IMG/VR virus record: IMGVR_UViG_2724679538_000009 | Length of the DNA: 17,415 nt | Reading direction: 5' to 3' (one strand) | Source of the DNA: a virus | Lineage: Duplodnaviria; Heunggongvirae; Uroviricota; Caudoviricetes | In this document: positions 1 through 17,415 of the stretch, one piece after another | Numbering within the stretch: position 1 is the first letter of the stretch | How the letters are laid out: the number at the start of each line of letters is the position of its first letter | Program-made: the position numbers and the translations under genes | The notes under the pieces: generated by a model | What the model was told of the DNA's origin: nothing | The model's input: only the letters and a program-made list of their open reading frames with translations | Databases searched by the model: none

Positions 1-345
1 TTACATCCGACGTTGCTGCTGTTTTTCTGCGTGCACCCGCTTCACAATCTTATAAATCCATTGCAGCGTCAGATTATATTTCTTCGCTAATTCGGCGTAG
101 TTGCGCCCATCGCACTCGCTATAGATTTGGTAGTCACGCTCCGATGCTCGTCCGGAGATCCCCTTAGGGAAATAAATGCTTTGTCCGCCCCAGTTACGCA
201 TCATTCGGTCGGCAATGGCAAAGCCCACATTTTCTGCCGATGAACTGTCGAGATTGATGCTTTCAATCAGAACTTGCGATGCATGAAAAGCCAGGTCGTT
301 AATGATCTCCGGTGTCCGGGCCATCTCTTTTGATTTTCGTATCAT
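1..345 (-). CDS. Mor-family transcriptional activator (Mu Mor/C-like)
   Basis: Complete 114-aa ORF (ATG at 343-345 on minus strand, GGAG about 8 nt upstream). Contains the GGQSIYFPKG motif matching the Mor GGxQVYIPRG signature and a C-terminal helix-turn-helix-like segment (RNYAELAKKYNLTLQWIYKIVKRV). Transcribed divergently from the lysis/tail genes. Confidence 0.75.
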   Translation of the reverse strand: MIRKSKEMARTPEIINDLAFHASQVLIESINLDSSSAENVGFAIADRMMRNWGGQSIYFPKGISGRASERDYQIYSECDGRNYAELAKKYNLTLQWIYKIVKRVHAEKQQQRRM

Positions 346-566
346 TTTTCATCTCCATATATCTTGCATCCTGAATAAGACCCGATGCGTGTAAAACCAC
401 GGATATACGCTAAGCAGTTGTCATTACTGCTACTCAATACATTCAACAAACAAATAAACAATTAACAAAAATATAAATTTTTAATATTAATGAACGCCAT
501 AAATTCATGAAATAGATATATTGTTTGCGTTATGTTTCTTGTCAACAGGTGTATCATTTTACACGA

Positions 567-586
567 TACTGTATACACATACAGTA
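567..586. promoter_or_regulatory. Candidate LexA (SOS) box TACTGTATACACATACAGTA
   Basis: Perfect CTGT-N8-ACAG dyad with flanking TA; 18 of 20 positions match the E. coli LexA consensus TACTGTATATATATACAGTA. Lies in the 537-bp divergent control region between the Mor-like gene and the lysis/tail operon. Confidence 0.55.
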
Positions 587-882
587 TTATTTTTACTTGT
601 AGTGTAAAAAGATCGTTTCCCTCACAGTCGCTGACTTTCTTAAACAAACTTTAAAAATCAAATAACTATCGAATATTCCTACGATCCACCATCATCTTTC
701 CCCTGCATAATGATGCACTTGTTCGCCAGGTCACCTTTTGCTCTTTTATTGACGGGTGGATTTATTAGCGGGCATGTTCATTTATAGAGAATCTATTTTT
801 TAAACTTATTTATTAAAGCTTTTTTCATTCTTCACTGGCGGGTTCTGACGACACTAAACGCTCATTTATCAGGAGATATCGT

Positions 883-1170
883 ATGAAAAAAATCACATTT
901 CCCCGGCTTTCCGGCTGGCTGGTCGCTTCCGTCGCGCTGTTTGTCGTGATCGGCTGGACCTCTTCAGCACAAATCCCGGTCGTCATTTATAAACTAAGCC
1001 TGGTTTCGCTTTCCGCGGTGCTGGGATACTGGCTCGATCGCAGTTTGTTCCCCTGGGCACGGCCTGACTCTTTTTGCCCCTGGAAGGAACCGCGTTGCTG
1101 CGCGGCGGCAATGATTCGCCGGGCTATCATCGTTGCTGCCGTCTGCCTTTCCGTCGCGTTAGGGCTATAG
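883..1170 (+). CDS. Small membrane protein, putative holin/pinholin
   Basis: 95-aa ORF with AGGAG 7 nt upstream of the ATG. Two to three hydrophobic transmembrane-like segments and a charged C-terminal region. Sits immediately upstream of, and is coupled to, the endolysin gene. Confidence 0.4.
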   Translation: MKKITFPRLSGWLVASVALFVVIGWTSSAQIPVVIYKLSLVSLSAVLGYWLDRSLFPWARPDSFCPWKEPRCCAAAMIRRAIIVAAVCLSVALGL

Positions 1171-1172
1171 TG

Positions 1173-1778
1173 ATGTGGCTGAAATATATCGCGTCTATGA
1201 TTATTTTCGTTCTTTTCCCACTCAACGCCTCTGAACCGCCGAGAGCCTCTCTGGCATGGCGAAACGAACTAATTCGTACCGCTCGAGAAGTCTGGGGACT
1301 GAATGCCCCAGTGGCCGACTTTGCCGGGCAATTACACCAGGAGTCCGCCTGGCAGCCAATGGTACGTTCCCCCGTTGGCGCACAAGGTATGGCGCAATTC
1401 ATGCCTGCTACAGCGACATGGGTAAGCCAGTTGTATCCGCAGTTGCGTGAAAACAAACCGTATAACCCAACCTGGGCGATTCGCGCGCTGGTGCAATATG
1501 ACCAGCATTTGTGGAAAAACATCTCTGCGAAAAATGATTGTCAGCGTATGGCGTTTACCCTAAGCGCCTATAACGGCGGTCAGGGATGGGTTAATCGGGA
1601 TAAAAAACTGGCTGTATCCAAAGGGCTAGATGCCACTCTCTGGTTTGGTCATGTTGAGCAAGTCAACGCCGGGCGCAGCGCCACGAACTGGCGAGAAAAT
1701 CGTCGCTATCCAAAGATGATTCTCTATCAACACGCCGCCCGCTATTTACTCTGGGGACAGGCAAGCTGTCTTCACTAA
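1173..1778 (+). CDS. Lytic transglycosylase (SLT-domain) endolysin with N-terminal signal/SAR-like hydrophobic segment
   Basis: SLT signature HQESAW...SPVGAQGMAQFMPATA (catalytic Glu-Ser, GxxGxMQ). N-terminus MWLKYIASMIIFVLFPLNA is hydrophobic. Start placed at ATG 1173, 2 nt after the holin stop, rather than the overlapping upstream ATG at 1074. Confidence 0.75.
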   Translation: MWLKYIASMIIFVLFPLNASEPPRASLAWRNELIRTAREVWGLNAPVADFAGQLHQESAWQPMVRSPVGAQGMAQFMPATATWVSQLYPQLRENKPYNPTWAIRALVQYDQHLWKNISAKNDCQRMAFTLSAYNGGQGWVNRDKKLAVSKGLDATLWFGHVEQVNAGRSATNWRENRRYPKMILYQHAARYLLWGQASCLH

Positions 1779-1790
1779 TCAGAGGGGCCG

Positions 1791-2105
1791 ATGAAACTCA
1801 GTATCGATTTTTGGGAAGTGATCTCCCTTATGCTTTCCTTCGTTGGATTAATGTTTGCTGCCGGAAAATTGCTGTTAGCGCAAATTGAAAAAAGACTTAA
1901 TGAGCGTTTTGAATCTCTGGAAAACGCGCGCCGGGAATCAGAAACAAACTGGTCGAAACTGGAAAGAGAATTTCTCGAATTTCGTGCCGAGCTTCCGCTG
2001 CATTATGTCCGCAGAGAAGATTATCTTCGTGGCCAGGCAGTATTAGAAGCAAAGCTGGATGCCTTATATAGCAAAATAGAGCTATTACAACGCGGTAGCT
2101 ATTAA
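1791..2105 (+). CDS. Bitopic membrane protein with periplasmic coiled-coil (i-spanin- or releasin-like lysis accessory protein)
   Basis: 104 aa; N-terminal transmembrane helix (ISLMLSFVGLMFAAGKLLLA) followed by a charged heptad-rich helical region; GAGGGG Shine-Dalgarno upstream. No embedded lipoprotein (o-spanin) ORF was found. Confidence 0.45.
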   Translation: MKLSIDFWEVISLMLSFVGLMFAAGKLLLAQIEKRLNERFESLENARRESETNWSKLEREFLEFRAELPLHYVRREDYLRGQAVLEAKLDALYSKIELLQRGSY

Positions 2106-2222
2106 ATTCAATTTTTTCTCTAAAGCAGATTAAAAGATCCTTCACCTTCACTACGTCAGAATACATTTCAACGATAACGAAGTGAGCGTTAACGAATCAG
2201 CGATAATTAAGGGACACCCTAT

Positions 2223-2678
2223 ATGGAAATTTTATCAGTAATGAATTCTGTTGTGACCAGATTATGTGAACAGAATCCCGAAATGGATGTATCTATTTCA
2301 TCGGTTGATGCCCATAAATATATTCCGCAGACGCAGCAAGTTACAGTGATTATTAATTATAGCGGTTCTCTATTTGCCATGTCTGAAAGCAGTGATGCTC
2401 TCGTGCAACAGCAAACGCTCCGTTTAACTGCCACCGTTATTGTTGGCAAAAATTGTGACGCGTTAAACGCACTGGACCGCATACGCAGCGCACTGGGGGG
2501 GATCCAGCTTCCTGATTGCGAGCGTCTTCTTTGGCTTGAAAAAGAAATCAATGCAGGCGAGAGCGGTGGTTTCTGCCGCTACATCCTGGAAATGGCGACC
2601 AGCTCGCTGTTTATCGCGAAACGGGAAAGCACGGACCTTACCCTGCTTACTGAAGTTAATTACGAGGAAACTGAATGA
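2223..2678 (+). CDS. Hypothetical acidic protein (possible tail completion/virion protein)
   Basis: 151-aa ORF with an SD-like AAGGGA upstream. Translationally coupled to the next ORF (ATGA overlap). Position between the lysis cassette and the sheath gene. No recognisable motif. Confidence 0.45.
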   Translation: MEILSVMNSVVTRLCEQNPEMDVSISSVDAHKYIPQTQQVTVIINYSGSLFAMSESSDALVQQQTLRLTATVIVGKNCDALNALDRIRSALGGIQLPDCERLLWLEKEINAGESGGFCRYILEMATSSLFIAKRESTDLTLLTEVNYEETE

Positions 2679-2872
2679 AATACATCTACAACGGCCCGGC
2701 AAGCGGCGTCACCCTTGCCGACGGACAAGAAATCTTATTGTGGCCGAACAGTGAAATTGATCTGCCAGAAGACAACGAGTGGGTCATGACCATGATTGCC
2801 CGCAATCATCTGACTCCTGTCATCACTCAGGAAGAACAAAATAACGGAGAGGAAATTGTACATGGCAGCTAA
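2675..2872 (+). CDS. Small hypothetical protein
   Basis: 65-aa ORF, ATGA-coupled to the upstream ORF and overlapping the sheath start by 11 nt. Acidic; function unknown. Confidence 0.35.
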   Translation: MKYIYNGPASGVTLADGQEILLWPNSEIDLPEDNEWVMTMIARNHLTPVITQEEQNNGEEIVHGS

Positions 2873-4283
2873 TTATCTGCACGGTGTAGAAACCATTGAA
2901 ATTGAAACCGGCCCGCGTCCGGTTAAAGCGGTAAAATCCGCCGTCATCGCTTTAATCGGTACGGCCCCCTGTGGTCCGGTAAATAAACCAACATTATGCC
3001 TTTCTGAAAGCGATGCTGCGCAGTTTGGTTCGACTCAGGCTAACTTTACGATCCCGCAGGCGTTAAAGGCGATTTACGACCATGGCGCCGGTACAGTGGT
3101 GGTAATTAATGTGCTGGATCCGGTAAAACATGGACTGCATGTTGCCAATGAAACTATTACGTTCAATAGTGCCGATAAAGCTAAATTAGCTCATCCGGGA
3201 GTAAGTTCAGTAATATTAAGACCAAGTACCAATTCCACTACGTACAAAAATACATCTTACAATGTTAATGCTGCAGATGGCGTTATTACCCGTACCGGAA
3301 CTGAAATCCCGGCAGGGGCGAAGGTTTACGCGACGTATACCTATGTTGACCCTACAAAGGTCACCGCAGCCGATATTATCGGTGCCGTTAATACCGCAGG
3401 CGATCGCACGGGGATGAAACTGCTACAGGACACCTATAACCTGTATGGTTTCTACGCCAAAATCCTGCTTGCTCCCGTGTTCTGTACGCAAAAATCAGTA
3501 ACTACCGAGCTGATTGCACAAGCGGAAAAACTTGGTGCGATTACCTACATTGATGCCCCGATTGGGACGACATTCCAGCAGGTATTGGCAGGACGCGGTT
3601 CGCAAGGGGCTATCAACTTCAACACCAGCTCTGATCGTGCGCGTTTATGTTACCCACACGTCAAAGTTTACGATGGCATCACTAACCAGGAAGTTCTCGA
3701 ACCGCTCTCTTCGCGCGCTGCCGGGCTACGTGCCAAAGTAGACCTCGAAAAAGGTTTCTGGTGGAGCAACTCAAACCAGGAAATTCAGGGTATTACCGGT
3801 ATTGAACGTTCGCTTTCCGCAATGATTGATGATCCTCAAAGCGAAGTGAATCAGCTCAACGAAAACGGCATTACCACTATTTTCAATAGTTACGGCTCTG
3901 GTCTGCGCTTGTGGGGCAACCGCACAGCGGCATGGCCTACCGTGACCCATATGCGTAACTTTGAAAACGCCCGCCGGACAGGCGATGTAATTAATGAGTC
4001 AATCCGTTATTTCAGTCAGCAGTATATTGATATGCCGATTAATCAGGCGCTGATTGATGCCCTGACCGAATCGGTAAATACCTGGGGCCGTAAGCTGATT
4101 GCCGACGGCGCACTGCTTGGCTTTGAGTGCTGGTACGATCCGGCGCGAAATTCACCGACCGAACTCAGCGCCGGGCATTTATTGCTGAGCTATAAATTCA
4201 CCCCGCCACCGCCGCTGGAACGTCTGACGTTTGAAACTGAAATTACTTCTGAATATTTAGTCTCTCTGGAGAGCAATAGCTAA
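2862..4283 (+). CDS. Contractile tail sheath protein
   Basis: 473 aa from ATG 2862 (GGAGAGGAA upstream; the ORF track uses an upstream TTG at 2856). Size and position immediately upstream of the tube gene are typical of Mu gpL / P2 FI-type sheath proteins. Confidence 0.85.
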   Translation: MAANYLHGVETIEIETGPRPVKAVKSAVIALIGTAPCGPVNKPTLCLSESDAAQFGSTQANFTIPQALKAIYDHGAGTVVVINVLDPVKHGLHVANETITFNSADKAKLAHPGVSSVILRPSTNSTTYKNTSYNVNAADGVITRTGTEIPAGAKVYATYTYVDPTKVTAADIIGAVNTAGDRTGMKLLQDTYNLYGFYAKILLAPVFCTQKSVTTELIAQAEKLGAITYIDAPIGTTFQQVLAGRGSQGAINFNTSSDRARLCYPHVKVYDGITNQEVLEPLSSRAAGLRAKVDLEKGFWWSNSNQEIQGITGIERSLSAMIDDPQSEVNQLNENGITTIFNSYGSGLRLWGNRTAAWPTVTHMRNFENARRTGDVINESIRYFSQQYIDMPINQALIDALTESVNTWGRKLIADGALLGFECWYDPARNSPTELSAGHLLLSYKFTPPPPLERLTFETEITSEYLVSLESNS

Positions 4284-4807
4284 TGGCTGGAAAAATTCAA
4301 ATTAACCGTATTACCAACGCCAATATTTATCTCGATGGTAATAACCTTTTAGGTCGTGCAACCGAAATTAAATTGCCGGATGTCAGTTTAATTATGCAAG
4401 AGCATAAGGCACTGGGTATGGTCGGCAAAATCGAACTCCCGGCAGGTTTCGATAAACTGGAGGGCGAAATTAAATGGAACTCCTTTTATCAGGACGTCAT
4501 GCGTAAAACGGCAAACCCGTGGCAGGCGGTGGCATTACAGTGCCGCTCCAGTATTGATTGCTATAACTCCCAGGGGAAAGCGAATCAATTAGCGTTAGTG
4601 ACACATTTAACCGTGATGTTTAAAAAAAATCCCCTGGGCACATTTAAACAGAATGAAAACCCGGAATTCAGCAGCGCCTTTGGCTGTACTTATATTAAAC
4701 AGGTGGTCGATGGTGAAACACTGCTGGAGCTGGATTACCTGGCGAATATTTTCCGCGTTAACGGCGTGGATCAATTAAGTACCTATCGCAATAACATCGG
4801 TGGCTAA
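4283..4807 (+). CDS. Tail tube protein (P2 FII-like)
   Basis: 174 aa; TAATG stop-start overlap with the sheath gene; size and order match tail tube proteins. Confidence 0.8.
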   Translation: MAGKIQINRITNANIYLDGNNLLGRATEIKLPDVSLIMQEHKALGMVGKIELPAGFDKLEGEIKWNSFYQDVMRKTANPWQAVALQCRSSIDCYNSQGKANQLALVTHLTVMFKKNPLGTFKQNENPEFSSAFGCTYIKQVVDGETLLELDYLANIFRVNGVDQLSTYRNNIGG

Positions 4808-4811
4808 GTTA

Positions 4812-4831
4812 TTCGGGGCTACGGCCCCGAA
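4812..4831 (+). terminator. Stable stem-loop immediately downstream of the tube gene (possible partial terminator/attenuator)
   Basis: ttcggggc-tacg-gccccgaa forms an 8-bp GC-rich stem with a 4-nt loop, 5 nt after the tube stop codon. No downstream U-run, so not a canonical intrinsic terminator. Confidence 0.3.
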
Positions 4832-4857
4832 CTTCGCAAAATAAATAAGGATACAAA

Positions 4858-5175
4858 ATGAAAGAGCATTATATCTTACAGTTCCCGTTTACTTCAGCGG
4901 CGGGAGACGTAATTAACACTCTGCAATTACGTCGCCTGAAAGTAAAAGATATGCGCAACGCGCGCCGGATCAGCGAAAAGCCAGAAGAGTGGGATGAACC
5001 GCTGATGGCGGCGATGACCGGACTGGTGCCAGAAGATTTAGCTGAAATGGATTTGCTGGATTACCAGGCATTGCAGAAACGATTTCAATCCATGCTTAGC
5101 GTGGCTACAGAATCCGCCACTGTTATGGCAAGCGATGGCGTTACTGGCGAGATGGTTTCGCTTTCCGCCCAGTGA
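4858..5175 (+). CDS. Tail assembly chaperone (gpE/G-like)
   Basis: 105-aa acidic ORF between tube and tape-measure genes, the conserved position of the frameshifted chaperone pair in long-tailed phages. A +1-frame continuation is open to 5263. Confidence 0.55.
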   Translation: MKEHYILQFPFTSAAGDVINTLQLRRLKVKDMRNARRISEKPEEWDEPLMAAMTGLVPEDLAEMDLLDYQALQKRFQSMLSVATESATVMASDGVTGEMVSLSAQ

Positions 5176-5251
5176 GATAGACGCCCTTACCGTCGATGAC
5201 TTTAGCAACTGGCTGGATGAAGCCAGCGCCCAAATAAAAATCGAATATGAC

Positions 5252-5272
5252 TCGCAGACCTGATGTCTGCGA
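5252..5272 (+). other. Perfect 8-bp inverted repeat (tcgcagac-ctgat-gtctgcga) in the chaperone-tape measure spacer
   Basis: Read directly from sequence. Overlaps the end of the +1-frame extension (stop at 5261-5263). No following U-run. Confidence 0.4.
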
Positions 5273-5363
5273 GTCCTTCAAGGCCCACCAGGTTTATTTC
5301 TTCCCAGTCCATTTTTCAGAAAACTAACCAGCGGGCCATCACCAATTTATAAGAGAAACAATT

Positions 5364-7739
5364 TTGGCCAACGATATTATTACCCAGCTTCAGGCGCGTA
5401 ATGAGACGTTGACGCAGGCAATAGCCCGTTACGGCTCACTCAACGCCAGAACATTGTTAGCTCTCTCTACTCAGCAAGCGACAGTTATCAAACTAACGCA
5501 GCGGCTTGCCGATTCCGCTCTCCGCCTGGAGGAAAATAGCCGCAGCCGCGCTAATCTGATGGAGAAAACCCACACATTTGCCGGGCAATTTAGCAAAGTA
5601 TTCAATGTTGAAGCCCCCGACTGGAAGTTGCCGTATGAGTTCCAGGACAACATGGTCAATATGGCGACCAAAGGTGGGATGAATGATACAACTCGCGAGA
5701 CGCTCAGCCTTAATCTGCGCGACTGGAGCATGGATTTTAACCAGCATCAGACCACCTTACAGAACGCAGCCCAAACGCTGATCGAAGGCAATTTGTCGTC
5801 GATACAGGATCTCAACCGTTATATGCCGGAGATCGCCAAAGCTGCCACCGCCACGCGCGAAAGTGCTGAAACATGGGCGAATGCCGCGCTCGCAACCCAT
5901 GATCGACTGAATATTGCGCCAGAAAATTTCCACGTCGCGCAAAACATGATGTACGGCATTAGCAAAAGCGGTGGGCCTGCCGTTGCCGAGCAAACGCTGT
6001 GGATAGACAAATTTGCAGGTAAAACCGGCGCTCAGGGTCTGGAAGGTATGGCTGAACTGACTGCCGCCATGCAGATCGCCATGAAAAACGGAGCCAGCGC
6101 CAGTGCGGCGGCGGAGAATTTCGACCACTTTCTGCAAACCACCTTTTCGAAAAAGACCGATAACTGGTTCGCCAGCCAGGGCGTCGATCTGCAAGGCTCT
6201 CTGCTTGAACATCAGCAAAACGGTATGGGTGTTAGCGAAGCCATGACTCATATCGTACAAATGCAGCTTGAGAAGATGAATCCGGCGATCCTCGACACCT
6301 TCAAACGCACTATGCAGATTGAAGATTTATCTGCTCGCAGCAATGCGCTGCAATCGATGGTGACGCAATTTAATCTAGGCGAAATGTTCGGCGATGCGCA
6401 AACGGTGGAATTCCTGGCACCTATGCTGGCGAATATGGAGGAATATCGCCAGTTAAAAACCTCTGCCATGCAAGCCACCAGCAAGAATCTGATTGATGCC
6501 GACTTTTCTGCGCAAATGGCCTCGCCCATTGAACAGACTAAAGCGTTACAGCTGGCGTTAAATGATTTATGGCTCAGCATTGGCTTGCAATTAATGCCGC
6601 TGATTGGCGAGCTGGCACAAAGCCTTACGCCGGTTATTCGTCAGTTCAGCGCCTGGCTACGTGAGCACCCGACACTGGTGCAAAACATCGCGAAAATCGT
6701 CGGGGCGATTTGGCTGTTTAACGGTGCGCTGAATGTTTTAAAGCTGGGCGCGAACCTCATCACCTCGCCGTTTATTCGTCTGGTCGATATCTTCCTGAAA
6801 GTCAAGGCAAGTCTGGCGCTCACAGGCGGGGCAAGTAAGATGCTATCAGCGGTTAAGTCATTGGGTGGCGGCGCAAAATGGCTAATGCAACTGCTTGGTC
6901 GTGGCCTGATTAGCGCACTGAAACAGGTAGGTCAGACCGTCTTCTGGTTGGGTAGGGTTTTATTGATGAATCCCATTGGCCTGGTCATCACCGCAATTGC
7001 GGGTGCTGCTTATCTGATTTATCGCAACTGGGAGCCTATCTCCAGGTTCTTTTCGACCATCTGGCAACGTATCACCACGGCCTTTGACGGCGGTATTGCA
7101 GGGATTTGCCGGTTGATTCTCGACTGGTCGCCGCTGGCTTTGTTCTATAGCGCCTTTTCCAGTGTGATGAATTGGTTTGGTGTCGAGATGCCTGCAAGTT
7201 TTAGCGAGTTCGGCAGCAATCTTCTGGGCAGTCTGGTTGACGGCATAATGAATGCCTTCCCCGCTCTGAAAGGCATTATTGATCAGGTAAAAAACGTCAT
7301 CCCAGACTGGCTAAAAACCACGATGGGTATTAGTACAGAAGGATCGGCTACAGCTATTACAAGCACGACTAATACCGCATCCGTCTCCCCCGCGACCGTT
7401 GTTCCAGGCGTTGCCGGTGCGATTTTAACGCCTCCGGTGGGGAAACAACTCGCGCCATCCAGTAAAACGACAACGCCGCCATCGGCACCTGCGGCAAAAA
7501 ATACAGCCGCCAAACCCGCATCGGCCTCTTTACCAGGTAAATCCGTAACCAAACCGGCGACGCTACCTTCCCGTTCCTCTGGAAAAGTTCAGGTGAATTT
7601 TTCGCCACAGATTACCGTGCAGGGTAACGGACAAAACACCACTAAAGAGATTCAGAACGTGTTGACGATGAGTAAACGCGAACTGGAAAGAATGATTAAC
7701 GACGTAATGGCGCAGCAGCAGCGCCGGGGGTATGCCTGA
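5364..7739 (+). CDS. Tail tape measure protein
   Basis: 791 aa; helical N-terminal half, hydrophobic central segments, Pro/Thr/Ala/Ser-rich C-terminal region; located between chaperone and baseplate genes. The only start after the in-frame stop at 5325-5327 is TTG at 5364 (AAGAG upstream), so the start codon is uncertain. Confidence 0.8.
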   Translation: MANDIITQLQARNETLTQAIARYGSLNARTLLALSTQQATVIKLTQRLADSALRLEENSRSRANLMEKTHTFAGQFSKVFNVEAPDWKLPYEFQDNMVNMATKGGMNDTTRETLSLNLRDWSMDFNQHQTTLQNAAQTLIEGNLSSIQDLNRYMPEIAKAATATRESAETWANAALATHDRLNIAPENFHVAQNMMYGISKSGGPAVAEQTLWIDKFAGKTGAQGLEGMAELTAAMQIAMKNGASASAAAENFDHFLQTTFSKKTDNWFASQGVDLQGSLLEHQQNGMGVSEAMTHIVQMQLEKMNPAILDTFKRTMQIEDLSARSNALQSMVTQFNLGEMFGDAQTVEFLAPMLANMEEYRQLKTSAMQATSKNLIDADFSAQMASPIEQTKALQLALNDLWLSIGLQLMPLIGELAQSLTPVIRQFSAWLREHPTLVQNIAKIVGAIWLFNGALNVLKLGANLITSPFIRLVDIFLKVKASLALTGGASKMLSAVKSLGGGAKWLMQLLGRGLISALKQVGQTVFWLGRVLLMNPIGLVITAIAGAAYLIYRNWEPISRFFSTIWQRITTAFDGGIAGICRLILDWSPLALFYSAFSSVMNWFGVEMPASFSEFGSNLLGSLVDGIMNAFPALKGIIDQVKNVIPDWLKTTMGISTEGSATAITSTTNTASVSPATVVPGVAGAILTPPVGKQLAPSSKTTTPPSAPAAKNTAAKPASASLPGKSVTKPATLPSRSSGKVQVNFSPQITVQGNGQNTTKEIQNVLTMSKRELERMINDVMAQQQRRGYA

Positions 7740-8692
7740 TGTATGCCGTTTTAGGAGAGATTGAATTTAAGGTTGTCACATTCTGGGACGGCTTTAAAAG
7801 CACAATGGGCGTGGATTACGCCACACATGCCCGTATAGAAGGCAAACCCGGCGTGCAGTTTATTGGCGATAAGCTGGATATGCTGGCGCTGGAATTTTCC
7901 CTGCACAGCCAGTTTTGCCAGCCCACAACAGAGCTGAACCGACTGCGTGAAGCCATGCTTGCTCACAAGGCGATGGCACTGGTATTTGGCAATGGCGATT
8001 ATCGCGGCTGGTTTGTGATTACGGAGCTAACCGCCACCCACCAGCACACCGATCCCTGGGGCAATGTGATTGCCCAAAACGGAACGATGTCGCTCCAGGA
8101 GTACACCGGCGATCCTAAAAATCCACTTTTACCTCCGGCGATTACCACCCAGGAGCCCAACATCGAGGAAAAGGCGAGCGATTTTCCCGACAAGGTGGAG
8201 TCCTGGTTTGATCAGATATTAAACGCCATTGAAGAAGGTATGCGTAAGGCCAAAGAGATGCTGGATGAACTGACACAATCCATTGAAGATATTAAAAAAA
8301 CGGTGGCAAAAGTGAAAGCACTGATTAAAGAGGCCAAAGCGTTAAAAGAAAAGTGTGAAAAGATAATTACGTCGTTGAAAAAGACAATCGACGCCATCGA
8401 AACCCTGTTTAAACAGCCGATGGATCTGCAAACGCTGGCAGGACTCCCAAAAGCGTTGTCGGCGCAGATTAAAGCTTTACTGGGTAACATGCCAGGAATC
8501 CGGGACTGCGCCAATGACGCCAGTACGCTGGTTGACCATGCTCAGGCGCTTTTCGATGACATTACCAGCGACATCGCCGAAACGACGTTTGATAAAGCAG
8601 CAACGTTGGTTGATCAGGCACGAACAACGGTACAACGAACCACTCCAGCAGTGAGTCAGTTTGCTGCCGCAACCATTACGAGGAGCTGGTGA
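7739..8692 (+). CDS. Tail protein, gpU-like N-terminal domain (P2 gpU / Mu gpN DNA-circulation-like) with C-terminal coiled-coil extension
   Basis: 317 aa; TGATG overlap with the tape-measure stop. The N-terminal ~110 aa follow the P2 gpU pattern as recalled (MxxVLGxxxF...LVFGNGDYRGWFVITEL). C-terminal ~170 aa are Lys/Glu/Ala-rich and predicted helical. Confidence 0.55.
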   Translation: MYAVLGEIEFKVVTFWDGFKSTMGVDYATHARIEGKPGVQFIGDKLDMLALEFSLHSQFCQPTTELNRLREAMLAHKAMALVFGNGDYRGWFVITELTATHQHTDPWGNVIAQNGTMSLQEYTGDPKNPLLPPAITTQEPNIEEKASDFPDKVESWFDQILNAIEEGMRKAKEMLDELTQSIEDIKKTVAKVKALIKEAKALKEKCEKIITSLKKTIDAIETLFKQPMDLQTLAGLPKALSAQIKALLGNMPGIRDCANDASTLVDHAQALFDDITSDIAETTFDKAATLVDQARTTVQRTTPAVSQFAAATITRSW

Positions 8693-8901
8693 TGCGATAC
8701 CTTGAACATATCACCACCGACGGCGAACGCTGGGATAATCTGGCATGGCATTACTATGGCGATGCGCTGGCTTATGAACGCATTATCGCCGCCAATCCAC
8801 ATGTCGCCATTTACCCGGTACTACCTTCCGGTATTCAGCTCATCATTCCGGTCATTTCCGTCAACAAAACCGTATCGGAGATCCCACCATGGCTGAGATA
8901 A
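8692..8901 (+). CDS. Tail protein X-like (P2 gpX family, LysM-like)
   Basis: 69 aa from ATG 8692 (AGGAG 6 nt upstream, TGATG overlap). Pattern DGERWDNLAWHYYGD...AANPHV resembles P2 gpX (GDTLDAICVRYYGR...AANPGL) as recalled. Confidence 0.6.
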   Translation: MRYLEHITTDGERWDNLAWHYYGDALAYERIIAANPHVAIYPVLPSGIQLIIPVISVNKTVSEIPPWLR

Positions 8902-9929
8902 GCGTAACTGGCGGCGTCTTTGCCACGCTCGCGCCCATTTTTACCCTCTGGTATGGGCATAAAGATATCACTTATGACATCACGCCTTATGTCACCAGCA
9001 TCCGTTACCAGGACAGTATTAAAAACGAGTCGGATACCATCGCGATTACACTGGATGACACCGATGGACGCTGGATAAAAGAGTGGTATCCCGGCAAAGG
9101 CGATACGCTGGCGCTGCATATGGGTTATCAGGGGGAAAAACTGCTCGATTGTGGTCAATATATTATTGATAAAATTGATATTTCAGCGCCACCTTCCACG
9201 GTAAATATTGATGGCATCGCCACTTCCGTCAATCAGGCGCTGCGCACCCGTAACAGCCAGGGCTTTGAAGAAACGACGCTTTCGGCTATCGCCAGCCGTA
9301 TCGCCCAAACGCACGGTCTGAAACTGGTGGGCAAAATCGAGCCGCTCACCATCGACCGGGTAACGCAGTATGGTGAAACCGATGTCGGATTTCTCAAACG
9401 TCTGGCCAGTGAATATGGTTATGCCGTAAAAGTGACGACAAAAGAGCTGATTTTTTCACATTTACCCGCGCTGCGCTGCCTGGCACCGGTAAAAACGATC
9501 GACCGCAAAGACGTTTCGCATTTCACCTTCAAAGATACCATTAACCGTATCTACAAAAACGCCACCGTACAGCATCAAAATAGTAAGAAAAAAGAACTGG
9601 TTATCTACACCCACGACAGCCAGCAAAAACCGTCTGCCCGTGGAGTCGGCACCAGTGCCGACACGCTAAAACTGAACAGTCGGGCGACGGACGTTGGCGC
9701 AGCACAGGCAAAGGCCAACGCTGCACTCGACAGCCACAACGAATATCAGCAAACCGGGACGCTCACAATGATGGGCTGCCCGGAACTGACGGCGGGCAAT
9801 AAAATTGAACTGACCGATTTTGGCGTGATTTCCGGTCAGTGGCTAATTGATAAATCTACTCACAGTTTTGTGCGCAGCGGCTATACCACTGAAATCGACG
9901 TGTCGCGCGGGCCAGCGACCAGCCAGTAA
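8889..9929 (+). CDS. Baseplate hub / late control D-like protein (P2 gpD / Mu gpP family)
   Basis: 346 aa; follows the tape-measure, U-like and X-like genes as in P2 (T-U-D). Size and conserved-looking central region (FLKRLASEYGY) are consistent with gpD-type hub proteins. Confidence 0.75.
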   Translation: MAEISVTGGVFATLAPIFTLWYGHKDITYDITPYVTSIRYQDSIKNESDTIAITLDDTDGRWIKEWYPGKGDTLALHMGYQGEKLLDCGQYIIDKIDISAPPSTVNIDGIATSVNQALRTRNSQGFEETTLSAIASRIAQTHGLKLVGKIEPLTIDRVTQYGETDVGFLKRLASEYGYAVKVTTKELIFSHLPALRCLAPVKTIDRKDVSHFTFKDTINRIYKNATVQHQNSKKKELVIYTHDSQQKPSARGVGTSADTLKLNSRATDVGAAQAKANAALDSHNEYQQTGTLTMMGCPELTAGNKIELTDFGVISGQWLIDKSTHSFVRSGYTTEIDVSRGPATSQ

Positions 9930-9938
9930 GGAGGAAAT

Positions 9939-10640
9939 ATGAAAGGAGTAACCCGGCAAACGGGGATTATCAGCGATATTGACGAAACCAGCGTTCGGGT
10001 GCGGGTCACGCTCCCGGAGTGTGACAACCTGAAGAGCAACTGGCTTGCGGTACTTCAACGCAATTCCCAGGACAATAAAGACTACTGGCTACCGGATATG
10101 GGCGAGCAAGTGGAAGTTCTGCTGGACAATAACGGTGAAGATGGCGTGGTGCTGGGCGCAGTTTATTCTACGGTTGACACCGCGCCTGTGGCCTCGCGCG
10201 ATAAACGTTACGTCCAGTTTTCTGATGGCGCAGCGTTTGAATATGACCGCAGCACGCACCAGCTGACGATTAACGGCGGTATCGAGAAAATCGTGATTGA
10301 GGTTATCGACAGTACCCGCCTGACATCACCCAACGTTGAGATTAAAGCCCAACAGGTCATCGTGACTTCCGATACTGTCGATGTTAAAGCGACCGATGTC
10401 AGCATCGACGCCACTAAGGTCGATGTTAAAGCGGCAGCAGTGACGGTAGACGCGCCCATGAGCACCTTTACTGGCAACGTCACGGTAATGAAAAAACTCA
10501 CCTGGCTTGGCGGGATGGCAGGAAGTGGAGGCATCGGTAACGCCGCCACGATAACTGGCAATGTCAACGTGATCGGCAACGTTCAGGCCAGCGGCGCATT
10601 GCAGGACAGCGGTGGCAACTCCAACCACCATACACACTGA
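9939..10640 (+). CDS. Baseplate spike protein (P2 gpV-like)
   Basis: 233 aa; GGAGG Shine-Dalgarno upstream; repetitive beta-strand-like VDVKA motifs consistent with a beta-helical spike; C-terminus ends in a His cluster (SNHHTH); located directly before the gp25/W-like gene. Confidence 0.7.
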   Translation: MKGVTRQTGIISDIDETSVRVRVTLPECDNLKSNWLAVLQRNSQDNKDYWLPDMGEQVEVLLDNNGEDGVVLGAVYSTVDTAPVASRDKRYVQFSDGAAFEYDRSTHQLTINGGIEKIVIEVIDSTRLTSPNVEIKAQQVIVTSDTVDVKATDVSIDATKVDVKAAAVTVDAPMSTFTGNVTVMKKLTWLGGMAGSGGIGNAATITGNVNVIGNVQASGALQDSGGNSNHHTH

Positions 10641-10645
10641 CGTTT

Positions 10646-10675
10646 AACCCGCCTGATGGCGGGTTTTCTCTTTTT
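10646..10675 (+). terminator. Rho-independent terminator between spike and gp25-like genes
   Basis: aacccgcc-tgat-ggcgggtt is a perfect 8-bp stem with a 4-nt loop, followed by ttctcttttt, 6 nt after the spike stop codon. Confidence 0.65.
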
Positions 10676-10738
10676 AATCAATCAGTTTTCTAAATCGCTT
10701 TAATATCGCCACAGCCCGTTCAGGGCGAAAATACCCTC

Positions 10739-11098
10739 ATGAACACAAAAACACGACCCTCAACGCTGCACTGGCAACCGGCCTTGCAGCGGCCTGAAGA
10801 ATACGTCTGCGGGCTGGATGATATTCACCAGGCGATACACATCATTCTGCGCACACCGCGCGGCAGTGATCCTCACAGACCGCTGTTTGGCAGCAACTTG
10901 TGGCACTACATCGATTACCCCATCGAGCGGGCAATCCCGCATGTGGTACGGGAGTCGGTGGAAGCCATCCGCCAGTGGGAACCGCGCTGTCGGTTGCTGA
11001 AGGTGACACCAGTAATCGACGGTGAACATCTGACGTTACGTGTGCAATGGCGCGCCGCTGACGGCGTTATCAACTCAACGGAGGTGTTATGGCGATAG
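10739..11098 (+). CDS. Baseplate wedge protein (P2 gpW / T4 gp25-like)
   Basis: 119 aa; motifs typical of the GPW/gp25 family (RPLFGSNLWHY, WEPRCRLLKV); overlaps the J-like gene start by 10 nt. Confidence 0.8.
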   Translation: MNTKTRPSTLHWQPALQRPEEYVCGLDDIHQAIHIILRTPRGSDPHRPLFGSNLWHYIDYPIERAIPHVVRESVEAIRQWEPRCRLLKVTPVIDGEHLTLRVQWRAADGVINSTEVLWR

Positions 11099-12204
11099 CC
11101 GAACCCAATTTTATTGACCGCGATCCTGCGCAAATTACCAGTGAGATGATTGCGCAATATGAAGATGCCAGCGGTAAAAAACTCTATCCGGCACAGGCTG
11201 AGCGGTTGCTCATCGACCTGTTTGCCTATCGTGAAAACCTTGTACGCATCGCCATTCAGGAAGCGGCGAAACAAAACCTGGTCGCGTATTCCCGCGCGCC
11301 AATGCTGGATTATTTAGGGGAGTTGGTGGGAGTTCACCGTTTGCCTGCGCAGCCTGCAAAAACGACGTTGCAGTTTTCGGTCGTCAGTGCGTATACCAGC
11401 AATATCCTGATTCCCCAGGGGACGCGGGCCAGTGCTTCTGATAGCGTGATGTTCGCCACCGATGAAGATGTTCTGCTTCCGGCCAGGAGTTTGCATATCG
11501 CCGTTCCTGCCACCAGCCTCGCAGCAGGTGAACAGGGCAACGGCTGGCAGCCTGCACAAATTAGCGCACTGGTCGACAGGATTGGTCATTATGACATCAA
11601 CGTAACCAACCTGACTGCGTCAACGGGCGGCTGCGGTGAAGAGAGCGATGACGCATTGCGCCAGCGTATCCAACTGGCACCAGAAAGCTTTAGTAATGCG
11701 GGCAGCTATGGCGCATACCGCTTTCATACGCTTTCTGTTAGCCAGTCGATTATTGACGTTGCAGTACTGGGGCCGGACGAGGGATTGCCAGAAGGCTGCG
11801 TGGAGATCTACCCGCTAACCCTGAACGGACTGCCAGGAATAGAACTGCTCGCGCAAATCGAACAGGAGGTTAGCAAGGAGAAAAAACGTCCGCTGACCGA
11901 CAAAGTGAGTGCGAAATGCGCTCTTCGAGTGCCGTATGAGATCCGTGCTCAGCTAACGCTGTTTACCACCGCCGATCAGGAGACAACGCTGGCTGCGGCG
12001 CGTAAAGCGATTAGCCTCTGGACGCAACAGCGGCAGAAACATCTGGGGCAGGACATTGTGCCAAACCAGATAATCAAAGTGTTACAGGTCGATGGCGTCT
12101 ATGACGTTGCGCTGAATATGCCTACAAAACGTATTTTGCAGGCGCATGAATGGGCGGAATGCACTGCAATAGACGTCACGATTGCCGGAGTCAGCGATGG
12201 ATAA
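11089..12204 (+). CDS. Baseplate J-like protein (P2 gpJ / Mu gp47 family)
   Basis: 371 aa; GGAGG 4-5 nt upstream; position between W-like and I-like genes. Confidence 0.85.
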   Translation: MAIAEPNFIDRDPAQITSEMIAQYEDASGKKLYPAQAERLLIDLFAYRENLVRIAIQEAAKQNLVAYSRAPMLDYLGELVGVHRLPAQPAKTTLQFSVVSAYTSNILIPQGTRASASDSVMFATDEDVLLPARSLHIAVPATSLAAGEQGNGWQPAQISALVDRIGHYDINVTNLTASTGGCGEESDDALRQRIQLAPESFSNAGSYGAYRFHTLSVSQSIIDVAVLGPDEGLPEGCVEIYPLTLNGLPGIELLAQIEQEVSKEKKRPLTDKVSAKCALRVPYEIRAQLTLFTTADQETTLAAARKAISLWTQQRQKHLGQDIVPNQIIKVLQVDGVYDVALNMPTKRILQAHEWAECTAIDVTIAGVSDG

Positions 12205-12916
12205 ATTGCTGCCACCGCCGCCGCTTGCCAGCGATGAGCGTTTTTCGATTCTGGCAAACATCGCCGCCGAGCGTTTTGCCCAACTCGATCTGACGGCGTT
12301 GATGGTTTATCTGGTCGACCTGGTTGATGCTTCGGCATTACCAGCCCTTGCAGAACAATTTCACGTTCAGGGGCTGGAAGGTTGGTTATTTACCACCGAT
12401 GAGCGGGAGAAGCGCGAGTTAATTAAACAAGCCATTGAACTGCATAAATATAAAGGAACAATTTGGGCGGTACGGCGGGTGCTGGAAATACTTTCCTTAC
12501 CCGGAACTATTTCAGAATGGTTTGAATATGGGGGAAGGGCTTATTTTTTTAAGGTAAATATTACACTAGAGGAAAAAGGATTAAATAAAGATGAATTCAA
12601 TGCACTTATCACATTAATTCATGAATATAAAAATGTTCGTTCAAAGCTGGAAAGCATTGTTATTTGGCTTATTAATCGAAGCCCAATACCAGTTATTGGC
12701 AGCGCCATGCAAGGAGGGGAAGTCATTACAGTATTGCCTCCTGTTGCAGAAAGCCTCAGCCAGTCATCAGGAATATTTTTGGCGACGGGTTATTGTGTGG
12801 AGGAATATATCCAACTACTACCTTATCAACCCGATCGCCTTACACAATCCCAACCGATGAAGGTCGGCACAGGATACTGGAGCACCGAAATTATGTCTGT
12901 ATATCCGGAGGAATAA
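12197..12916 (+). CDS. Tail protein I-like (P2 gpI family)
   Basis: 239 aa from ATG 12197 (GGAG 6 nt upstream; the track start is TTG 12182). [17 protein letters not shown] matches the P2 gpI CHKGTIGAIRRVVEPL region as recalled; C-terminal ...SVYPEE resembles the gpI ...VITVYPG end. C-terminal half is AT-rich. Confidence 0.8.
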
Positions 12917-14496
12917 TGGCAAGTGAATTTTTTACAATATTAACTACTGCAGGCAAAGCCAAAATTGCCTCTGCATTGACGGAGCAAAAACAGATCCGTC
13001 TGCAAACTATGGTAGTTGGCGACGGTAATGGTAAATATATCGAACCGACAGAAAGTCAGACTAAAGTAGTCCATGAGGTCTGGCGTGGTCAGCTCAATAC
13101 ATTAAAAATTGCGCCAGATAATCCGGCCTGGGTTATCGCAGAAGCGATTATTCCCGAACAAGTCGGAGGCTGGTATGTACGCGAAGTTGGGTTACTGGAT
13201 ACCGACGGCACGCTGGTCGCTATTGGTAAATTTCCGGAAACCTATAAGCCACGATTACCTGCGGGGGCCAGTAAGCAAATCGTTATACGCGCGGTCATGG
13301 AAGTCACCAATGCAGACGCGGTGACGCTTTTGATCGACCCTTCAGTCGTTGTGGCAACCAGGGAATATGTCGATGACGCGTTGAAAACACATCAGCAATC
13401 ACGAAATCATCCTGATGCGACGCTAACACAAAAAGGTTTTACACTGCTGAGCAATGCGACTAATAGCGATGATGAAACCAAAGCTGCCACACCAAAAGCG
13501 GTAAAAACGGCATATGACCTGGCAAATAGCAAAGCTGCCACCAGTCATAATCATGCCTGGAATCAGATTACTGGTATCCCTGATGGTACACTGACGCAGA
13601 AAGGAGTCGTTAAACTTAACAACACAACAAATAGCACCAGTACAACGGAAGCTGCAACGCCAAGTGCTGTTAAAGCAGCGATGGACAAGGCTATTGCTGC
13701 GGCACCGTCCAGCCATACCCATGCCTGGGGGCAAATAACAGGTATCCCCGACGGTACGCTGACACAAAAAGGGGTCGTGAAACTTAATAATGCGACCAAC
13801 AGCACCAGTACGACGGAAGCTGCAACGCCGAACGCGGTTAAGGCAGCGATGGATAAGGCTATTGCTGCGGAAAGCTGTCCTGTAGGGATGCCTATACCCT
13901 GGCCATCTGATTCTGTACCTTCAGGCTACGCTCTGATGACTGGTCAGACATTTAATAAAACCTCCTATCCCAAACTGGCAATTGCATATCCATCTGGCGT
14001 TATTCCTGATATGCGCGGATGGATAATTAAAGGAAAACCATCCAGTGGGCGCGCTATATTATCTACTGAACTGGATGGAGTTAAATCACATAACCATACG
14101 GGCAGTATTTCTAGTACCAATTTAGGGACAATAACATCTACCTCTACGGACTTAGGAACAAAAACTACAGCTTCATTTAATCATGGAAGTAGAAATACAA
14201 GCACATCTGGAGAACATACACACCGAATACCAACTGATGGTGCAGAAGGTAAAGATGGACCGTCTTTATGGAACAGCCCCAATTCAGATGAGAACTACAG
14301 AGAACCTACTGAGTCTGCTGGTAGTCATTATCATAGTATTACGATTGGCGCCCATGCACATACAATCGCACTGGGAAGTCATACACATAATATTGTGTTA
14401 GGTACACATAATCACTCAATTATCATCAATAACACTGGCAATACAGAAAATACTGTTAAAAACATTGCATTCAATTATATTGTGAGGCTTGCATGA
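12916..14496 (+). CDS. Tail fibre protein (P2 gpH-like N-terminus, repeat-containing shaft, His-box C-terminal tip)
   Basis: 526 aa from ATG 12916 (GGAGG 6 nt upstream). N-terminal ~200 aa closely track P2 gpH as recalled ([41 protein letters not shown]...[14 protein letters not shown]). Contains 56-aa tandem repeats and C-terminal HxH motifs ([32 protein letters not shown]). Confidence 0.85.
13420..13870 (+). repeat. In-frame tandem direct repeats, 168-bp period (about 2.7 copies) inside the tail fibre gene
   Basis: Units begin at 13420, 13588 and 13756, each encoding TLTQKG(V/F)..[27 protein letters not shown]...[12 protein letters not shown]. Copies 2 and 3 are near-identical at DNA level. 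Confidence 0.75.
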
Positions 14497-15200
14497 ATAC
14501 TTTTACTTTTTCCGATAACGCACAAATTTTATCTGTTTTTAATTTTTCACCAGACACACAAGAATTTATTGGTGAGTCCAATGTATATATAGCACCAAAC
14601 ACTGGACTACCGAATTACTGCACATTAACACCACCACCACAAAAAATTGCAGGTTTTACTTCTATATGGTCAATTAATAAATGGGAACTTATTGAAGATC
14701 ATCGAGGCCAAACTGTTTATAACAAAGTTGATGGCAGCCAGATTATTATTAATAAATTGGGTCAATTGCCTGAAACTGTCACCATCATTTCCCCTACCAG
14801 TACTTTTGAGCGTTGGGATGGCGAAAAATGGCAGCCATCAATTGATGATGCTAAACAGGCGAAATGTGCCGAAATCAAAACATTGCGCGACTCCATCACT
14901 ACCGACTACATCATCATCAACGACAATTACTTCCACAGTGATACAAGCAGCCGCATCCAACAACTCTCACTCACAAAAATGGGAGCGGAGAAAAAAATTC
15001 CGCCAGGTTTAATGTGGAAAACTAAAAATAATGGTCTGACTGAGTTAACCAACGAAATCGCTGCCCAGTTTGAATCCGTCACAATGGATCACGATATACG
15101 CTTGTTTGCCAACGCCCAACGCCATATCGCGGCGGTGGAAGCTCTGGACGATATTCAGTCGGTACTCGACTACGATTATTCAACAGGCTGGCAACCATGA
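14493..15200 (+). CDS. Tail fibre assembly protein (lambda Tfa / P2 gpG family)
   Basis: 235 aa; ATGA overlap with the fibre stop. N-terminal region [32 protein letters not shown]...[13 protein letters not shown] parallels lambda Tfa (EFIGEGDAYIPPHTGLP...PPDIPAGF...WHLVEDHRGKTVY) as recalled. Confidence 0.8.
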
Positions 15201-15652
15201 GTAAAACTACAGTCTGGCTCGCTTGCTATAAAGGGCGAACAGAGCACCGGGTTATTGCGAGACTGGCTGACTGGCTTACACGCAAAATCACTCGCGGCAG
15301 TTATTCCCACTGTGAATTAGCCGTAGCACATGGAGAAAAGAGTTACCTTTGTTACTCCGCCTCTCTGCGCGATCGAGGCGTTCGTGGAAAGATAATGCCT
15401 TTACCGCCAGACAAGTGGGATATGCTGCCGCTCCAGGTCAGCCTTCAGGATGTAGAAGCTTTTTTCCGTAAACATGATGGCAAAAAATACGACTGGCGTG
15501 GAGCCTTAGGAATTATCACCGGCAATAAAGAACAGCGCGATCGCCTGTTTTGTAGCGAATTTTGTGCCGAATTTCTGCAATTAAAAGAAAGTTGGCGCTA
15601 TTCCCCAAACCACTTGTACGCTTTAGTTAACAGTTGGCAATATCAACCATAA
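15197..15652 (+). CDS. Putative permuted papain-fold (YiiX/YaeF C92 / LRAT-like) thiol enzyme
   Basis: 151 aa; ATGA-coupled to the tfa stop. His-containing N-terminal motif (GSYSHCELAVAHG) and C-terminal GKKYDW...RLFCSEF resemble the GxxYDF...YCSEV signature of YiiX-type permuted NlpC/P60 proteins as recalled. No transmembrane segment. Confidence 0.4.
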   Translation: MSKTTVWLACYKGRTEHRVIARLADWLTRKITRGSYSHCELAVAHGEKSYLCYSASLRDRGVRGKIMPLPPDKWDMLPLQVSLQDVEAFFRKHDGKKYDWRGALGIITGNKEQRDRLFCSEFCAEFLQLKESWRYSPNHLYALVNSWQYQP

Positions 15653-15657
15653 ACTAC

Positions 15658-15680
15658 GCCGGGCTTCAAGCCCGGCTTTA
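15658..15680 (+). terminator. Terminator-like hairpin ending the tail operon
   Basis: gccgggc-ttcaa-gcccggc stem-loop followed by ttta, 6 nt after the stop of the 151-aa gene. Confidence 0.5.
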
Positions 15681-15796
15681 ATCAGGCTGTATATTCCATC
15701 ACAAACAAAGCACATGCTTATAAATATTCACAGTAATTATATTTCCATATTAACCATCCACTGAGTGAATATAGAAGAATTTAAATACAATAACTA

Positions 15797-15824
15797 TTGC
15801 ATTGTAAATTACATCAAATATAGT
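15797..15824 (+). promoter_or_regulatory. Candidate sigma70 promoter for the glycosyltransferase-like gene
   Basis: TTGCAT, 16-nt spacer, TATAGT within a 180-bp AT-rich spacer about 40 nt upstream of ATG 15866. The spacer contains the palindrome TGTAA-A-TTACA (15803-15813). Hexamer prediction by eye only. Confidence 0.3.
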
Positions 15825-15865
15825 TCACTACTTATATATTTTGCTAATCGCTACAGGGAAATTAC

Positions 15866-16594
15866 ATGTTTATTGTCTCAGTTCTCAGACAAAGTAAGGA
15901 TTTCACTATTAAACATGCACAATGGCTTCACCAGCAGCTGGATGGGTATAATTCCATTTGCATGACGGATGCTTCAGAAATCAAAGGGGTTCAAACCACT
16001 CCATTACTGTATAATTGGCCAGGATGGTGGGCAAAATTAGAGCTATTTAATCCCGAACATCCTGTTCTCGGGAATAAAGATATACTTTATATTGATATTG
16101 ATACTGTAATCGTCGGTGATATTACACAGTTTACTAAAATGAAAAAAGTAACATTACTGAACGACTTCTCGCAGCATGGTTCCAATGCTGCTCCTGCGAC
16201 TGGAATAATGTTCATTCCTGCGGACGCCAAAAAACTTGTCTGGGAAGAGTTTATGAGATCGCCTGAAACTGAAATAAATTCAACCAGAAAGCCGCCATAT
16301 CATGGGGATCAGGGATTTATCGGCAGAGTATGTCATGACGCTGAAAGATGGCAGGATATTTTTCCAGGACAAATTATCAGTTACAAAGCGAATATAGCGA
16401 CGCCTAAAATGATAGGCTTTAATCCTGACTTACACGATGGTAAAGCAAACGGAGAATTGCCATCGGATGCAAAAATTGTATGTTTTCACGGTTCACCTCG
16501 TCCCTGGAACACAGCTCTCCACTGGGTTCCAGGTTTCAGCATAAAAAACACACTCTGCAGCAAATTTAAACAGCTCAAATATTCTCTTCGGTAA
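15866..16594 (+). CDS. GT-A fold glycosyltransferase, GT8-like (DXD and HxxGxxRPW motifs)
   Basis: 242 aa; AGGGAA Shine-Dalgarno upstream. DILYIDIDTVIVGD matches the GT8 DXD region (LgtC KVLYLDIDVLV as recalled) and VCFHGSPRPWN matches the GT8 C-terminal HxxGxxKPW motif. Markedly AT-rich relative to the tail genes; flanked by terminator hairpins. Confidence 0.5.
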   Translation: MFIVSVLRQSKDFTIKHAQWLHQQLDGYNSICMTDASEIKGVQTTPLLYNWPGWWAKLELFNPEHPVLGNKDILYIDIDTVIVGDITQFTKMKKVTLLNDFSQHGSNAAPATGIMFIPADAKKLVWEEFMRSPETEINSTRKPPYHGDQGFIGRVCHDAERWQDIFPGQIISYKANIATPKMIGFNPDLHDGKANGELPSDAKIVCFHGSPRPWNTALHWVPGFSIKNTLCSKFKQLKYSLR

Positions 16595-16614
16595 AAAACT
16601 TTTTTATTGGAAGG

Positions 16615-16635
16615 CGCCGGGCATCACGCCCGGCG
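16615..16635. terminator. Bidirectional terminator-like hairpin between convergent genes
   Basis: cgccgggc-atcac-gcccggcg is a perfect 8-bp stem with a 5-nt loop; A-run and T-run immediately upstream on the plus strand. The nucleotidyltransferase stop codon lies in the loop; 20 nt downstream of the glycosyltransferase stop. Confidence 0.5.
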
Positions 16636-17415
16636 TATCACTGTTTGATACAACAACCCATCCAGTTCCCTGGCATCTCCGTCCCTGCTGTCTGGTAACA
16701 CTGGTGGAATTTCCCCGTGCGCCAGTTCCGCGCGAATAAATGCATGTAACAATGGACGACGCGGACCATATTCCGCTTCTCCCGCGCGCTGTTTACGTTC
16801 CAGCAGCTCGTCTATTTCTGCGCGTAACGGCGCATCAAGTTCGGTTCCCGTCAGTAACTCAGCAAAGCGCATTGGCGGTACGCCTTTTCCCGCTTCAACC
16901 CAACGCACAGCCAGTAATGGTCGCAGCACGTAAAAGTATTTTTTCAGCCGAACTACGTCGCCCTGCAAATAACCGCGAAAGTTTTTCCGCGCCATCGAAT
17001 AATAATGCCAACGCGCACGCAGCGGAGAAAACCACTTCGGCACCATTGCCTTAAGCGGCGTTATCGTTTCTTCATCTTGTTGATAGACCACCGGAGAATC
17101 CAGCCATTCAATCAGCGTCGGATTAGCGCCTTTCAGTAATCCCAGCGCCTTGCGCCACTCCCAGCCTGAAACATCTAACTCGTCGTCAATAGGCAACTCA
17201 ATAACATCGCGCGGCGCCTCCACCCGCAGATACCATTCCAGCGGGTGAACATACAAAAATCGTACATCGTAGTCGCTGTCGGGAGAGGCAAATCCCCAAC
17301 CGCGACTCCCCGATTCGCAGGCGTACAGCACTTTCACGCCATAGCGACGTTCTATTTCTTTTAATTGCTGCGATACCCGTTCGCGCATCGCAGCACTGAC
17401 TCCATTTATTGGCAT
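16624..17415 (-). CDS. Pol-beta superfamily nucleotidyltransferase-domain protein
   Basis: 263-aa ORF whose ATG is the last three bases of the window. N-terminal ESGSRGWGFASPDSDYDV matches the GS-x(9-13)-DxD nucleotidyltransferase signature; helical C-terminal half. Higher GC than the adjacent cargo gene. Confidence 0.6.
   Translation of the reverse strand: MPINGVSAAMRERVSQQLKEIERRYGVKVLYACESGSRGWGFASPDSDYDVRFLYVHPLEWYLRVEAPRDVIELPIDDELDVSGWEWRKALGLLKGANPTLIEWLDSPVVYQQDEETITPLKAMVPKWFSPLRARWHYYSMARKNFRGYLQGDVVRLKKYFYVLRPLLAVRWVEAGKGVPPMRFAELLTGTELDAPLRAEIDELLERKQRAGEAEYGPRRPLLHAFIRAELAHGEIPPVLPDSRDGDARELDGLLYQTVIRRA

What the first reader, a model, noticed from the sequence alone, without database searches (positions are those of the whole stretch)
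1..15652. Head-less Mu/P2-like contractile tail cluster with its own lysis cassette and divergent Mor activator: candidate R-type tailocin
The window encodes a complete set of tail parts (sheath, tube, chaperone, tape measure, U, X, D hub, V spike, gp25/W, J, I, fibre, Tfa) plus pinholin-like protein, SAR-type transglycosylase and a lysis accessory protein. The lysis genes are separated from the sheath gene by only two small ORFs. In Mu the whole head module sits between lys and the tail genes, and in P2 between lysis and tail; here no capsid, portal, protease or terminase gene is present. The Mor-like activator is transcribed divergently, unlike Mu. This regulator + lysis + tail architecture is that of phage-tail-like bacteriocins (R-pyocins, Mu-derived Pseudomonas tailocins). 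I cannot recall a characterised Mu-like tailocin of this layout in enterobacteria.
Basis: partly seen in the sequence, partly recalled or inferred. Interest (0 to 1): 0.8.

Follow-up and report, generated by a model that had tools for sequence, protein, structure and literature searches.

The report
SOS-wired headless phage-tail (tailocin) cluster
This Escherichia fergusonii island is a phage that has lost its head and copying genes but kept an intact contractile tail, cell-bursting genes and a switch tied to the host's DNA-damage alarm, so it is most likely a protein weapon against rival bacteria; it belongs to a known kind of system.

Summary
Window 1-15680 carries 20 intact genes: a Mor-family activator, holin, lytic transglycosylase, a gp25-like membrane protein, and a complete contractile tail from tail terminator to fibre chaperone. 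There are no head, terminase, transposase or integrase genes in the window. None lie beside it in the source species, E. fergusonii, where the left flank is a zeta-toxin gene, lysC and pgi.

The cluster derives from a BcepMu-type phage, not from Mu or P2 proper. In BcepMu the Mor gene already lies at the left end on the opposite strand, so the "divergent Mor" is ancestral.

The island is the ortholog of Salmonella LT2 "Def4" (STM4196-4219). It sits at the same lysC site in five genera. Every gene is full length there, with dN/dS 0.02-0.24.

A near-consensus LexA box lies between mor and the holin gene in all seven such loci. I found no comparable box in the related complete phages or in the other head-less relatives. 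Late-promoter motifs shared with complete phages precede the tail operons.

Pectobacterium's characterised tailocin carotovoricin is a homologous head-less cluster (sheath 75% identical).

Verdict: a probable SOS-inducible R-type tailocin, a new member of a known kind. Particle production and killing are untested. No spanin genes are present.

The parts
1..345 (-). Mor/C-family late transcription activator (114 aa)
   Evidence: Pfam Mor E=4e-38. 44% identical to PhiKM protein C and about 50% to BcepMu gp01. dN/dS 0.04. Directly follows lysC in five genera.
567..586 (.). LexA (SOS) box TACTGTATACACATACAGTA, with a conserved flank CATTTTACAC at 555-564
   Evidence: The only CTGT-N8-ACAG in the window. 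It matches the consensus at 18 of 20 positions. It is conserved at the same place in all 7 Def4-type loci from 5 genera, within a poorly conserved spacer. No box scoring above 13 of 20 occurs in the fetched DNA of complete BcepMu-like phages, carotovoricin loci or transposase-bearing head-less relatives.
636..656 (+). Copy of the late-promoter-like motif TTTCTTAAACAAACTTTAAAA (candidate lysis-operon control element)
   Evidence: One of only three plus-strand matches to TTT..TAAA-N5-9-TTAAWA in the window; 0.07 expected by chance. Found by the motif search in 4 of the 7 Def4-type loci and recognisable in a fifth in the spacer alignment.
797..820 (+). Conserved AT-rich block TTTTTAAACTTATTTATTAAAG, about 60 nt upstream of the holin gene
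   Evidence: Present once per locus in all 7 Def4-type loci and nowhere else in the fetched loci. Its role is inferred only.
883..1170 (+). Holin (95 aa, three hydrophobic segments)
   Evidence: Pfam Holin_2-3 E=2e-27. PHROG holin E=1e-35. Hydropathy profile. dN/dS 0.05-0.08 across genera, 0.35 against the near-identical E. coli copy.
1173..1778 (+). Lytic transglycosylase endolysin (201 aa) with an N-terminal hydrophobic signal or anchor
   Evidence: Pfam SLT E=3e-14. Homolog of BcepMu gp22. Hydrophobic residues 1-17.
1791..2105 (+). gp25-like membrane protein (one N-terminal transmembrane segment, then a charged, probably helical tail); lysis accessory protein
   Evidence: 51% identical to BcepMu/PhiKM gp25. 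PHROG 462 E=3e-34. dN/dS 0.02-0.08.
2115..2135 (+). Late-promoter motif TTTCTCTAAAGCAGATTAAAA upstream of gp37
   Evidence: Conserved in Def4-type, carotovoricin and Brenneria head-less loci. Nearly identical to the motif upstream of the protease/capsid operon in complete phages PhiKM and a Buttiauxella prophage.
2223..2678 (+). Gp37 tail terminator / collar protein (151 aa)
   Evidence: Pfam Gp37 E=1e-31. PDB 2GJV (a Salmonella typhimurium protein) E=1.7e-52. Foldseek matches lambda gpU, T5 p142, the Mu terminator, and the pyocin R2 and diffocin collars (the model has low confidence).
2675..2872 (+). gp38-like small tail protein (65 aa)
   Evidence: 47-58% identical to BcepMu/PhiKM gp38. PHROG 895 E=5e-35. 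dN/dS about 0.1.
2862..4283 (+). Tail sheath
   Evidence: Pfam Phage_sheath_1 and Phage_sheath_1C. 71% identical to BcepMu gp39. Matches pyocin R2 sheath PA0622 at E=3e-45.
4283..4807 (+). Tail tube
   Evidence: Pfam Phage_tube E=5e-56. dN/dS 0.01-0.05.
4858..5175 (+). Tail assembly chaperone (gpE-like)
   Evidence: Pfam Phage_TAC_7 E=4e-18.
5074..5262 (+). Overlapping +1-frame GpE'-like extension with an invariant candidate recoding site CAGAAACGATTTCA (5074-5087)
   Evidence: Weak Pfam Phage_P2_GpE match, E=0.002. The peptide is conserved in 60 loci, including a complete phage and carotovoricin loci. The nucleotide stretch is nearly invariant at the frame junction (one G/A difference in the 8 loci compared).
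5364..7739 (+). Tape measure protein
   Evidence: Pfam PhageMin_Tail. Full length in all orthologs.
7739..8692 (+). gpU-like tail protein with a coiled-coil C-terminus
   Evidence: Pfam Phage_P2_GpU E=7e-34. PHROG 788 full-length match, E=1e-129.
8692..8901 (+). gpX tail protein
   Evidence: Pfam Phage_tail_X E=1.5e-23.
8889..9929 (+). gpD baseplate hub
   Evidence: Pfam Phage_GPD. 346 aa in the E. coli, Salmonella and E. fergusonii gene calls and full-length in all six orthologs compared.
9939..10640 (+). gpV spike
   Evidence: Pfam Phage_base_V.
10646..10675 (+). Intrinsic terminator after V
   Evidence: 8-bp GC-rich stem followed by a T tract.
10686..10705 (+). Late-promoter motif TTTTCTAAATCGCTTTAATA upstream of W
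   Evidence: Conserved in all 7 Def4-type loci, including Salmonella, where it lies downstream of the inserted gtr operon. The same motif sits upstream of W in phage PhiKM and in carotovoricin loci.
10739..11098 (+). gpW/gp25 baseplate wedge protein
   Evidence: Pfam GPW_gp25. dN/dS 0.04.
11089..12204 (+). gpJ baseplate protein
   Evidence: Pfam Baseplate_J E=2e-62.
12197..12916 (+). gpI baseplate protein
   Evidence: Pfam Tail_P2_I E=1e-32.
12919..14496 (+). Tail fibre (conserved N-terminus, exchangeable C-terminal tip)
   Evidence: Pfam Phage_tail_fib, Phage_fiber_2 and Collar. Only the N-terminal 42-61% aligns across genera. The tip is 57-62% identical to fibre tips of lambdoid, P2-like and T4-like coliphages.
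14493..15200 (+). Tail fibre assembly protein (Tfa-like)
   Evidence: Pfam Caudo_TAP and DUF4376. PHROG 1807 and 105.
15197..15652 (+). 151-aa protein of unknown function; last gene of the fibre operon
   Evidence: PHROG 1128 E=6e-59, categorised as a moron. Ortholog of STM4198.
15658..15676 (.). GC-rich hairpin closing the cluster
   Evidence: 8-bp stem with 7 GC pairs.

Best explanation
The island is a domesticated BcepMu-type transposable prophage. It has lost its early/transposition block, its spanins and its whole head module. It has kept the late activator, a holin-endolysin cassette and a complete contractile tail.

Proposed sequence of events:
1. DNA damage inactivates host LexA, which otherwise occupies the box at 567-586.
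2. The Mor-family activator is made.
3. Mor turns on late promoters carrying a shared motif ahead of (i) holin-endolysin-gp25, (ii) terminator-sheath-tube-chaperone-tape measure-U-X-D-V and (iii) W-J-I-fibre-Tfa.
4. Head-less contractile particles assemble.
5. Holin and transglycosylase lyse the producer cell and release them.
6. The particles bind related enterobacteria through an exchangeable fibre tip and kill them by puncturing the envelope. This is the action of an R-type tailocin, a relative of carotovoricin.

Shown here: gene content; absence of head and mobility genes in and around the cluster; orthology and same-site conservation; purifying selection; conservation of the LexA box and the promoter motifs.

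Inferred: which promoter LexA controls; that Mor acts on the motifs; that particles are made, released and bactericidal.
For: Gene content: the tail gene set is complete relative to the functional phage BcepMu, gp37 through gp52. It includes the terminator/collar protein that pyocin R2, diffocin and monocin also keep and a conserved chaperone recoding pair.

Context: core genes flank the island and no head genes are nearby.

Conservation: the arrangement pgi-lysC-mor-lysis-tail is the same in Escherichia, Salmonella, Superficieibacter, Phytobacter and Dryocola. All 20 genes are full length in E. coli and Salmonella, and the 18 genes from mor to the fibre N-terminus in all six orthologous loci, with dN/dS 0.02-0.24 in cross-genus comparisons and all but one E. 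coli comparison (holin 0.35). dS is 0.6 to above 2, comparable to the flanking core genes, which give 0.7-1.5 between E. coli and Salmonella.

Regulation: a LexA box matching the consensus at 17-19 of 20 positions is conserved in 7 of 7 loci. No box scoring above 13 of 20 occurs in the fetched DNA of complete phages or other head-less relatives. The late-promoter motif that precedes the capsid operon and W in complete phages PhiKM and a Buttiauxella prophage now sits directly before gp37 and W. It was retained between deleted blocks. Terminators separate the units.

Target recognition: the fibre tip and chaperone are swapped between genera and resemble coliphage fibre tips.

Known relative: carotovoricin loci, identified by their TolC-family boundary gene, are homologous with the same layout.
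Against: - No experiment here or in the searched literature shows particles or killing from this island. Published work labels the Salmonella ortholog a short prophage remnant.
- There is no Rz/Rz1 spanin or lipobox ORF in the lysis cassette, unlike BcepMu and carotovoricin. Release may therefore be inefficient.
- The island is patchy in E. coli: about 160-220 of 5426 complete genomes.
- In the IAI39-type E. coli lineage an IS element splits the LexA box.
- Low dN/dS could partly reflect divergence that occurred while the ancestors were still phages. The shared deletions and shared site argue against this.
- The promoter assignments rest on sequence patterns only.
Confidence: 0.65

Rival explanations
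1. The island is an inert, slowly decaying prophage remnant (the published 'Def4' label) with no present function. Its intactness would be a leftover of recent phage ancestry.
For: The literature calls the Salmonella ortholog a short prophage remnant. Spanins are missing. The island is absent from most E. coli genomes, and an IS interrupts the control region in one lineage.
Against: The genes are full length in the orthologous loci of five genera, at one chromosomal site, with dN/dS 0.02-0.24 and saturated dS. The LexA box and promoter motifs are conserved within otherwise diverged spacers. The losses are selective: exactly the head, transposition and repressor genes are gone, while the promoter between two deleted blocks is kept.
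Confidence: 0.1
2. The cluster is functional but is not a bacteriocin. It could be an SOS-triggered altruistic lysis module that releases other goods, a phage-defence device, a source of tails for head-only or tail-defective phages, or an injection device aimed at eukaryotic cells.
For: The lysis cassette has its own transcription unit and terminator in most loci. LexA control is typical of many suicide and release systems. Nothing here shows bactericidal activity.
Against: Selection acts on all structural genes, not only the lysis genes. The fibre tip belongs to the pool of enterobacterial phage fibres and is exchanged like a host-range determinant. There is no toxin cargo, AAA+ ATPase or other marker of extracellular contractile injection systems among the Pfam hits. 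PADLOC found nothing for the 151-aa protein or the right-flank genes, the only window ORFs tested. The closest characterised relative is a bacteriocin.
Confidence: 0.2
3. The cluster is part of a still-mobile element: a head-less satellite-like derivative that depends on a helper BcepMu-like phage for heads, or that transposes.
For: Related head-less clusters in Lelliottia and Brenneria still carry transposase A/B, a repressor-like gene and Mor.
Against: This island has no transposase, repressor or recognisable ends. It occupies the same site in five genera, and only one copy was found per genome in E. coli.
Confidence: 0.05

Closest known systems
Carotovoricin Er (Ctv), the R-type tailocin of Pectobacterium
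   Same: A homologous BcepMu-type head-less cluster with the same order, holin-SLT-...-gp25-...-gp37-gp38-sheath-tube...; sheath and tube are 75-76% identical. The late-promoter motif before gp37 and W is the same, as is the chaperone recoding peptide. It is conserved across its genus at one locus. It is induced by DNA damage.
   Different: Ctv lies between a TolC-family gene and ybiB, not at lysC. It keeps Rz and gp26, which are absent here. It has no adjacent Mor gene and no LexA box in the fetched flanks. From memory, unverified here: Ctv is controlled by the RdgA repressor and the Mor-like RdgB, and has an invertible fibre.
Salmonella Typhimurium LT2 'Def4' (STM4196-STM4219; 'BTP6' in D23580)
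   Same: It is the ortholog. It has the same lysC site, the same gene order from Mor to STM4198, and the same LexA box and promoter blocks. By my recollection (unverified), the crystal structure 2GJV, deposited as a Salmonella typhimurium protein of unknown function, is the Def4 Gp37 ortholog STM4215.
   Different: Salmonella carries a gtrABC O-antigen glucosylation operon inserted between V and W, and an acetyltransferase at the right end. The window instead has a glycosyltransferase moron after the cluster. Nucleotide identity is about 78%. It is described in the literature only as a prophage remnant.
Bcepmuvirus phages (Burkholderia phage BcepMu, Escherichia phage PhiKM)
   Same: Tail, lysis and Mor/C proteins are homologous in the same order. 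Mor/C lies on the opposite strand at the left end.
   Different: The phages also carry transposase A/B, GemA, a repressor, terminase, portal, protease, capsid, gp36 and Rz/Rz1. All are absent here. The phages have no strong LexA box.
R2 pyocin of Pseudomonas aeruginosa
   Same: A head-less contractile tail with a holin/lysin cassette, a positive activator and DNA-damage induction. The sheath is related (E=3e-45), and a collar/terminator protein of the same fold is retained.
   Different: It has a separate P2-like ancestry and gene order. From established knowledge, its regulation runs through PrtN/PrtR rather than Mor and a LexA box.

Membership tests
R-type tailocin (phage tail-like bacteriocin) | Complete contractile-tail structural gene set: terminator, sheath, tube, chaperone, tape measure, hub, spike, wedge, fibre and fibre chaperone | tested here: met
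   Pfam, PHROG and PDB matches for every part. One-to-one with BcepMu gp37-gp52. All full length compared with the orthologs.
R-type tailocin (phage tail-like bacteriocin) | No capsid, portal, terminase, replication/transposition or integration genes in or next to the cluster | tested here: met
   Apart from a PHROG family mislabelled 'portal protein' for Gp37, no such Pfam or PHROG hits, and no tblastn hits in the window for BcepMu/PhiKM head and transposase proteins. Flanks are zeta-toxin/lysC/pgi on the left and a glycosyltransferase, NTase, slipin and yjbD on the right.
R-type tailocin (phage tail-like bacteriocin) | Dedicated lysis cassette for release | tested here: inconclusive
   Holin, SLT endolysin and a gp25-like protein are present and conserved. 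Spanins are absent.
R-type tailocin (phage tail-like bacteriocin) | Stress (SOS) responsive control through a dedicated activator | tested here: inconclusive
   A conserved near-consensus LexA box and a Mor gene are present. Binding and induction were not tested.
R-type tailocin (phage tail-like bacteriocin) | Production of head-less particles that kill related strains | not testable with these tools
   Needs induction, EM and killing assays.
Carotovoricin (Ctv) cluster | Homologous BcepMu-type tail and lysis proteins in Ctv order | tested here: met
   Identity to Pectobacterium loci: sheath 75%, tube 76%, D 58%, J 56%. Shared promoter motifs.
Carotovoricin (Ctv) cluster | Chromosomal position between tolC_2 and ybiB; Rz/Rz1 and gp26 present | tested here: not met
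   The island is at lysC. No Rz or gp26 homologs were found. It is therefore a relative, not the same locus.
Functional Bcepmuvirus prophage | Transposase A/B, repressor, terminase, portal and major capsid genes | tested here: not met
   tblastn with BcepMu and PhiKM proteins finds none of them in the window or in the Def4-type loci.
Mu proper / P2 proper | Mu-type or P2-type gene order and closest similarity | tested here: not met
   The closest phages are all Bcepmuvirus-like. Sheath-first order with baseplate genes downstream follows BcepMu.
Extracellular contractile injection system (Afp/PVC) or T6SS | AAA+ ATPase, toxin cargo, or TssB/C-ClpV and a membrane complex | tested here: not met
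   No such Pfam families among the window ORFs scanned.

The most novel reading that the evidence does not exclude
The 'Def4 remnant' of Salmonella Typhimurium LT2 and its orthologs are one ancient tailocin owned by the host. The orthologs are in E. fergusonii, E. albertii, a minority of E. coli, Superficieibacter, Phytobacter and Dryocola. It was fixed at lysC before these genera split and rewired from phage-repressor control to direct LexA control of a Mor activator. It has been kept as a working weapon ever since. The LPS-modifying cargo repeatedly found in or beside it may protect the producer from its own particles: gtrABC and an acetyltransferase in Salmonella, and a glycosyltransferase in this window.
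Probability: 0.4. Interest if true: 0.7.

Novelty: new member of a known kind. Interest (0 to 1): 0.5.

Why it matters
If the particles are made and kill, then model and clinically important enterobacteria carry an unrecognised SOS-inducible tailocin. These include Salmonella Typhimurium LT2, E. fergusonii, E. albertii and some extraintestinal E. coli lineages. This would affect how strain competition in the gut is interpreted, and what mitomycin or antibiotic treatment does to these strains. It could also provide a native Escherichia/Salmonella chassis for engineered tailocins.

The locus is also a clean example of domestication:
- head, transposition and repressor genes were lost selectively;
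- a late promoter was retained between two deleted blocks;
- a host LexA operator was gained;
- intermediate stages survive in Lelliottia and Brenneria.

If it proves inactive, it is simply a well-preserved prophage remnant.

Tried and rejected
- Literature: ten full-text searches found no paper that treats this island or Def4 as a tailocin. The E. coli ST131 'tailocin' paper concerns a different element, described there as a fully intact prophage. Bobay et al. 2014 is not held.
- RdgB link: I could not verify from the tools that carotovoricin's regulator RdgB is Mor-like. The Mor homolog search returned only close relatives with no RdgB names, and the papers I checked do not mention it. This stays a recollection.
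- RNA scans: Rfam and tRNA scans of the window found nothing.
- Defence and naming libraries: PADLOC gave nothing for the three flanking or unknown window genes tested, and NCBIfam gave only generic transglycosylase hits for the endolysin.
- Gp37 structure: the AlphaFold model was poor (pLDDT 56) because the alignment was shallow. I rely mainly on the direct PDB match 2GJV and treat the fold-search ranking as supporting evidence only.
- Small ORFs: the 61-aa and 53-aa ORFs in the mor-holin spacer have no family support. I treat them as non-coding.
- Sigma-70 scan: the generic scan was no better than shuffled sequence, so promoter inferences rest on cross-species conservation.
- Conserved block at 797-820: I first took it for the Mor site of the lysis operon. 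Its spacing differs from that of the two well-supported motifs, so its role is left open.
- 'Escherichia phage ECO95 1-6-1' fragments: I rejected the idea that they show the cluster in O157. They match at Salmonella-like identity, and the spread listing of E. coli hits, in which at most about 220 genomes match beyond the NTase gene, showed no O157-type cluster.

Full report
**What is in the window**

A Mor-family activator lies on the minus strand at 1-345. A 537-bp spacer follows. Then nineteen plus-strand genes run in this order:
- holin
- SLT-type lytic transglycosylase
- a gp25-like membrane protein
- Gp37
- a 65-aa gp38-like protein
- sheath, tube, tail chaperone, tape measure
- U, X, D, V
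- W, J, I
- fibre, a Tfa-like chaperone and a 151-aa protein

Beyond a GC-rich hairpin at 15658-15676 lie a phage-type glycosyltransferase moron (15866-16594) and a convergent RlaP-family nucleotidyltransferase. No ORF matches a capsid, portal, protease, terminase, integrase or transposase family, setting aside the evidently mislabelled 'portal protein' PHROG family that Gp37 matches.

**Source and flanks**

The exact Gp37 sequence is named as an Escherichia fergusonii protein, including UniProt B7LKZ1_ESCF3, and was seen on 270 contigs. E. fergusonii genomes of 4.5-4.7 Mb match the window at 97.4-99.4%.

In those genomes the DNA left of mor holds a 309-aa zeta-toxin/PezT-like gene, then lysC and pgi. 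In E. coli (95% identical; about 160-220 of 5426 complete genomes) the island lies between lysC and slipin/yjbD/rluF.

**Lineage**

The closest phages are all Bcepmuvirus-like. Sheath identity is 74% to Escherichia phage PhiKM and Klebsiella phage KP12, and 71% to Burkholderia phage BcepMu. The BcepMu map explains the layout:
- Its Mor/C gene (gp01) is the leftmost gene, on the opposite strand, followed by GemA, the transposition genes and the repressor.
- Its right arm runs holin, SLT endolysin, Rz/Rz1, gp25, gp26, terminase through capsid, gp36, gp37, gp38, sheath and onward to the fibre.

The island is this genome minus three blocks: gp02-gp20 (early, transposition and repressor genes), Rz/Rz1, and gp26-gp36 (the head module). 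The divergent Mor is therefore inherited.

Gp37 is not a head protein. It matches PDB 2GJV, a Salmonella typhimurium protein of unknown function, at E=1.7e-52. A low-confidence model of it finds 2GJV first and then, among other neck and connector proteins, tail terminators and tailocin collars: lambda gpU, T5 p142, the Mu terminator, the monocin cap, and the pyocin R2 and diffocin collars. The deletion thus removed the head module exactly up to the first tail gene.

**Orthology and conservation**

The Salmonella Infantis contig, annotated with LT2 locus tags, shows the same island at the same lysC site, covering STM4219 (Mor) to STM4198. A gtrABC operon is inserted between V and W. This is the 'Def4' remnant of LT2, also annotated as 'BTP6' in D23580.

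A scan of one genome per species found the identical architecture, again directly after pgi-lysC, in Superficieibacter (two species), Phytobacter and Dryocola. E. albertii also has it.

Between the window and these loci, every gene from mor to the fibre N-terminus aligns full length without stops. dN/dS is 0.02-0.24 in cross-genus comparisons and all but one E. coli comparison (holin 0.35). dS is 0.6 to above 2. The flanking core genes give dS 0.7-1.5 between E. coli and Salmonella.

Only the fibre tip, the Tfa-like protein and the 151-aa protein are not conserved beyond Escherichia and Salmonella. The tip resembles the fibre tips of lambdoid, P2-like and T4-like coliphages at 57-62% identity. 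This is the pattern expected of an exchangeable receptor-binding module. It is not the pattern of a decaying remnant.

**Regulation**

The only CTGT-N8-ACAG in the window is TACTGTATACACATACAGTA at 567-586, matching the LexA consensus at 18 of 20 positions. Boxes matching at 17-19 of 20 positions occupy the same place in all seven Def4-type loci. They are embedded in a spacer that is otherwise poorly conserved, next to an invariant CATTTTACAC. Read on the minus strand, that flank gives a TAAAAT -10 element pointing at mor. Read on the plus strand, it gives a TTTACA -35 element. Sequence alone does not settle which promoter LexA controls.

No comparable box was found in BcepMu or in the partial PhiKM genome. 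None was found in the fetched parts of other full prophages, in carotovoricin loci, or in the transposase-bearing head-less relatives. The operator therefore appears to be a gain of the domesticated lineage.

A motif, TTT..TAAA-N5-9-TTAAWA, occurs on the plus strand only at 636, 2115 and 10686, against 0.07 expected by chance.
- The copies before gp37 and before W are conserved in all Def4-type loci.
- They match the motifs that precede the protease/capsid operon and W in the complete phage PhiKM and in a Buttiauxella prophage.
- They also match the motifs before gp37 and W in carotovoricin and Brenneria clusters.
- About 22 nt downstream of each lies a -10-like AnACT or AATAC element.

By analogy with Mu late promoters (established knowledge), this is the layout of an activator-dependent promoter. 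The head deletion therefore left the capsid-operon promoter fused to the tail terminator gene.

Terminators follow gp25 (in most loci, but lost in this window) and V. This defines three units: lysis, tail shaft and hub, and baseplate and fibre.

**Comparison with known systems**

The head-less Pectobacterium loci start right after a TolC-family gene, which is the published boundary of the carotovoricin cluster. They share gene order and 56-76% protein identity for the sheath, tube, hub and baseplate proteins with this island. Carotovoricin is a characterised, DNA-damage-induced R-type tailocin. This island is a relative of it at a different locus. It lacks Rz/Rz1 and gp26, and it carries its own adjacent Mor gene and LexA box.

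Other head-less derivatives exist:
- Lelliottia and Brenneria clusters retain transposase A/B and a repressor-like gene.
- Chromobacterium clusters have Mor abutting gp37.

**Weak points**

- No spanin or lipobox ORF is present, so release may be inefficient.
- The island is patchy in E. coli. In the IAI39-type lineage an ISEc53 element carrying a ClbS-like gene is inserted inside the LexA box.
- No experimental evidence for particles or killing was found in ten literature searches. The subscription literature is not covered.

**Verdict**

The lineage label, the significance given to the divergent Mor, and the novelty claim all need correction. I rate it a new member of a known kind, of moderate interest, with clear and inexpensive experiments available.

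Noticed in passing
window 15866-16594 (+): A 242-aa phage-type glycosyltransferase moron (PHROG 1962, E=3e-98) with its own AT-rich upstream region. It is absent from the E. coli version of the island. Salmonella instead has gtrABC inside the cluster and an acetyltransferase at the right end, and BcepMu has an acyltransferase there. Surface-modifying cargo recurs at this element and could protect the producer.
   Followed up: partly
window 16624-17415 (-): An RlaP-family nucleotidyltransferase. In E. coli it is paired with a slipin gene. It is present in more than 1,400 E. coli genomes that lack the tail cluster, so it is a separate, more widespread unit. There was no PADLOC match.
   Followed up: partly
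L083 6678-7607 (immediately left of the window in E. fergusonii): A 309-aa zeta-toxin/PezT-like gene lies between lysC and mor in E. fergusonii. In E. coli only 54 bp separate lysC and mor. No antitoxin gene was looked for.
   Followed up: no
L083 5166-6533 versus L001 13562-14929: lysC is only 85% identical in nucleotides between E. fergusonii and E. coli, while the adjacent pgi is 97%. A sharp divergence step lies right at the island's border.
   Followed up: no
L085 (E. coli IAI39) 3055-4930; equivalent to window ~577-580: An ISEc53 element with a ClbS/DfsB-family gene beside it is inserted exactly inside the LexA box, splitting it. The insertion is listed for N32, AR_0013, CE10, IAI39 and another genome. 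It may uncouple the cluster from SOS control.
   Followed up: partly
L007 (Lelliottia wanjuensis) 2476-9829; L011 and L017 (Brenneria): Head-less BcepMu-type clusters that still carry Mor, transposase A and B and a repressor-like gene. They are either intermediate stages of domestication or possibly transposable tail clusters.
   Followed up: partly
L053, L057, L059 (Chromobacterium): Mor lies directly upstream of gp37-gp38-sheath with no lysis genes between them. This looks like another, apparently independent, head-less arrangement.
   Followed up: no
window 5074-5262: The conserved GpE'-like extension is in the +1 frame relative to the chaperone gene, not -1 as in P2. The same holds in phage PhiKM. 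The stretch CAGAAACGATTTCA at the junction is nearly invariant across diverged loci (CAAAAACGATTTCA in three of the eight compared). This suggests +1 (UUU to UUC) or -2 recoding.
   Followed up: partly
window 2106-2114 versus L001 17091-17130: The intrinsic terminator that follows the gp25-like gene in E. coli, Salmonella, Superficieibacter and Phytobacter is missing from this window (about a 30-nt deletion). Here the lysis and tail-shaft units may be co-transcribed.
   Followed up: no
window 2223-2678 and 3133-3279: Gp37 evolves much faster than its neighbours: 59% identity to Salmonella against 83-91% for them, with dN/dS about 0.2. A short segment of the sheath gene breaks the alignment among E. 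fergusonii strains. Both look like local variability hot spots in particle-surface proteins.
   Followed up: no
phage-collection records OR851066, OR845313, OR851449 and related: Short unannotated 'phage' records (Salmonella phage S.Kent 1-2-1, Escherichia phage ECO95 1-6-1) are fragments of a Salmonella-like copy of this island, not phage genomes.
   Followed up: partly

Follow-up and report, generated by a model that had tools for sequence, protein, structure and literature searches.

The closest described system is carotovoricin of Pectobacterium carotovorum, a tailocin controlled by RdgA and RdgB; the locus analysed here resembles it in its Mu/BcepMu-type tail, its Mor-family activator and a proposed two-tier circuit leading from a DNA-damage signal through the activator to lysis and tail genes. 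Liu et al. reportedly described RdgB as Mor-like in 1994 and 1997, and RdgB is also used as a database annotation for the Mor family; RdgA resembles cI or LexA. Carotovoricin is a Mu-type tailocin with no repressor gene of its own inside the cluster, and RdgA is not encoded within it (PMC13566846). In Pectobacterium, damage is sensed by a dedicated repressor, RdgA, which is essential there, and RdgA/RdgB control extends to pectin lyase, whereas here a LexA box lies at the activator gene and there is no pectin-lyase target. Pyocin control by PrtR and PrtN follows a similar order, in which SOS removes a repressor and one positive regulator then turns on tail and lysis genes (PMC10598620). It differs in that PrtR is LexA-like and encoded at the locus, PrtN is unrelated to Mor and the tail is of P2 type.

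Colicin operons are alike in placing a bacteriocin and a lysis function under direct LexA control in Enterobacteriaceae. Their promoters usually carry two overlapping boxes just past the −10 element, immediately before the toxin gene, whereas only one box occurs at the locus described here, and it is separated by 296 bp from the holin gene and by 221 bp from the activator gene. Coliphage 186 tum is under direct LexA control and, like the Gifsy antirepressors and dinI homologues, has a LexA box directly at the promoter of a small regulator gene of phage origin, tying induction to SOS. The 186 and Gifsy regulators inactivate a resident phage repressor; here the gene encodes an activator and no repressor is present. 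LexA-regulated Gifsy genes have been cited, and SOS boxes shared between genes noted, in a study of Salmonella (PMC8072944). At uvrA/ssb, a single box between divergent genes is thought to serve both, but these are DNA-repair genes with short leaders, whereas both candidate transcripts at the present locus would have leaders of 200–300 nt.

Gene content and chromosomal setting of the cluster

The window, by which we mean the whole 17,415-base stretch of DNA that was analysed, matches the chromosome in 197 of 5,426 complete E. coli genomes (~4%) and plasmids in none, with copies 90–100% identical. The copy in E. coli strain A37 is flanked on one side by lysC, which mor abuts, and on the other by host genes in the vicinity of yjbD and rluF. 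The gene order is mor (1–345, minus strand), a very AT-rich intergenic region of 537 bp, lysis genes, tail genes and a few cargo genes, the main features being:

1–345, minus strand: mor, gene for a Mor/C/RdgB-family transcription activator of 114 aa (Pfam PF08765)
883–2105, plus strand: lysis cassette, with holin (883–1170), SLT transglycosylase (1173–1778) and lipoprotein-like (1791–2105) genes
2223–15200, plus strand: contractile tail module, with Gp37, sheath, tube, chaperone, tape measure, D/V/W/J/I-type baseplate, tail fibre and fibre-assembly proteins

The lysis cassette was assigned from Pfam PF13272 and PF01464, the PHROG holin and lipoprotein families and the RefSeq annotation of A37. 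In the E. coli cluster, the full tail and the lysis cassette are present as uninterrupted open reading frames (ORFs), and no capsid, terminase/packaging, replication, transposase or integrase genes were found in the cluster; its flanks likewise contained no capsid or integrase gene. A complete contractile tail together with a lysis cassette, and no genes for capsid, packaging, replication or integration, is the gene content of an R-tailocin; by gene content alone, the cluster is a headless BcepMu/Mu-type contractile-tail cluster of this type. A literature search returned no description of this E. coli/Salmonella cluster or of its LexA box.

Mor is the only regulator encoded in the cluster. The protein matched Pfam PF08765 (E = 4e-38, 130 bits), with the Mor fold and its C-terminal helix-turn-helix, and PHROG 532, 'late transcriptional activator'; among PDB entries it matched Mor (1rr7, E = 3e-8) and Mu C (E = 8e-5). 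It shares 49% identity with BcepMu gp01 and also with phiE255 gp32, a protein annotated as 'RdgB', and orthologues encoded next to the box share 82–100% amino-acid identity. No phage-type or autocleavable cI/LexA-type repressor gene was found in the window or in the 20 kb on either side in strain A37. Positions 1–2000 contained no Rfam family, even at an E-value of 1. A 25-aa ORF at 710–787 was considered as a tisB-like toxin and rejected, because it lacks a Shine-Dalgarno sequence and the stretch around it, rich in indels, is the most poorly conserved between mor and holin.

The predicted LexA operator and its conservation

The divergent control region between mor and the holin gene contains one predicted operator:

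567–586, strand not assigned: predicted LexA operator (SOS box), TACTGTATACACATACAGTA

The first-pass annotation had reported 18 of 20 matches to the LexA consensus and a perfect CTGT-N8-ACAG core at this site, and the sequence bears this out: compared with the consensus TACTGTATATATATACAGTA, TACTGTATACACATACAGTA has two mismatches, both within the central AT spacer. It is the sole match to TACTGTATATATATACAGTA at up to three mismatches in the whole window, and none of 200 dinucleotide-preserving shuffles of the window gave a match. The CTGT-N8-ACAG core occurs once in the window, against 0.21 occurrences expected by chance. For scoring with a LexA position weight matrix, as had been proposed, we trained the matrix on 29 literature sites for E. 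coli LexA, and it is approximate. On this scale TACTGTATACACATACAGTA scored 25.2 bits, which would place it fourth among the 29 training sites and exceeds every site in 200 shuffled windows (top score 20.1, mean 10.5). Its Lewis-type heterology index is 2.9, compared with 0.95–9.0 for the same training sites. The runner-up in the control region reached 2.6 bits, and the box is single rather than tandem. Together, sequence and score support TACTGTATACACATACAGTA as a canonical enterobacterial LexA operator, and we consider it very likely that LexA binds at 567–586.

The nearest IMG/VR contig (L029) differs from the window at one base over 2,845, and that base lies inside the box (position 568, A versus G). 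Strain A37 shares the window's base at 568, and the difference was therefore taken as a natural polymorphism.

Orthologous mor–holin control regions were collected from GTDB representatives (Dryocola, Phytobacter and two Superficieibacter species), from contigs with close Mor homologues and from IMG/VR, which contributed 26 enterobacterial tailocin-type loci. The box was present in 23 of these 26 loci, at 19–27 bits, and its distance from the mor ATG was 219–244 bp in 22 of the 23 and 291 bp in the remaining one, which carries an insertion. Boxes of the GTDB loci scored 21.6–27.3 bits, and that of Salmonella SARB27, AACTGTATATATATACAGTA, scored 29.3 bits. Taken together, boxes of 19–29 bits lie upstream of mor in E. 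coli haplotypes, Salmonella SARB27, Phytobacter, the two Superficieibacter species, Dryocola and further lineages. While the box-to-mor distance is conserved, the distance from box to holin varies (296–347 bp) across indel-rich sequence.

Among 25 distinct orthologous segments of 160 nt, we counted 17 box variants. Box positions 3–6 (CTGT) and 15–18 (ACAG) were invariant in all 25, whereas positions 9–12 each had two or three alleles. Invariant arms around a drifting centre indicate continuing purifying selection for LexA binding. The invariant positions coincide exactly with the known LexA contacts, the pattern expected if selection acts on the contacts and not on the whole sequence.

Near mor, no box was present in ~40 true Mu-like Pasteurellaceae or BcepMu-type phages examined, and BcepMu and Klebsiella phage KP12 are likewise box-less. 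In these true phages, mor directly follows gemA as the last gene of the early operon. The box is thus associated with elements that have neither head nor repressor genes. Within the enteric bacteria, an Enterobacter lineage (E. hormaechei, L050, L053 and L054) has kept mor, holin and tail genes, with the box reduced to a decayed remnant (heterology index 20). Two truncated clusters (L026, and L019 and L020 in Salmonella) have lost both the control region and tail genes. In E. coli IAI39, the ISL3-family element ISEc53 splits the box, and a match divided in the same way was obtained in ~10 further E. coli genomes.

Promoter-like sites and the direction of control

The first-pass annotation had placed the box about 220 bp from the start of mor and about 300 bp from that of holin, and these distances are correct (measured to the ATG, 221 bp for mor and 296 bp for holin). 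Long spacing has a precedent in tisB, where the box lies 236 bp from the ATG (PMC8072944, Table 1). Promoter-like sites overlap or adjoin the box in both directions:

556–561, minus strand: candidate −10 element TAAAAT of a mor-ward promoter, 5 nt past the box, predicted start at ~549
587–600, minus strand: A-rich tract, gtaaaaataa, which would span about −38 to −51 of a putative promoter towards mor
346–549, minus strand: putative mor leader of ~200 nt, AT-rich, with several short conserved stretches kept to a few blocks and GGAGAT as a strong Shine-Dalgarno sequence
558–585, plus strand: holin-ward sigma-70-like site TTTACA-16-TACAGT, with its −10 element inside the box and a predicted start at ~592

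Read towards mor, the module consists of the A-rich tract, the box, five bases and GTGTAAAATG, the last of these (555–564, reverse complement) being kept in ~22 of the 25 distinct orthologous segments. The mor-ward arrangement TGTATA-16-TAAAAT matches the consensus at 8 of 12 positions at best, in several genera, with a good −10 element, TAAAAT, but only 2–3 of 6 matches in the −35 element; in such a promoter both the −35 element and the spacer would fall within the box. UP elements have an established consensus, and on this basis the A-rich tract at 587–600 would resemble one; across the 25 segments, A makes up 64–96% of the bases at positions −7 to −3 ahead of the box. Two further ideas about the mor side were dropped. 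A proximal mor promoter near the conserved sequences TGAATGTATTGA and GCACCTGTTT was rejected, as there was no acceptable −10 element and no sigma-54 match, and a structured mor leader was rejected after RNAalifold gave one weak 5-bp helix (GCACC/GGTGC).

Towards holin, the hexamers TTTACA (558–563) and TACAGT (580–585) match the consensus at 9 of 12 positions and are present in 20 of the 25 segments, although such a match by itself does not establish a working promoter. This is the only sigma-70-like site obtained when positions 300–950 were scanned, and it is likewise the sole intergenic match in Salmonella and Phytobacter. The T at −7 of its −10 element is lost in the L040 and L045–L047 lineages and the T at −12 in Dryocola, with the box kept in each. 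A second leftward promoter, TTTACA (608 to 603) with a 16-nt spacer and TACTGT, was rejected because it is not conserved outside Escherichia. As promoter-like hexamers overlap the box both ways, sequence alone cannot settle the direction of control, and it is quite possible that one operator is common to two back-to-back promoters.

Expression data from Salmonella bear on this point. Notes in the SARB27 record equate the orthologous genes with STM4213–STM4219 of S. Typhimurium LT2, mor being STM4219. Nalidixic acid raised the expression of STM14_5073 in S. Typhimurium 14028 by 4.08-fold, from 49 to 204.5 TPM (PMC8072944, Dataset S1); we take this gene as STM4219/mor because it is 348 nt long, lies on the plus strand and is ~23 kb from yjbJ/lexA. 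No other gene in the STM14_505x–507x range appears in the differential list, and no holin or tail gene is listed (PMC8072944, Dataset S1). That experiment scored 1,091 genes as up-regulated, its two cultures were also in different growth states, and STM14_5073 is missing from the authors' table of box-bearing SOS genes (PMC8072944). The same study notes that a lexA null is lethal in LT2 only through the Fels-2 prophage and viable in other Salmonella strains (PMC8072944); if those strains carry the cluster and its box, then either something besides LexA would have to restrain the lethal cassette in Salmonella or the copy would be defective. By way of the presumed mor orthologue, the Salmonella RNA-seq data weakly favour an order in which LexA represses mor and Mor activates late promoters. 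The first-pass annotation had left open which promoter the box controls; that caution was right, given promoter-like elements on both sides, and the Salmonella orthologue now tips the question in part towards mor.

Beyond the box, four conserved blocks stand out:

606–627, strand not assigned: conserved block AAAAAGATCGTTTCCCTCACAG, containing GATC, found in E. coli, Salmonella, Phytobacter, L037 and L046
636–662, plus strand: conserved AT-rich block TTTCTTAAACAAACTTTAAAAATCAA
795–826, plus strand: conserved AT-rich block TTTTTTAAACTTATTTATTAAAGC, its core ending 65 bp upstream of the holin ATG
2110–2140, plus strand: conserved block AATTTTTTCTCTAAAGCAGATTAAAAG before gp37, found in six genera or lineages

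The block at 606–627 forms terminator-like hairpins on both strands in Salmonella SARB27 and not in the window; in Salmonella a hairpin of this kind follows the holin-ward start after ~50–60 nt. In the window and in other lineages such a hairpin was absent or weak, the z-scores were not significant and a consensus structure did not emerge, which makes a conserved terminator or small RNA at this place no more than a lead. The block at 636–662 may bind an activator or a nucleoid protein. No other non-coding block between mor and holin is as well conserved as the next one, TTTTTTAAACTTATTTATTAAAGC, which is present in 7 of 7 aligned lineages, including box-less ones, and is unique in the window; by analogy it is a candidate Mor-dependent late promoter, with AATTTTTTCTCTAAAGCAGATTAAAAG as a plausible second. 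Mor/C-family activators bind upstream of late promoters that lack a −35 element and switch them on. By analogy with Mu Pm and late promoters, it is plausible that the blocks before holin, gp37 and gpW act as activator-dependent late promoters. The pattern TCTAAA-N5-TTAA occurs exactly twice, before gp37 and at 10689–10703 before gpW, against 0.03 occurrences expected, a comparison made with a pattern derived from these same sites. We rejected it as a common Mor motif because it is post hoc, the spacing in the holin block does not fit and one-mismatch matches are not enriched; across the late-promoter candidates, no common Mor-binding motif was established.

A candidate LexA–Mor circuit and its alternatives

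We lean towards a cascade in which LexA represses mor and Mor in turn activates late promoters, the box being the functional operator of a domesticated headless tail cluster; this is the best-supported reading, and we hold it with moderate confidence. The scheme, with its predicted LexA binding, start sites, Mor-dependent late promoters and particle production, would run as follows. In an undamaged cell, a LexA dimer on the box would block RNA polymerase. After DNA damage, RecA-stimulated self-cleavage of LexA would free the promoter, an mRNA for mor with a leader of ~200 nt would be made, and Mor would activate the late promoters marked by the AT-rich blocks before holin, gp37 and probably gpW, so that tail particles are made and the cell lyses. 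Because the cluster and its flanks hold no repressor gene, mor abuts lysC and the true phages are box-less, host LexA would stand in place of a phage repressor, substituting for it and for the early operon that drives mor in real BcepMu-like phages. The first-pass suggestion that LexA ties the cluster to DNA damage without a phage repressor gains support from the score, the conservation pattern and the gene content, and the cluster is probably induced by DNA damage with no need for such a repressor.

Some observations pull in different directions. A conserved activator needs some link to an inducing signal, which is an argument for the mor side. Against the cascade, the mor-ward promoter is weak by consensus and the better sigma-70 match points to holin; the Enterobacter lineage, too, retains mor, holin and tail genes without the box.

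The main rival to the mor cascade is direct control of the holin-ward promoter, much as in colicin operons. Here the box would mainly repress TTTACA-16-TACAGT, from which a ~290-nt run into holin would drive the lysis–tail operon on SOS, with Mor either auxiliary, for amplification or timing, or independent. The 9-of-12 match, its presence in 20 of 25 segments and its position as the sole scanned sigma-70-like intergenic site in three genera count in its favour, and a box overlapping the −10 element is the classic arrangement at sulA and umuDC. Yet this −10 element has lost its T at −7 or −12 in several lineages that retain the box, the distance from box to holin varies across poorly conserved sequence with indels, and in Salmonella a terminator-like hairpin stands ~50–60 nt past the start. 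Moreover, it is the presumed mor orthologue that appears among the nalidixic-acid-induced genes of Salmonella and not the holin or tail genes, and mor is strongly conserved beside the box. On this evidence we judge direct control of holin fairly unlikely.

LexA might instead bind with little output, the cluster being gated by, for example, H-NS or another signal, or decaying, and the box a leftover. Such a history would fit the loss of the box in Enterobacter and of tail genes in L026, L019 and L020, the ISL3-family element in the box of IAI39 with the same split match in ~10 other genomes, the very AT-rich intergenic region, the uninduced late genes of Salmonella and the viability of lexA nulls outside LT2. 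It is decidedly unlikely, however, in view of arms that stay invariant over 17 variants around a drifting centre, which is a mark of ongoing purifying selection, and of the complete and uninterrupted tail and lysis ORFs of E. coli. That the site has nothing to do with LexA, being a chance palindrome, the operator of another dimeric regulator or an insertion-sequence hotspot, is very improbable: ISL3-family elements do prefer AT-rich palindromes and one sits inside the IAI39 box, but the 200 shuffles yielded no match, the site scores as high as the best of the proven boxes, conservation tracks the known LexA contact positions and the cluster encodes no regulator besides Mor.

A broader history can be sketched around the preferred LexA–Mor cascade, and we offer it tentatively, as possible but doubtful in its full extent. 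A BcepMu-like transposable phage would have been domesticated in Enterobacteriaceae as a chromosomal R-tailocin; mor, its only regulator gene, would have been freed from the early operon and rewired to LexA by one operator at two overlapping promoters, controlling mor together with a short divergent transcript, either a leader or a small RNA, terminated by a hairpin (clear in Salmonella). The product would be a working and hitherto undescribed SOS-inducible bacteriocin of Salmonella and of E. coli lineages including ST648 and IAI39, the latter of phylogroup F.

Direct LexA control of phage-derived functions is already well known (colicins, 186 tum, Gifsy antirepressors and dinI homologues). 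Control of tailocins by SOS through an activator is likewise known, and the finding therefore extends established ideas and overturns none; the circuit is best filed as a variant of RdgA/RdgB and PrtR/PrtN tailocin control, with the locus added to the LexA regulon. It would be a clean example of regulatory domestication, in which a host operator replaces a phage repressor, and the loss of the box in Enterobacter and the insertion-split boxes are ready-made natural comparisons. If LexA directly gates mor, an SOS-controlled killing and lysis module is present in ~4% of complete E. coli genomes, in cluster-bearing Salmonella and in several other enteric genera. Quinolones and other SOS-inducing antibiotics would then trigger tail particles and lysis in carriers, with consequences for gut competition, for how vesicles and DNA are released and for the engineering of tailocins.

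Variation at the centre of the box among E. coli

The putative LexA operator (SOS box, 567–586) lies between the divergent mor and holin genes. Among E. coli haplotypes (the window and loci L029–L039), the flanks of the box were nearly identical over 30 nt on each side, and the four central box bases (575–578 and their equivalents in L029–L039) were different in almost every haplotype. These bases come as reverse-complement pairs (GTGT/ACAC and GCAC/GTGC), and it looks as if the inner palindrome of the box flips. The closest IMG/VR contig, L029 (17,417 nt), differed from the window at 1 of 2,845 bases, and this sole difference (A/G at 568) fell on the second base of the box.

In E. coli IAI39 (L081, NC_011750.1), the ISL3-family element ISEc53, with a ClbS/DfsB-family passenger gene, was inserted at the exact box centre, equivalent to window 573–580. 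Its 8-bp target duplication, ATGTACAT, is identical to the box spacer, and the half-sites of the IAI39 box therefore lie ~2 kb apart with ISEc53 between them. A full-length match to the window was missing in 11 of the 197 complete E. coli genomes that carry the cluster. Four of these 11 were among the matches listed, and in all four the match broke at the ISEc53 insertion point of IAI39, the one genome that was inspected.

Neighbourhood of the box in related genera

Two conserved non-coding blocks lie between the box and the holin gene:
606–627, conserved non-coding block containing a GATC
636–662, conserved non-coding block

In Salmonella and Phytobacter, the GATC of the first block belongs to a CGATC-N5-GATCG palindrome. 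The equivalent of this block in Salmonella SARB27 (L082, 2694–2719) gives terminator-like hairpins on both strands, about 50–60 nt from the predicted holin-ward start.

In S. Typhimurium 14028, the inferred mor orthologue STM14_5073 was upregulated 4.08-fold with nalidixic acid (PMC8072944, Dataset S1) and is not among the SOS genes with LexA boxes tabulated in that study. A small annotated ORF overlies the box in the SARB27 record (CDS 2651–2782 of L082), and an ORF in this position might explain the omission.

One Enterobacter lineage (L021 and L022, Enterobacter hormaechei; L050, L053 and L054) retained mor, holin and tail genes and lost both the box and the neighbouring TGTAAAAT block. Locus L026 retained mor and the lysis genes, beyond which the cluster was cut off. 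Two Salmonella loci (L019 and L020) carried an orphan mor adjoining lysC, with homology that stopped ~145 bp upstream of the mor ATG.

Cargo end and further sites in the window

Beyond the fibre-assembly gene, the cargo of the window was unlike that of E. coli A37 (L001), and this end of the cluster appears variable:
15197–17415 (window), 151-aa ORF, glycosyltransferase-like ORF and RlaP-family nucleotidyltransferase
34949–37342 (A37), hypothetical protein, nucleotidyltransferase-domain protein and slipin-family protein

A weaker LexA-like site was found at 16005–16024 (TACTGTATAATTGGCCAGGA; 16.5 bits, heterology index 8.3), ~140 nt into a 242-aa ORF (15866–16594) matching a PHROG family annotated as glycosyltransferase moron. 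The site contains a perfect TATAAT and could be a chance occurrence, because the best shuffle reached 20.1 bits.

Last, the window holds just two copies of the motif TCTAAA-N5-TTAA, each in an intergenic gap:
2119–2133, + strand, before gp37
10689–10703, + strand, before gpW

By chance 0.03 occurrences are expected, a figure that is no independent test since the pattern was drawn from the same two sites. These copies may be late-promoter elements of the tail-module genes gp37 and gpW.

What the first reader, a model, noticed from the sequence alone, without database searches (positions are those of the whole stretch)
12916..14496. Mosaic tail fibre: P2 gpH-like anchor, expandable 168-bp tandem repeats and a T-even-like His-box receptor-binding tip
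The N-terminus is P2 gpH-like. The shaft contains about 2.7 near-identical 56-aa repeats that could expand or contract by slipped recombination. The C-terminal region carries repeated HxH motifs (SHNH, EHTH, SHYH, AHAH, SHTH, THNH) reminiscent of the iron-coordinating His boxes of T4 gp37-type tips. The following chaperone is lambda Tfa-like. This combination indicates recombination between different fibre lineages and defines host range.
Basis: partly seen in the sequence, partly recalled or inferred. Interest (0 to 1): 0.5.

Follow-up and report, generated by a model that had tools for sequence, protein, structure and literature searches.

The report
Modular tail fibre with swappable tip
This gene encodes the target-recognising fibre of a head-less phage-tail gene cluster in Escherichia fergusonii; it has a P2-type anchor, a shaft whose repeat number differs between strains and a T4 gp37-type tip exchanged together with half of its chaperone gene, which is a clear example of a known kind of mosaic, not a new one.

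Summary
Window 12916-14496 is an intact 526-aa tail-fibre gene with three modules.

- **Anchor (aa 1-165):** P2 gpH-type. PF12571 scores 5e-59, and aa 24-264 are 48% identical to gpH.
- **Shaft (aa 166-318):** 2.7 units of 56 aa, each a PF03406 motif plus an HxH.
- **Tip (aa 319-526):** homologous to the crystallised T4 gp37 tip (2XGF, E 5e-67, about 56% identity). Six of gp37's seven iron-binding HxH motifs are aligned.

One correction is needed. Only units 2 and 3 are near-identical, at 95% aa but 84% nt, and unit 1 is about 62% identical to them.

Alleles at the same chromosomal locus carry 2 to 6 units in exact 56-aa steps. They also carry at least four unrelated tip types.

Against a second E. 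fergusonii allele, identity is 97% up to nt 13870. It is nil over 13871-14928, which covers the tip plus the lambda-Tfa-like N-domain of the chaperone. It then returns to 93%. That cassette is AT-rich (GC3 0.27-0.32).

The fibre sits in a Mu-ordered tail-plus-lysis cluster next to lysC. The syntenic E. coli and Salmonella (STM4198-4219) loci have no head genes there, so this is a candidate R-type tailocin.

Mosaic fibres of this kind are well known, so this is a new member of a known kind.

The parts
12182..12916 (+). gpI-like baseplate wedge protein, the probable docking partner of the fibre anchor. Its C-terminal part (from about 12701) co-varies with the fibre anchor in some E. coli alleles.
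   Evidence: PF09684 Tail_P2_I at 1e-32. Window vs E. coli S10 is 96.7% identical up to 12700, then diverges. GC falls to 0.38 over 12350-12800.
12916..13410 (+). Fibre N-terminal anchor domain (aa 1-165), P2 gpH type.
   Evidence: PF12571 at 5e-59. 48% identity to P2 gpH. No similarity to the Mu S N-terminus. 100% identical to E. fergusonii allele P0013. This is the only part that AF2 models with confidence, at pLDDT 60-87.
13411..13869 (+). Shaft of 2.7 tandem 168-nt / 56-aa units (13411-13578, 13579-13746, 13747-13869). Each unit is a PF03406 motif followed, in the two complete units, by an S-H-x-H-A-W metal-site motif.
   Evidence: Copy number is 2-6 in alleles at the same locus.
13870..14496 (+). 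gp37/Stf-type receptor-binding tip (aa 319-526 plus stop). It comprises a collar domain (Pfam Collar aa 324-370, nt 13885-14025), a proximal needle with SHNH (14089-14097) and EHTH (14215-14223), a head, and return strands with four HxH (14326-14415). It ends in the conserved [18 protein letters not shown].
   Evidence: PDB 2XGF at E 4.9e-67 over aa 317-526. T4 gp37 812-1026 at 56% identity. Lambda orf-314 at 48%. Tip alignment.
14209..14325 (+). Hypervariable distal head (aa 432-470), the predicted receptor-contact region. It aligns with T4 gp37 residues about 932-965 but has no sequence similarity to them.
   Evidence: No DNA match to E. coli LWY24 over 14211-14330. Replaced at equal length in E. 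coli 2016C-3878. 97% identical only to E. albertii P0001. The T4 tip residues critical for function map here (PMC6957217).
13871..14928 (+). Exchange cassette made of the fibre tip plus the N-terminal (Tfa-like) domain of the chaperone. It is AT-rich relative to its flanks.
   Evidence: Window vs E. fergusonii L089: 97.1% up to 13870, no match over 13871-14928, 92.8% from 14929. GC is 0.39 against about 0.50 in the flanks. GC3 is 0.27 (tip) and 0.32 (Tfa N-domain) against 0.43 and 0.50.
14493..15200 (+). Tail-fibre assembly chaperone (235 aa), with a lambda Tfa / T4 gp38-like N-domain (aa 1 to about 135-145) and a DUF4376 C-domain shared by all cassette types at this locus.
   Evidence: Caudo_TAP at 23.7 bits (cut-off 22.1) and DUF4376 at 3.9e-13. 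phrog_105 and phrog_1807. 36% identity to lambda Tfa, 26% to gp38, none to P2 G or Mu U. The C-domain is 65% identical to the L089 chaperone and the last 45 aa are identical.
15197..15652 (+). Conserved 151-aa ORF, translationally coupled to the chaperone and present downstream of every fibre/chaperone variant at this locus. Its function is unknown.
   Evidence: 95% identical in E. coli S10, 76% in Salmonella STM4198. No Pfam, NCBIfam or PDB hit. Matches phrog_1128.

Best explanation
This is the receptor-binding tail fibre of a chromosomal contractile-tail cluster of Escherichia fergusonii. The cluster has Mu-like gene order, P2-like baseplate proteins and a lysis cassette, and the syntenic loci hold no head genes.

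The protein is built from three modules. The P2-gpH-type N-terminal domain docks the trimer to the gpJ/gpI baseplate wedge (inferred from homology and gene order). The shaft consists of 56-aa units, and their number sets its length. Units are gained and lost by unequal recombination or slippage between tandem copies, shown by 2-6 units in sister alleles with recently duplicated units.

The C-terminal 208 aa are a true homologue of the T4 gp37 / lambda Stf tip. They comprise a collar, an interwoven needle predicted to be stapled by six HxH metal sites, and a hypervariable head that contacts the receptor (function inferred).

Folding of that tip needs the adjacent chaperone. The chaperone's Tfa/gp38-like N-domain is matched to the tip type, and its DUF4376 C-domain is generic (inferred).

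Specificity evolves at three nested left-hand joints: inside gpI (about 12700), at the end of the last repeat (13870) and at the EHTH motif before the head (about 14210). For the whole-tip and whole-fibre swaps there is one recurrent right-hand joint at the chaperone's inter-domain boundary (about 14896-14929). Conserved flanks therefore let whole tip-plus-chaperone-N-domain cassettes be exchanged by homologous recombination.
For: - Domain content and homologies.
- HxH alignment to the iron-binding histidines of gp37: with PMC6957217 and PMC6116203.
- Copy-number series 470/526/582 aa and 442/498/554 aa with the same anchor.
- Recent duplicates in relatives (96% nt, exact runs of 77-107 nt).
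- Same chromosomal locus in E. albertii, E. fergusonii, E. coli and Salmonella.
- Sharp identity breaks.
- Compositional step at both cassette ends.
- Tip type and chaperone N-domain co-vary: the P2-type tip comes with a 217-aa chaperone lacking the Tfa-like domain.
- Exact protein present in E. fergusonii records.
Against: - No experiment bears on assembly, metal binding, receptor or killing.
- The AF2 monomer model is uninformative for the shaft and tip (mean pLDDT 43.9), so the trimeric fold rests on sequence homology alone.
- The window's own repeat units have diverged (84% nt, longest exact run 17 nt), and 141 E. coli genomes with this allele show no copy-number change. Ongoing expansion in this particular allele is therefore not demonstrated.
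- The head-swap alleles of E. coli also show lowered identity (84%) through the chaperone and ORF151, so the right-hand joint is not equally sharp in every comparison.
- Some E. coli copies of the cluster carry pseudogenes or IS elements.
Confidence: 0.85

Rival explanations
1. The fibre belongs to an inert, decaying prophage remnant. Its modular variation is a fossil of past phage recombination and has no present function.
For: In E. coli relatives the fibre is frameshifted (LWY24), the tape-measure gene has an internal stop (2016C-3878) and an ISEc53 element is inserted (IAI39, CE10). Only 162-195 of 5426 complete E. coli genomes carry the cluster. No paper describing particle production from this locus was found.
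Against: - Every tail, lysis and fibre ORF in the window is intact.
- The cluster occupies the same lysC-adjacent site in Escherichia species and Salmonella.
- Repeat units 2 and 3 differ mostly at synonymous sites (95% aa vs 84% nt), which indicates purifying selection.
- Tips are replaced in frame and at equal length, with matching chaperone domains. A dead gene would not show that.
Confidence: 0.2
2. The differences in unit number arise by import of whole shafts from other alleles (allelic replacement), not by in-situ slippage or unequal crossing-over. On this view the repeats are a fixed structural feature and not an expandable one.
For: Shaft sequences differ between lineages: window units are 79-86% nt identical to E. 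albertii units but 98% to E. fergusonii units. Recombination at this locus is clearly frequent. Copy number is invariant in 141 E. coli genomes.
Against: In E. fergusonii P0013, units 3 and 4 are 96% identical with a 107-nt exact run, and both are 98% identical to the window's unit 3. That is the signature of a local duplication of that unit. E. albertii alleles of 526 and 582 aa differ by one unit in otherwise near-identical proteins.
Confidence: 0.25
3. The tip was not taken from a T-even phage. It belongs to the gp37/Stf tip family that circulates among temperate enterobacterial phages and prophages (lambdoid Stf, P2-like Salmonella phages), and the likeness to T4 is family-level only.
For: - Identity to T4 gp37 is 56%, to lambda Stf 48%, and to other coliphage fibres 60-62%.
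- The same anchor-plus-repeats-plus-gp37-type-tip architecture occurs in P2-like Salmonella phages SEN4/5, RE2010 and STYP1 and in coliphage Chuche, and in phrog_295.
- A Salmonella allele at the same locus has the same tip type with a 68%-identical chaperone.
Against: The cassette is markedly AT-rich (GC3 0.27-0.32). That suits an AT-rich donor such as a T-even phage, though it does not prove one.
Confidence: 0.6
4. The cluster is the tail module of a complete, head-containing Mu-like or P2-like prophage, so the fibre serves infection and not killing.
For: The window starts at the Mor gene, so its left flank is not visible. Close homologues of the fibre occur in bona fide P2-like phages.
Against: In E. 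coli LWY24 (95.6% identical and collinear) and in Salmonella SARB27, the Mor gene abuts lysC, and the right end abuts RlaP / slipin / yjbD or metabolic genes. There is no capsid, terminase, integrase or replication gene. E. fergusonii and E. albertii show the same right flank.
Confidence: 0.05

Closest known systems
Phage P2 tail fibre gpH (with baseplate gpI/gpJ)
   Same: The N-terminal PF12571 domain and the first PF03406 repeats are 48% identical over aa 24-264. The gene lies directly downstream of gpJ- and gpI-like genes.
   Different: The P2 repeats lack the 12-aa HxH-containing insert. The P2 C-terminal tip and its gpG chaperone are absent here (no similarity). A sister E. fergusonii allele does carry the P2-type last 64 aa (59% identity).
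Phage T4 long-tail-fibre tip, gp37 residues 811-1026 (PDB 2XGF), with chaperone gp38
   Same: Full-length alignment of the collar, needle and C-terminal strands at 56% identity, E 5e-67. Six of seven HxH iron sites are aligned. The chaperone N-domain is 26% identical to gp38.
   Different: One HxH is lost (T4 HTH 915-917 corresponds to FNH here). The head sequence is unrelated. The tip is fused to a 318-aa P2-type anchor and shaft, not to a 1026-aa T4 distal half-fibre. The chaperone carries an extra DUF4376 domain.
Phage lambda side tail fibre Stf (orf-401/orf-314) and Tfa
   Same: PF03406 repeats are followed by a gp37-type tip (48% identity over aa 306-526). Tfa is 36% identical to the chaperone over aa 3-135.
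   Different: Lambda has a longer needle (8 HxH) and a different N-terminal attachment to a siphovirus tail. The Tfa C-terminus is unrelated to DUF4376.
Carotovoricin Er of Pectobacterium and other R-type tailocins with exchangeable fibre loci
   Same: A tail-plus-lysis cluster conserved at a fixed chromosomal site across a genus. The fibre locus is hypervariable and exchanged by homologous recombination through conserved flanks (PMC13195805; compare).
   Different: No DNA invertase or inverted alternative tip is present in the window. Particle production and killing have not been demonstrated for this cluster. Sequence relatedness to carotovoricin was not tested.
Salmonella LT2 STM4198-STM4219 phage-tail cluster (fibre STM4200)
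   Same: Orthologous cluster at the same lysC-adjacent site with the same gene order. The fibre has the same anchor (65% identity over aa 1-262), and in serovar Infantis it has a gp37-type tip with a 68%-identical chaperone. STM4200 is allele-specific enough to serve as a Typhimurium qPCR marker (PMC6201931).
   Different: The Salmonella cluster carries a gtrABC O-antigen glucosylation operon inserted between the V and W genes. Most Salmonella alleles have a Gly-rich tip (PF21722).

Membership tests
P2 gpH-type tail fibre | N-terminal 'phage tail-collar fibre' domain (PF12571) homologous to the gpH N-terminus | tested here: met
   PF12571 at 5.3e-59 over aa 1-149. 48% identity to gpH, E 1e-67.
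P2 gpH-type tail fibre | Encoded immediately downstream of gpJ- and gpI-like baseplate wedge genes | tested here: met
   Baseplate_J at 11089-12204 and Tail_P2_I at 12182-12916, with a 1-nt stop/start overlap with the fibre gene.
P2 gpH-type tail fibre | P2-type C-terminal receptor-binding end and a gpG/Mu-U-type chaperone | tested here: not met
   No similarity beyond aa 264 to gpH. The chaperone has no similarity to P2 G or Mu U.
T4 gp37 / lambda Stf-type receptor-binding tip | Collar domain followed by a needle that aligns over the full crystallised fragment | tested here: met
   PF07484 at 8.5e-11. 2XGF chain residues 25-242 align with aa 317-526, E 4.9e-67.
T4 gp37 / lambda Stf-type receptor-binding tip | Serial HxH motifs at the positions of the iron-coordinating histidines | tested here: met
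   Six of T4's seven HxH are aligned, including H434/H436 with H929/H931 (PMC6957217). The histidines of the five motifs at 392-394, 471-473, 480-482, 489-491 and 498-500 are invariant in 16 homologues; the EHTH motif at 434-436 is not invariant and is absent from several alleles.
T4 gp37 / lambda Stf-type receptor-binding tip | Interwoven homotrimeric needle containing bound Fe ions | not testable with these tools
   Only a monomer prediction was possible and it failed for this region, with pLDDT about 30. The Foldseek hit to 2XGF is sequence-driven, rmsd 38.
Lambda Tfa / T4 gp38 tail-fibre assembly chaperone | Sequence homology to Tfa/gp38 and position directly after the fibre gene | tested here: met
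   36% identity to Tfa over aa 3-135, E 4e-32. 26% identity to gp38, E 2e-10. Caudo_TAP scores 23.7 bits against a cut-off of 22.1. ATGA stop/start overlap.
Lambda Tfa / T4 gp38 tail-fibre assembly chaperone | Homology over the full length, including the C-terminal part | tested here: not met
   aa 119-226 are DUF4376. There is no alignment to the Tfa or gp38 C-termini.
R-type tailocin | Complete contractile-tail module with a lysis cassette | tested here: met
   Present are a Mor activator, holin, SLT transglycosylase, Gp37, sheath, tube, assembly chaperone, tape measure, gpU-, X-, D-, V-, W-, J- and I-like proteins, fibre and chaperone.
R-type tailocin | No capsid, packaging, integration or replication genes at the locus | tested here: inconclusive
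   This holds in the syntenic E. coli (L001) and Salmonella (L092) loci, which are flanked by lysC and by yjbD or metabolic genes. The window itself ends at the Mor gene, so its own left flank is unseen.
R-type tailocin | Released particles kill related bacteria | not testable with these tools
   This needs induction, electron microscopy and spot assays. No paper on this locus was found.

The most novel reading that the evidence does not exclude
The lysC-adjacent, Mu-ordered tail cluster shared by Escherichia fergusonii, E. albertii, some E. coli and Salmonella (STM4198-4219) is a functional, so far uncharacterised R-type tailocin. Its target range would be re-programmed in nature in two ways. 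The first is plug-in cassettes consisting of a fibre tip plus only the N-terminal domain of a two-domain chaperone. The second is stepwise change of shaft length in 56-aa metal-clamped units.
Probability: 0.4. Interest if true: 0.6.

Novelty: new member of a known kind. Interest (0 to 1): 0.35.

Why it matters
The mosaic itself illustrates a principle known since the P2, lambda and T4 fibre comparisons of the early 1990s, so it does not change understanding.

Its practical value lies in how precisely the module boundaries can be read from natural alleles at one locus. They fall at the end of the last repeat, at the EHTH motif before the head, and at the inter-domain boundary of the chaperone. 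These are ready-made splice points for engineering fibres of tailocins or phages against Escherichia and Salmonella. They also suggest that the Tfa/gp38-like N-domain of the chaperone is the tip-specific part and that DUF4376 is generic.

The context may matter more than the fibre. It is a conserved head-less tail cluster in enteric pathogens and commensals, with a hypervariable fibre. If it proves to be an active tailocin, it would shape strain competition in the gut.

Tried and rejected
- **AlphaFold2 monomer of the full fibre** with a 16-sequence alignment gave mean pLDDT 43.9. Only the N-domain was usable.
- **Foldseek against the PDB** returned 2XGF only through sequence (rmsd 38). It also gave weak N-domain hits to other phage fibre or adaptor proteins (9h4p_BD, 8jou_a), which I do not rely on.
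- **A profile search of the PDB** with an N-domain alignment found no solved relative.
- **NCBIfam** gave nothing for the fibre, chaperone, ORF151 or ORF242.
- **PDB sequence searches** of the chaperone, ORF151 and ORF242 gave nothing.
- **The species-representative genome scan** did not contain the exact allele. It mostly returned lambda Stf from contaminating 48-kb lambda contigs.
- **Seven literature searches** found no description of this lysC-adjacent cluster as a tailocin. The E. coli ST131 'tailocin' paper concerns a different, complete P2-like prophage.
- **An invertible-segment mechanism** as in Mu or carotovoricin was considered and rejected, because there is no invertase or inverted tip copy in the window.
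- **The figure of 1631 E. coli genomes** with any match to the window was rejected as a measure of prevalence. Only 162 hold at least 80% of the window, and 195 match the gpI/fibre junction.
Full report
**What is there**

Window 12916-14496 (+) is an intact 526-codon ORF. Its ATG is preceded by GGAGG, and it overlaps the stop of the upstream gpI-like gene by one base. Its own stop overlaps the ATG of the next gene.

Pfam finds PF12571 (phage tail-collar fibre, N-terminal; aa 1-149, 5e-59), three PF03406 fibre repeats and a Collar domain at aa 324-370. PHROGs places the protein in large tail-fibre families, with phrog_295 at 2e-218. The exact protein is already in public databases as 'phage tail protein [Escherichia fergusonii]', and the exact chaperone sequence occurs on 207 contigs, among them E. 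fergusonii genomes. The window is therefore E. fergusonii chromosome.

**The three modules**

- **Anchor.** aa 24-264 are 48% identical to P2 gpH (E 1e-67). Mu S shares only the repeat motif. No solved structure of this domain exists by sequence or profile search.
- **Shaft.** The units are aa 166-221, 222-277 and 278-318, that is 2.7 units of 56 aa or 168 nt. Units 2 and 3 are 95% identical in protein but only 84% in DNA, with a longest exact run of 17 nt. Unit 1 is about 62% identical to them. TRF accordingly reports 2.0 copies at 82%. Compared with P2 gpH, each complete unit carries an extra 12-aa segment holding an S-H-x-H-A-W motif.
- **Tip.** aa 317-526 align end to end with the crystallised T4 gp37 tip (2XGF, E 4.9e-67). 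Identity is 56% to gp37 812-1026 and 48% to lambda Stf orf-314.

T4 has seven HxH motifs in the tip, each forming an octahedral iron site in the trimer (PMC6957217; PMC6116203). The query keeps six, and T4 HTH 915-917 corresponds to FNH. Query H434/H436 align with T4 H929/H931, which precede the receptor-binding tip residues 933-949. In the query the equivalent head (aa 432-470) is unrelated in sequence to T4.

**The chaperone**

The 235-aa product of 14493-15200 is 36% identical to lambda Tfa over aa 3-135 (E 4e-32) and 26% to the gp38 N-terminus. It is unrelated to P2 G and Mu U. Its C-terminal 100 aa are DUF4376.

**Comparative evidence for expandable repeats**

Among the best 120 database homologues, proteins with the same anchor (94-100% identical) fall into exact 56-aa length series.

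- With the gp37-type tip the lengths are 470, 526 and 582 aa, corresponding to 2, 3 and 4 units.
- A second series of 442, 498 and 554 aa carries 4, 5 and 6 units: the 442- and 498-aa proteins have the P2-type tip, and the 554-aa proteins have a further tip type.

E. albertii P0001 (4 units) and E. fergusonii P0013 (5 units) are encoded at the same chromosomal locus as the window gene. Their extra units are 96% identical in DNA to a neighbour, with exact runs of 77 and 107 nt. Both duplicated E. fergusonii units are 98% identical to the window's unit 3. These are therefore recent local duplications.

By contrast, all 141 E. coli genomes that match at least 80% of this gene keep three units. 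The array is expandable as a class, but this diverged copy is not obviously unstable.

**Comparative evidence for mosaicism**

Segment by segment, the anchor and shaft are 100% identical to E. fergusonii P0013, which has a different tip. The head is 97% identical only to E. albertii P0001. P0013's last 64 aa are 59% identical to the end of P2 gpH, and its chaperone (217 aa) shares only the DUF4376 domain.

DNA comparisons give the following break points.

| Compared with | High identity | Break | Identity resumes |
|---|---|---|---|
| E. fergusonii L089 | 97.1% up to 13870 | no match over 13871-14928 | 92.8% from 14929 |
| E. coli S10 | 96.7% up to 12700, inside gpI | divergent or no match to 14895 | 89% from 14896 |
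| E. coli LWY24 | 95.6% up to 14210 | no match across the head, 14211-14330 | 84% from 14331 |

In E. coli 2016C-3878 the head is replaced at exactly equal length, with only four differences in aa 1-401. E. coli S10 and most Salmonella alleles carry a Gly-rich tip, which gives at least four tip types at this locus.

The tip plus chaperone-N-domain cassette is compositionally distinct. Its GC is 0.39 against about 0.50 in the flanks. GC3 is 0.27 and 0.32 inside the cassette, against 0.43 upstream and 0.50 downstream.

**Context**

The window holds a Mor activator, holin, SLT transglycosylase, Mu Gp37-like protein, sheath, tube, assembly chaperone, tape measure, and gpU-, X-, D-, V-, W-, J- and I-like proteins, followed by the fibre and chaperone.

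In E. coli LWY24 (collinear, 95.6% identical) and in Salmonella Infantis SARB27, the Mor gene abuts lysC. No head, packaging, integrase or replication gene is present. The Salmonella version corresponds to STM4198-STM4219 of LT2. This is the architecture of an R-type tailocin, but function is untested and I found no paper on it.

Some E. coli copies are degraded. Only 162-195 of 5426 complete E. coli genomes carry the cluster.

The closest conceptual precedent is carotovoricin in Pectobacterium, where a conserved tailocin cluster exchanges its fibre locus genus-wide by homologous recombination (PMC13195805).

**Mechanism proposed**

- **Shown:** module homologies, copy-number polymorphism, break points, and co-variation of tip type with the chaperone N-domain.
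- **Inferred:** the anchor docks to gpI/gpJ; HxH motifs clamp the trimer with metal (two shaft sites plus six tip sites); the head binds the receptor; the Tfa-like N-domain is the tip-specific folding factor; the conserved repeat end and DUF4376 sequence serve as recombination flanks.

**Verdict**

Three corrections apply.

1. Only two units are near-identical, and only at protein level.
2. The tip is gp37/Stf-family and not specifically T-even. The same three-module architecture already exists in P2-like Salmonella phages and a coliphage.
3. The chaperone is Tfa-like only in its N-terminal half.

Mosaic fibres are textbook material, so this is a new, well-resolved member of a known kind. The less ordinary element is the tail-only cluster in which it sits.

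Noticed in passing
window 15677-16614 (ORF 15866-16594, +): A 938-bp low-GC (0.37) segment holds a 242-aa ORF. It is absent from the E. coli LWY24 and E. fergusonii L089 loci but present in E. albertii L088. It matches phrog_1962 ('glycosyltransferase', 3e-98) but has no Pfam, NCBIfam or PDB hit. A receptor-modifying or self-protection gene next to a killing fibre is conceivable, but this was not tested.
   Followed up: partly
window 15197-15652 (+): A 151-aa ORF whose start overlaps the end of the chaperone gene is conserved behind every fibre/chaperone variant at this locus in Escherichia (95% identical in E. coli S10) and in Salmonella (STM4198, 76%). It matches phrog_1128, whose label 'enoyl-CoA hydratase-like' looks unreliable. 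It has no Pfam or PDB hit, and its role in fibre assembly or otherwise is unknown.
   Followed up: partly
window 12350-12916 (C-terminal part of the gpI-like gene): GC drops to 0.38 here. Identity to E. coli S10 breaks at 12700, inside gpI, so the C-terminal 70 or so aa of gpI are exchanged together with the fibre anchor. That is what would be expected if they are the contacting surfaces.
   Followed up: partly
L092 17227-20062 (Salmonella Infantis SARB27; STM4204-4206 in LT2): In Salmonella a gtrABC-type O-antigen glucosylation operon is inserted inside the orthologous tail cluster, between the V-like and W-like baseplate genes.
   Followed up: no
L001 26933-28180; L091 1-558; hits H37-H41: E. 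coli copies of the cluster show decay. The fibre gene is split in LWY24, the tape-measure gene has an internal stop in 2016C-3878, and an ISEc53 (ISL3-family) element is inserted in IAI39, CE10 and others.
   Followed up: no
L016-L025, L072 (genome contigs): Contigs of about 48.4 kb and smaller fragments, in assemblies labelled Pseudomonas, Shewanella, Neobacillus, Paenibacillus and others, carry an identical lambda-Stf-like match (48% over aa 167-526). These look like phage lambda control-DNA contamination. L008, a 400-bp contig in a Corallococcus assembly, is 99% identical to fibre aa 138-270 and is likewise probably contamination.
   Followed up: no
window 15658-15676: A perfect G+C-rich hairpin (GCCGGGCTTGAAGCCCGGC) sits just after the ORF151 stop, exactly at the left edge of the ORF242 insertion. 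It scored as terminator-like on the minus strand only.
   Followed up: no

Follow-up and report, generated by a model that had tools for sequence, protein, structure and literature searches.

The closest known relatives of the protein considered here are YiiX of E. coli (PDB 2if6) and BcPPNE of B. cereus (PDB 3kw0), which are products of chromosomal genes and are grouped in the YaeF/YiiX family (Pfam PF05708 or MEROPS C92). Both have the permuted NlpC/P60 fold, and catalytic roles have been described for His49 and Glu64 of the two proteins, together with Cys128 of YiiX and Cys154 of BcPPNE (PMC3142127). YiiX is made with an N-terminal signal peptide, and its hydrophobic S1 pocket binds a fatty acid (PMC3142127). 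More generally, characterised enzymes of the permuted NlpC/P60 type lean toward lipid substrates (PMC3142127, PMC7387801, PMC12994826).

A counterpart with a similar genetic context occurs in Alteromonas phage V22, a lytic marine myovirus. Its gp28 ('permuted papain-like amidase') comes after the fibre gp26 and the DUF4376 chaperone gp27, in the same order as at the locus described below, and likewise starts where the chaperone gene stops. The sole label given to gp28 by the V22 authors is that of a 'protein catabolism' gene. In that phage, gp26 and gp27 suffice for host binding, and the chaperone does not stay on the fibre. Since the chaperone alone is enough for the V22 fibre, the enzyme is probably not needed to fold a binding-competent fibre. 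A papain-like thiol-enzyme domain is also encoded within the tail module of phage lambda, although the gpK-type tail proteins carry a canonical NlpC/P60 domain (Cys before His) fused to MPN and belong to the tail tip rather than to a fibre-chaperone pair.

We analysed a stretch of prophage DNA of 17,415 nucleotides, hereafter the window, in which a gene for a small YiiX-like protein is located at the end of a tail-fibre module (Table 1). The initial annotation had described this open reading frame and an ATGA overlap with a tail fibre assembly gene. Both are present: the ATG of the frame overlaps the TGA that ends the upstream gene, whose product can be recognised as a Mu-type tail-fibre assembly protein by its DUF4376 C-terminus, its variable N-terminus and its position beside the fibre gene. 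Pfam models match this chaperone at 3.9e-13 (DUF4376, residues 119-226) and 5.7e-05 (Caudo_TAP, residues 71-127), and it also matches PHROG 1807, 105 and 2837, which are tail-fibre and tail-fibre-assembly families. The domain roles of such proteins have been summarised elsewhere (PMC7882524). As listed, the tail fibre frame itself opens at TTG, and its real start is probably further downstream.

Table 1. Positions in the window of the fibre-module genes, the predicted active-site codons and the hairpin that follows them
Feature	Position	Strand	Description
Tail fibre gene	12793..14496	+	Pfam Phage_tail_fib 6.1e-59, Phage_fiber_2, Collar; PHROG 295 tail fibre
Mu-type tail-fibre assembly (chaperone) gene	14493..15200	+	235 aa; variable N-terminal part, conserved C-terminal DUF4376
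YiiX-like enzyme gene	15197..15652	+	151 aa, 17.7 kDa, pI 9.4; soluble, permuted NlpC/P60 fold (predicted)
ATGA overlap	15197..15200	+	Enzyme-gene start codon shares bases with chaperone-gene stop; ccATGAgt
His38	codon 15308..15310	+	Predicted catalytic histidine; opens beta-strand 38-45; motif Y-S-H-C-E
Glu40 (His+2)	codon 15314..15316	+	Candidate substitute for the canonical third-residue Glu; Glu in 136/138 relatives
Tyr98	codon 15488..15490	+	Conserved NlpC/P60 tyrosine; motif K-Y-D; aligned to YiiX GKPYDF, Tyr115
Cys119	codon 15551..15553	+	Predicted nucleophile; N-terminus of helix 119-126; motif F-C-S-E
GC-rich hairpin	15657..15676	none assigned	CGCCGGGC-ttcaa-GCCCGGC; probable (bidirectional) terminator

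The frame is a genuine gene rather than a chance one, because it has many homologues and because its dN/dS of 0.03-0.05, computed with relatives whose dS is about 0.8, indicates strong purifying selection. Its GC content (0.48-0.49) matches that of the tail genes, and a scan of the window sequence found no promoter-like site upstream of it. Directly after the fibre module, the window has acquired a glycosyltransferase-like gene of low GC content (0.36-0.40). The next gene on the + strand begins only after 213 nt and differs in base composition, so the enzyme gene closes the tail-fibre unit here, as had been proposed.

The initial annotation also placed a terminator after the gene, and this claim stands in part. 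A GC-rich hairpin with an 8-bp stem begins five bases past the stop codon and folds at -16.7 kcal/mol (z = -3.5), which none of 200 shuffled sequences equalled. A strict scan, however, called it terminator-like on the - strand only; the + strand call was missed because the U-tract is short (UUUAAUC). The same hairpin lies between the enzyme gene and a convergent gene in E. coli relatives, and judged from its sequence it plausibly acts as a terminator.

Evidence for the fold of the 151-aa protein comes from profile and structure comparisons. When the family profile was aligned to that of YiiX with hhalign, the match reached 95.7% probability (E 1e-8) over 91 columns and paired H38, Y98 and C119 with H49, Y115 and C128 of YiiX. 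A search of the family profiles against all PDB sequences with hmmsearch matched only 3kw0 (2.6e-4) and 2if6 (0.014), and in a Foldseek comparison with the PDB the chains of 3kw0 alone were retrieved at probability 1.00 (best E 1.5e-3). Its viral structural neighbours include one annotated as YaeF/YiiX C92. The predicted structure has a papain-like alpha/beta core in which the His on a strand precedes the Cys at a helix N-terminus, the order expected after circular permutation. A permuted NlpC/P60 fold is therefore very probable.

Searches with existing family models were far less revealing. The check with the Pfam YiiX/C92 model that had been suggested came back empty: no Pfam family, PF05708 included, matched the protein at E <= 1, and PF05708 found just one of 45 close relatives (at 0.073) and two of 138 diverse ones (best 1.6e-4). 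None of the 82 database homologues returned by one search carries a precomputed Pfam domain, a single-sequence NCBIfam search gave no match, and comparing the region with the phage collection by megablast gave none either. The only PDB sequence found by phmmer was a helicase at E 0.63, which was taken as a chance match.

Identity to YiiX and BcPPNE is only about 19-20%, and the phage protein is shorter than these proteins (177-214 aa), lacks the signal peptide of YiiX and is encoded in a tail-fibre module rather than by a chromosomal gene. Judged by sequence, it is no plain C92 member. It is not a canonical NlpC/P60 protein, which would have Cys before His and usually be exported, nor an LRAT/PLAAT protein, since it has neither the NCEHF motif nor close structural similarity to LRAT-family domains. 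Structural likeness to LRAT/PLAAT, TseH, Tox-Act1, S. aureus LnsA, MARTX RID and picornavirus 2A (H-box/NC) is far weaker than to YiiX, and unlike other permuted NlpC/P60 enzymes the protein also comes without a membrane anchor, secretion context or immunity gene.

Conservation of the predicted active site was assessed in 138 diverse relatives, taken as representatives at 50% identity. The motifs named in the initial annotation are found at S37-H38-C39-E40-L41, G95-K96-K97-Y98-D99-W100 and F118-C119-S120-E121-F122. His38, Tyr98 and Cys119 are each kept in all 138 relatives, as is Trp74, and S37, E40, S56, D59, G61, V62, R63, S120 and E121 are conserved in at least 90%. His38 aligns with His49 of YiiX and BcPPNE, and Cys119 with YiiX Cys128 and BcPPNE Cys154. 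The initial annotation would have been abandoned for want of a permuted papain-fold match and a Cys-His pair; instead there is a profile match and an invariant pair.

Where the protein departs from the C92 pattern is in its third catalytic residue. The acidic residue expected on the neighbouring strand, Glu64 in YiiX and BcPPNE, is missing, and its place falls on Ser54 in one alignment and on position 55 in another, a disagreement of one residue. Position 55 is Ala in the window protein and Ser in most relatives. Across positions 54-56, no acidic residue (Asp or Glu) is seen in any of the 138 relatives, and all of them have Ser. Canonical YiiX proteins combine an invariant Gly at His+2 with the invariant Glu64, whereas the relatives of the phage protein have a near-invariant Glu40 at His+2. 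From this pattern of exchange, Glu40 probably takes over the role of the missing Glu64. Assignment to the permuted C92 family thus holds at the level of fold homology, but the Pfam C92 model is silent and the acidic third residue is displaced. The V22 protein, which matches the family profile at E 1.1e-17, keeps S-H-C, K-S-Y-D-W and W-F-C-x-E but is canonical in this respect: its His+2 residue is Gly, and an I-E-A-T motif supplies Glu where the window family has Ser. Overall, the conserved residues make it likely that the 151-aa protein is a catalytically active thiol enzyme.

The family is large: at 50% identity it comprises about 4,500 representative clusters. In databases its members are labelled 'hypothetical' or carry the mistaken name 'enoyl-CoA hydratase'. 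Tail types that are otherwise unrelated share its near-obligate position immediately behind a tail-fibre chaperone. Among 29 divergent clusters of homologous loci, the start of the gene overlaps or abuts the upstream stop (-13 to +3 nt) in 25; the upstream frame has DUF4376 in 18, and in almost every cluster it falls into a tail or Tfa family of PHROG. Genes on the 3' side vary (methylase, sheath, glycosyltransferase, endolysin), which leaves the chaperone as the only constant neighbour. The same order of enzyme after chaperone is seen in SuMu, Pm86, Mcat25, AP1, pAN and V22, in Variovorax, Cardiobacterium and Sulfitobacter, and in three metagenomic phages, and the linkage holds in phages of Proteobacteria whether they are P2-like, Mu-like or lambdoid. 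Scanning genomes with a narrow alignment yielded only eight loci. The Ralstonia jumbo phages have their homologue as an isolated gene on a strand of its own, distant from the fibre gene. The initial annotation had regarded such an enzyme as a non-standard tail component. It is indeed unusual among textbook phages, but within a very large phage family this position is the norm.

The association extends to how the genes are inherited. Enzyme identity co-varies with the C-terminal 110 aa of the chaperone, while the chaperone N-terminus is swapped. Among E. coli genomes, the enzyme gene is present in 203 complete ones and the chaperone C-terminus in 210, and two divergent cases that were checked individually also carry it. 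Start and stop overlaps are common in phage late operons, and for this reason coupling by itself says little about partnership. That the enzyme is inherited together with the chaperone C-terminus could simply mirror the positions of recombination breakpoints. Furthermore, phages Mu and P2 presumably have chaperones of this general kind without the YiiX-like gene, and because they manage without it the gene would be dispensable for the fibre system. Taken together, a functional link of the enzyme to the fibre or chaperone is a tentative proposition that falls slightly short of evenly balanced.

On balance, the explanation that we favour, drawn from sequence comparison, is that the gene encodes a small, soluble, cytoplasmic YiiX-like enzyme that would serve as a late acyl-thioester hydrolase or transferase and as an accessory to the fibre module. 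Activated by His38, Cys119 at the head of its helix would attack an acyl linkage (an ester or amide, and probably a fatty-acyl one), and a thioester intermediate would result, with Tyr98 supporting the oxyanion. Glu40, two residues after the His, would probably replace Glu64, which is Ser here. Either water or an acceptor could then resolve the thioester, making the protein a hydrolase or an acyltransferase. There is about an even chance that the substrate is fatty-acyl or lipid. We infer the predicted chemistry from the superfamily and likewise infer the biological role.

Going by the anatomy of the locus, translational coupling to the Mu-type chaperone gene causes the enzyme to be made late, along with the fibre and the chaperone; the lack of a promoter-like site of its own and the backbone-like GC content point to the same joint production. 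The enzyme would thus be an accessory of the tail-fibre module, not a free-standing moron, and with the DUF4376 domain of the chaperone it may constitute a conserved two-gene block that moves among P2-like, Mu-like, lambdoid and other Proteobacteria phages. It does not follow the receptor-specific parts of the fibre and chaperone. Because the enzyme ignores these parts, and because fibre folding is probably independent of it, its target is most likely a generic acylated one, which may be either the fibre-chaperone complex or a host-envelope lipid or lipoprotein. A more specific two-component version is improbable. It would have DUF4376 recruit the thiol acyl-enzyme, with its rearranged Cys-His-Glu and the acid at His+2, to the nascent fibre tip, where the enzyme would acylate or deacylate the fibre or chaperone, or remodel outer-membrane lipid at the adsorption site.

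The gene might instead encode a late, cytoplasmic phospholipase or deacylase that acts on the host envelope and is unrelated to the fibre. It would weaken or remodel membranes when infection ends, and would either aid lysis or, by changing envelope lipids or lipoproteins, spare progeny from debris and infected cells. The chemistry of relatives is consistent with this, because PLAAT/LRAT, Tox-Act1, TseH, LnsA and the fatty acid in YiiX mostly involve fatty-acyl linkages, and so is the basic character of the protein (pI 9.4). Lysis genes come next in AP1 (holin, lysozyme), in pAN, and at a GH19 endolysin locus and a GH108 endolysin locus, and in one gene call the protein runs on into a spanin-like tail with a lipobox. 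Genes that block receptors, cor and llp among them, adjoin receptor-binding genes, and this too counts in its favour, although the enzyme shows no co-variation with the module's receptor-specific part, which argues against a receptor-specific blocker. However, sequence scans of the protein found no signal peptide, no membrane segment and no signal-peptide-like hydrophobic segment, downstream lysis genes are the minority case among the loci, outnumbered by methylase or sheath genes, and the sole constant neighbour is the chaperone. In the window, the endolysin-like ORF (1074-1778) is located far upstream of the enzyme gene. We consider this explanation unlikely.

The end of a fibre module is a known hotspot for cargo genes, and the glycosyltransferase-like insert in the window occupies just such a site, which raises the question of whether the enzyme is moron-type cargo for lysogenic conversion, exclusion, defence or toxicity. 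Most of its relatives come from temperate phages and prophages, and an association study of H. parasuis lists the gene among accessory genes tied to clinical isolates. That signal, however, accompanied other SuMu prophage genes and reflects carriage of a SuMu-like prophage rather than function. The absence of a promoter-like site, the backbone-like GC content and the ATGA overlap with a late gene are not what cargo would predict, and the gene also occurs in lytic phage V22 and in jumbo phages. Moreover, neither the protein nor three neighbours matched PADLOC-DB at E <= 0.1, and no downstream partner such as an immunity gene is conserved. These observations make the cargo explanation improbable.

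A role on the virion appears very unlikely. Here the chaperone would hold the enzyme at the fibre tip so that it acts on the outer membrane at adsorption, for which models exist in the chaperone that stays fibre-bound in Mu and in the TseH-type effectors that ride the phage-tail-like T6SS. Against this, the V22 chaperone is not retained on the fibre, and the 151-aa protein is a single domain with no evident fibre-binding domain. The homologue is absent from the 32 phiRP31 virion proteins, which extend down to 12.8 kDa, and the SuMu proteomic paper is silent on it, although both are weak negatives. An enoyl-CoA hydratase or carnitine racemase-like metabolic enzyme can be dismissed with near certainty, because only inherited names speak for it (PHROG 1128, SuMu_51, Pm86 ORF70, RP12 ORF176 and several NCBI entries) and the protein has neither matches to crotonase family models nor their fold.

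Re-annotation is now possible for about 4,500 clusters of small phage proteins (50% identity), which together make up a separate clade among the permuted NlpC/P60 thiol enzymes. Their near-obligate position after the chaperone suggests an enzymatic step, so far unstudied, that is tied to the host-recognition modules of phages, the parts that are engineered for host-range retargeting and for pyocin-like antibacterials. Should the enzyme modify the fibre, the chaperone or an envelope lipid, a new layer of adsorption biology would be revealed; should it be a generic accessory hydrolase, the gain would be mainly corrected annotation. The H-x-E / Ser signature also offers a testable instance of an active-site residue relocating inside a well-known fold.

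Several minor observations concern the ends of the protein. A W-L-A-C sequence near the N-terminus resembles a lipoprotein signal, but this reading was rejected because Cys10 lies outside the conserved positions and no signal-peptide-like hydrophobic segment accompanies it. Fusion partners were sought among longer relatives, which may be gene-calling artefacts, and none matched the chaperone profile. Uninformative N-terminal extensions are present in P0119, P0129 and P0219, whereas P0211 has an HEHVH tail and P0199 looks fused to the lipobox-containing, spanin-like ORF.

The window, which corresponds to IMG/VR contig UViG_2778261668_000003, covers a prophage tail region with genes for the sheath, tube, tape measure, baseplate, fibre and fibre chaperone on its plus strand. 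Because its dN/dS against relatives is 0.03-0.05 (at dS ~0.8), the 151-aa ORF that closes this series is a real gene, and its GC content of 0.48-0.49 resembles that of the backbone. The three motifs quoted in the initial annotation are all present in the protein, and the reported overlap with the tail-fibre assembly gene was likewise confirmed: the ATG of the enzyme gene shares bases with the TGA of the upstream ORF (ccATGAgt), which encodes a DUF4376 assembly protein, here called the chaperone. No promoter-like site was found upstream of the enzyme gene in a promoter scan. The proposed terminator held up only in part. A GC hairpin does follow the ORF, but its U-tract is short and a strict terminator scan flags the minus strand only. 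The next plus-strand gene begins after a gap of 213 nt.

Coordinates of the enzyme gene and other features of the window
Feature	Position	Strand	Details
Lysin-like ORF	1074-1778		PHROG 669, 2e-61
Mu-type tail-fibre assembly protein (chaperone)	14493-15200	+	DUF4376 3.9e-13; Caudo_TAP 5.7e-05; PHROG tail-fibre and assembly families
Enzyme gene	15197-15652	+	151 aa; motifs SHCEL 37-41, GKKYDW 95-100, FCSEF 118-122
8-bp GC hairpin, first copy	15657-15676		Starts 5 bases past enzyme stop; -16.7 kcal/mol, z = -3.5
Glycosyltransferase-like ORF	15866-16594		GC 0.36-0.40; PHROG 1962, 2.9e-98
Hairpin, second copy	16615-16634
RlaP-type nucleotidyltransferase gene	16624-17415	-	PF10127, 7.6e-97

Single-sequence searches of Pfam, NCBIfam and PADLOC with the enzyme gave no match. 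When all PDB sequences were searched with the family profile (hmmsearch), only two proteins were recovered: BcPPNE of Bacillus cereus (3kw0; 2.6e-4) and YiiX of Escherichia coli (0.014), both of the YaeF/YiiX family (PF05708, MEROPS C92). Using hhalign, the family profile was then aligned to a YiiX family profile built in this analysis, with a probability of 95.7% and an E-value of 1e-8. This alignment pairs enzyme His38, Tyr98 and Cys119 with His49, Tyr115 and Cys128 of YiiX, residues that, together with Glu64, Xu et al. (2011, PMC3142127) assign as catalytic in YiiX and BcPPNE. Thus, the permuted papain fold originally guessed is borne out. The enzyme has a YiiX-like fold, is homologous to YiiX, carries the invariant Cys, His and Tyr, and is under purifying selection; the fold assignment is solid. 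The enzyme was judged not to be LRAT-like, contrary to the early comparison, and a canonical NlpC/P60 enzyme was rejected as its identity. The database name enoyl-CoA hydratase was also rejected; the enzyme is not a crotonase. PHROG 1128 carries this name, as do GenBank records of SuMu, Pm86 and RP12 and of several genomes of Pasteurellaceae and Enterobacter, and the fold assignment corrects this widespread misannotation. Full-text literature searches found no study of the family, the only trace being the unexamined annotation of gp28 in the lytic Alteromonas phage V22.

The family is large: a library-wide HMM search recovers ~4,500 clusters by their representatives with E <= 1e-3 (1,974 at 1e-10), and nearly all of the best 150 of the ~4,500 matches are single-domain proteins of ~135-190 aa. 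Two longer metagenomic relatives, P0199 and P0211, have C-terminal extensions, one with a lipobox-like L-A-L-A-G-C and a proline-rich spanin-like tail and the other with an HEHVH (HExxH-like) motif; the fusions may be real, or gene calling may have joined the following gene to them. Among 138 family representatives, His38, Trp74, Tyr98 and Cys119 are invariant, and conservation is 90% or higher at Ser37, Glu40, Ser56, Asp59, Gly61, Val62, Arg63, Ser120 and Glu121.

The phage family is a separate clade without a Pfam assignment. The HMM search suggested at the outset gave a divided answer, since PF05708 fails to match the window protein (and matches only 2 of the 138 relatives) whereas the profile comparison succeeds. 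As homologs of the YaeF/YiiX C92 enzymes, these proteins are predicted to work like them, but are set apart by their acidic-residue arrangement, by lacking an export signal and by their fixed place beside phage tail-fibre genes. Glu64 of YiiX pairs with enzyme Ser54 in hhalign and when V22 gp28, a bridging member, is aligned to the family profile; the HMMER alignment to 3kw0 instead puts it opposite position 55. Positions 54-56 lack an acidic residue in all 138 relatives, 136 of which have Glu at His+2. YiiX shows the opposite pattern, with invariant Gly at His+2 and invariant Glu64, and V22 gp28 resembles YiiX (S-H-C-G plus the Glu of I-E-A-T). This either/or pattern suggests that the acidic partner of the catalytic His has been relocated. 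YiiX has an N-terminal signal peptide, whereas the phage enzyme lacks one. Because of this, and because the protein is hydrophilic (GRAVY -0.56), it is predicted to be cytoplasmic unless packaged into virions; it is also basic (pI 9.4).

The enzyme gene is coupled to the chaperone gene, and this synteny is conserved. Relatives occur on at least 545 stretches of viral contigs in IMG/VR, and context was analyzed for 82 loci in 29 clusters (80% identity). In 25 of the clusters, the enzyme start overlaps or abuts the stop of a same-strand upstream ORF of ~155-275 aa, mostly as ATGA and otherwise at -13 to +3 nt. Among the 29 representatives, this ORF matches DUF4376 in 18 and PHROG 2837 ("tail protein") in 23, and most of the remainder match another tail-fibre-assembly PHROG. 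Annotations of Haemophilus SuMu, Pasteurella Pm86, Moraxella Mcat25, Acidovorax AP1, Pseudomonas pAN and Alteromonas V22 show the order fibre, chaperone, enzyme. Genomes of Variovorax, Cardiobacterium, Sulfitobacter, Roseovarius and Halopseudomonas share this order, as do three metagenomic phages (one P2-like, one lambdoid with GpJ, and one adjoining a GH108 endolysin). At the most distant loci, a small unknown protein holds the chaperone position after the fibre gene, and in Ralstonia jumbo phages, the exception to this linkage, the enzyme gene stands alone. Hosts were Proteobacteria in every case seen. Downstream neighbors vary (DNA methylase in 8, sheath in 4, elsewhere glycosyltransferase, endolysin or holin), usually after 100-500 nt. 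At L088 5447-5866, in a P2-like metagenomic phage, a 139-aa ORF weakly similar to tail-fibre C-termini follows the enzyme gene and overlaps it by 4 nt. The sheath gene comes next, and therefore the enzyme gene can sit inside a late operon and not only at its end.

Among closely related enterobacterial prophages, enzyme identity tracks that of the C-terminal 110 aa of the chaperone, and the chaperone N-terminus is exchanged: it shows no homology between prophages that are 86-95% identical in the enzyme and the chaperone C-terminus. At locus L006, for example, the enzyme is 95% and the chaperone C-terminus 86% identical, and the N-terminus is not alignable. Complete E. coli genomes carry the enzyme gene in 203 cases and this chaperone C-terminus in 210; two divergent cases were checked, and both have an enzyme-family member. 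The fibre C-terminus and chaperone N-terminus (~14000-14800) have a GC content of 0.33-0.41, versus 0.45-0.56 in other tail genes. Judged by composition and alignment, low GC and a swapped N-terminus are the hallmark of exchanged host-range cassettes, the breakpoint falling within the chaperone gene.

A clear question for experiment arises from this strong tie to the chaperone. The enzyme would be an active thiol enzyme acting via an acyl-thioester, presumably on a fatty-acyl ester or amide, because the characterized permuted NlpC/P60 members are mostly of fatty-acyl type: YiiX with its bound fatty acid, PLAAT/LRAT, LnsA, Tox-Act1 and TseH (PMC3142127, PMC7387801, PMC12994826). Made late alongside fibre and chaperone, it would serve the fibre module, and we tentatively regard it as a functional accessory of that module, a reading that could well prove wrong. 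In published V22 work, the fibre gp26 is binding-competent when coexpressed with the chaperone gp27 alone, and gp28 is encoded right after gp27; by analogy, a fibre can probably fold into its binding-competent form without the enzyme. Because the enzyme does not covary with receptor-specific parts, whatever it acts on is likely generic. That the protein is instead a late enzyme directed at the envelope or lipid seems unlikely, and a cargo or exclusion factor is more doubtful again. Least probable is a fibre-borne effector, since published virion proteomics, though a weak negative, do not report an enzyme-family protein.

Beyond the enzyme gene, two copies of the 20-nt hairpin (CGCCGGGC-loop-GCCCGGC), 958 nt apart and with 90% identity, flank the glycosyltransferase-like ORF. 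In the related prophage of E. coli LWY24 there is only one hairpin and this gene is missing, and the arrangement looks like a ~960-nt cargo cassette inserted at the terminator hairpin. The convergent nucleotidyltransferase gene overlaps the second hairpin with its 3' end. In E. coli a slipin-family gene comes after this gene, with yjbD and rluF beyond it, which probably places the end of the prophage between 15652 and 16624. The fibre ORF listed from 12793 has a TTG start and shares ~120 nt with the tail protein I gene before it. Its Phage_tail_fib domain starts at residue 42, and translation probably begins further downstream, at a codon near 12916. The ORF at the other end of the window, distant from the fibre module, matches only the transglycosylase/endolysin-like part of large PHROG families, and may encode a phage lysis enzyme or a tail-associated lysin.

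Follow-up and report, generated by a model that had tools for sequence, protein, structure and literature searches.

A probable three-way junction at the right end of a Mu-ordered contractile tail cluster

Genes at the right end of the window

The window, that is, the whole stretch of 17,415 nucleotides that was analysed, carries a tail cluster in Mu-type gene order (sheath first, fibres last), with a Mor activator and without head genes. For these reasons the element is not a P2-like prophage, the kind of element to which an earlier note on this DNA had likened it. A literature search found no paper on this lysC-yjbD tail cluster, and the 'tailocin' of the ST131 paper is another element, whose genes follow the order of pyocin-R2 (P2). 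We found three intact ORFs, all at the positions given in the earlier note, whose fold and family labels also stand: a permuted papain-fold (YiiX/C92-like) Cys-His enzyme, which we call ORF151 (15197-15652, +), a GT8-like GT-A glycosyltransferase of the P1 PmgQ / P7 HdmD family (GT; 15866-16594, +), and a nucleotidyltransferase that matches the Pfam RlaP family PF10127 over its full length (NTase; 16624-17415, -). All three are under purifying selection (dN/dS 0.03-0.08). Two further ORFs, one of 66 aa (15765-15965) and an antisense one of 104 aa (16740-17054), overlap real genes, lack family support, and were discarded as spurious.

ORF151 follows a tail fibre assembly gene, tfa (14493-15200, +; Pfam DUF4376, 3.9e-13, and Caudo_TAP, 5.7e-5), which also matches phrog_1807 and phrog_105. 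The stop codon of tfa overlaps the start of ORF151 in an ATGA at 15197-15200. We analysed 74 loci with ORF151 homologues, spanning Enterobacteriaceae, Pasteurellaceae, Neisseriaceae, and Moraxellaceae and including both Mu-ordered and P2-ordered tails. A same-strand ORF of the size of tfa ends at the start of ORF151 in 70 of them. The upstream ORFs lacking a match in the first pass turned out to be tfa PHROGs, and several unrelated tfa families precede ORF151 homologues. The position of the gene is constant across the four bacterial families and the content downstream varies (238 clusters). Its dN/dS of 0.034 (dS 0.755) is comparable to that of the core gene rluF, and purifying selection on it exceeds that on the structural tail genes. 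ORF151 is thus fixed as the gene that closes the fibre operon and is no variable cargo.

The protein has a papain-like alpha+beta fold matching solved members of the family. Its residues H38 and C119 are invariant across 50 sequences, and the histidine lies N-terminal to the nucleophilic cysteine, which is the circularly permuted arrangement: H38 opens the strand 38-45 and C119 is the first residue of the helix 119-126. We found no Pfam or NCBIfam match at E≤0.1, PF05708 included, and the sole profile signal is a marginal match to 3kw0 (E 8e-4). The homologues are widely mis-annotated as 'enoyl-CoA hydratase', and PHROGs places both ORF151 and GT in the category 'moron, auxiliary metabolic gene and host takeover'. 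ORF151 is not known from Mu or P2 themselves and is therefore no general requirement of tail assembly. The paper on SuMu makes no mention of gp51. We propose that ORF151, coupled in translation, closes the tail-fibre operon and encodes a cytoplasmic Cys-His enzyme that would accompany tfa genes in Mu-ordered and P2-ordered contractile tails. Its predicted activity is that of a late-expressed hydrolase or acyltransferase, which would serve the fibre/adsorption module rather than host defence.

The compositional heterogeneity described in the earlier note is real: the GC content is 46.9% in ORF151, 31.9% in the gap that follows, 40.5% in GT (GC3 35%), and 53.2% in NTase, and the GT cassette as a whole ranges over 32-40%, compared with around 50% in the tail core. 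The separate promoters and terminators that it also described are weakly supported. A consensus scan gave two promoter-like sites against 6.3 expected and three terminator-like sites against 3.0 expected; these counts are not above the shuffled expectation, and we thus do not claim independent transcription units as proven. The two hairpins are GC-rich and lack good U-tracts. Upstream of GT, an element TTGCAT-16 nt-TATAGT (15797-15824, +), which scores under the threshold of the scan, is conserved with the GT cassettes of Salmonella and its flanks diverge. It is a putative GT promoter, and GT would likely be transcribed from its own weak sigma-70-type promoter. Searching Rfam over GT, NTase, the neighbouring slipin gene, and the leader gave as its sole match a chance, sub-threshold hit to SorX on the hairpin, and a search of the slipin leader with ARAGORN gave no tRNA.

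The glycosyltransferase cassette and its insertion site

GT lies between two copies of a GC-rich hairpin that form a direct repeat (D1). The left copy, CGCCGGGCttcaaGCCCGGC (15657-15676; free energy -16.7 kcal/mol), is 90% identical to the right copy, CGCCGGGCatcacGCCCGGC (16615-16634; -21 kcal/mol), which overlaps the last codons of NTase (RRA-stop). The repeats are spaced by 958 nt, and the insert relative to an empty site, one hairpin copy included, is a 958-bp cassette (15677-16634, +). The alignment of E. coli to the window jumps over 15677-16614, and the empty site, with a single hairpin copy, is found in E. coli, Superficieibacter, and E. albertii L194.

The earlier claim of variable cargo downstream of the fibre genes held: depending on the genome, the hairpin behind ORF151 is empty or contains GT, an acetyltransferase, or both. 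GT is missing at this site from every E. coli genome searched. Among Salmonella, some carry GT at the hairpin, those of the LT2 type a hexapeptide acetyltransferase, and others both genes; the Salmonella copy of the tail cluster also bears gtrABC. In E. albertii, GT is present in all 24 contigs read with the exact tfa allele of the window, so it looks locally fixed rather than mobile. One E. albertii genome without GT (CP057238) encodes an identical ORF151 protein. A strict co-variation of GT with the fibre tip was rejected, given a near-identical E. coli fibre without GT and a contig of Salmonella Kentucky with GT and a different tip. The comparison across relatives suggested in the earlier note does reveal cargo that varies after ORF151, but the variable gene is GT and neither ORF151 nor NTase; only GT shows a presence/absence polymorphism with defined boundaries. 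GT is true cargo, a low-GC cassette inserted in the hairpin after ORF151, with duplication of the hairpin. The cassette would have recombined as a moron into the hairpin dividing ORF151 from the convergent chromosomal operon, duplicating it in the process.

The predicted model of GT (pLDDT 95.5) has a GT-A Rossmann-like fold, and the nearest structures are of GT8 enzymes: Skp1 alpha-GalT (16.5), glycogenin (16.0), and GlyE (15.9), followed by matches to LgtC (15.7), WbbM (15.5), and 3tzt (14.7). In the DxD motif, D77 is invariant among 51 sequences, at least 90% of which also keep D79 and the C-terminal H208. GT has no Pfam match at E≤0.1, Glyco_transf_8 included, and no NCBIfam membership, although the profile of its family reaches GT8 structures with E-values from 1.2e-8 to 5e-4. 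We thus regard the family as remotely related to Glyco_transf_8 rather than as belonging to it. GT shares a protein family with P1 PmgQ / P7 HdmD, at 36% identity over 93% of the length. The P1 gene, which owes its name to a historical 'putative morphogenetic function', is non-essential and dispensable for plaque formation (PMC10695390). Homologues of GT adjoin tfa or fibre genes in prophages of Klebsiella and Citrobacter and in phage Chlobot, lie behind tail genes at the genome end in phage Chuche, neighbour a gene annotated as a sialyltransferase in phiNP, and stand alone in the chromosome of Shimwellia. They are frequently convergent to tfa, behind an AT-rich leader of their own. More distant homologues in IMG/VR contigs (30-38% identity) occur in unrelated contexts and were uninformative.

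The most likely role of GT, by inference, is the modification of a surface glycan used as receptor. It would be a soluble, retaining, GT8-like enzyme that combines a DxD motif with a C-terminal helix of basic, amphipathic character, and may add an alpha-linked hexose to LPS, at its core or O-antigen, on the cytoplasmic side of the inner membrane. The altered receptor for contractile tails would then amount to a lysogenic conversion, providing self-protection or exclusion. LPS is not the sole candidate acceptor because the top structural relatives include protein-modifying GT8 enzymes (Skp1 alpha-GalT, glycogenin, and GlyE). The earlier note had also spoken of defence and exclusion genes. The defence annotation came back blank, with no match at E≤0.1 in PADLOC-DB v2 for ORF151, GT, NTase, or slipin. 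Scanning ORF151, GT, and NTase against NCBIfam was equally without a match. The variable cargo here is glycan-modifying enzymes, not classical defence systems.

The adjoining slipin-RlaP operon

NTase, the last gene of a slipin-RlaP operon, matches PF10127 with an E-value of 7.6e-97 over residues 10-256 (324 bits, the gathering cut-off being 23; positions 1-248 of the 249 in the model). Proteins of the RlaP family add NMPs onto damaged RNA 3' ends (PMC12776372). In the source genome, slipin is directly upstream of NTase, so that the operon extends past the window, and a sigma-54-like promoter sequence lies upstream of slipin. The RlaP locus of this genome contains no RNA ligase. At the orthologous loci of related genera, RtcB lies between NTase and slipin in Phytobacter, and RtcR adjoins the genes in S. 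electus.

The slipin-RlaP operon is present in 1630 of 5426 E. coli genomes, whereas ORF151, a marker of the tail cluster, is found in just 203. In E. coli HS the order is lysC, zeta toxin, NTase, slipin, and yjbD, and the tail cluster is absent; the lysC-yjbD region is itself variable in this species. In Superficieibacter and Phytobacter, NTase and slipin are also behind the tail cluster, and the physical linkage between the two may be old. The clustering of the three genes described in the earlier note is thus real as physical adjacency, but NTase is convergent to the others and belongs to a different operon. RlaP would be the distal gene of an opposite-strand slipin-RlaP operon, a module for RNA repair of the Rtc type that belongs to the chromosomal island between lysC and yjbD and is presumably unrelated to the tail element.

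Readings of the junction and comparison with known systems

On balance, we favour reading the 2.2-kb right end as the junction of three evolutionary units, with GT as the sole variable cargo. ORF151 is probably a conserved partner of the fibre assembly genes, GT a recent insertion, and the RlaP gene a part of the adjoining chromosomal RNA-repair operon. The model drawn from the earlier note makes the same three genes one variable accessory or defence island that ends a P2-like prophage and whose contents might act together. Adjacency, differing composition, the shared PHROGs 'moron' category of ORF151 and GT, and the variability of the lysC-yjbD region in E. coli all speak for such an island. 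Yet NTase occurs in 1630 E. coli genomes, ORF151 in 203, and GT at this site in none, and these distribution data already largely refute the model. It is further at odds with the conservation of ORF151 and its coupling to tfa (70/74 loci), the opposite strand of NTase and its operon with slipin, the blank PADLOC search, and the Mu-type order without head genes. We consider a single island highly improbable.

The other alternatives concern the roles of individual genes. ORF151 could be a widespread moron, for exclusion or host fitness, that became fixed at the 3' end of the fibre operon without serving the tail module. Its absence from the prototypes Mu and P2, which makes it dispensable for tail assembly, would fit such a role, as would the diversity of the tfa families upstream and its occupation of the Z/fun slot in 10 P2-ordered prophages. 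The overlap with tfa leaves, however, no intergenic room for a promoter, selection is stronger than on the structural tail genes, and the position is fixed across four families with variable content downstream (238 clusters); we hold this possibility to be real but doubtful. GT, for its part, might glycosylate a protein of the phage or tailocin, such as Ser/Thr-rich fibre repeats, instead of host LPS, and so act as a morphogenetic or host-range modifier. The protein-modifying enzymes among its nearest structures and profile matches, its recurrence beside fibre and tfa genes, its presence in 24/24 E. albertii contigs with one fibre-tip/tfa allele against 0/1 with the other, and the old name of PmgQ are all consistent with this. 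But the frequent convergence to tfa and the AT-rich leader suit expression in the lysogen better than late expression, GT stands alone in Shimwellia and beside the annotated sialyltransferase in phiNP, the near-identical E. coli fibre does without it, and P1 pmgQ is dispensable for plaque formation. We consider glycosylation of a phage or tailocin protein unlikely. A more speculative combination, to which we give little credence, makes ORF151 an uncharacterised Cys-His family partnering the fibre/tfa genes of Mu- and P2-type tails and GT the self-immunity of a headless tailocin fixed in the chromosome, matched to the fibre-tip allele. As such a partner, ORF151 might help to mature the fibre or to process the receptor, or it might be an effector that is delivered.

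The favoured reading, a junction of three units, corrects a tempting shortcut in annotation: genes that lie side by side where a prophage-like cluster ends are not thereby an island, and only one of these three is cargo. It also defines a precise and reusable insertion site, the GC-rich hairpin behind the fibre operon. Genes modifying surface glycans gather there in E. albertii and Salmonella, which bears on the serotype and on the phage and tailocin sensitivity of these pathogens. Finally, it draws attention to the ORF151 family, well conserved and unstudied, whose coupling to the genes for tail-fibre assembly is tight across four bacterial families.

The units resemble several known systems. 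The slipin-RlaP operon shares with RtcR/RtcB-type RNA-repair operons that contain RlaP a full-length PF10127 match and a sigma-54-like promoter, and related genera have RtcB and RtcR at the orthologous loci; the version of E. albertii and E. coli is nevertheless reduced to slipin and RlaP, with neither ligase nor regulator adjacent. ORF151 differs from the YiiX/YaeF-type proteins (MEROPS C92, Pfam PF05708) in giving no HMM match to PF05708, in being shorter (151 aa) with a YSHCE...FCSE signature of its own, and in being encoded specifically behind tfa genes. Like the glycan modifiers of lysogenic conversion (gtrABC, Oac, LgtC-like GT8), GT is a low-GC moron beside tail genes, and it has the same GT8 retaining fold as LgtC, an enzyme of LOS/LPS. 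Unlike these modifiers it has no Pfam or NCBIfam membership, and unlike the Gtr systems it is a soluble protein encoded by a single gene and not a bactoprenol-linked three-gene set. P1 PmgQ and P7 HdmD form one protein family with GT, and the P1 gene is non-essential, but that gene lies within a late operon beside ppp whereas GT stands by itself as a cassette at a chromosomal junction.

The earlier note had equated the site with the Z/fun cargo position of P2. In P2-like phages, Z/fun is a variable slot between the tail-fibre assembly gene G and the sheath gene FI. Its location was not found in the text of Rousset et al., which treats the old/tin hotspot of P2. The equivalence stands inasmuch as there is a variable site just past the fibre genes, but the Mu-type order (sheath first, fibres last) means that no sheath gene follows: the cluster runs from the sheath to the fibre and tfa genes and then ends, rather than placing the site between tfa and sheath. 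A function of the T5-exclusion type is not implied for it. The likeness lies in the slot right behind tfa that houses non-structural genes. ORF151 homologues fill this slot in 10 P2-ordered prophages, from Pasteurellaceae and Neisseriaceae, exactly at G-[x]-FI and with sheath and tube genes directly downstream. In the window, the variable position lies one gene later, behind ORF151.

The three genes behind tfa

The region behind the tail fibre genes contains a cargo slot whose content varies across species, but the slot holds one gene and not the three that the earlier note had gathered into an accessory hotspot. All three ORFs are present behind the tail fibre assembly gene (tfa), namely ORF151 (15197-15652, plus strand), the glycosyltransferase gene ORF242 (GT; 15866-16594, plus strand), and a nucleotidyltransferase gene (NTase; 16624-17415, minus strand). 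The folds previously proposed for them—permuted papain, GT8-like, and nucleotidyltransferase, respectively—were borne out, that of ORF151 being YiiX-like. All are under purifying constraint (dN/dS of 0.034 for ORF151, 0.057 for GT, and 0.07 for NTase), and their composition is indeed heterogeneous (GC content: ORF151, 46.9%; gap, 31.9%; GT, 40.5%; NTase, 53.2%). Separate promoters and terminators are only weakly indicated: consensus scans were at or below chance. The features present are a pair of GC-rich hairpins and, at 15797-15824, a conserved TTGCAT-16-TATAGT element. Two further ORFs without family support are probably spurious: one of 66 aa with a GTG start (15765-15965), which overlaps the start of GT, and one of 104 aa (16740-17054), antisense inside NTase.

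ORF151 at the end of the fibre module

ORF151 is not variable cargo. It belongs to phrog_1128, and its family spans 82 protein clusters. The motifs YSHCE (H38, C39) and FCSE (C119) are invariant; searches of Pfam and NCBIfam gave no match. The stop of tfa overlaps the start of ORF151 (ATGA), and the homologues in phages SuMu, Pm86, and Pmp12 overlap the tail fibre assembly gene or come directly after it. A genome-wide scan for homologues resulted in 80 loci from Enterobacteriaceae, Pasteurellaceae, Neisseriaceae, and Moraxellaceae. Among the 74 with sufficient upstream sequence, 70 have an ORF of 150 aa or more on the same strand that ends between -120 and +40 nt from the start of the homologue, usually with an overlap of a few bases. 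Where phmmer gave no link between an upstream ORF and the tfa of the window, the ORF belongs to a tfa family (phrog_8258, phrog_2837, or phrog_105). The genes downstream are extremely varied (238 protein clusters) and include D12 DNA methyltransferases (28 loci), C5 methyltransferases, and integrases; at 10 loci, they are the sheath and tube genes of a P2-ordered tail, with the homologue in the G-[x]-FI slot. Between Escherichia albertii and E. coli, the dS of ORF151 (0.755) is near that of the core gene rluF (0.668), and its dN/dS (0.034) is lower than those of tfa (0.17) and of the sheath gene (0.23).

We favour a role for ORF151 as a putative late-expressed hydrolase or acyltransferase, which would serve the fibre or adsorption module; that the gene is simply a fixed moron is the less likely alternative. 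The label 'enoyl-CoA hydratase/carnithine racemase-like', widespread for the family in GenBank and PHROG (e.g., SuMu gp51, locus L014 4944-5465), is unsupported by fold and motifs and looks like a propagated mis-annotation.

Upstream, the C-terminal tip of the fibre and the N-terminal half of tfa form a swappable module of low GC content (36-39%; 13871-14928 in the window, 2810-3732 in locus L194 of E. albertii CP057238). The latter genome is 99% identical to the window up to 13870; beyond that point, its tip and the N-terminal half of its tfa are unrelated, and it is again homologous from 14929 onwards, at 93%. Self-matches in blastn revealed tandem repeats of ~168 nt (Phage_fiber_2 repeats) within the fibre gene (13541-13870).

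A glycosyltransferase cassette as cargo

GT is the cargo. It belongs to phrog_1962, with D77xD79 and K57 invariant or nearly so and H208 nearly invariant, and the profile of the family matches GT8 structures (E = 1.2e-8). Two copies of a 20-nt hairpin, CGCCGGGC...GCCCGGC, at 15657-15676 and 16615-16634, are spaced 958 nt apart and delimit the cassette. The empty site, a single hairpin between the stops of ORF151 and NTase, is found in E. coli, two Superficieibacter species, and E. albertii CP057238. No complete E. coli genome has GT at this site, and the only copies in other places are distant (66-68% nucleotide identity). A Salmonella Kentucky contig encodes a 78%-identical GT behind ORF151 and the hairpin, LT2-type and Infantis Salmonella have a hexapeptide acetyltransferase (STM4197) in its position, and further Salmonella-type contigs have both in tandem. 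The same LT2-type and Infantis genomes have gtrABC inserted among the baseplate genes. In the Salmonella cluster (locus L015 1748-4583, 9772-10248), gtrABC (STM4204-4206) lies between baseplate genes V and W and STM4197 directly behind the ORF151 homologue, so that the cluster collects glycan-modifying cargo at two sites. The slot holds glycan modifiers and no recognised defence systems. Within E. albertii, GT is present in all 24 contigs read that have the exact tfa of the window, and the sole genome lacking it, CP057238, is the one in which the tip of the fibre and the N-terminal half of tfa are swapped.

Relatives of GT adjoin tfa and fibre genes in prophages of Klebsiella aerogenes and Citrobacter and in phage Chlobot; in phage Chuche, one lies at the end of the genome, behind the tail genes. 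The family includes PmgQ of P1, whose gene is non-essential (PMC10695390), and HdmD of P7; in Shimwellia, a relative stands alone in the chromosome. In Citrobacter phage phiNP (locus L099 4463-6300), a block of three genes separates the lysis genes from terS; it includes the GT homologue and, next to it, a gene with the annotation alpha-2,3-sialyltransferase.

Architecture, distribution, folds with their motifs, and selective constraint are shown; we infer that the acceptor of GT would be LPS or O-antigen, modified on the cytoplasmic side of the inner membrane, which would alter the receptor for contractile tails. This is suggested by the GT8 fold together with a basic amphipathic C-terminal helix (residues 226-241), by the further glycan modifiers that share its site, and by the recurrent place of the family beside receptor-binding genes. 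Some of the best structural matches of GT are protein-modifying GT8 enzymes, which suggest the main rival, namely that it glycosylates a protein, the fibre.

The NTase operon and the tail cluster

NTase belongs to a unit other than the tail cluster. It is a full-length RlaP (PF10127, E = 7.6e-97), of a type that extends damaged RNA 3' ends by one or two NMPs (PMC12776372). NTase and the tail genes are convergent, and a slipin gene lies directly upstream of NTase. It is present in 1,630 of the 5,426 complete E. coli genomes, and ORF151 in 203. E. coli HS has a zeta toxin gene, NTase, and slipin, in this order, between lysC and yjbD. In Salmonella, the tail cluster occurs without either NTase or slipin. 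An RtcB ligase lies between these two genes in Phytobacter, and an RtcR regulator adjoins in S. electus. Upstream of the operon, outside the window (locus L005 12700-13000, minus strand), are a sigma-54-like promoter sequence (TGGCACgctttTCGCA; TGGCAC-N5-TCGCA) and a leader of ~270 nt. The leader is structured (z = -4.25), with a T-arm-like GGGUUCGAUUCCC hairpin; Rfam and ARAGORN gave no match for it, and by analogy with rsr-rtc operons, it may be a Y-RNA/tRNA-like element.

The window is a tail cluster without head genes. It comprises Mor, a divergent activator (1-345, minus strand), and genes for a holin, a lytic transglycosylase, and a lipoprotein; next come a Mu gp37-like gene, the genes for sheath, tube, and tape measure, then gpU/X/D-like genes, those of the baseplate (V/W/J/I), the fibre gene (12916-14496), and tfa (14493-15200). 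Every ORF of the cluster (1-15652; locus L001 5567-21252) is intact, in Mor, lysis cassette, and contractile tail alike. The homologous E. coli region, between lysC and yjbD, has the same annotation, which includes no capsid, terminase, integrase, or transposase gene. Genomes that encode the exact proteins of the window have E. albertii as their nearest named cluster, and the flanks there are slipin, yjbD, rluF, and the sorbose operon. The lysC-yjbD site is shared by E. albertii and 203 of the 5,426 E. coli genomes, a count based on ORF151; in Salmonella, it corresponds to the STM4198 region. A zeta-toxin family gene takes the place of the cluster, between lysC and NTase, in E. coli HS (locus L002 8048-8974) and many other strains, which makes the lysC-yjbD gap itself a hotspot of the chromosome. 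The locus is decayed in E. coli MSB1_4I (L100 5268-9442), where IS1 abuts the last 67 nt of ORF151, IS4 splits NTase, and slipin has an internal stop. We found no paper describing this lysC-yjbD tail cluster, which is as a whole a candidate tailocin or domesticated Mu-type tail.

The earlier note was partly right. Beyond the cargo slot, the more interesting leads are the family of ORF151 and the possibility that the whole cluster is a tailocin. The proposed equivalence of the slot to Z/fun, the cargo slot of phage P2 between the tfa gene G and the sheath gene FI, holds as an analogy of position and extends to nothing beyond it.

Follow-up and report, generated by a model that had tools for sequence, protein, structure and literature searches.

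A long-standing GT8-like glycosyltransferase gene beside the fibre module of an Escherichia fergusonii tail element, and its candidate role in surface modification

Why does a phage-derived element that carries tail genes and no head genes also carry a glycosyltransferase, and on what does the enzyme act? The question is raised by the window analysed here, a 17,415-nucleotide stretch of DNA with genes for Mor, a holin, an SLT transglycosylase, and the sheath, tube, tape measure, baseplate, fibre, and fibre-assembly proteins. Genes for a head, packaging, replication, integration, or base hypermodification are lacking. A LexA-box-like site lies at 569-584. By sequence comparison, the window corresponds in E. 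fergusonii to 'Def4', the Salmonella tail-only element of the lysC-yjbD interval; in E. coli, lysC and yjbD directly border the corresponding element. The Salmonella counterpart has been described only as a prophage remnant (PMC5322425), and we found no described Escherichia tailocin for the lysC-yjbD locus in the literature. The element is a domesticated Mu/P2-like tail-plus-lysis element with a gene content that fits an R-type tailocin. An earlier note on this DNA had proposed a prophage or tailocin as the host element, with a glycosyltransferase gene at the fibre-distal end; the restriction to tail and lysis genes agrees with a tailocin, and an accessory slot is found at that end. The slot and its neighbours comprise the following features.

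15197..15652, plus strand: 151-aa YiiX-like permuted NlpC/P60-fold protein, the upstream neighbour outside the indel
15657..15676, no strand assigned: left hairpin copy, 20 nt, GC-rich, CGCCGGGCttcaaGCCCGGC, directly 3' of the stop codon of the 151-aa gene; direct repeat
15677..15865, plus strand: AT-rich upstream region of the glycosyltransferase gene, 27% GC, missing in the E. coli S10 element
15797..15824, plus strand: promoter-like block, TTGCAT (-35, 15797-15802), 16 nt, TATAGT (-10, 15819-15824)
15855..15859, plus strand: Shine-Dalgarno-like AGGGA, 6 nt 5' of the ATG, read from the sequence; kept as (A/C)GGG(A/G) in a four-locus alignment
15866..16594, plus strand: GT-A-fold, GT8-like glycosyltransferase of the PmgQ/HdmD family (PHROG 1962), 242 aa
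16615..16635, no strand assigned: right hairpin copy, CGCCGGGCatcacGCCCGGCG, with the RlaP stop codon (16624-16626) within its loop; E. coli similarity restarts at 16615
16624..17415, minus strand: RlaP-family nucleotidyltransferase, the convergent downstream neighbour (Pfam PF10127, E 8e-97)

The glycosyltransferase gene is the single open reading frame within 15683-16640. It is preceded by 189 nt, from the left hairpin to the ATG, whose base composition bears out the AT-rich upstream region of the earlier note. The gene itself has 40.5% GC and a GC3 of 35%, against 50.9% GC and a GC3 of 49-58% for the sheath-to-baseplate genes. Its description as much more AT-rich than the tail genes therefore holds for that comparison but not for the fibre and fibre-assembly genes, which share the low GC3 (0.37 and 0.39). 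The 151-aa YiiX-like gene follows the fibre-assembly gene in elements with and without the glycosyltransferase alike, and a slipin gene follows the RlaP gene past the window edge.

One 20-nt sequence, present twice at a distance of 958 nt with 18/20 positions identical, forms the two hairpins. The left-hairpin segment folds at -16.7 kcal/mol (z -3.3 against shuffles) and the right-hairpin segment at -22.4 kcal/mol (z -3.8); the right hairpin begins 20 nt past the glycosyltransferase stop codon. Two stable hairpins thus do flank the gene, but their reading as its terminators is not sustained: neither has a U-tract on the plus strand, and in a simple terminator scan only the left one passes, and only when read on the minus strand. 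When the orthologous upstream regions of E. fergusonii, E. albertii, and two Salmonella-type loci are aligned, no island is better conserved than the TTGCAT-TATAGT block. A previously proposed candidate promoter is supported by this conservation but not by a sigma-70 consensus scan, in which no site in the upstream region reaches 9/12 and the block falls under that threshold. We also tested for co-regulation with the tail operon by searching for shared 12-mers, allowing one mismatch; only one AT-rich chance match linked the sequence 5' of the glycosyltransferase gene with the Mor-holin region or any other intergenic region. The intergenic region adjoining the probable Salmonella orthologue has been reported as transcriptionally silent in laboratory media (PMC11018118), which we count against the main explanation given below.

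Comparison with related elements bears on the history of the slot. Similarity to the E. coli S10 element ends at 15676 and restarts at 16615, and both matches share the same 20 subject bases. The difference is a precise 958-bp indel bounded by the duplicated 20-nt hairpin. S10 has a single copy of this hairpin, whereas two copies spaced 958 nt apart occur in both E. fergusonii and E. albertii. The rest of the E. coli element is 88-95% identical and the glycosyltransferase gene is missing. In E. albertii and S. enterica an orthologous gene occupies the same slot, with the fibre, fibre-assembly, and 151-aa genes immediately before it in all orthologous elements. Its dS against E. albertii (0.33) equals that of a baseplate gene (0.33), and its dN/dS is 0.11 against E. 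albertii and 0.05-0.07 against Salmonella. E. fergusonii, E. albertii, and more than 1000 Salmonella contigs all carry an intact open reading frame. The shared slot, matched dS, and dN/dS of 0.11 point to an old, selected resident, and on this comparative evidence the gene is a long-standing selected accessory gene of the tail element. Of the earlier proposal that it is acquired cargo, the accessory slot and the precise indel against E. coli stand, whereas a recent gain does not. Two features associated with morons are seen: presence or absence among collinear relatives with an exact junction, and deviant base composition. The single E. coli hairpin is explained at least as well by loss through inter-repeat recombination as by gain, and the E. 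coli lineage has probably lost the gene.

The gene product is predicted to be a single-domain, metal- and nucleotide-sugar-dependent cytoplasmic glycosyltransferase with a GT-A fold and a GT8-type active site. The GT-A (nucleotide-diphospho-sugar transferase) fold is present in the AF2 model (pLDDT 96.1), and the key residues are K57, D77-x-D79, G147-D-Q-G-F151, and H208-G-x-x-R212-P-W214. The DXD motif recognised in the earlier note is D77-I-D79; among 67 homologues D77 is invariant, D79 is kept in at least 90%, and the catalytic residues as a whole are invariant or nearly so. The C-terminal motif, previously given as HxxGxxRPW, requires correction. It reads F-H208-G-S-P-R212-P-W214, or HGxxRPW, with the His two residues closer to the Gly than in the HxxGxxKPW form (HFLGQTKPW in glycogenin), and its G-x-x-[KR]-P-W part fits the GT8 signature. 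The GT8-like assignment agrees with the structure model and with searches of the PDB, where the family profile matches GT8 chains only (E 9e-7 to 1e-3). These alignments pair the DxD with the DAD of glycogenin, GDQGF with GDQGL, and GxPRPW with GQTKPW, and the top structural and profile matches are all GT8. In HMM comparison the single protein falls under the PF01501 threshold, with no Pfam match at E<0.1. The single protein also has no match in NCBIfam or PADLOC and returns only noise from a single-sequence PDB search. Sub-threshold PF01501 matches occur in 11 of the 67 family members (best E 0.0046).

Characterised GT8 enzymes catalyse alpha-linked hexose transfer with retention. The window protein resembles members of this family, which include LgtC, WaaJ, WaaO, WaaR, glycogenin, Gat1, and GlyE, in its GT-A fold, its DxD metal site with a Lys about 20 residues before it, its glycogenin-like GDQG loop, and its G-x-x-[KR]-P-W motif. 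It differs in having HGxxRPW, an N-terminal VLRxGGxY rather than the N/D-x-x-Y type, and a length of 242 aa (against about 280-340 aa) that consists of the catalytic core and one helix only. The protein- or glycan-directed GT8 enzymes glycogenin and Gat1 score marginally above the LPS-type LgtC. The fold and sequence matches do not separate an LPS-type GT8 enzyme from the glycogenin and Gat1 types, and we count this against the main explanation. The LPS-core enzymes of GT8 (WaaJ, WaaO, WaaR, and WaaT) are about 330 aa long; the window protein lacks their C-terminal domain and its gene lies outside the waa and rfb clusters, both of which count against an LPS reading.

The protein matches phrog_1962 over its full length (E 2.9e-98, residues 1-233 against profile positions 1-230 of 230), a family labelled 'glycosyltransferase' in the moron category of PHROG. 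Homologues in P1 (PmgQ), P7 (HdmD), SJ46, and RCS47 are found by tblastn, with 36% identity over 93% of the query. The PmgQ family comprises about 2,200 clusters at E<=1e-30, with no Pfam model or characterised member, and all source annotations examined for the closest homologues of the window gene read 'hypothetical protein'. PmgQ of P1 has the same conserved motifs as the window protein. Its gene belongs to an operon with a C1-controlled operator and a late promoter, beside PmgO (sialyltransferase-like) and Ppp, whereas the window gene stands alone on a headless tail element. P1 pmgQ is nonessential (PMC10695390), and our literature searches on PmgQ function returned essentiality data only.

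A polybasic C-terminal helix (residues 226-241) sets the window protein and its close relatives apart. A C-terminal tail with a net charge of +5 to +9 occurs only in the clade found in accessory slots; it is absent or acidic in P1 PmgQ (net charge -4), phiNP, and a Halomonas head-operon homologue. The hydrophobic moment of the helix is moderate (0.26-0.61), which again counts against the main explanation. The close homologues occupy accessory slots of unrelated prophage types and are often convergent to structural genes. In the lambdoid prophage Chlobot the homologue lies between int and the fibre-assembly gene, in a P2-like prophage it lies in the ogr/portal-to-gene-A slot, and in Klebsiella and Citrobacter homologues lie at prophage ends. 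Shimwellia has an orphan chromosomal copy with no phage genes close by. More distant homologues lie in a virion structural operon (Halomonas), in the P1 late/early-lytic operon beside the sialyltransferase-like gene, or in Maf-like fusions, and these contexts, which weigh against the main explanation, suggest that some members at least have targets on the virion or on other glycans.

Cell-surface modification, with LPS as the target, is the best-supported function in our reading of these sequences. The support is indirect and comes from the accessory slots in many prophages, the clade-confined polybasic helix, and the cargo beside the gene in Salmonella. In Salmonella the element also carries gtrABC, an operon with an established role in O-antigen modification (PMC5322425, PMC7380047), located between baseplate genes V and W, and twice, in independent Salmonella contexts, a hexapeptide acetyltransferase gene adjoins the glycosyltransferase gene. 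Some E. albertii strains have an interrupted GT4 gene after the glycosyltransferase gene. A weak lead comes from Salmonella deletion mutants, where STM4197 and the Def4 gtr gene STM4204 fall into the same 'reduced swarming only' class (PMC4219756); STM4197 is the probable orthologue by gene order, anchored on published STM4200 primers. In the proposed mechanism, transcription would start at the gene's own conserved sigma-70-type promoter and would not depend on the tail operon, and the protein would dock on the inner membrane through its polybasic C-terminal helix. There it would attach a sugar to a lipid-linked envelope glycan, with the LPS core or an O-unit as the likeliest acceptor, and so change the surface structure recognised by LPS-binding phages and tail particles. 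The outcome would be surface conversion of the carrier cell. We regard this full account as tentative, with a likelihood a little short of even. Such conversion might also protect the cell from the element's own particles or from related phages, the self-immunity or superinfection exclusion raised in the earlier note.

Two known systems are instructive here. The gtrABC genes of Salmonella and Shigella prophages, prophage remnants, and Def4 are likewise accessory surface-glycan genes on phage-derived elements, and the same change of LPS receptor or antigen is proposed for both. Gtr proteins are three membrane proteins that act in the periplasm with undecaprenyl-phosphate-glucose and have no sequence relationship to the window enzyme. 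The latter is a single soluble or peripheral GT-A enzyme, and its predicted cytoplasmic location means that it would have to act before export. The window has no genes of the gtrABC type (GtrA flippase, GtrB bactoprenol glucosyltransferase, and GtrC membrane transferase). A functional analogue is TarP of Staphylococcus aureus prophages. This single GT-A enzyme of the cytoplasm re-glycosylates wall teichoic acid, a surface polymer that serves phages as a receptor (10.1101/2023.12.21.572611). TarP belongs to a different, GT2-like family and acts on another polymer in Gram-positive hosts, so the likeness is one of function only.

The enzyme could instead glycosylate the tail particle itself, for example on the fibre, the fibre-assembly protein, or a further structural protein, and so alter particle stability, specificity, or immunogenicity, in analogy with virion glycosylation in mycobacteriophages. 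The constant position after the fibre, fibre-assembly, and 151-aa genes favours this, as do copies beside fibre-assembly genes in several prophages, the 40%-identical Halomonas homologue that is translationally coupled between capsid and connector genes, and the P1 homologue's name of 'putative morphogenetic function'. The best PDB relatives also include the protein-directed glycogenin and Gat1, an enzyme of the Skp1 glycan. Most prophage copies, however, are convergent to or apart from the structural operon, and the window gene has its own promoter-like block; the P2-type copy is distant from fibre genes and the orphan copy has no phage genes near it. The polybasic helix is peculiar to the accessory-slot clade, and the E. 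coli elements keep intact fibre genes without the enzyme. In our literature searches, virion glycosylation was described for mycobacteriophages and a few other phage groups, none of them enterobacterial. The mycobacteriophage virion glycosyltransferases are phage-borne enzymes that may act on structural proteins, a role that fits the context of distant family members; the contexts of the window clade are mostly accessory rather than structural. We consider modification of the particle unlikely.

An acceptor other than LPS, such as ECA, colanic acid, capsule, a small molecule, or a host cytoplasmic protein, is also unlikely, though less so, with the fibre-side position then reflecting only a permissive insertion site. 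Family members are fused to methyltransferases and to Maf/sialyltransferase-like domains, which suggests multi-step glycan assembly; a plasmid copy lies near an FkbM methyltransferase, and no genomic context singles out an acceptor. Against this, the repeated link to LPS-recognising fibre modules, gtr, and acetyltransferase cargo is more specific than chance. DNA is an implausible acceptor, given that genes for a head, for packaging, and for base hypermodification are all missing from the element. If the gene were a passenger, recently acquired or in decay and at present without function in the element, its deviant composition, its absence from E. coli, and the uninformative annotations of its closest homologues would be accounted for. 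This is very improbable and largely refuted by purifying selection (dN/dS 0.05-0.11) and orthologous conservation, with synonymous divergence matching the tail genes, intact reading frames in E. fergusonii, E. albertii, and Salmonella, near-invariant catalytic residues, and a retained promoter block.

The preferred reading, surface modification of the carrier cell, would add a previously unrecognised possible surface-modifying gene to Salmonella Def4, for which the descriptions consulted give gtrABC as the sole cargo (PMC5322425). A glycosyltransferase kept for so long beside the fibre module of a conserved enterobacterial tail element is a testable candidate for a link between particle and surface. 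In its strongest form, the enzyme would be a dedicated tailocin companion, co-inherited since before the Escherichia-Salmonella split, that remodels producer LPS to block binding by the element's own particles and by related LPS-binding phages such as P1 and Mu relatives. We consider this decidedly unlikely. One and the same glycosyltransferase allele goes with fibres of 470, 526, and 582 aa in E. albertii; this lack of covariation with fibre length speaks against a tight, fibre-specific immunity. The usual view is that R-type tailocin producers owe their protection to their LPS type and nothing more, and we know of no R-type tailocin with a linked immunity gene. If true, the companion role would provide the first 'immunity' function genetically linked to an R-type tailocin, and the P1 PmgQ family would have its first known function. 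With about 2,200 uncharacterised clusters in that family, including the P1 gene, one experiment could annotate thousands of phage and prophage genes.

The region 15683-16640 contains one substantial open reading frame, at 15866-16594 on the plus strand, which encodes the 242-residue protein referred to here as GT. An identical protein is annotated in Escherichia fergusonii. Searches of Pfam, NCBIfam and PADLOC with the single GT sequence gave no matches. In PHROGs, GT has a full-length match to phrog_1962 (E 3e-98), which is annotated 'glycosyltransferase' and placed in the moron category. In a tblastn search of phage genomes, PmgQ of P1 and HdmD of P7 aligned to 93% of the query with 36% identity. 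Nearer relatives came from Escherichia phages Chuche and Chlobot and from a Salmonella contig. Searching a large protein database with GT returned 90 cluster representatives, and the named ones are all 'hypothetical protein' bar one UniRef entry, 'Glycosyltransferase'. The family is sizeable: with HMMER run over all 1.84 billion representatives, 2,187 reach E<=1e-30 and 4,813 reach E<=1e-10. Most members have 190-240 residues, and in a few the glycosyltransferase part is joined to a methyltransferase or an MptE-like (Maf/sialyltransferase-type) domain. GT is a phage-borne cargo glycosyltransferase of the PmgQ/PHROG 1962 family, which is catalogued but uncharacterised.

The enzyme class of GT is established with high confidence. 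The earlier note had called it a GT8-like GT-A enzyme, and this is correct since, in the PDB, the profile of a 67-sequence alignment finds GT8 chains and no others (E-values of about 1e-6 for Gat1 and glycogenin and 1e-3 for GlyE) and the motifs align (DxD with DAD, GDQGF with GDQGL, and GsPRPW with GQTKPW). Residues K57, D77 and G209 are invariant across the 67 sequences, and WPGWW (residues 51-55), D79, D148, H208 and P211 are near-invariant; D77 and D79 form the DXD motif that had been proposed. The HxxGxxRPW motif proposed alongside it is in fact HGSPRPW, with the histidine two residues closer to the glycine than in the GT8 signature. GT scores under the Pfam GT8 threshold, and weak PF01501 matches are seen in only 11 of the 67 relatives.

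The gene belongs to a tail element with the following order in the window:

1-345, minus strand: Mor-family activator, the first gene
Next: holin, SLT transglycosylase and Gp37; sheath, tube, chaperone and tape measure
Next: gpU, gpX and gpD homologues, then V, W, J and I
Distal end: fibre, fibre-assembly protein, 151-residue protein, GT, and a convergent RlaP nucleotidyltransferase

A 94.7% identical element lies between lysC and yjbD in E. coli S10, with no head, packaging, replication or integration genes. This gene content is as expected of an R-type tailocin. The same element occupies the same locus in E. albertii and S. enterica. The Salmonella version is the 'Def4' prophage remnant, STM4196-4219 (PMC3591323, PMC5322425), and the published STM4200 probe and primer map within the fibre gene of the S. 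Typhimurium-type locus (L105).

Several other features of the element were observed. Between the Mor and holin genes, at 569-584, lies a LexA-box-like sequence, CTGTATACACATACAG, within TACTGTATACACATACAGTA. No other site in the window matches CTGT-N8-ACAG (0.21 expected by chance), and the S10 element keeps this one with one change. The sequence suggests direct SOS control of the tail element, in which there is no repressor gene. Divergence within the element is greatest in the fibre gene (12793-14496), which has approximately 71% identity to E. coli versus 95% elsewhere and contains internal repeats at 13481-13870. Fibre length differs between strains (332-608 residues across loci) while the GT allele is constant. 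In E. fergusonii and E. coli the island ends on the right with the convergent RlaP-family gene (16624-17415, minus strand) and, beyond the window, a slipin (Band_7) gene (11556-12683 in locus L009). This RlaP-slipin module has no PADLOC match, and in E. albertii it is degraded to an 87-residue RlaP remnant.

GT is more AT-rich than the tail genes, as had been noted, with 40.5% GC and a GC3 of 0.35 compared with 50.9% and 0.49-0.58 for the sheath-to-baseplate genes. However, GC3 is also low in the fibre (0.37) and fibre-assembly (0.39) genes, so the whole distal module is AT-rich and not GT alone. Two GC-rich hairpins flank the gene:

15657-15676: left hairpin; the segment containing it folds at -16.7 kcal/mol, well under shuffled controls
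16615-16635: right hairpin; the segment containing it folds at -22.4 kcal/mol, well under shuffled controls

The two are a direct repeat (18/20 identical, 958 nt apart) and are not independent of one another. Both are present as described, but their reading as terminators is not supported as stated: the coding strand shows no U-tract at either, and a simple terminator scan accepts only the left hairpin, on the minus strand. The loop of the right hairpin contains the stop codon of the convergent RlaP gene.

The 189 nt upstream of GT are indeed AT-rich (27% GC). A consensus scan found no strong sigma-70 site there, and no motif was found in common with the Mor-holin regulatory region. Aligning the upstream regions of E. 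fergusonii, E. albertii and two Salmonella-type loci reveals one conserved island, TTGCA(T/A), 16 nt, TATAGT at 15797-15824, followed by a conserved ribosome-binding site. Outside the island, this region is strongly diverged between Escherichia and Salmonella-type loci. This phylogenetic footprint supports, short of proof, a putative autonomous GT promoter.

Similarity between the window and E. coli S10 ends at 15676 and restarts at 16615, and the two matches share 20 subject bases, namely the one hairpin that E. coli has. There are two hairpin copies in E. fergusonii and E. albertii and none in the Salmonella loci. GT occupies the same slot in E. albertii (93% amino acid identity) and Salmonella (76-79%). 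In the E. albertii comparison its dS of 0.33 equals that of baseplate gene J and its dN/dS is 0.11; in the Salmonella comparison dN/dS is 0.05-0.07. Together these values indicate an old, selected resident, and the description of GT as acquired is corrected. Deletion between the hairpin repeats would explain its absence from the E. coli version at least as well as insertion elsewhere. GT was found at >=80% nucleotide identity in none of 5,426 complete E. coli genomes, and distant relatives, all annotated 'hypothetical protein', occur in only 30. The earlier observation is essentially right once the motif, the terminators and the acquired origin are amended.

Prophages of unrelated types carry close homologues of GT in accessory slots, often in convergent orientation to their structural genes:

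Lambdoid Chlobot: between int and a fibre-assembly gene
P2-like Chuche: at the genome end
P2-like E. coli prophage: between ogr/portal and gene A
Klebsiella and Citrobacter: at prophage ends
Salmonella Mu-like prophage: between two fibre sets
Shimwellia: an orphan chromosomal gene

A C-terminal tail that carries +5 to +9 net charge and is predicted to be helical is confined to these accessory-slot proteins; in P1 PmgQ and the Citrobacter phage phiNP and Halomonas homologues the tail is absent or acidic. Polybasic amphipathic helices of this kind are typical peripheral inner-membrane anchors of LgtC-type enzymes. Neighbouring cargo is also glycan-related. Def4 has an insertion exactly between baseplate genes V and W, a complete operon for O-antigen modification, gtrABC (L105 6652-9487); the window has only about 100 bp there (10641-10738). 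In Salmonella the GT8-like gene has a small hexapeptide-repeat acetyltransferase as its neighbour in two unrelated settings, Def4 (about 14796-15272 in L106, L107 and L110) and the Mu-like prophage (L014 8741-9277), and the two enzymes may form a glycan-modifying pair. Some E. albertii strains carry a second, AT-rich GT4 (Glycos_transf_1) gene 3' of the GT8-like gene (L005 11355-12497, also L008), which is probably a pseudogene because it is split into ORFs of 246 and 120 residues.

Accessory slots, polybasic tail and glycan-related cargo favour an envelope glycan as the likely acceptor for this clade. Surface (LPS) conversion affecting phage or tailocin recognition is the best-supported hypothesis for the role of GT, at a probability a little short of even. 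The distant relatives point away from an envelope glycan. In P1 (L019 4144-6702) and phiNP (L018 6463-7648) the PmgQ-type gene lies in operons alongside a PmgO-type 'alpha-2,3-sialyltransferase'-like gene, and BFVD matches from uncultured phages fuse GT8-like and MptE/Maf-like domains in single proteins of 685-750 residues, a hint that phages have a glycan-building module so far unrecognised. P1 can grow lytically without pmgQ (PMC10695390), which also counts against a surface role. That GT acts on other acceptors is less likely than surface conversion. Less probable still, and unlikely overall, is that it glycosylates particle proteins, although the nearest solved structures include protein-directed enzymes and a 199-residue Halomonas prophage homologue (L103 6001-6600, 40% identity) overlaps the start and stop codons of its neighbours, with the major capsid gene and a 132-residue ORF on one side and a head-tail connector gene on the other. 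Such a position suggests, for that branch, glycosylation associated with the virion.

Also among the observations that do not favour a surface role, a single GT allele occurs in E. albertii with fibres of 470, 526 and 582 residues, and this speaks against fibre-specific immunity. Counting genes from the STM4200 fibre gene, the orthologue in Salmonella (L105 15290-16018) is probably STM4197. The STM4196-STM4197 intergenic region has been used as a 'transcriptionally silent' insertion site (PMC11018118). Deletions of STM4197 and of STM4204, a Def4 gtr gene, were both classed as 'reduced swarming only' in a Salmonella screen (PMC4219756), a weak lead to the role of GT. If GT proved to be a tailocin-linked self-protection function, its importance would rise sharply.
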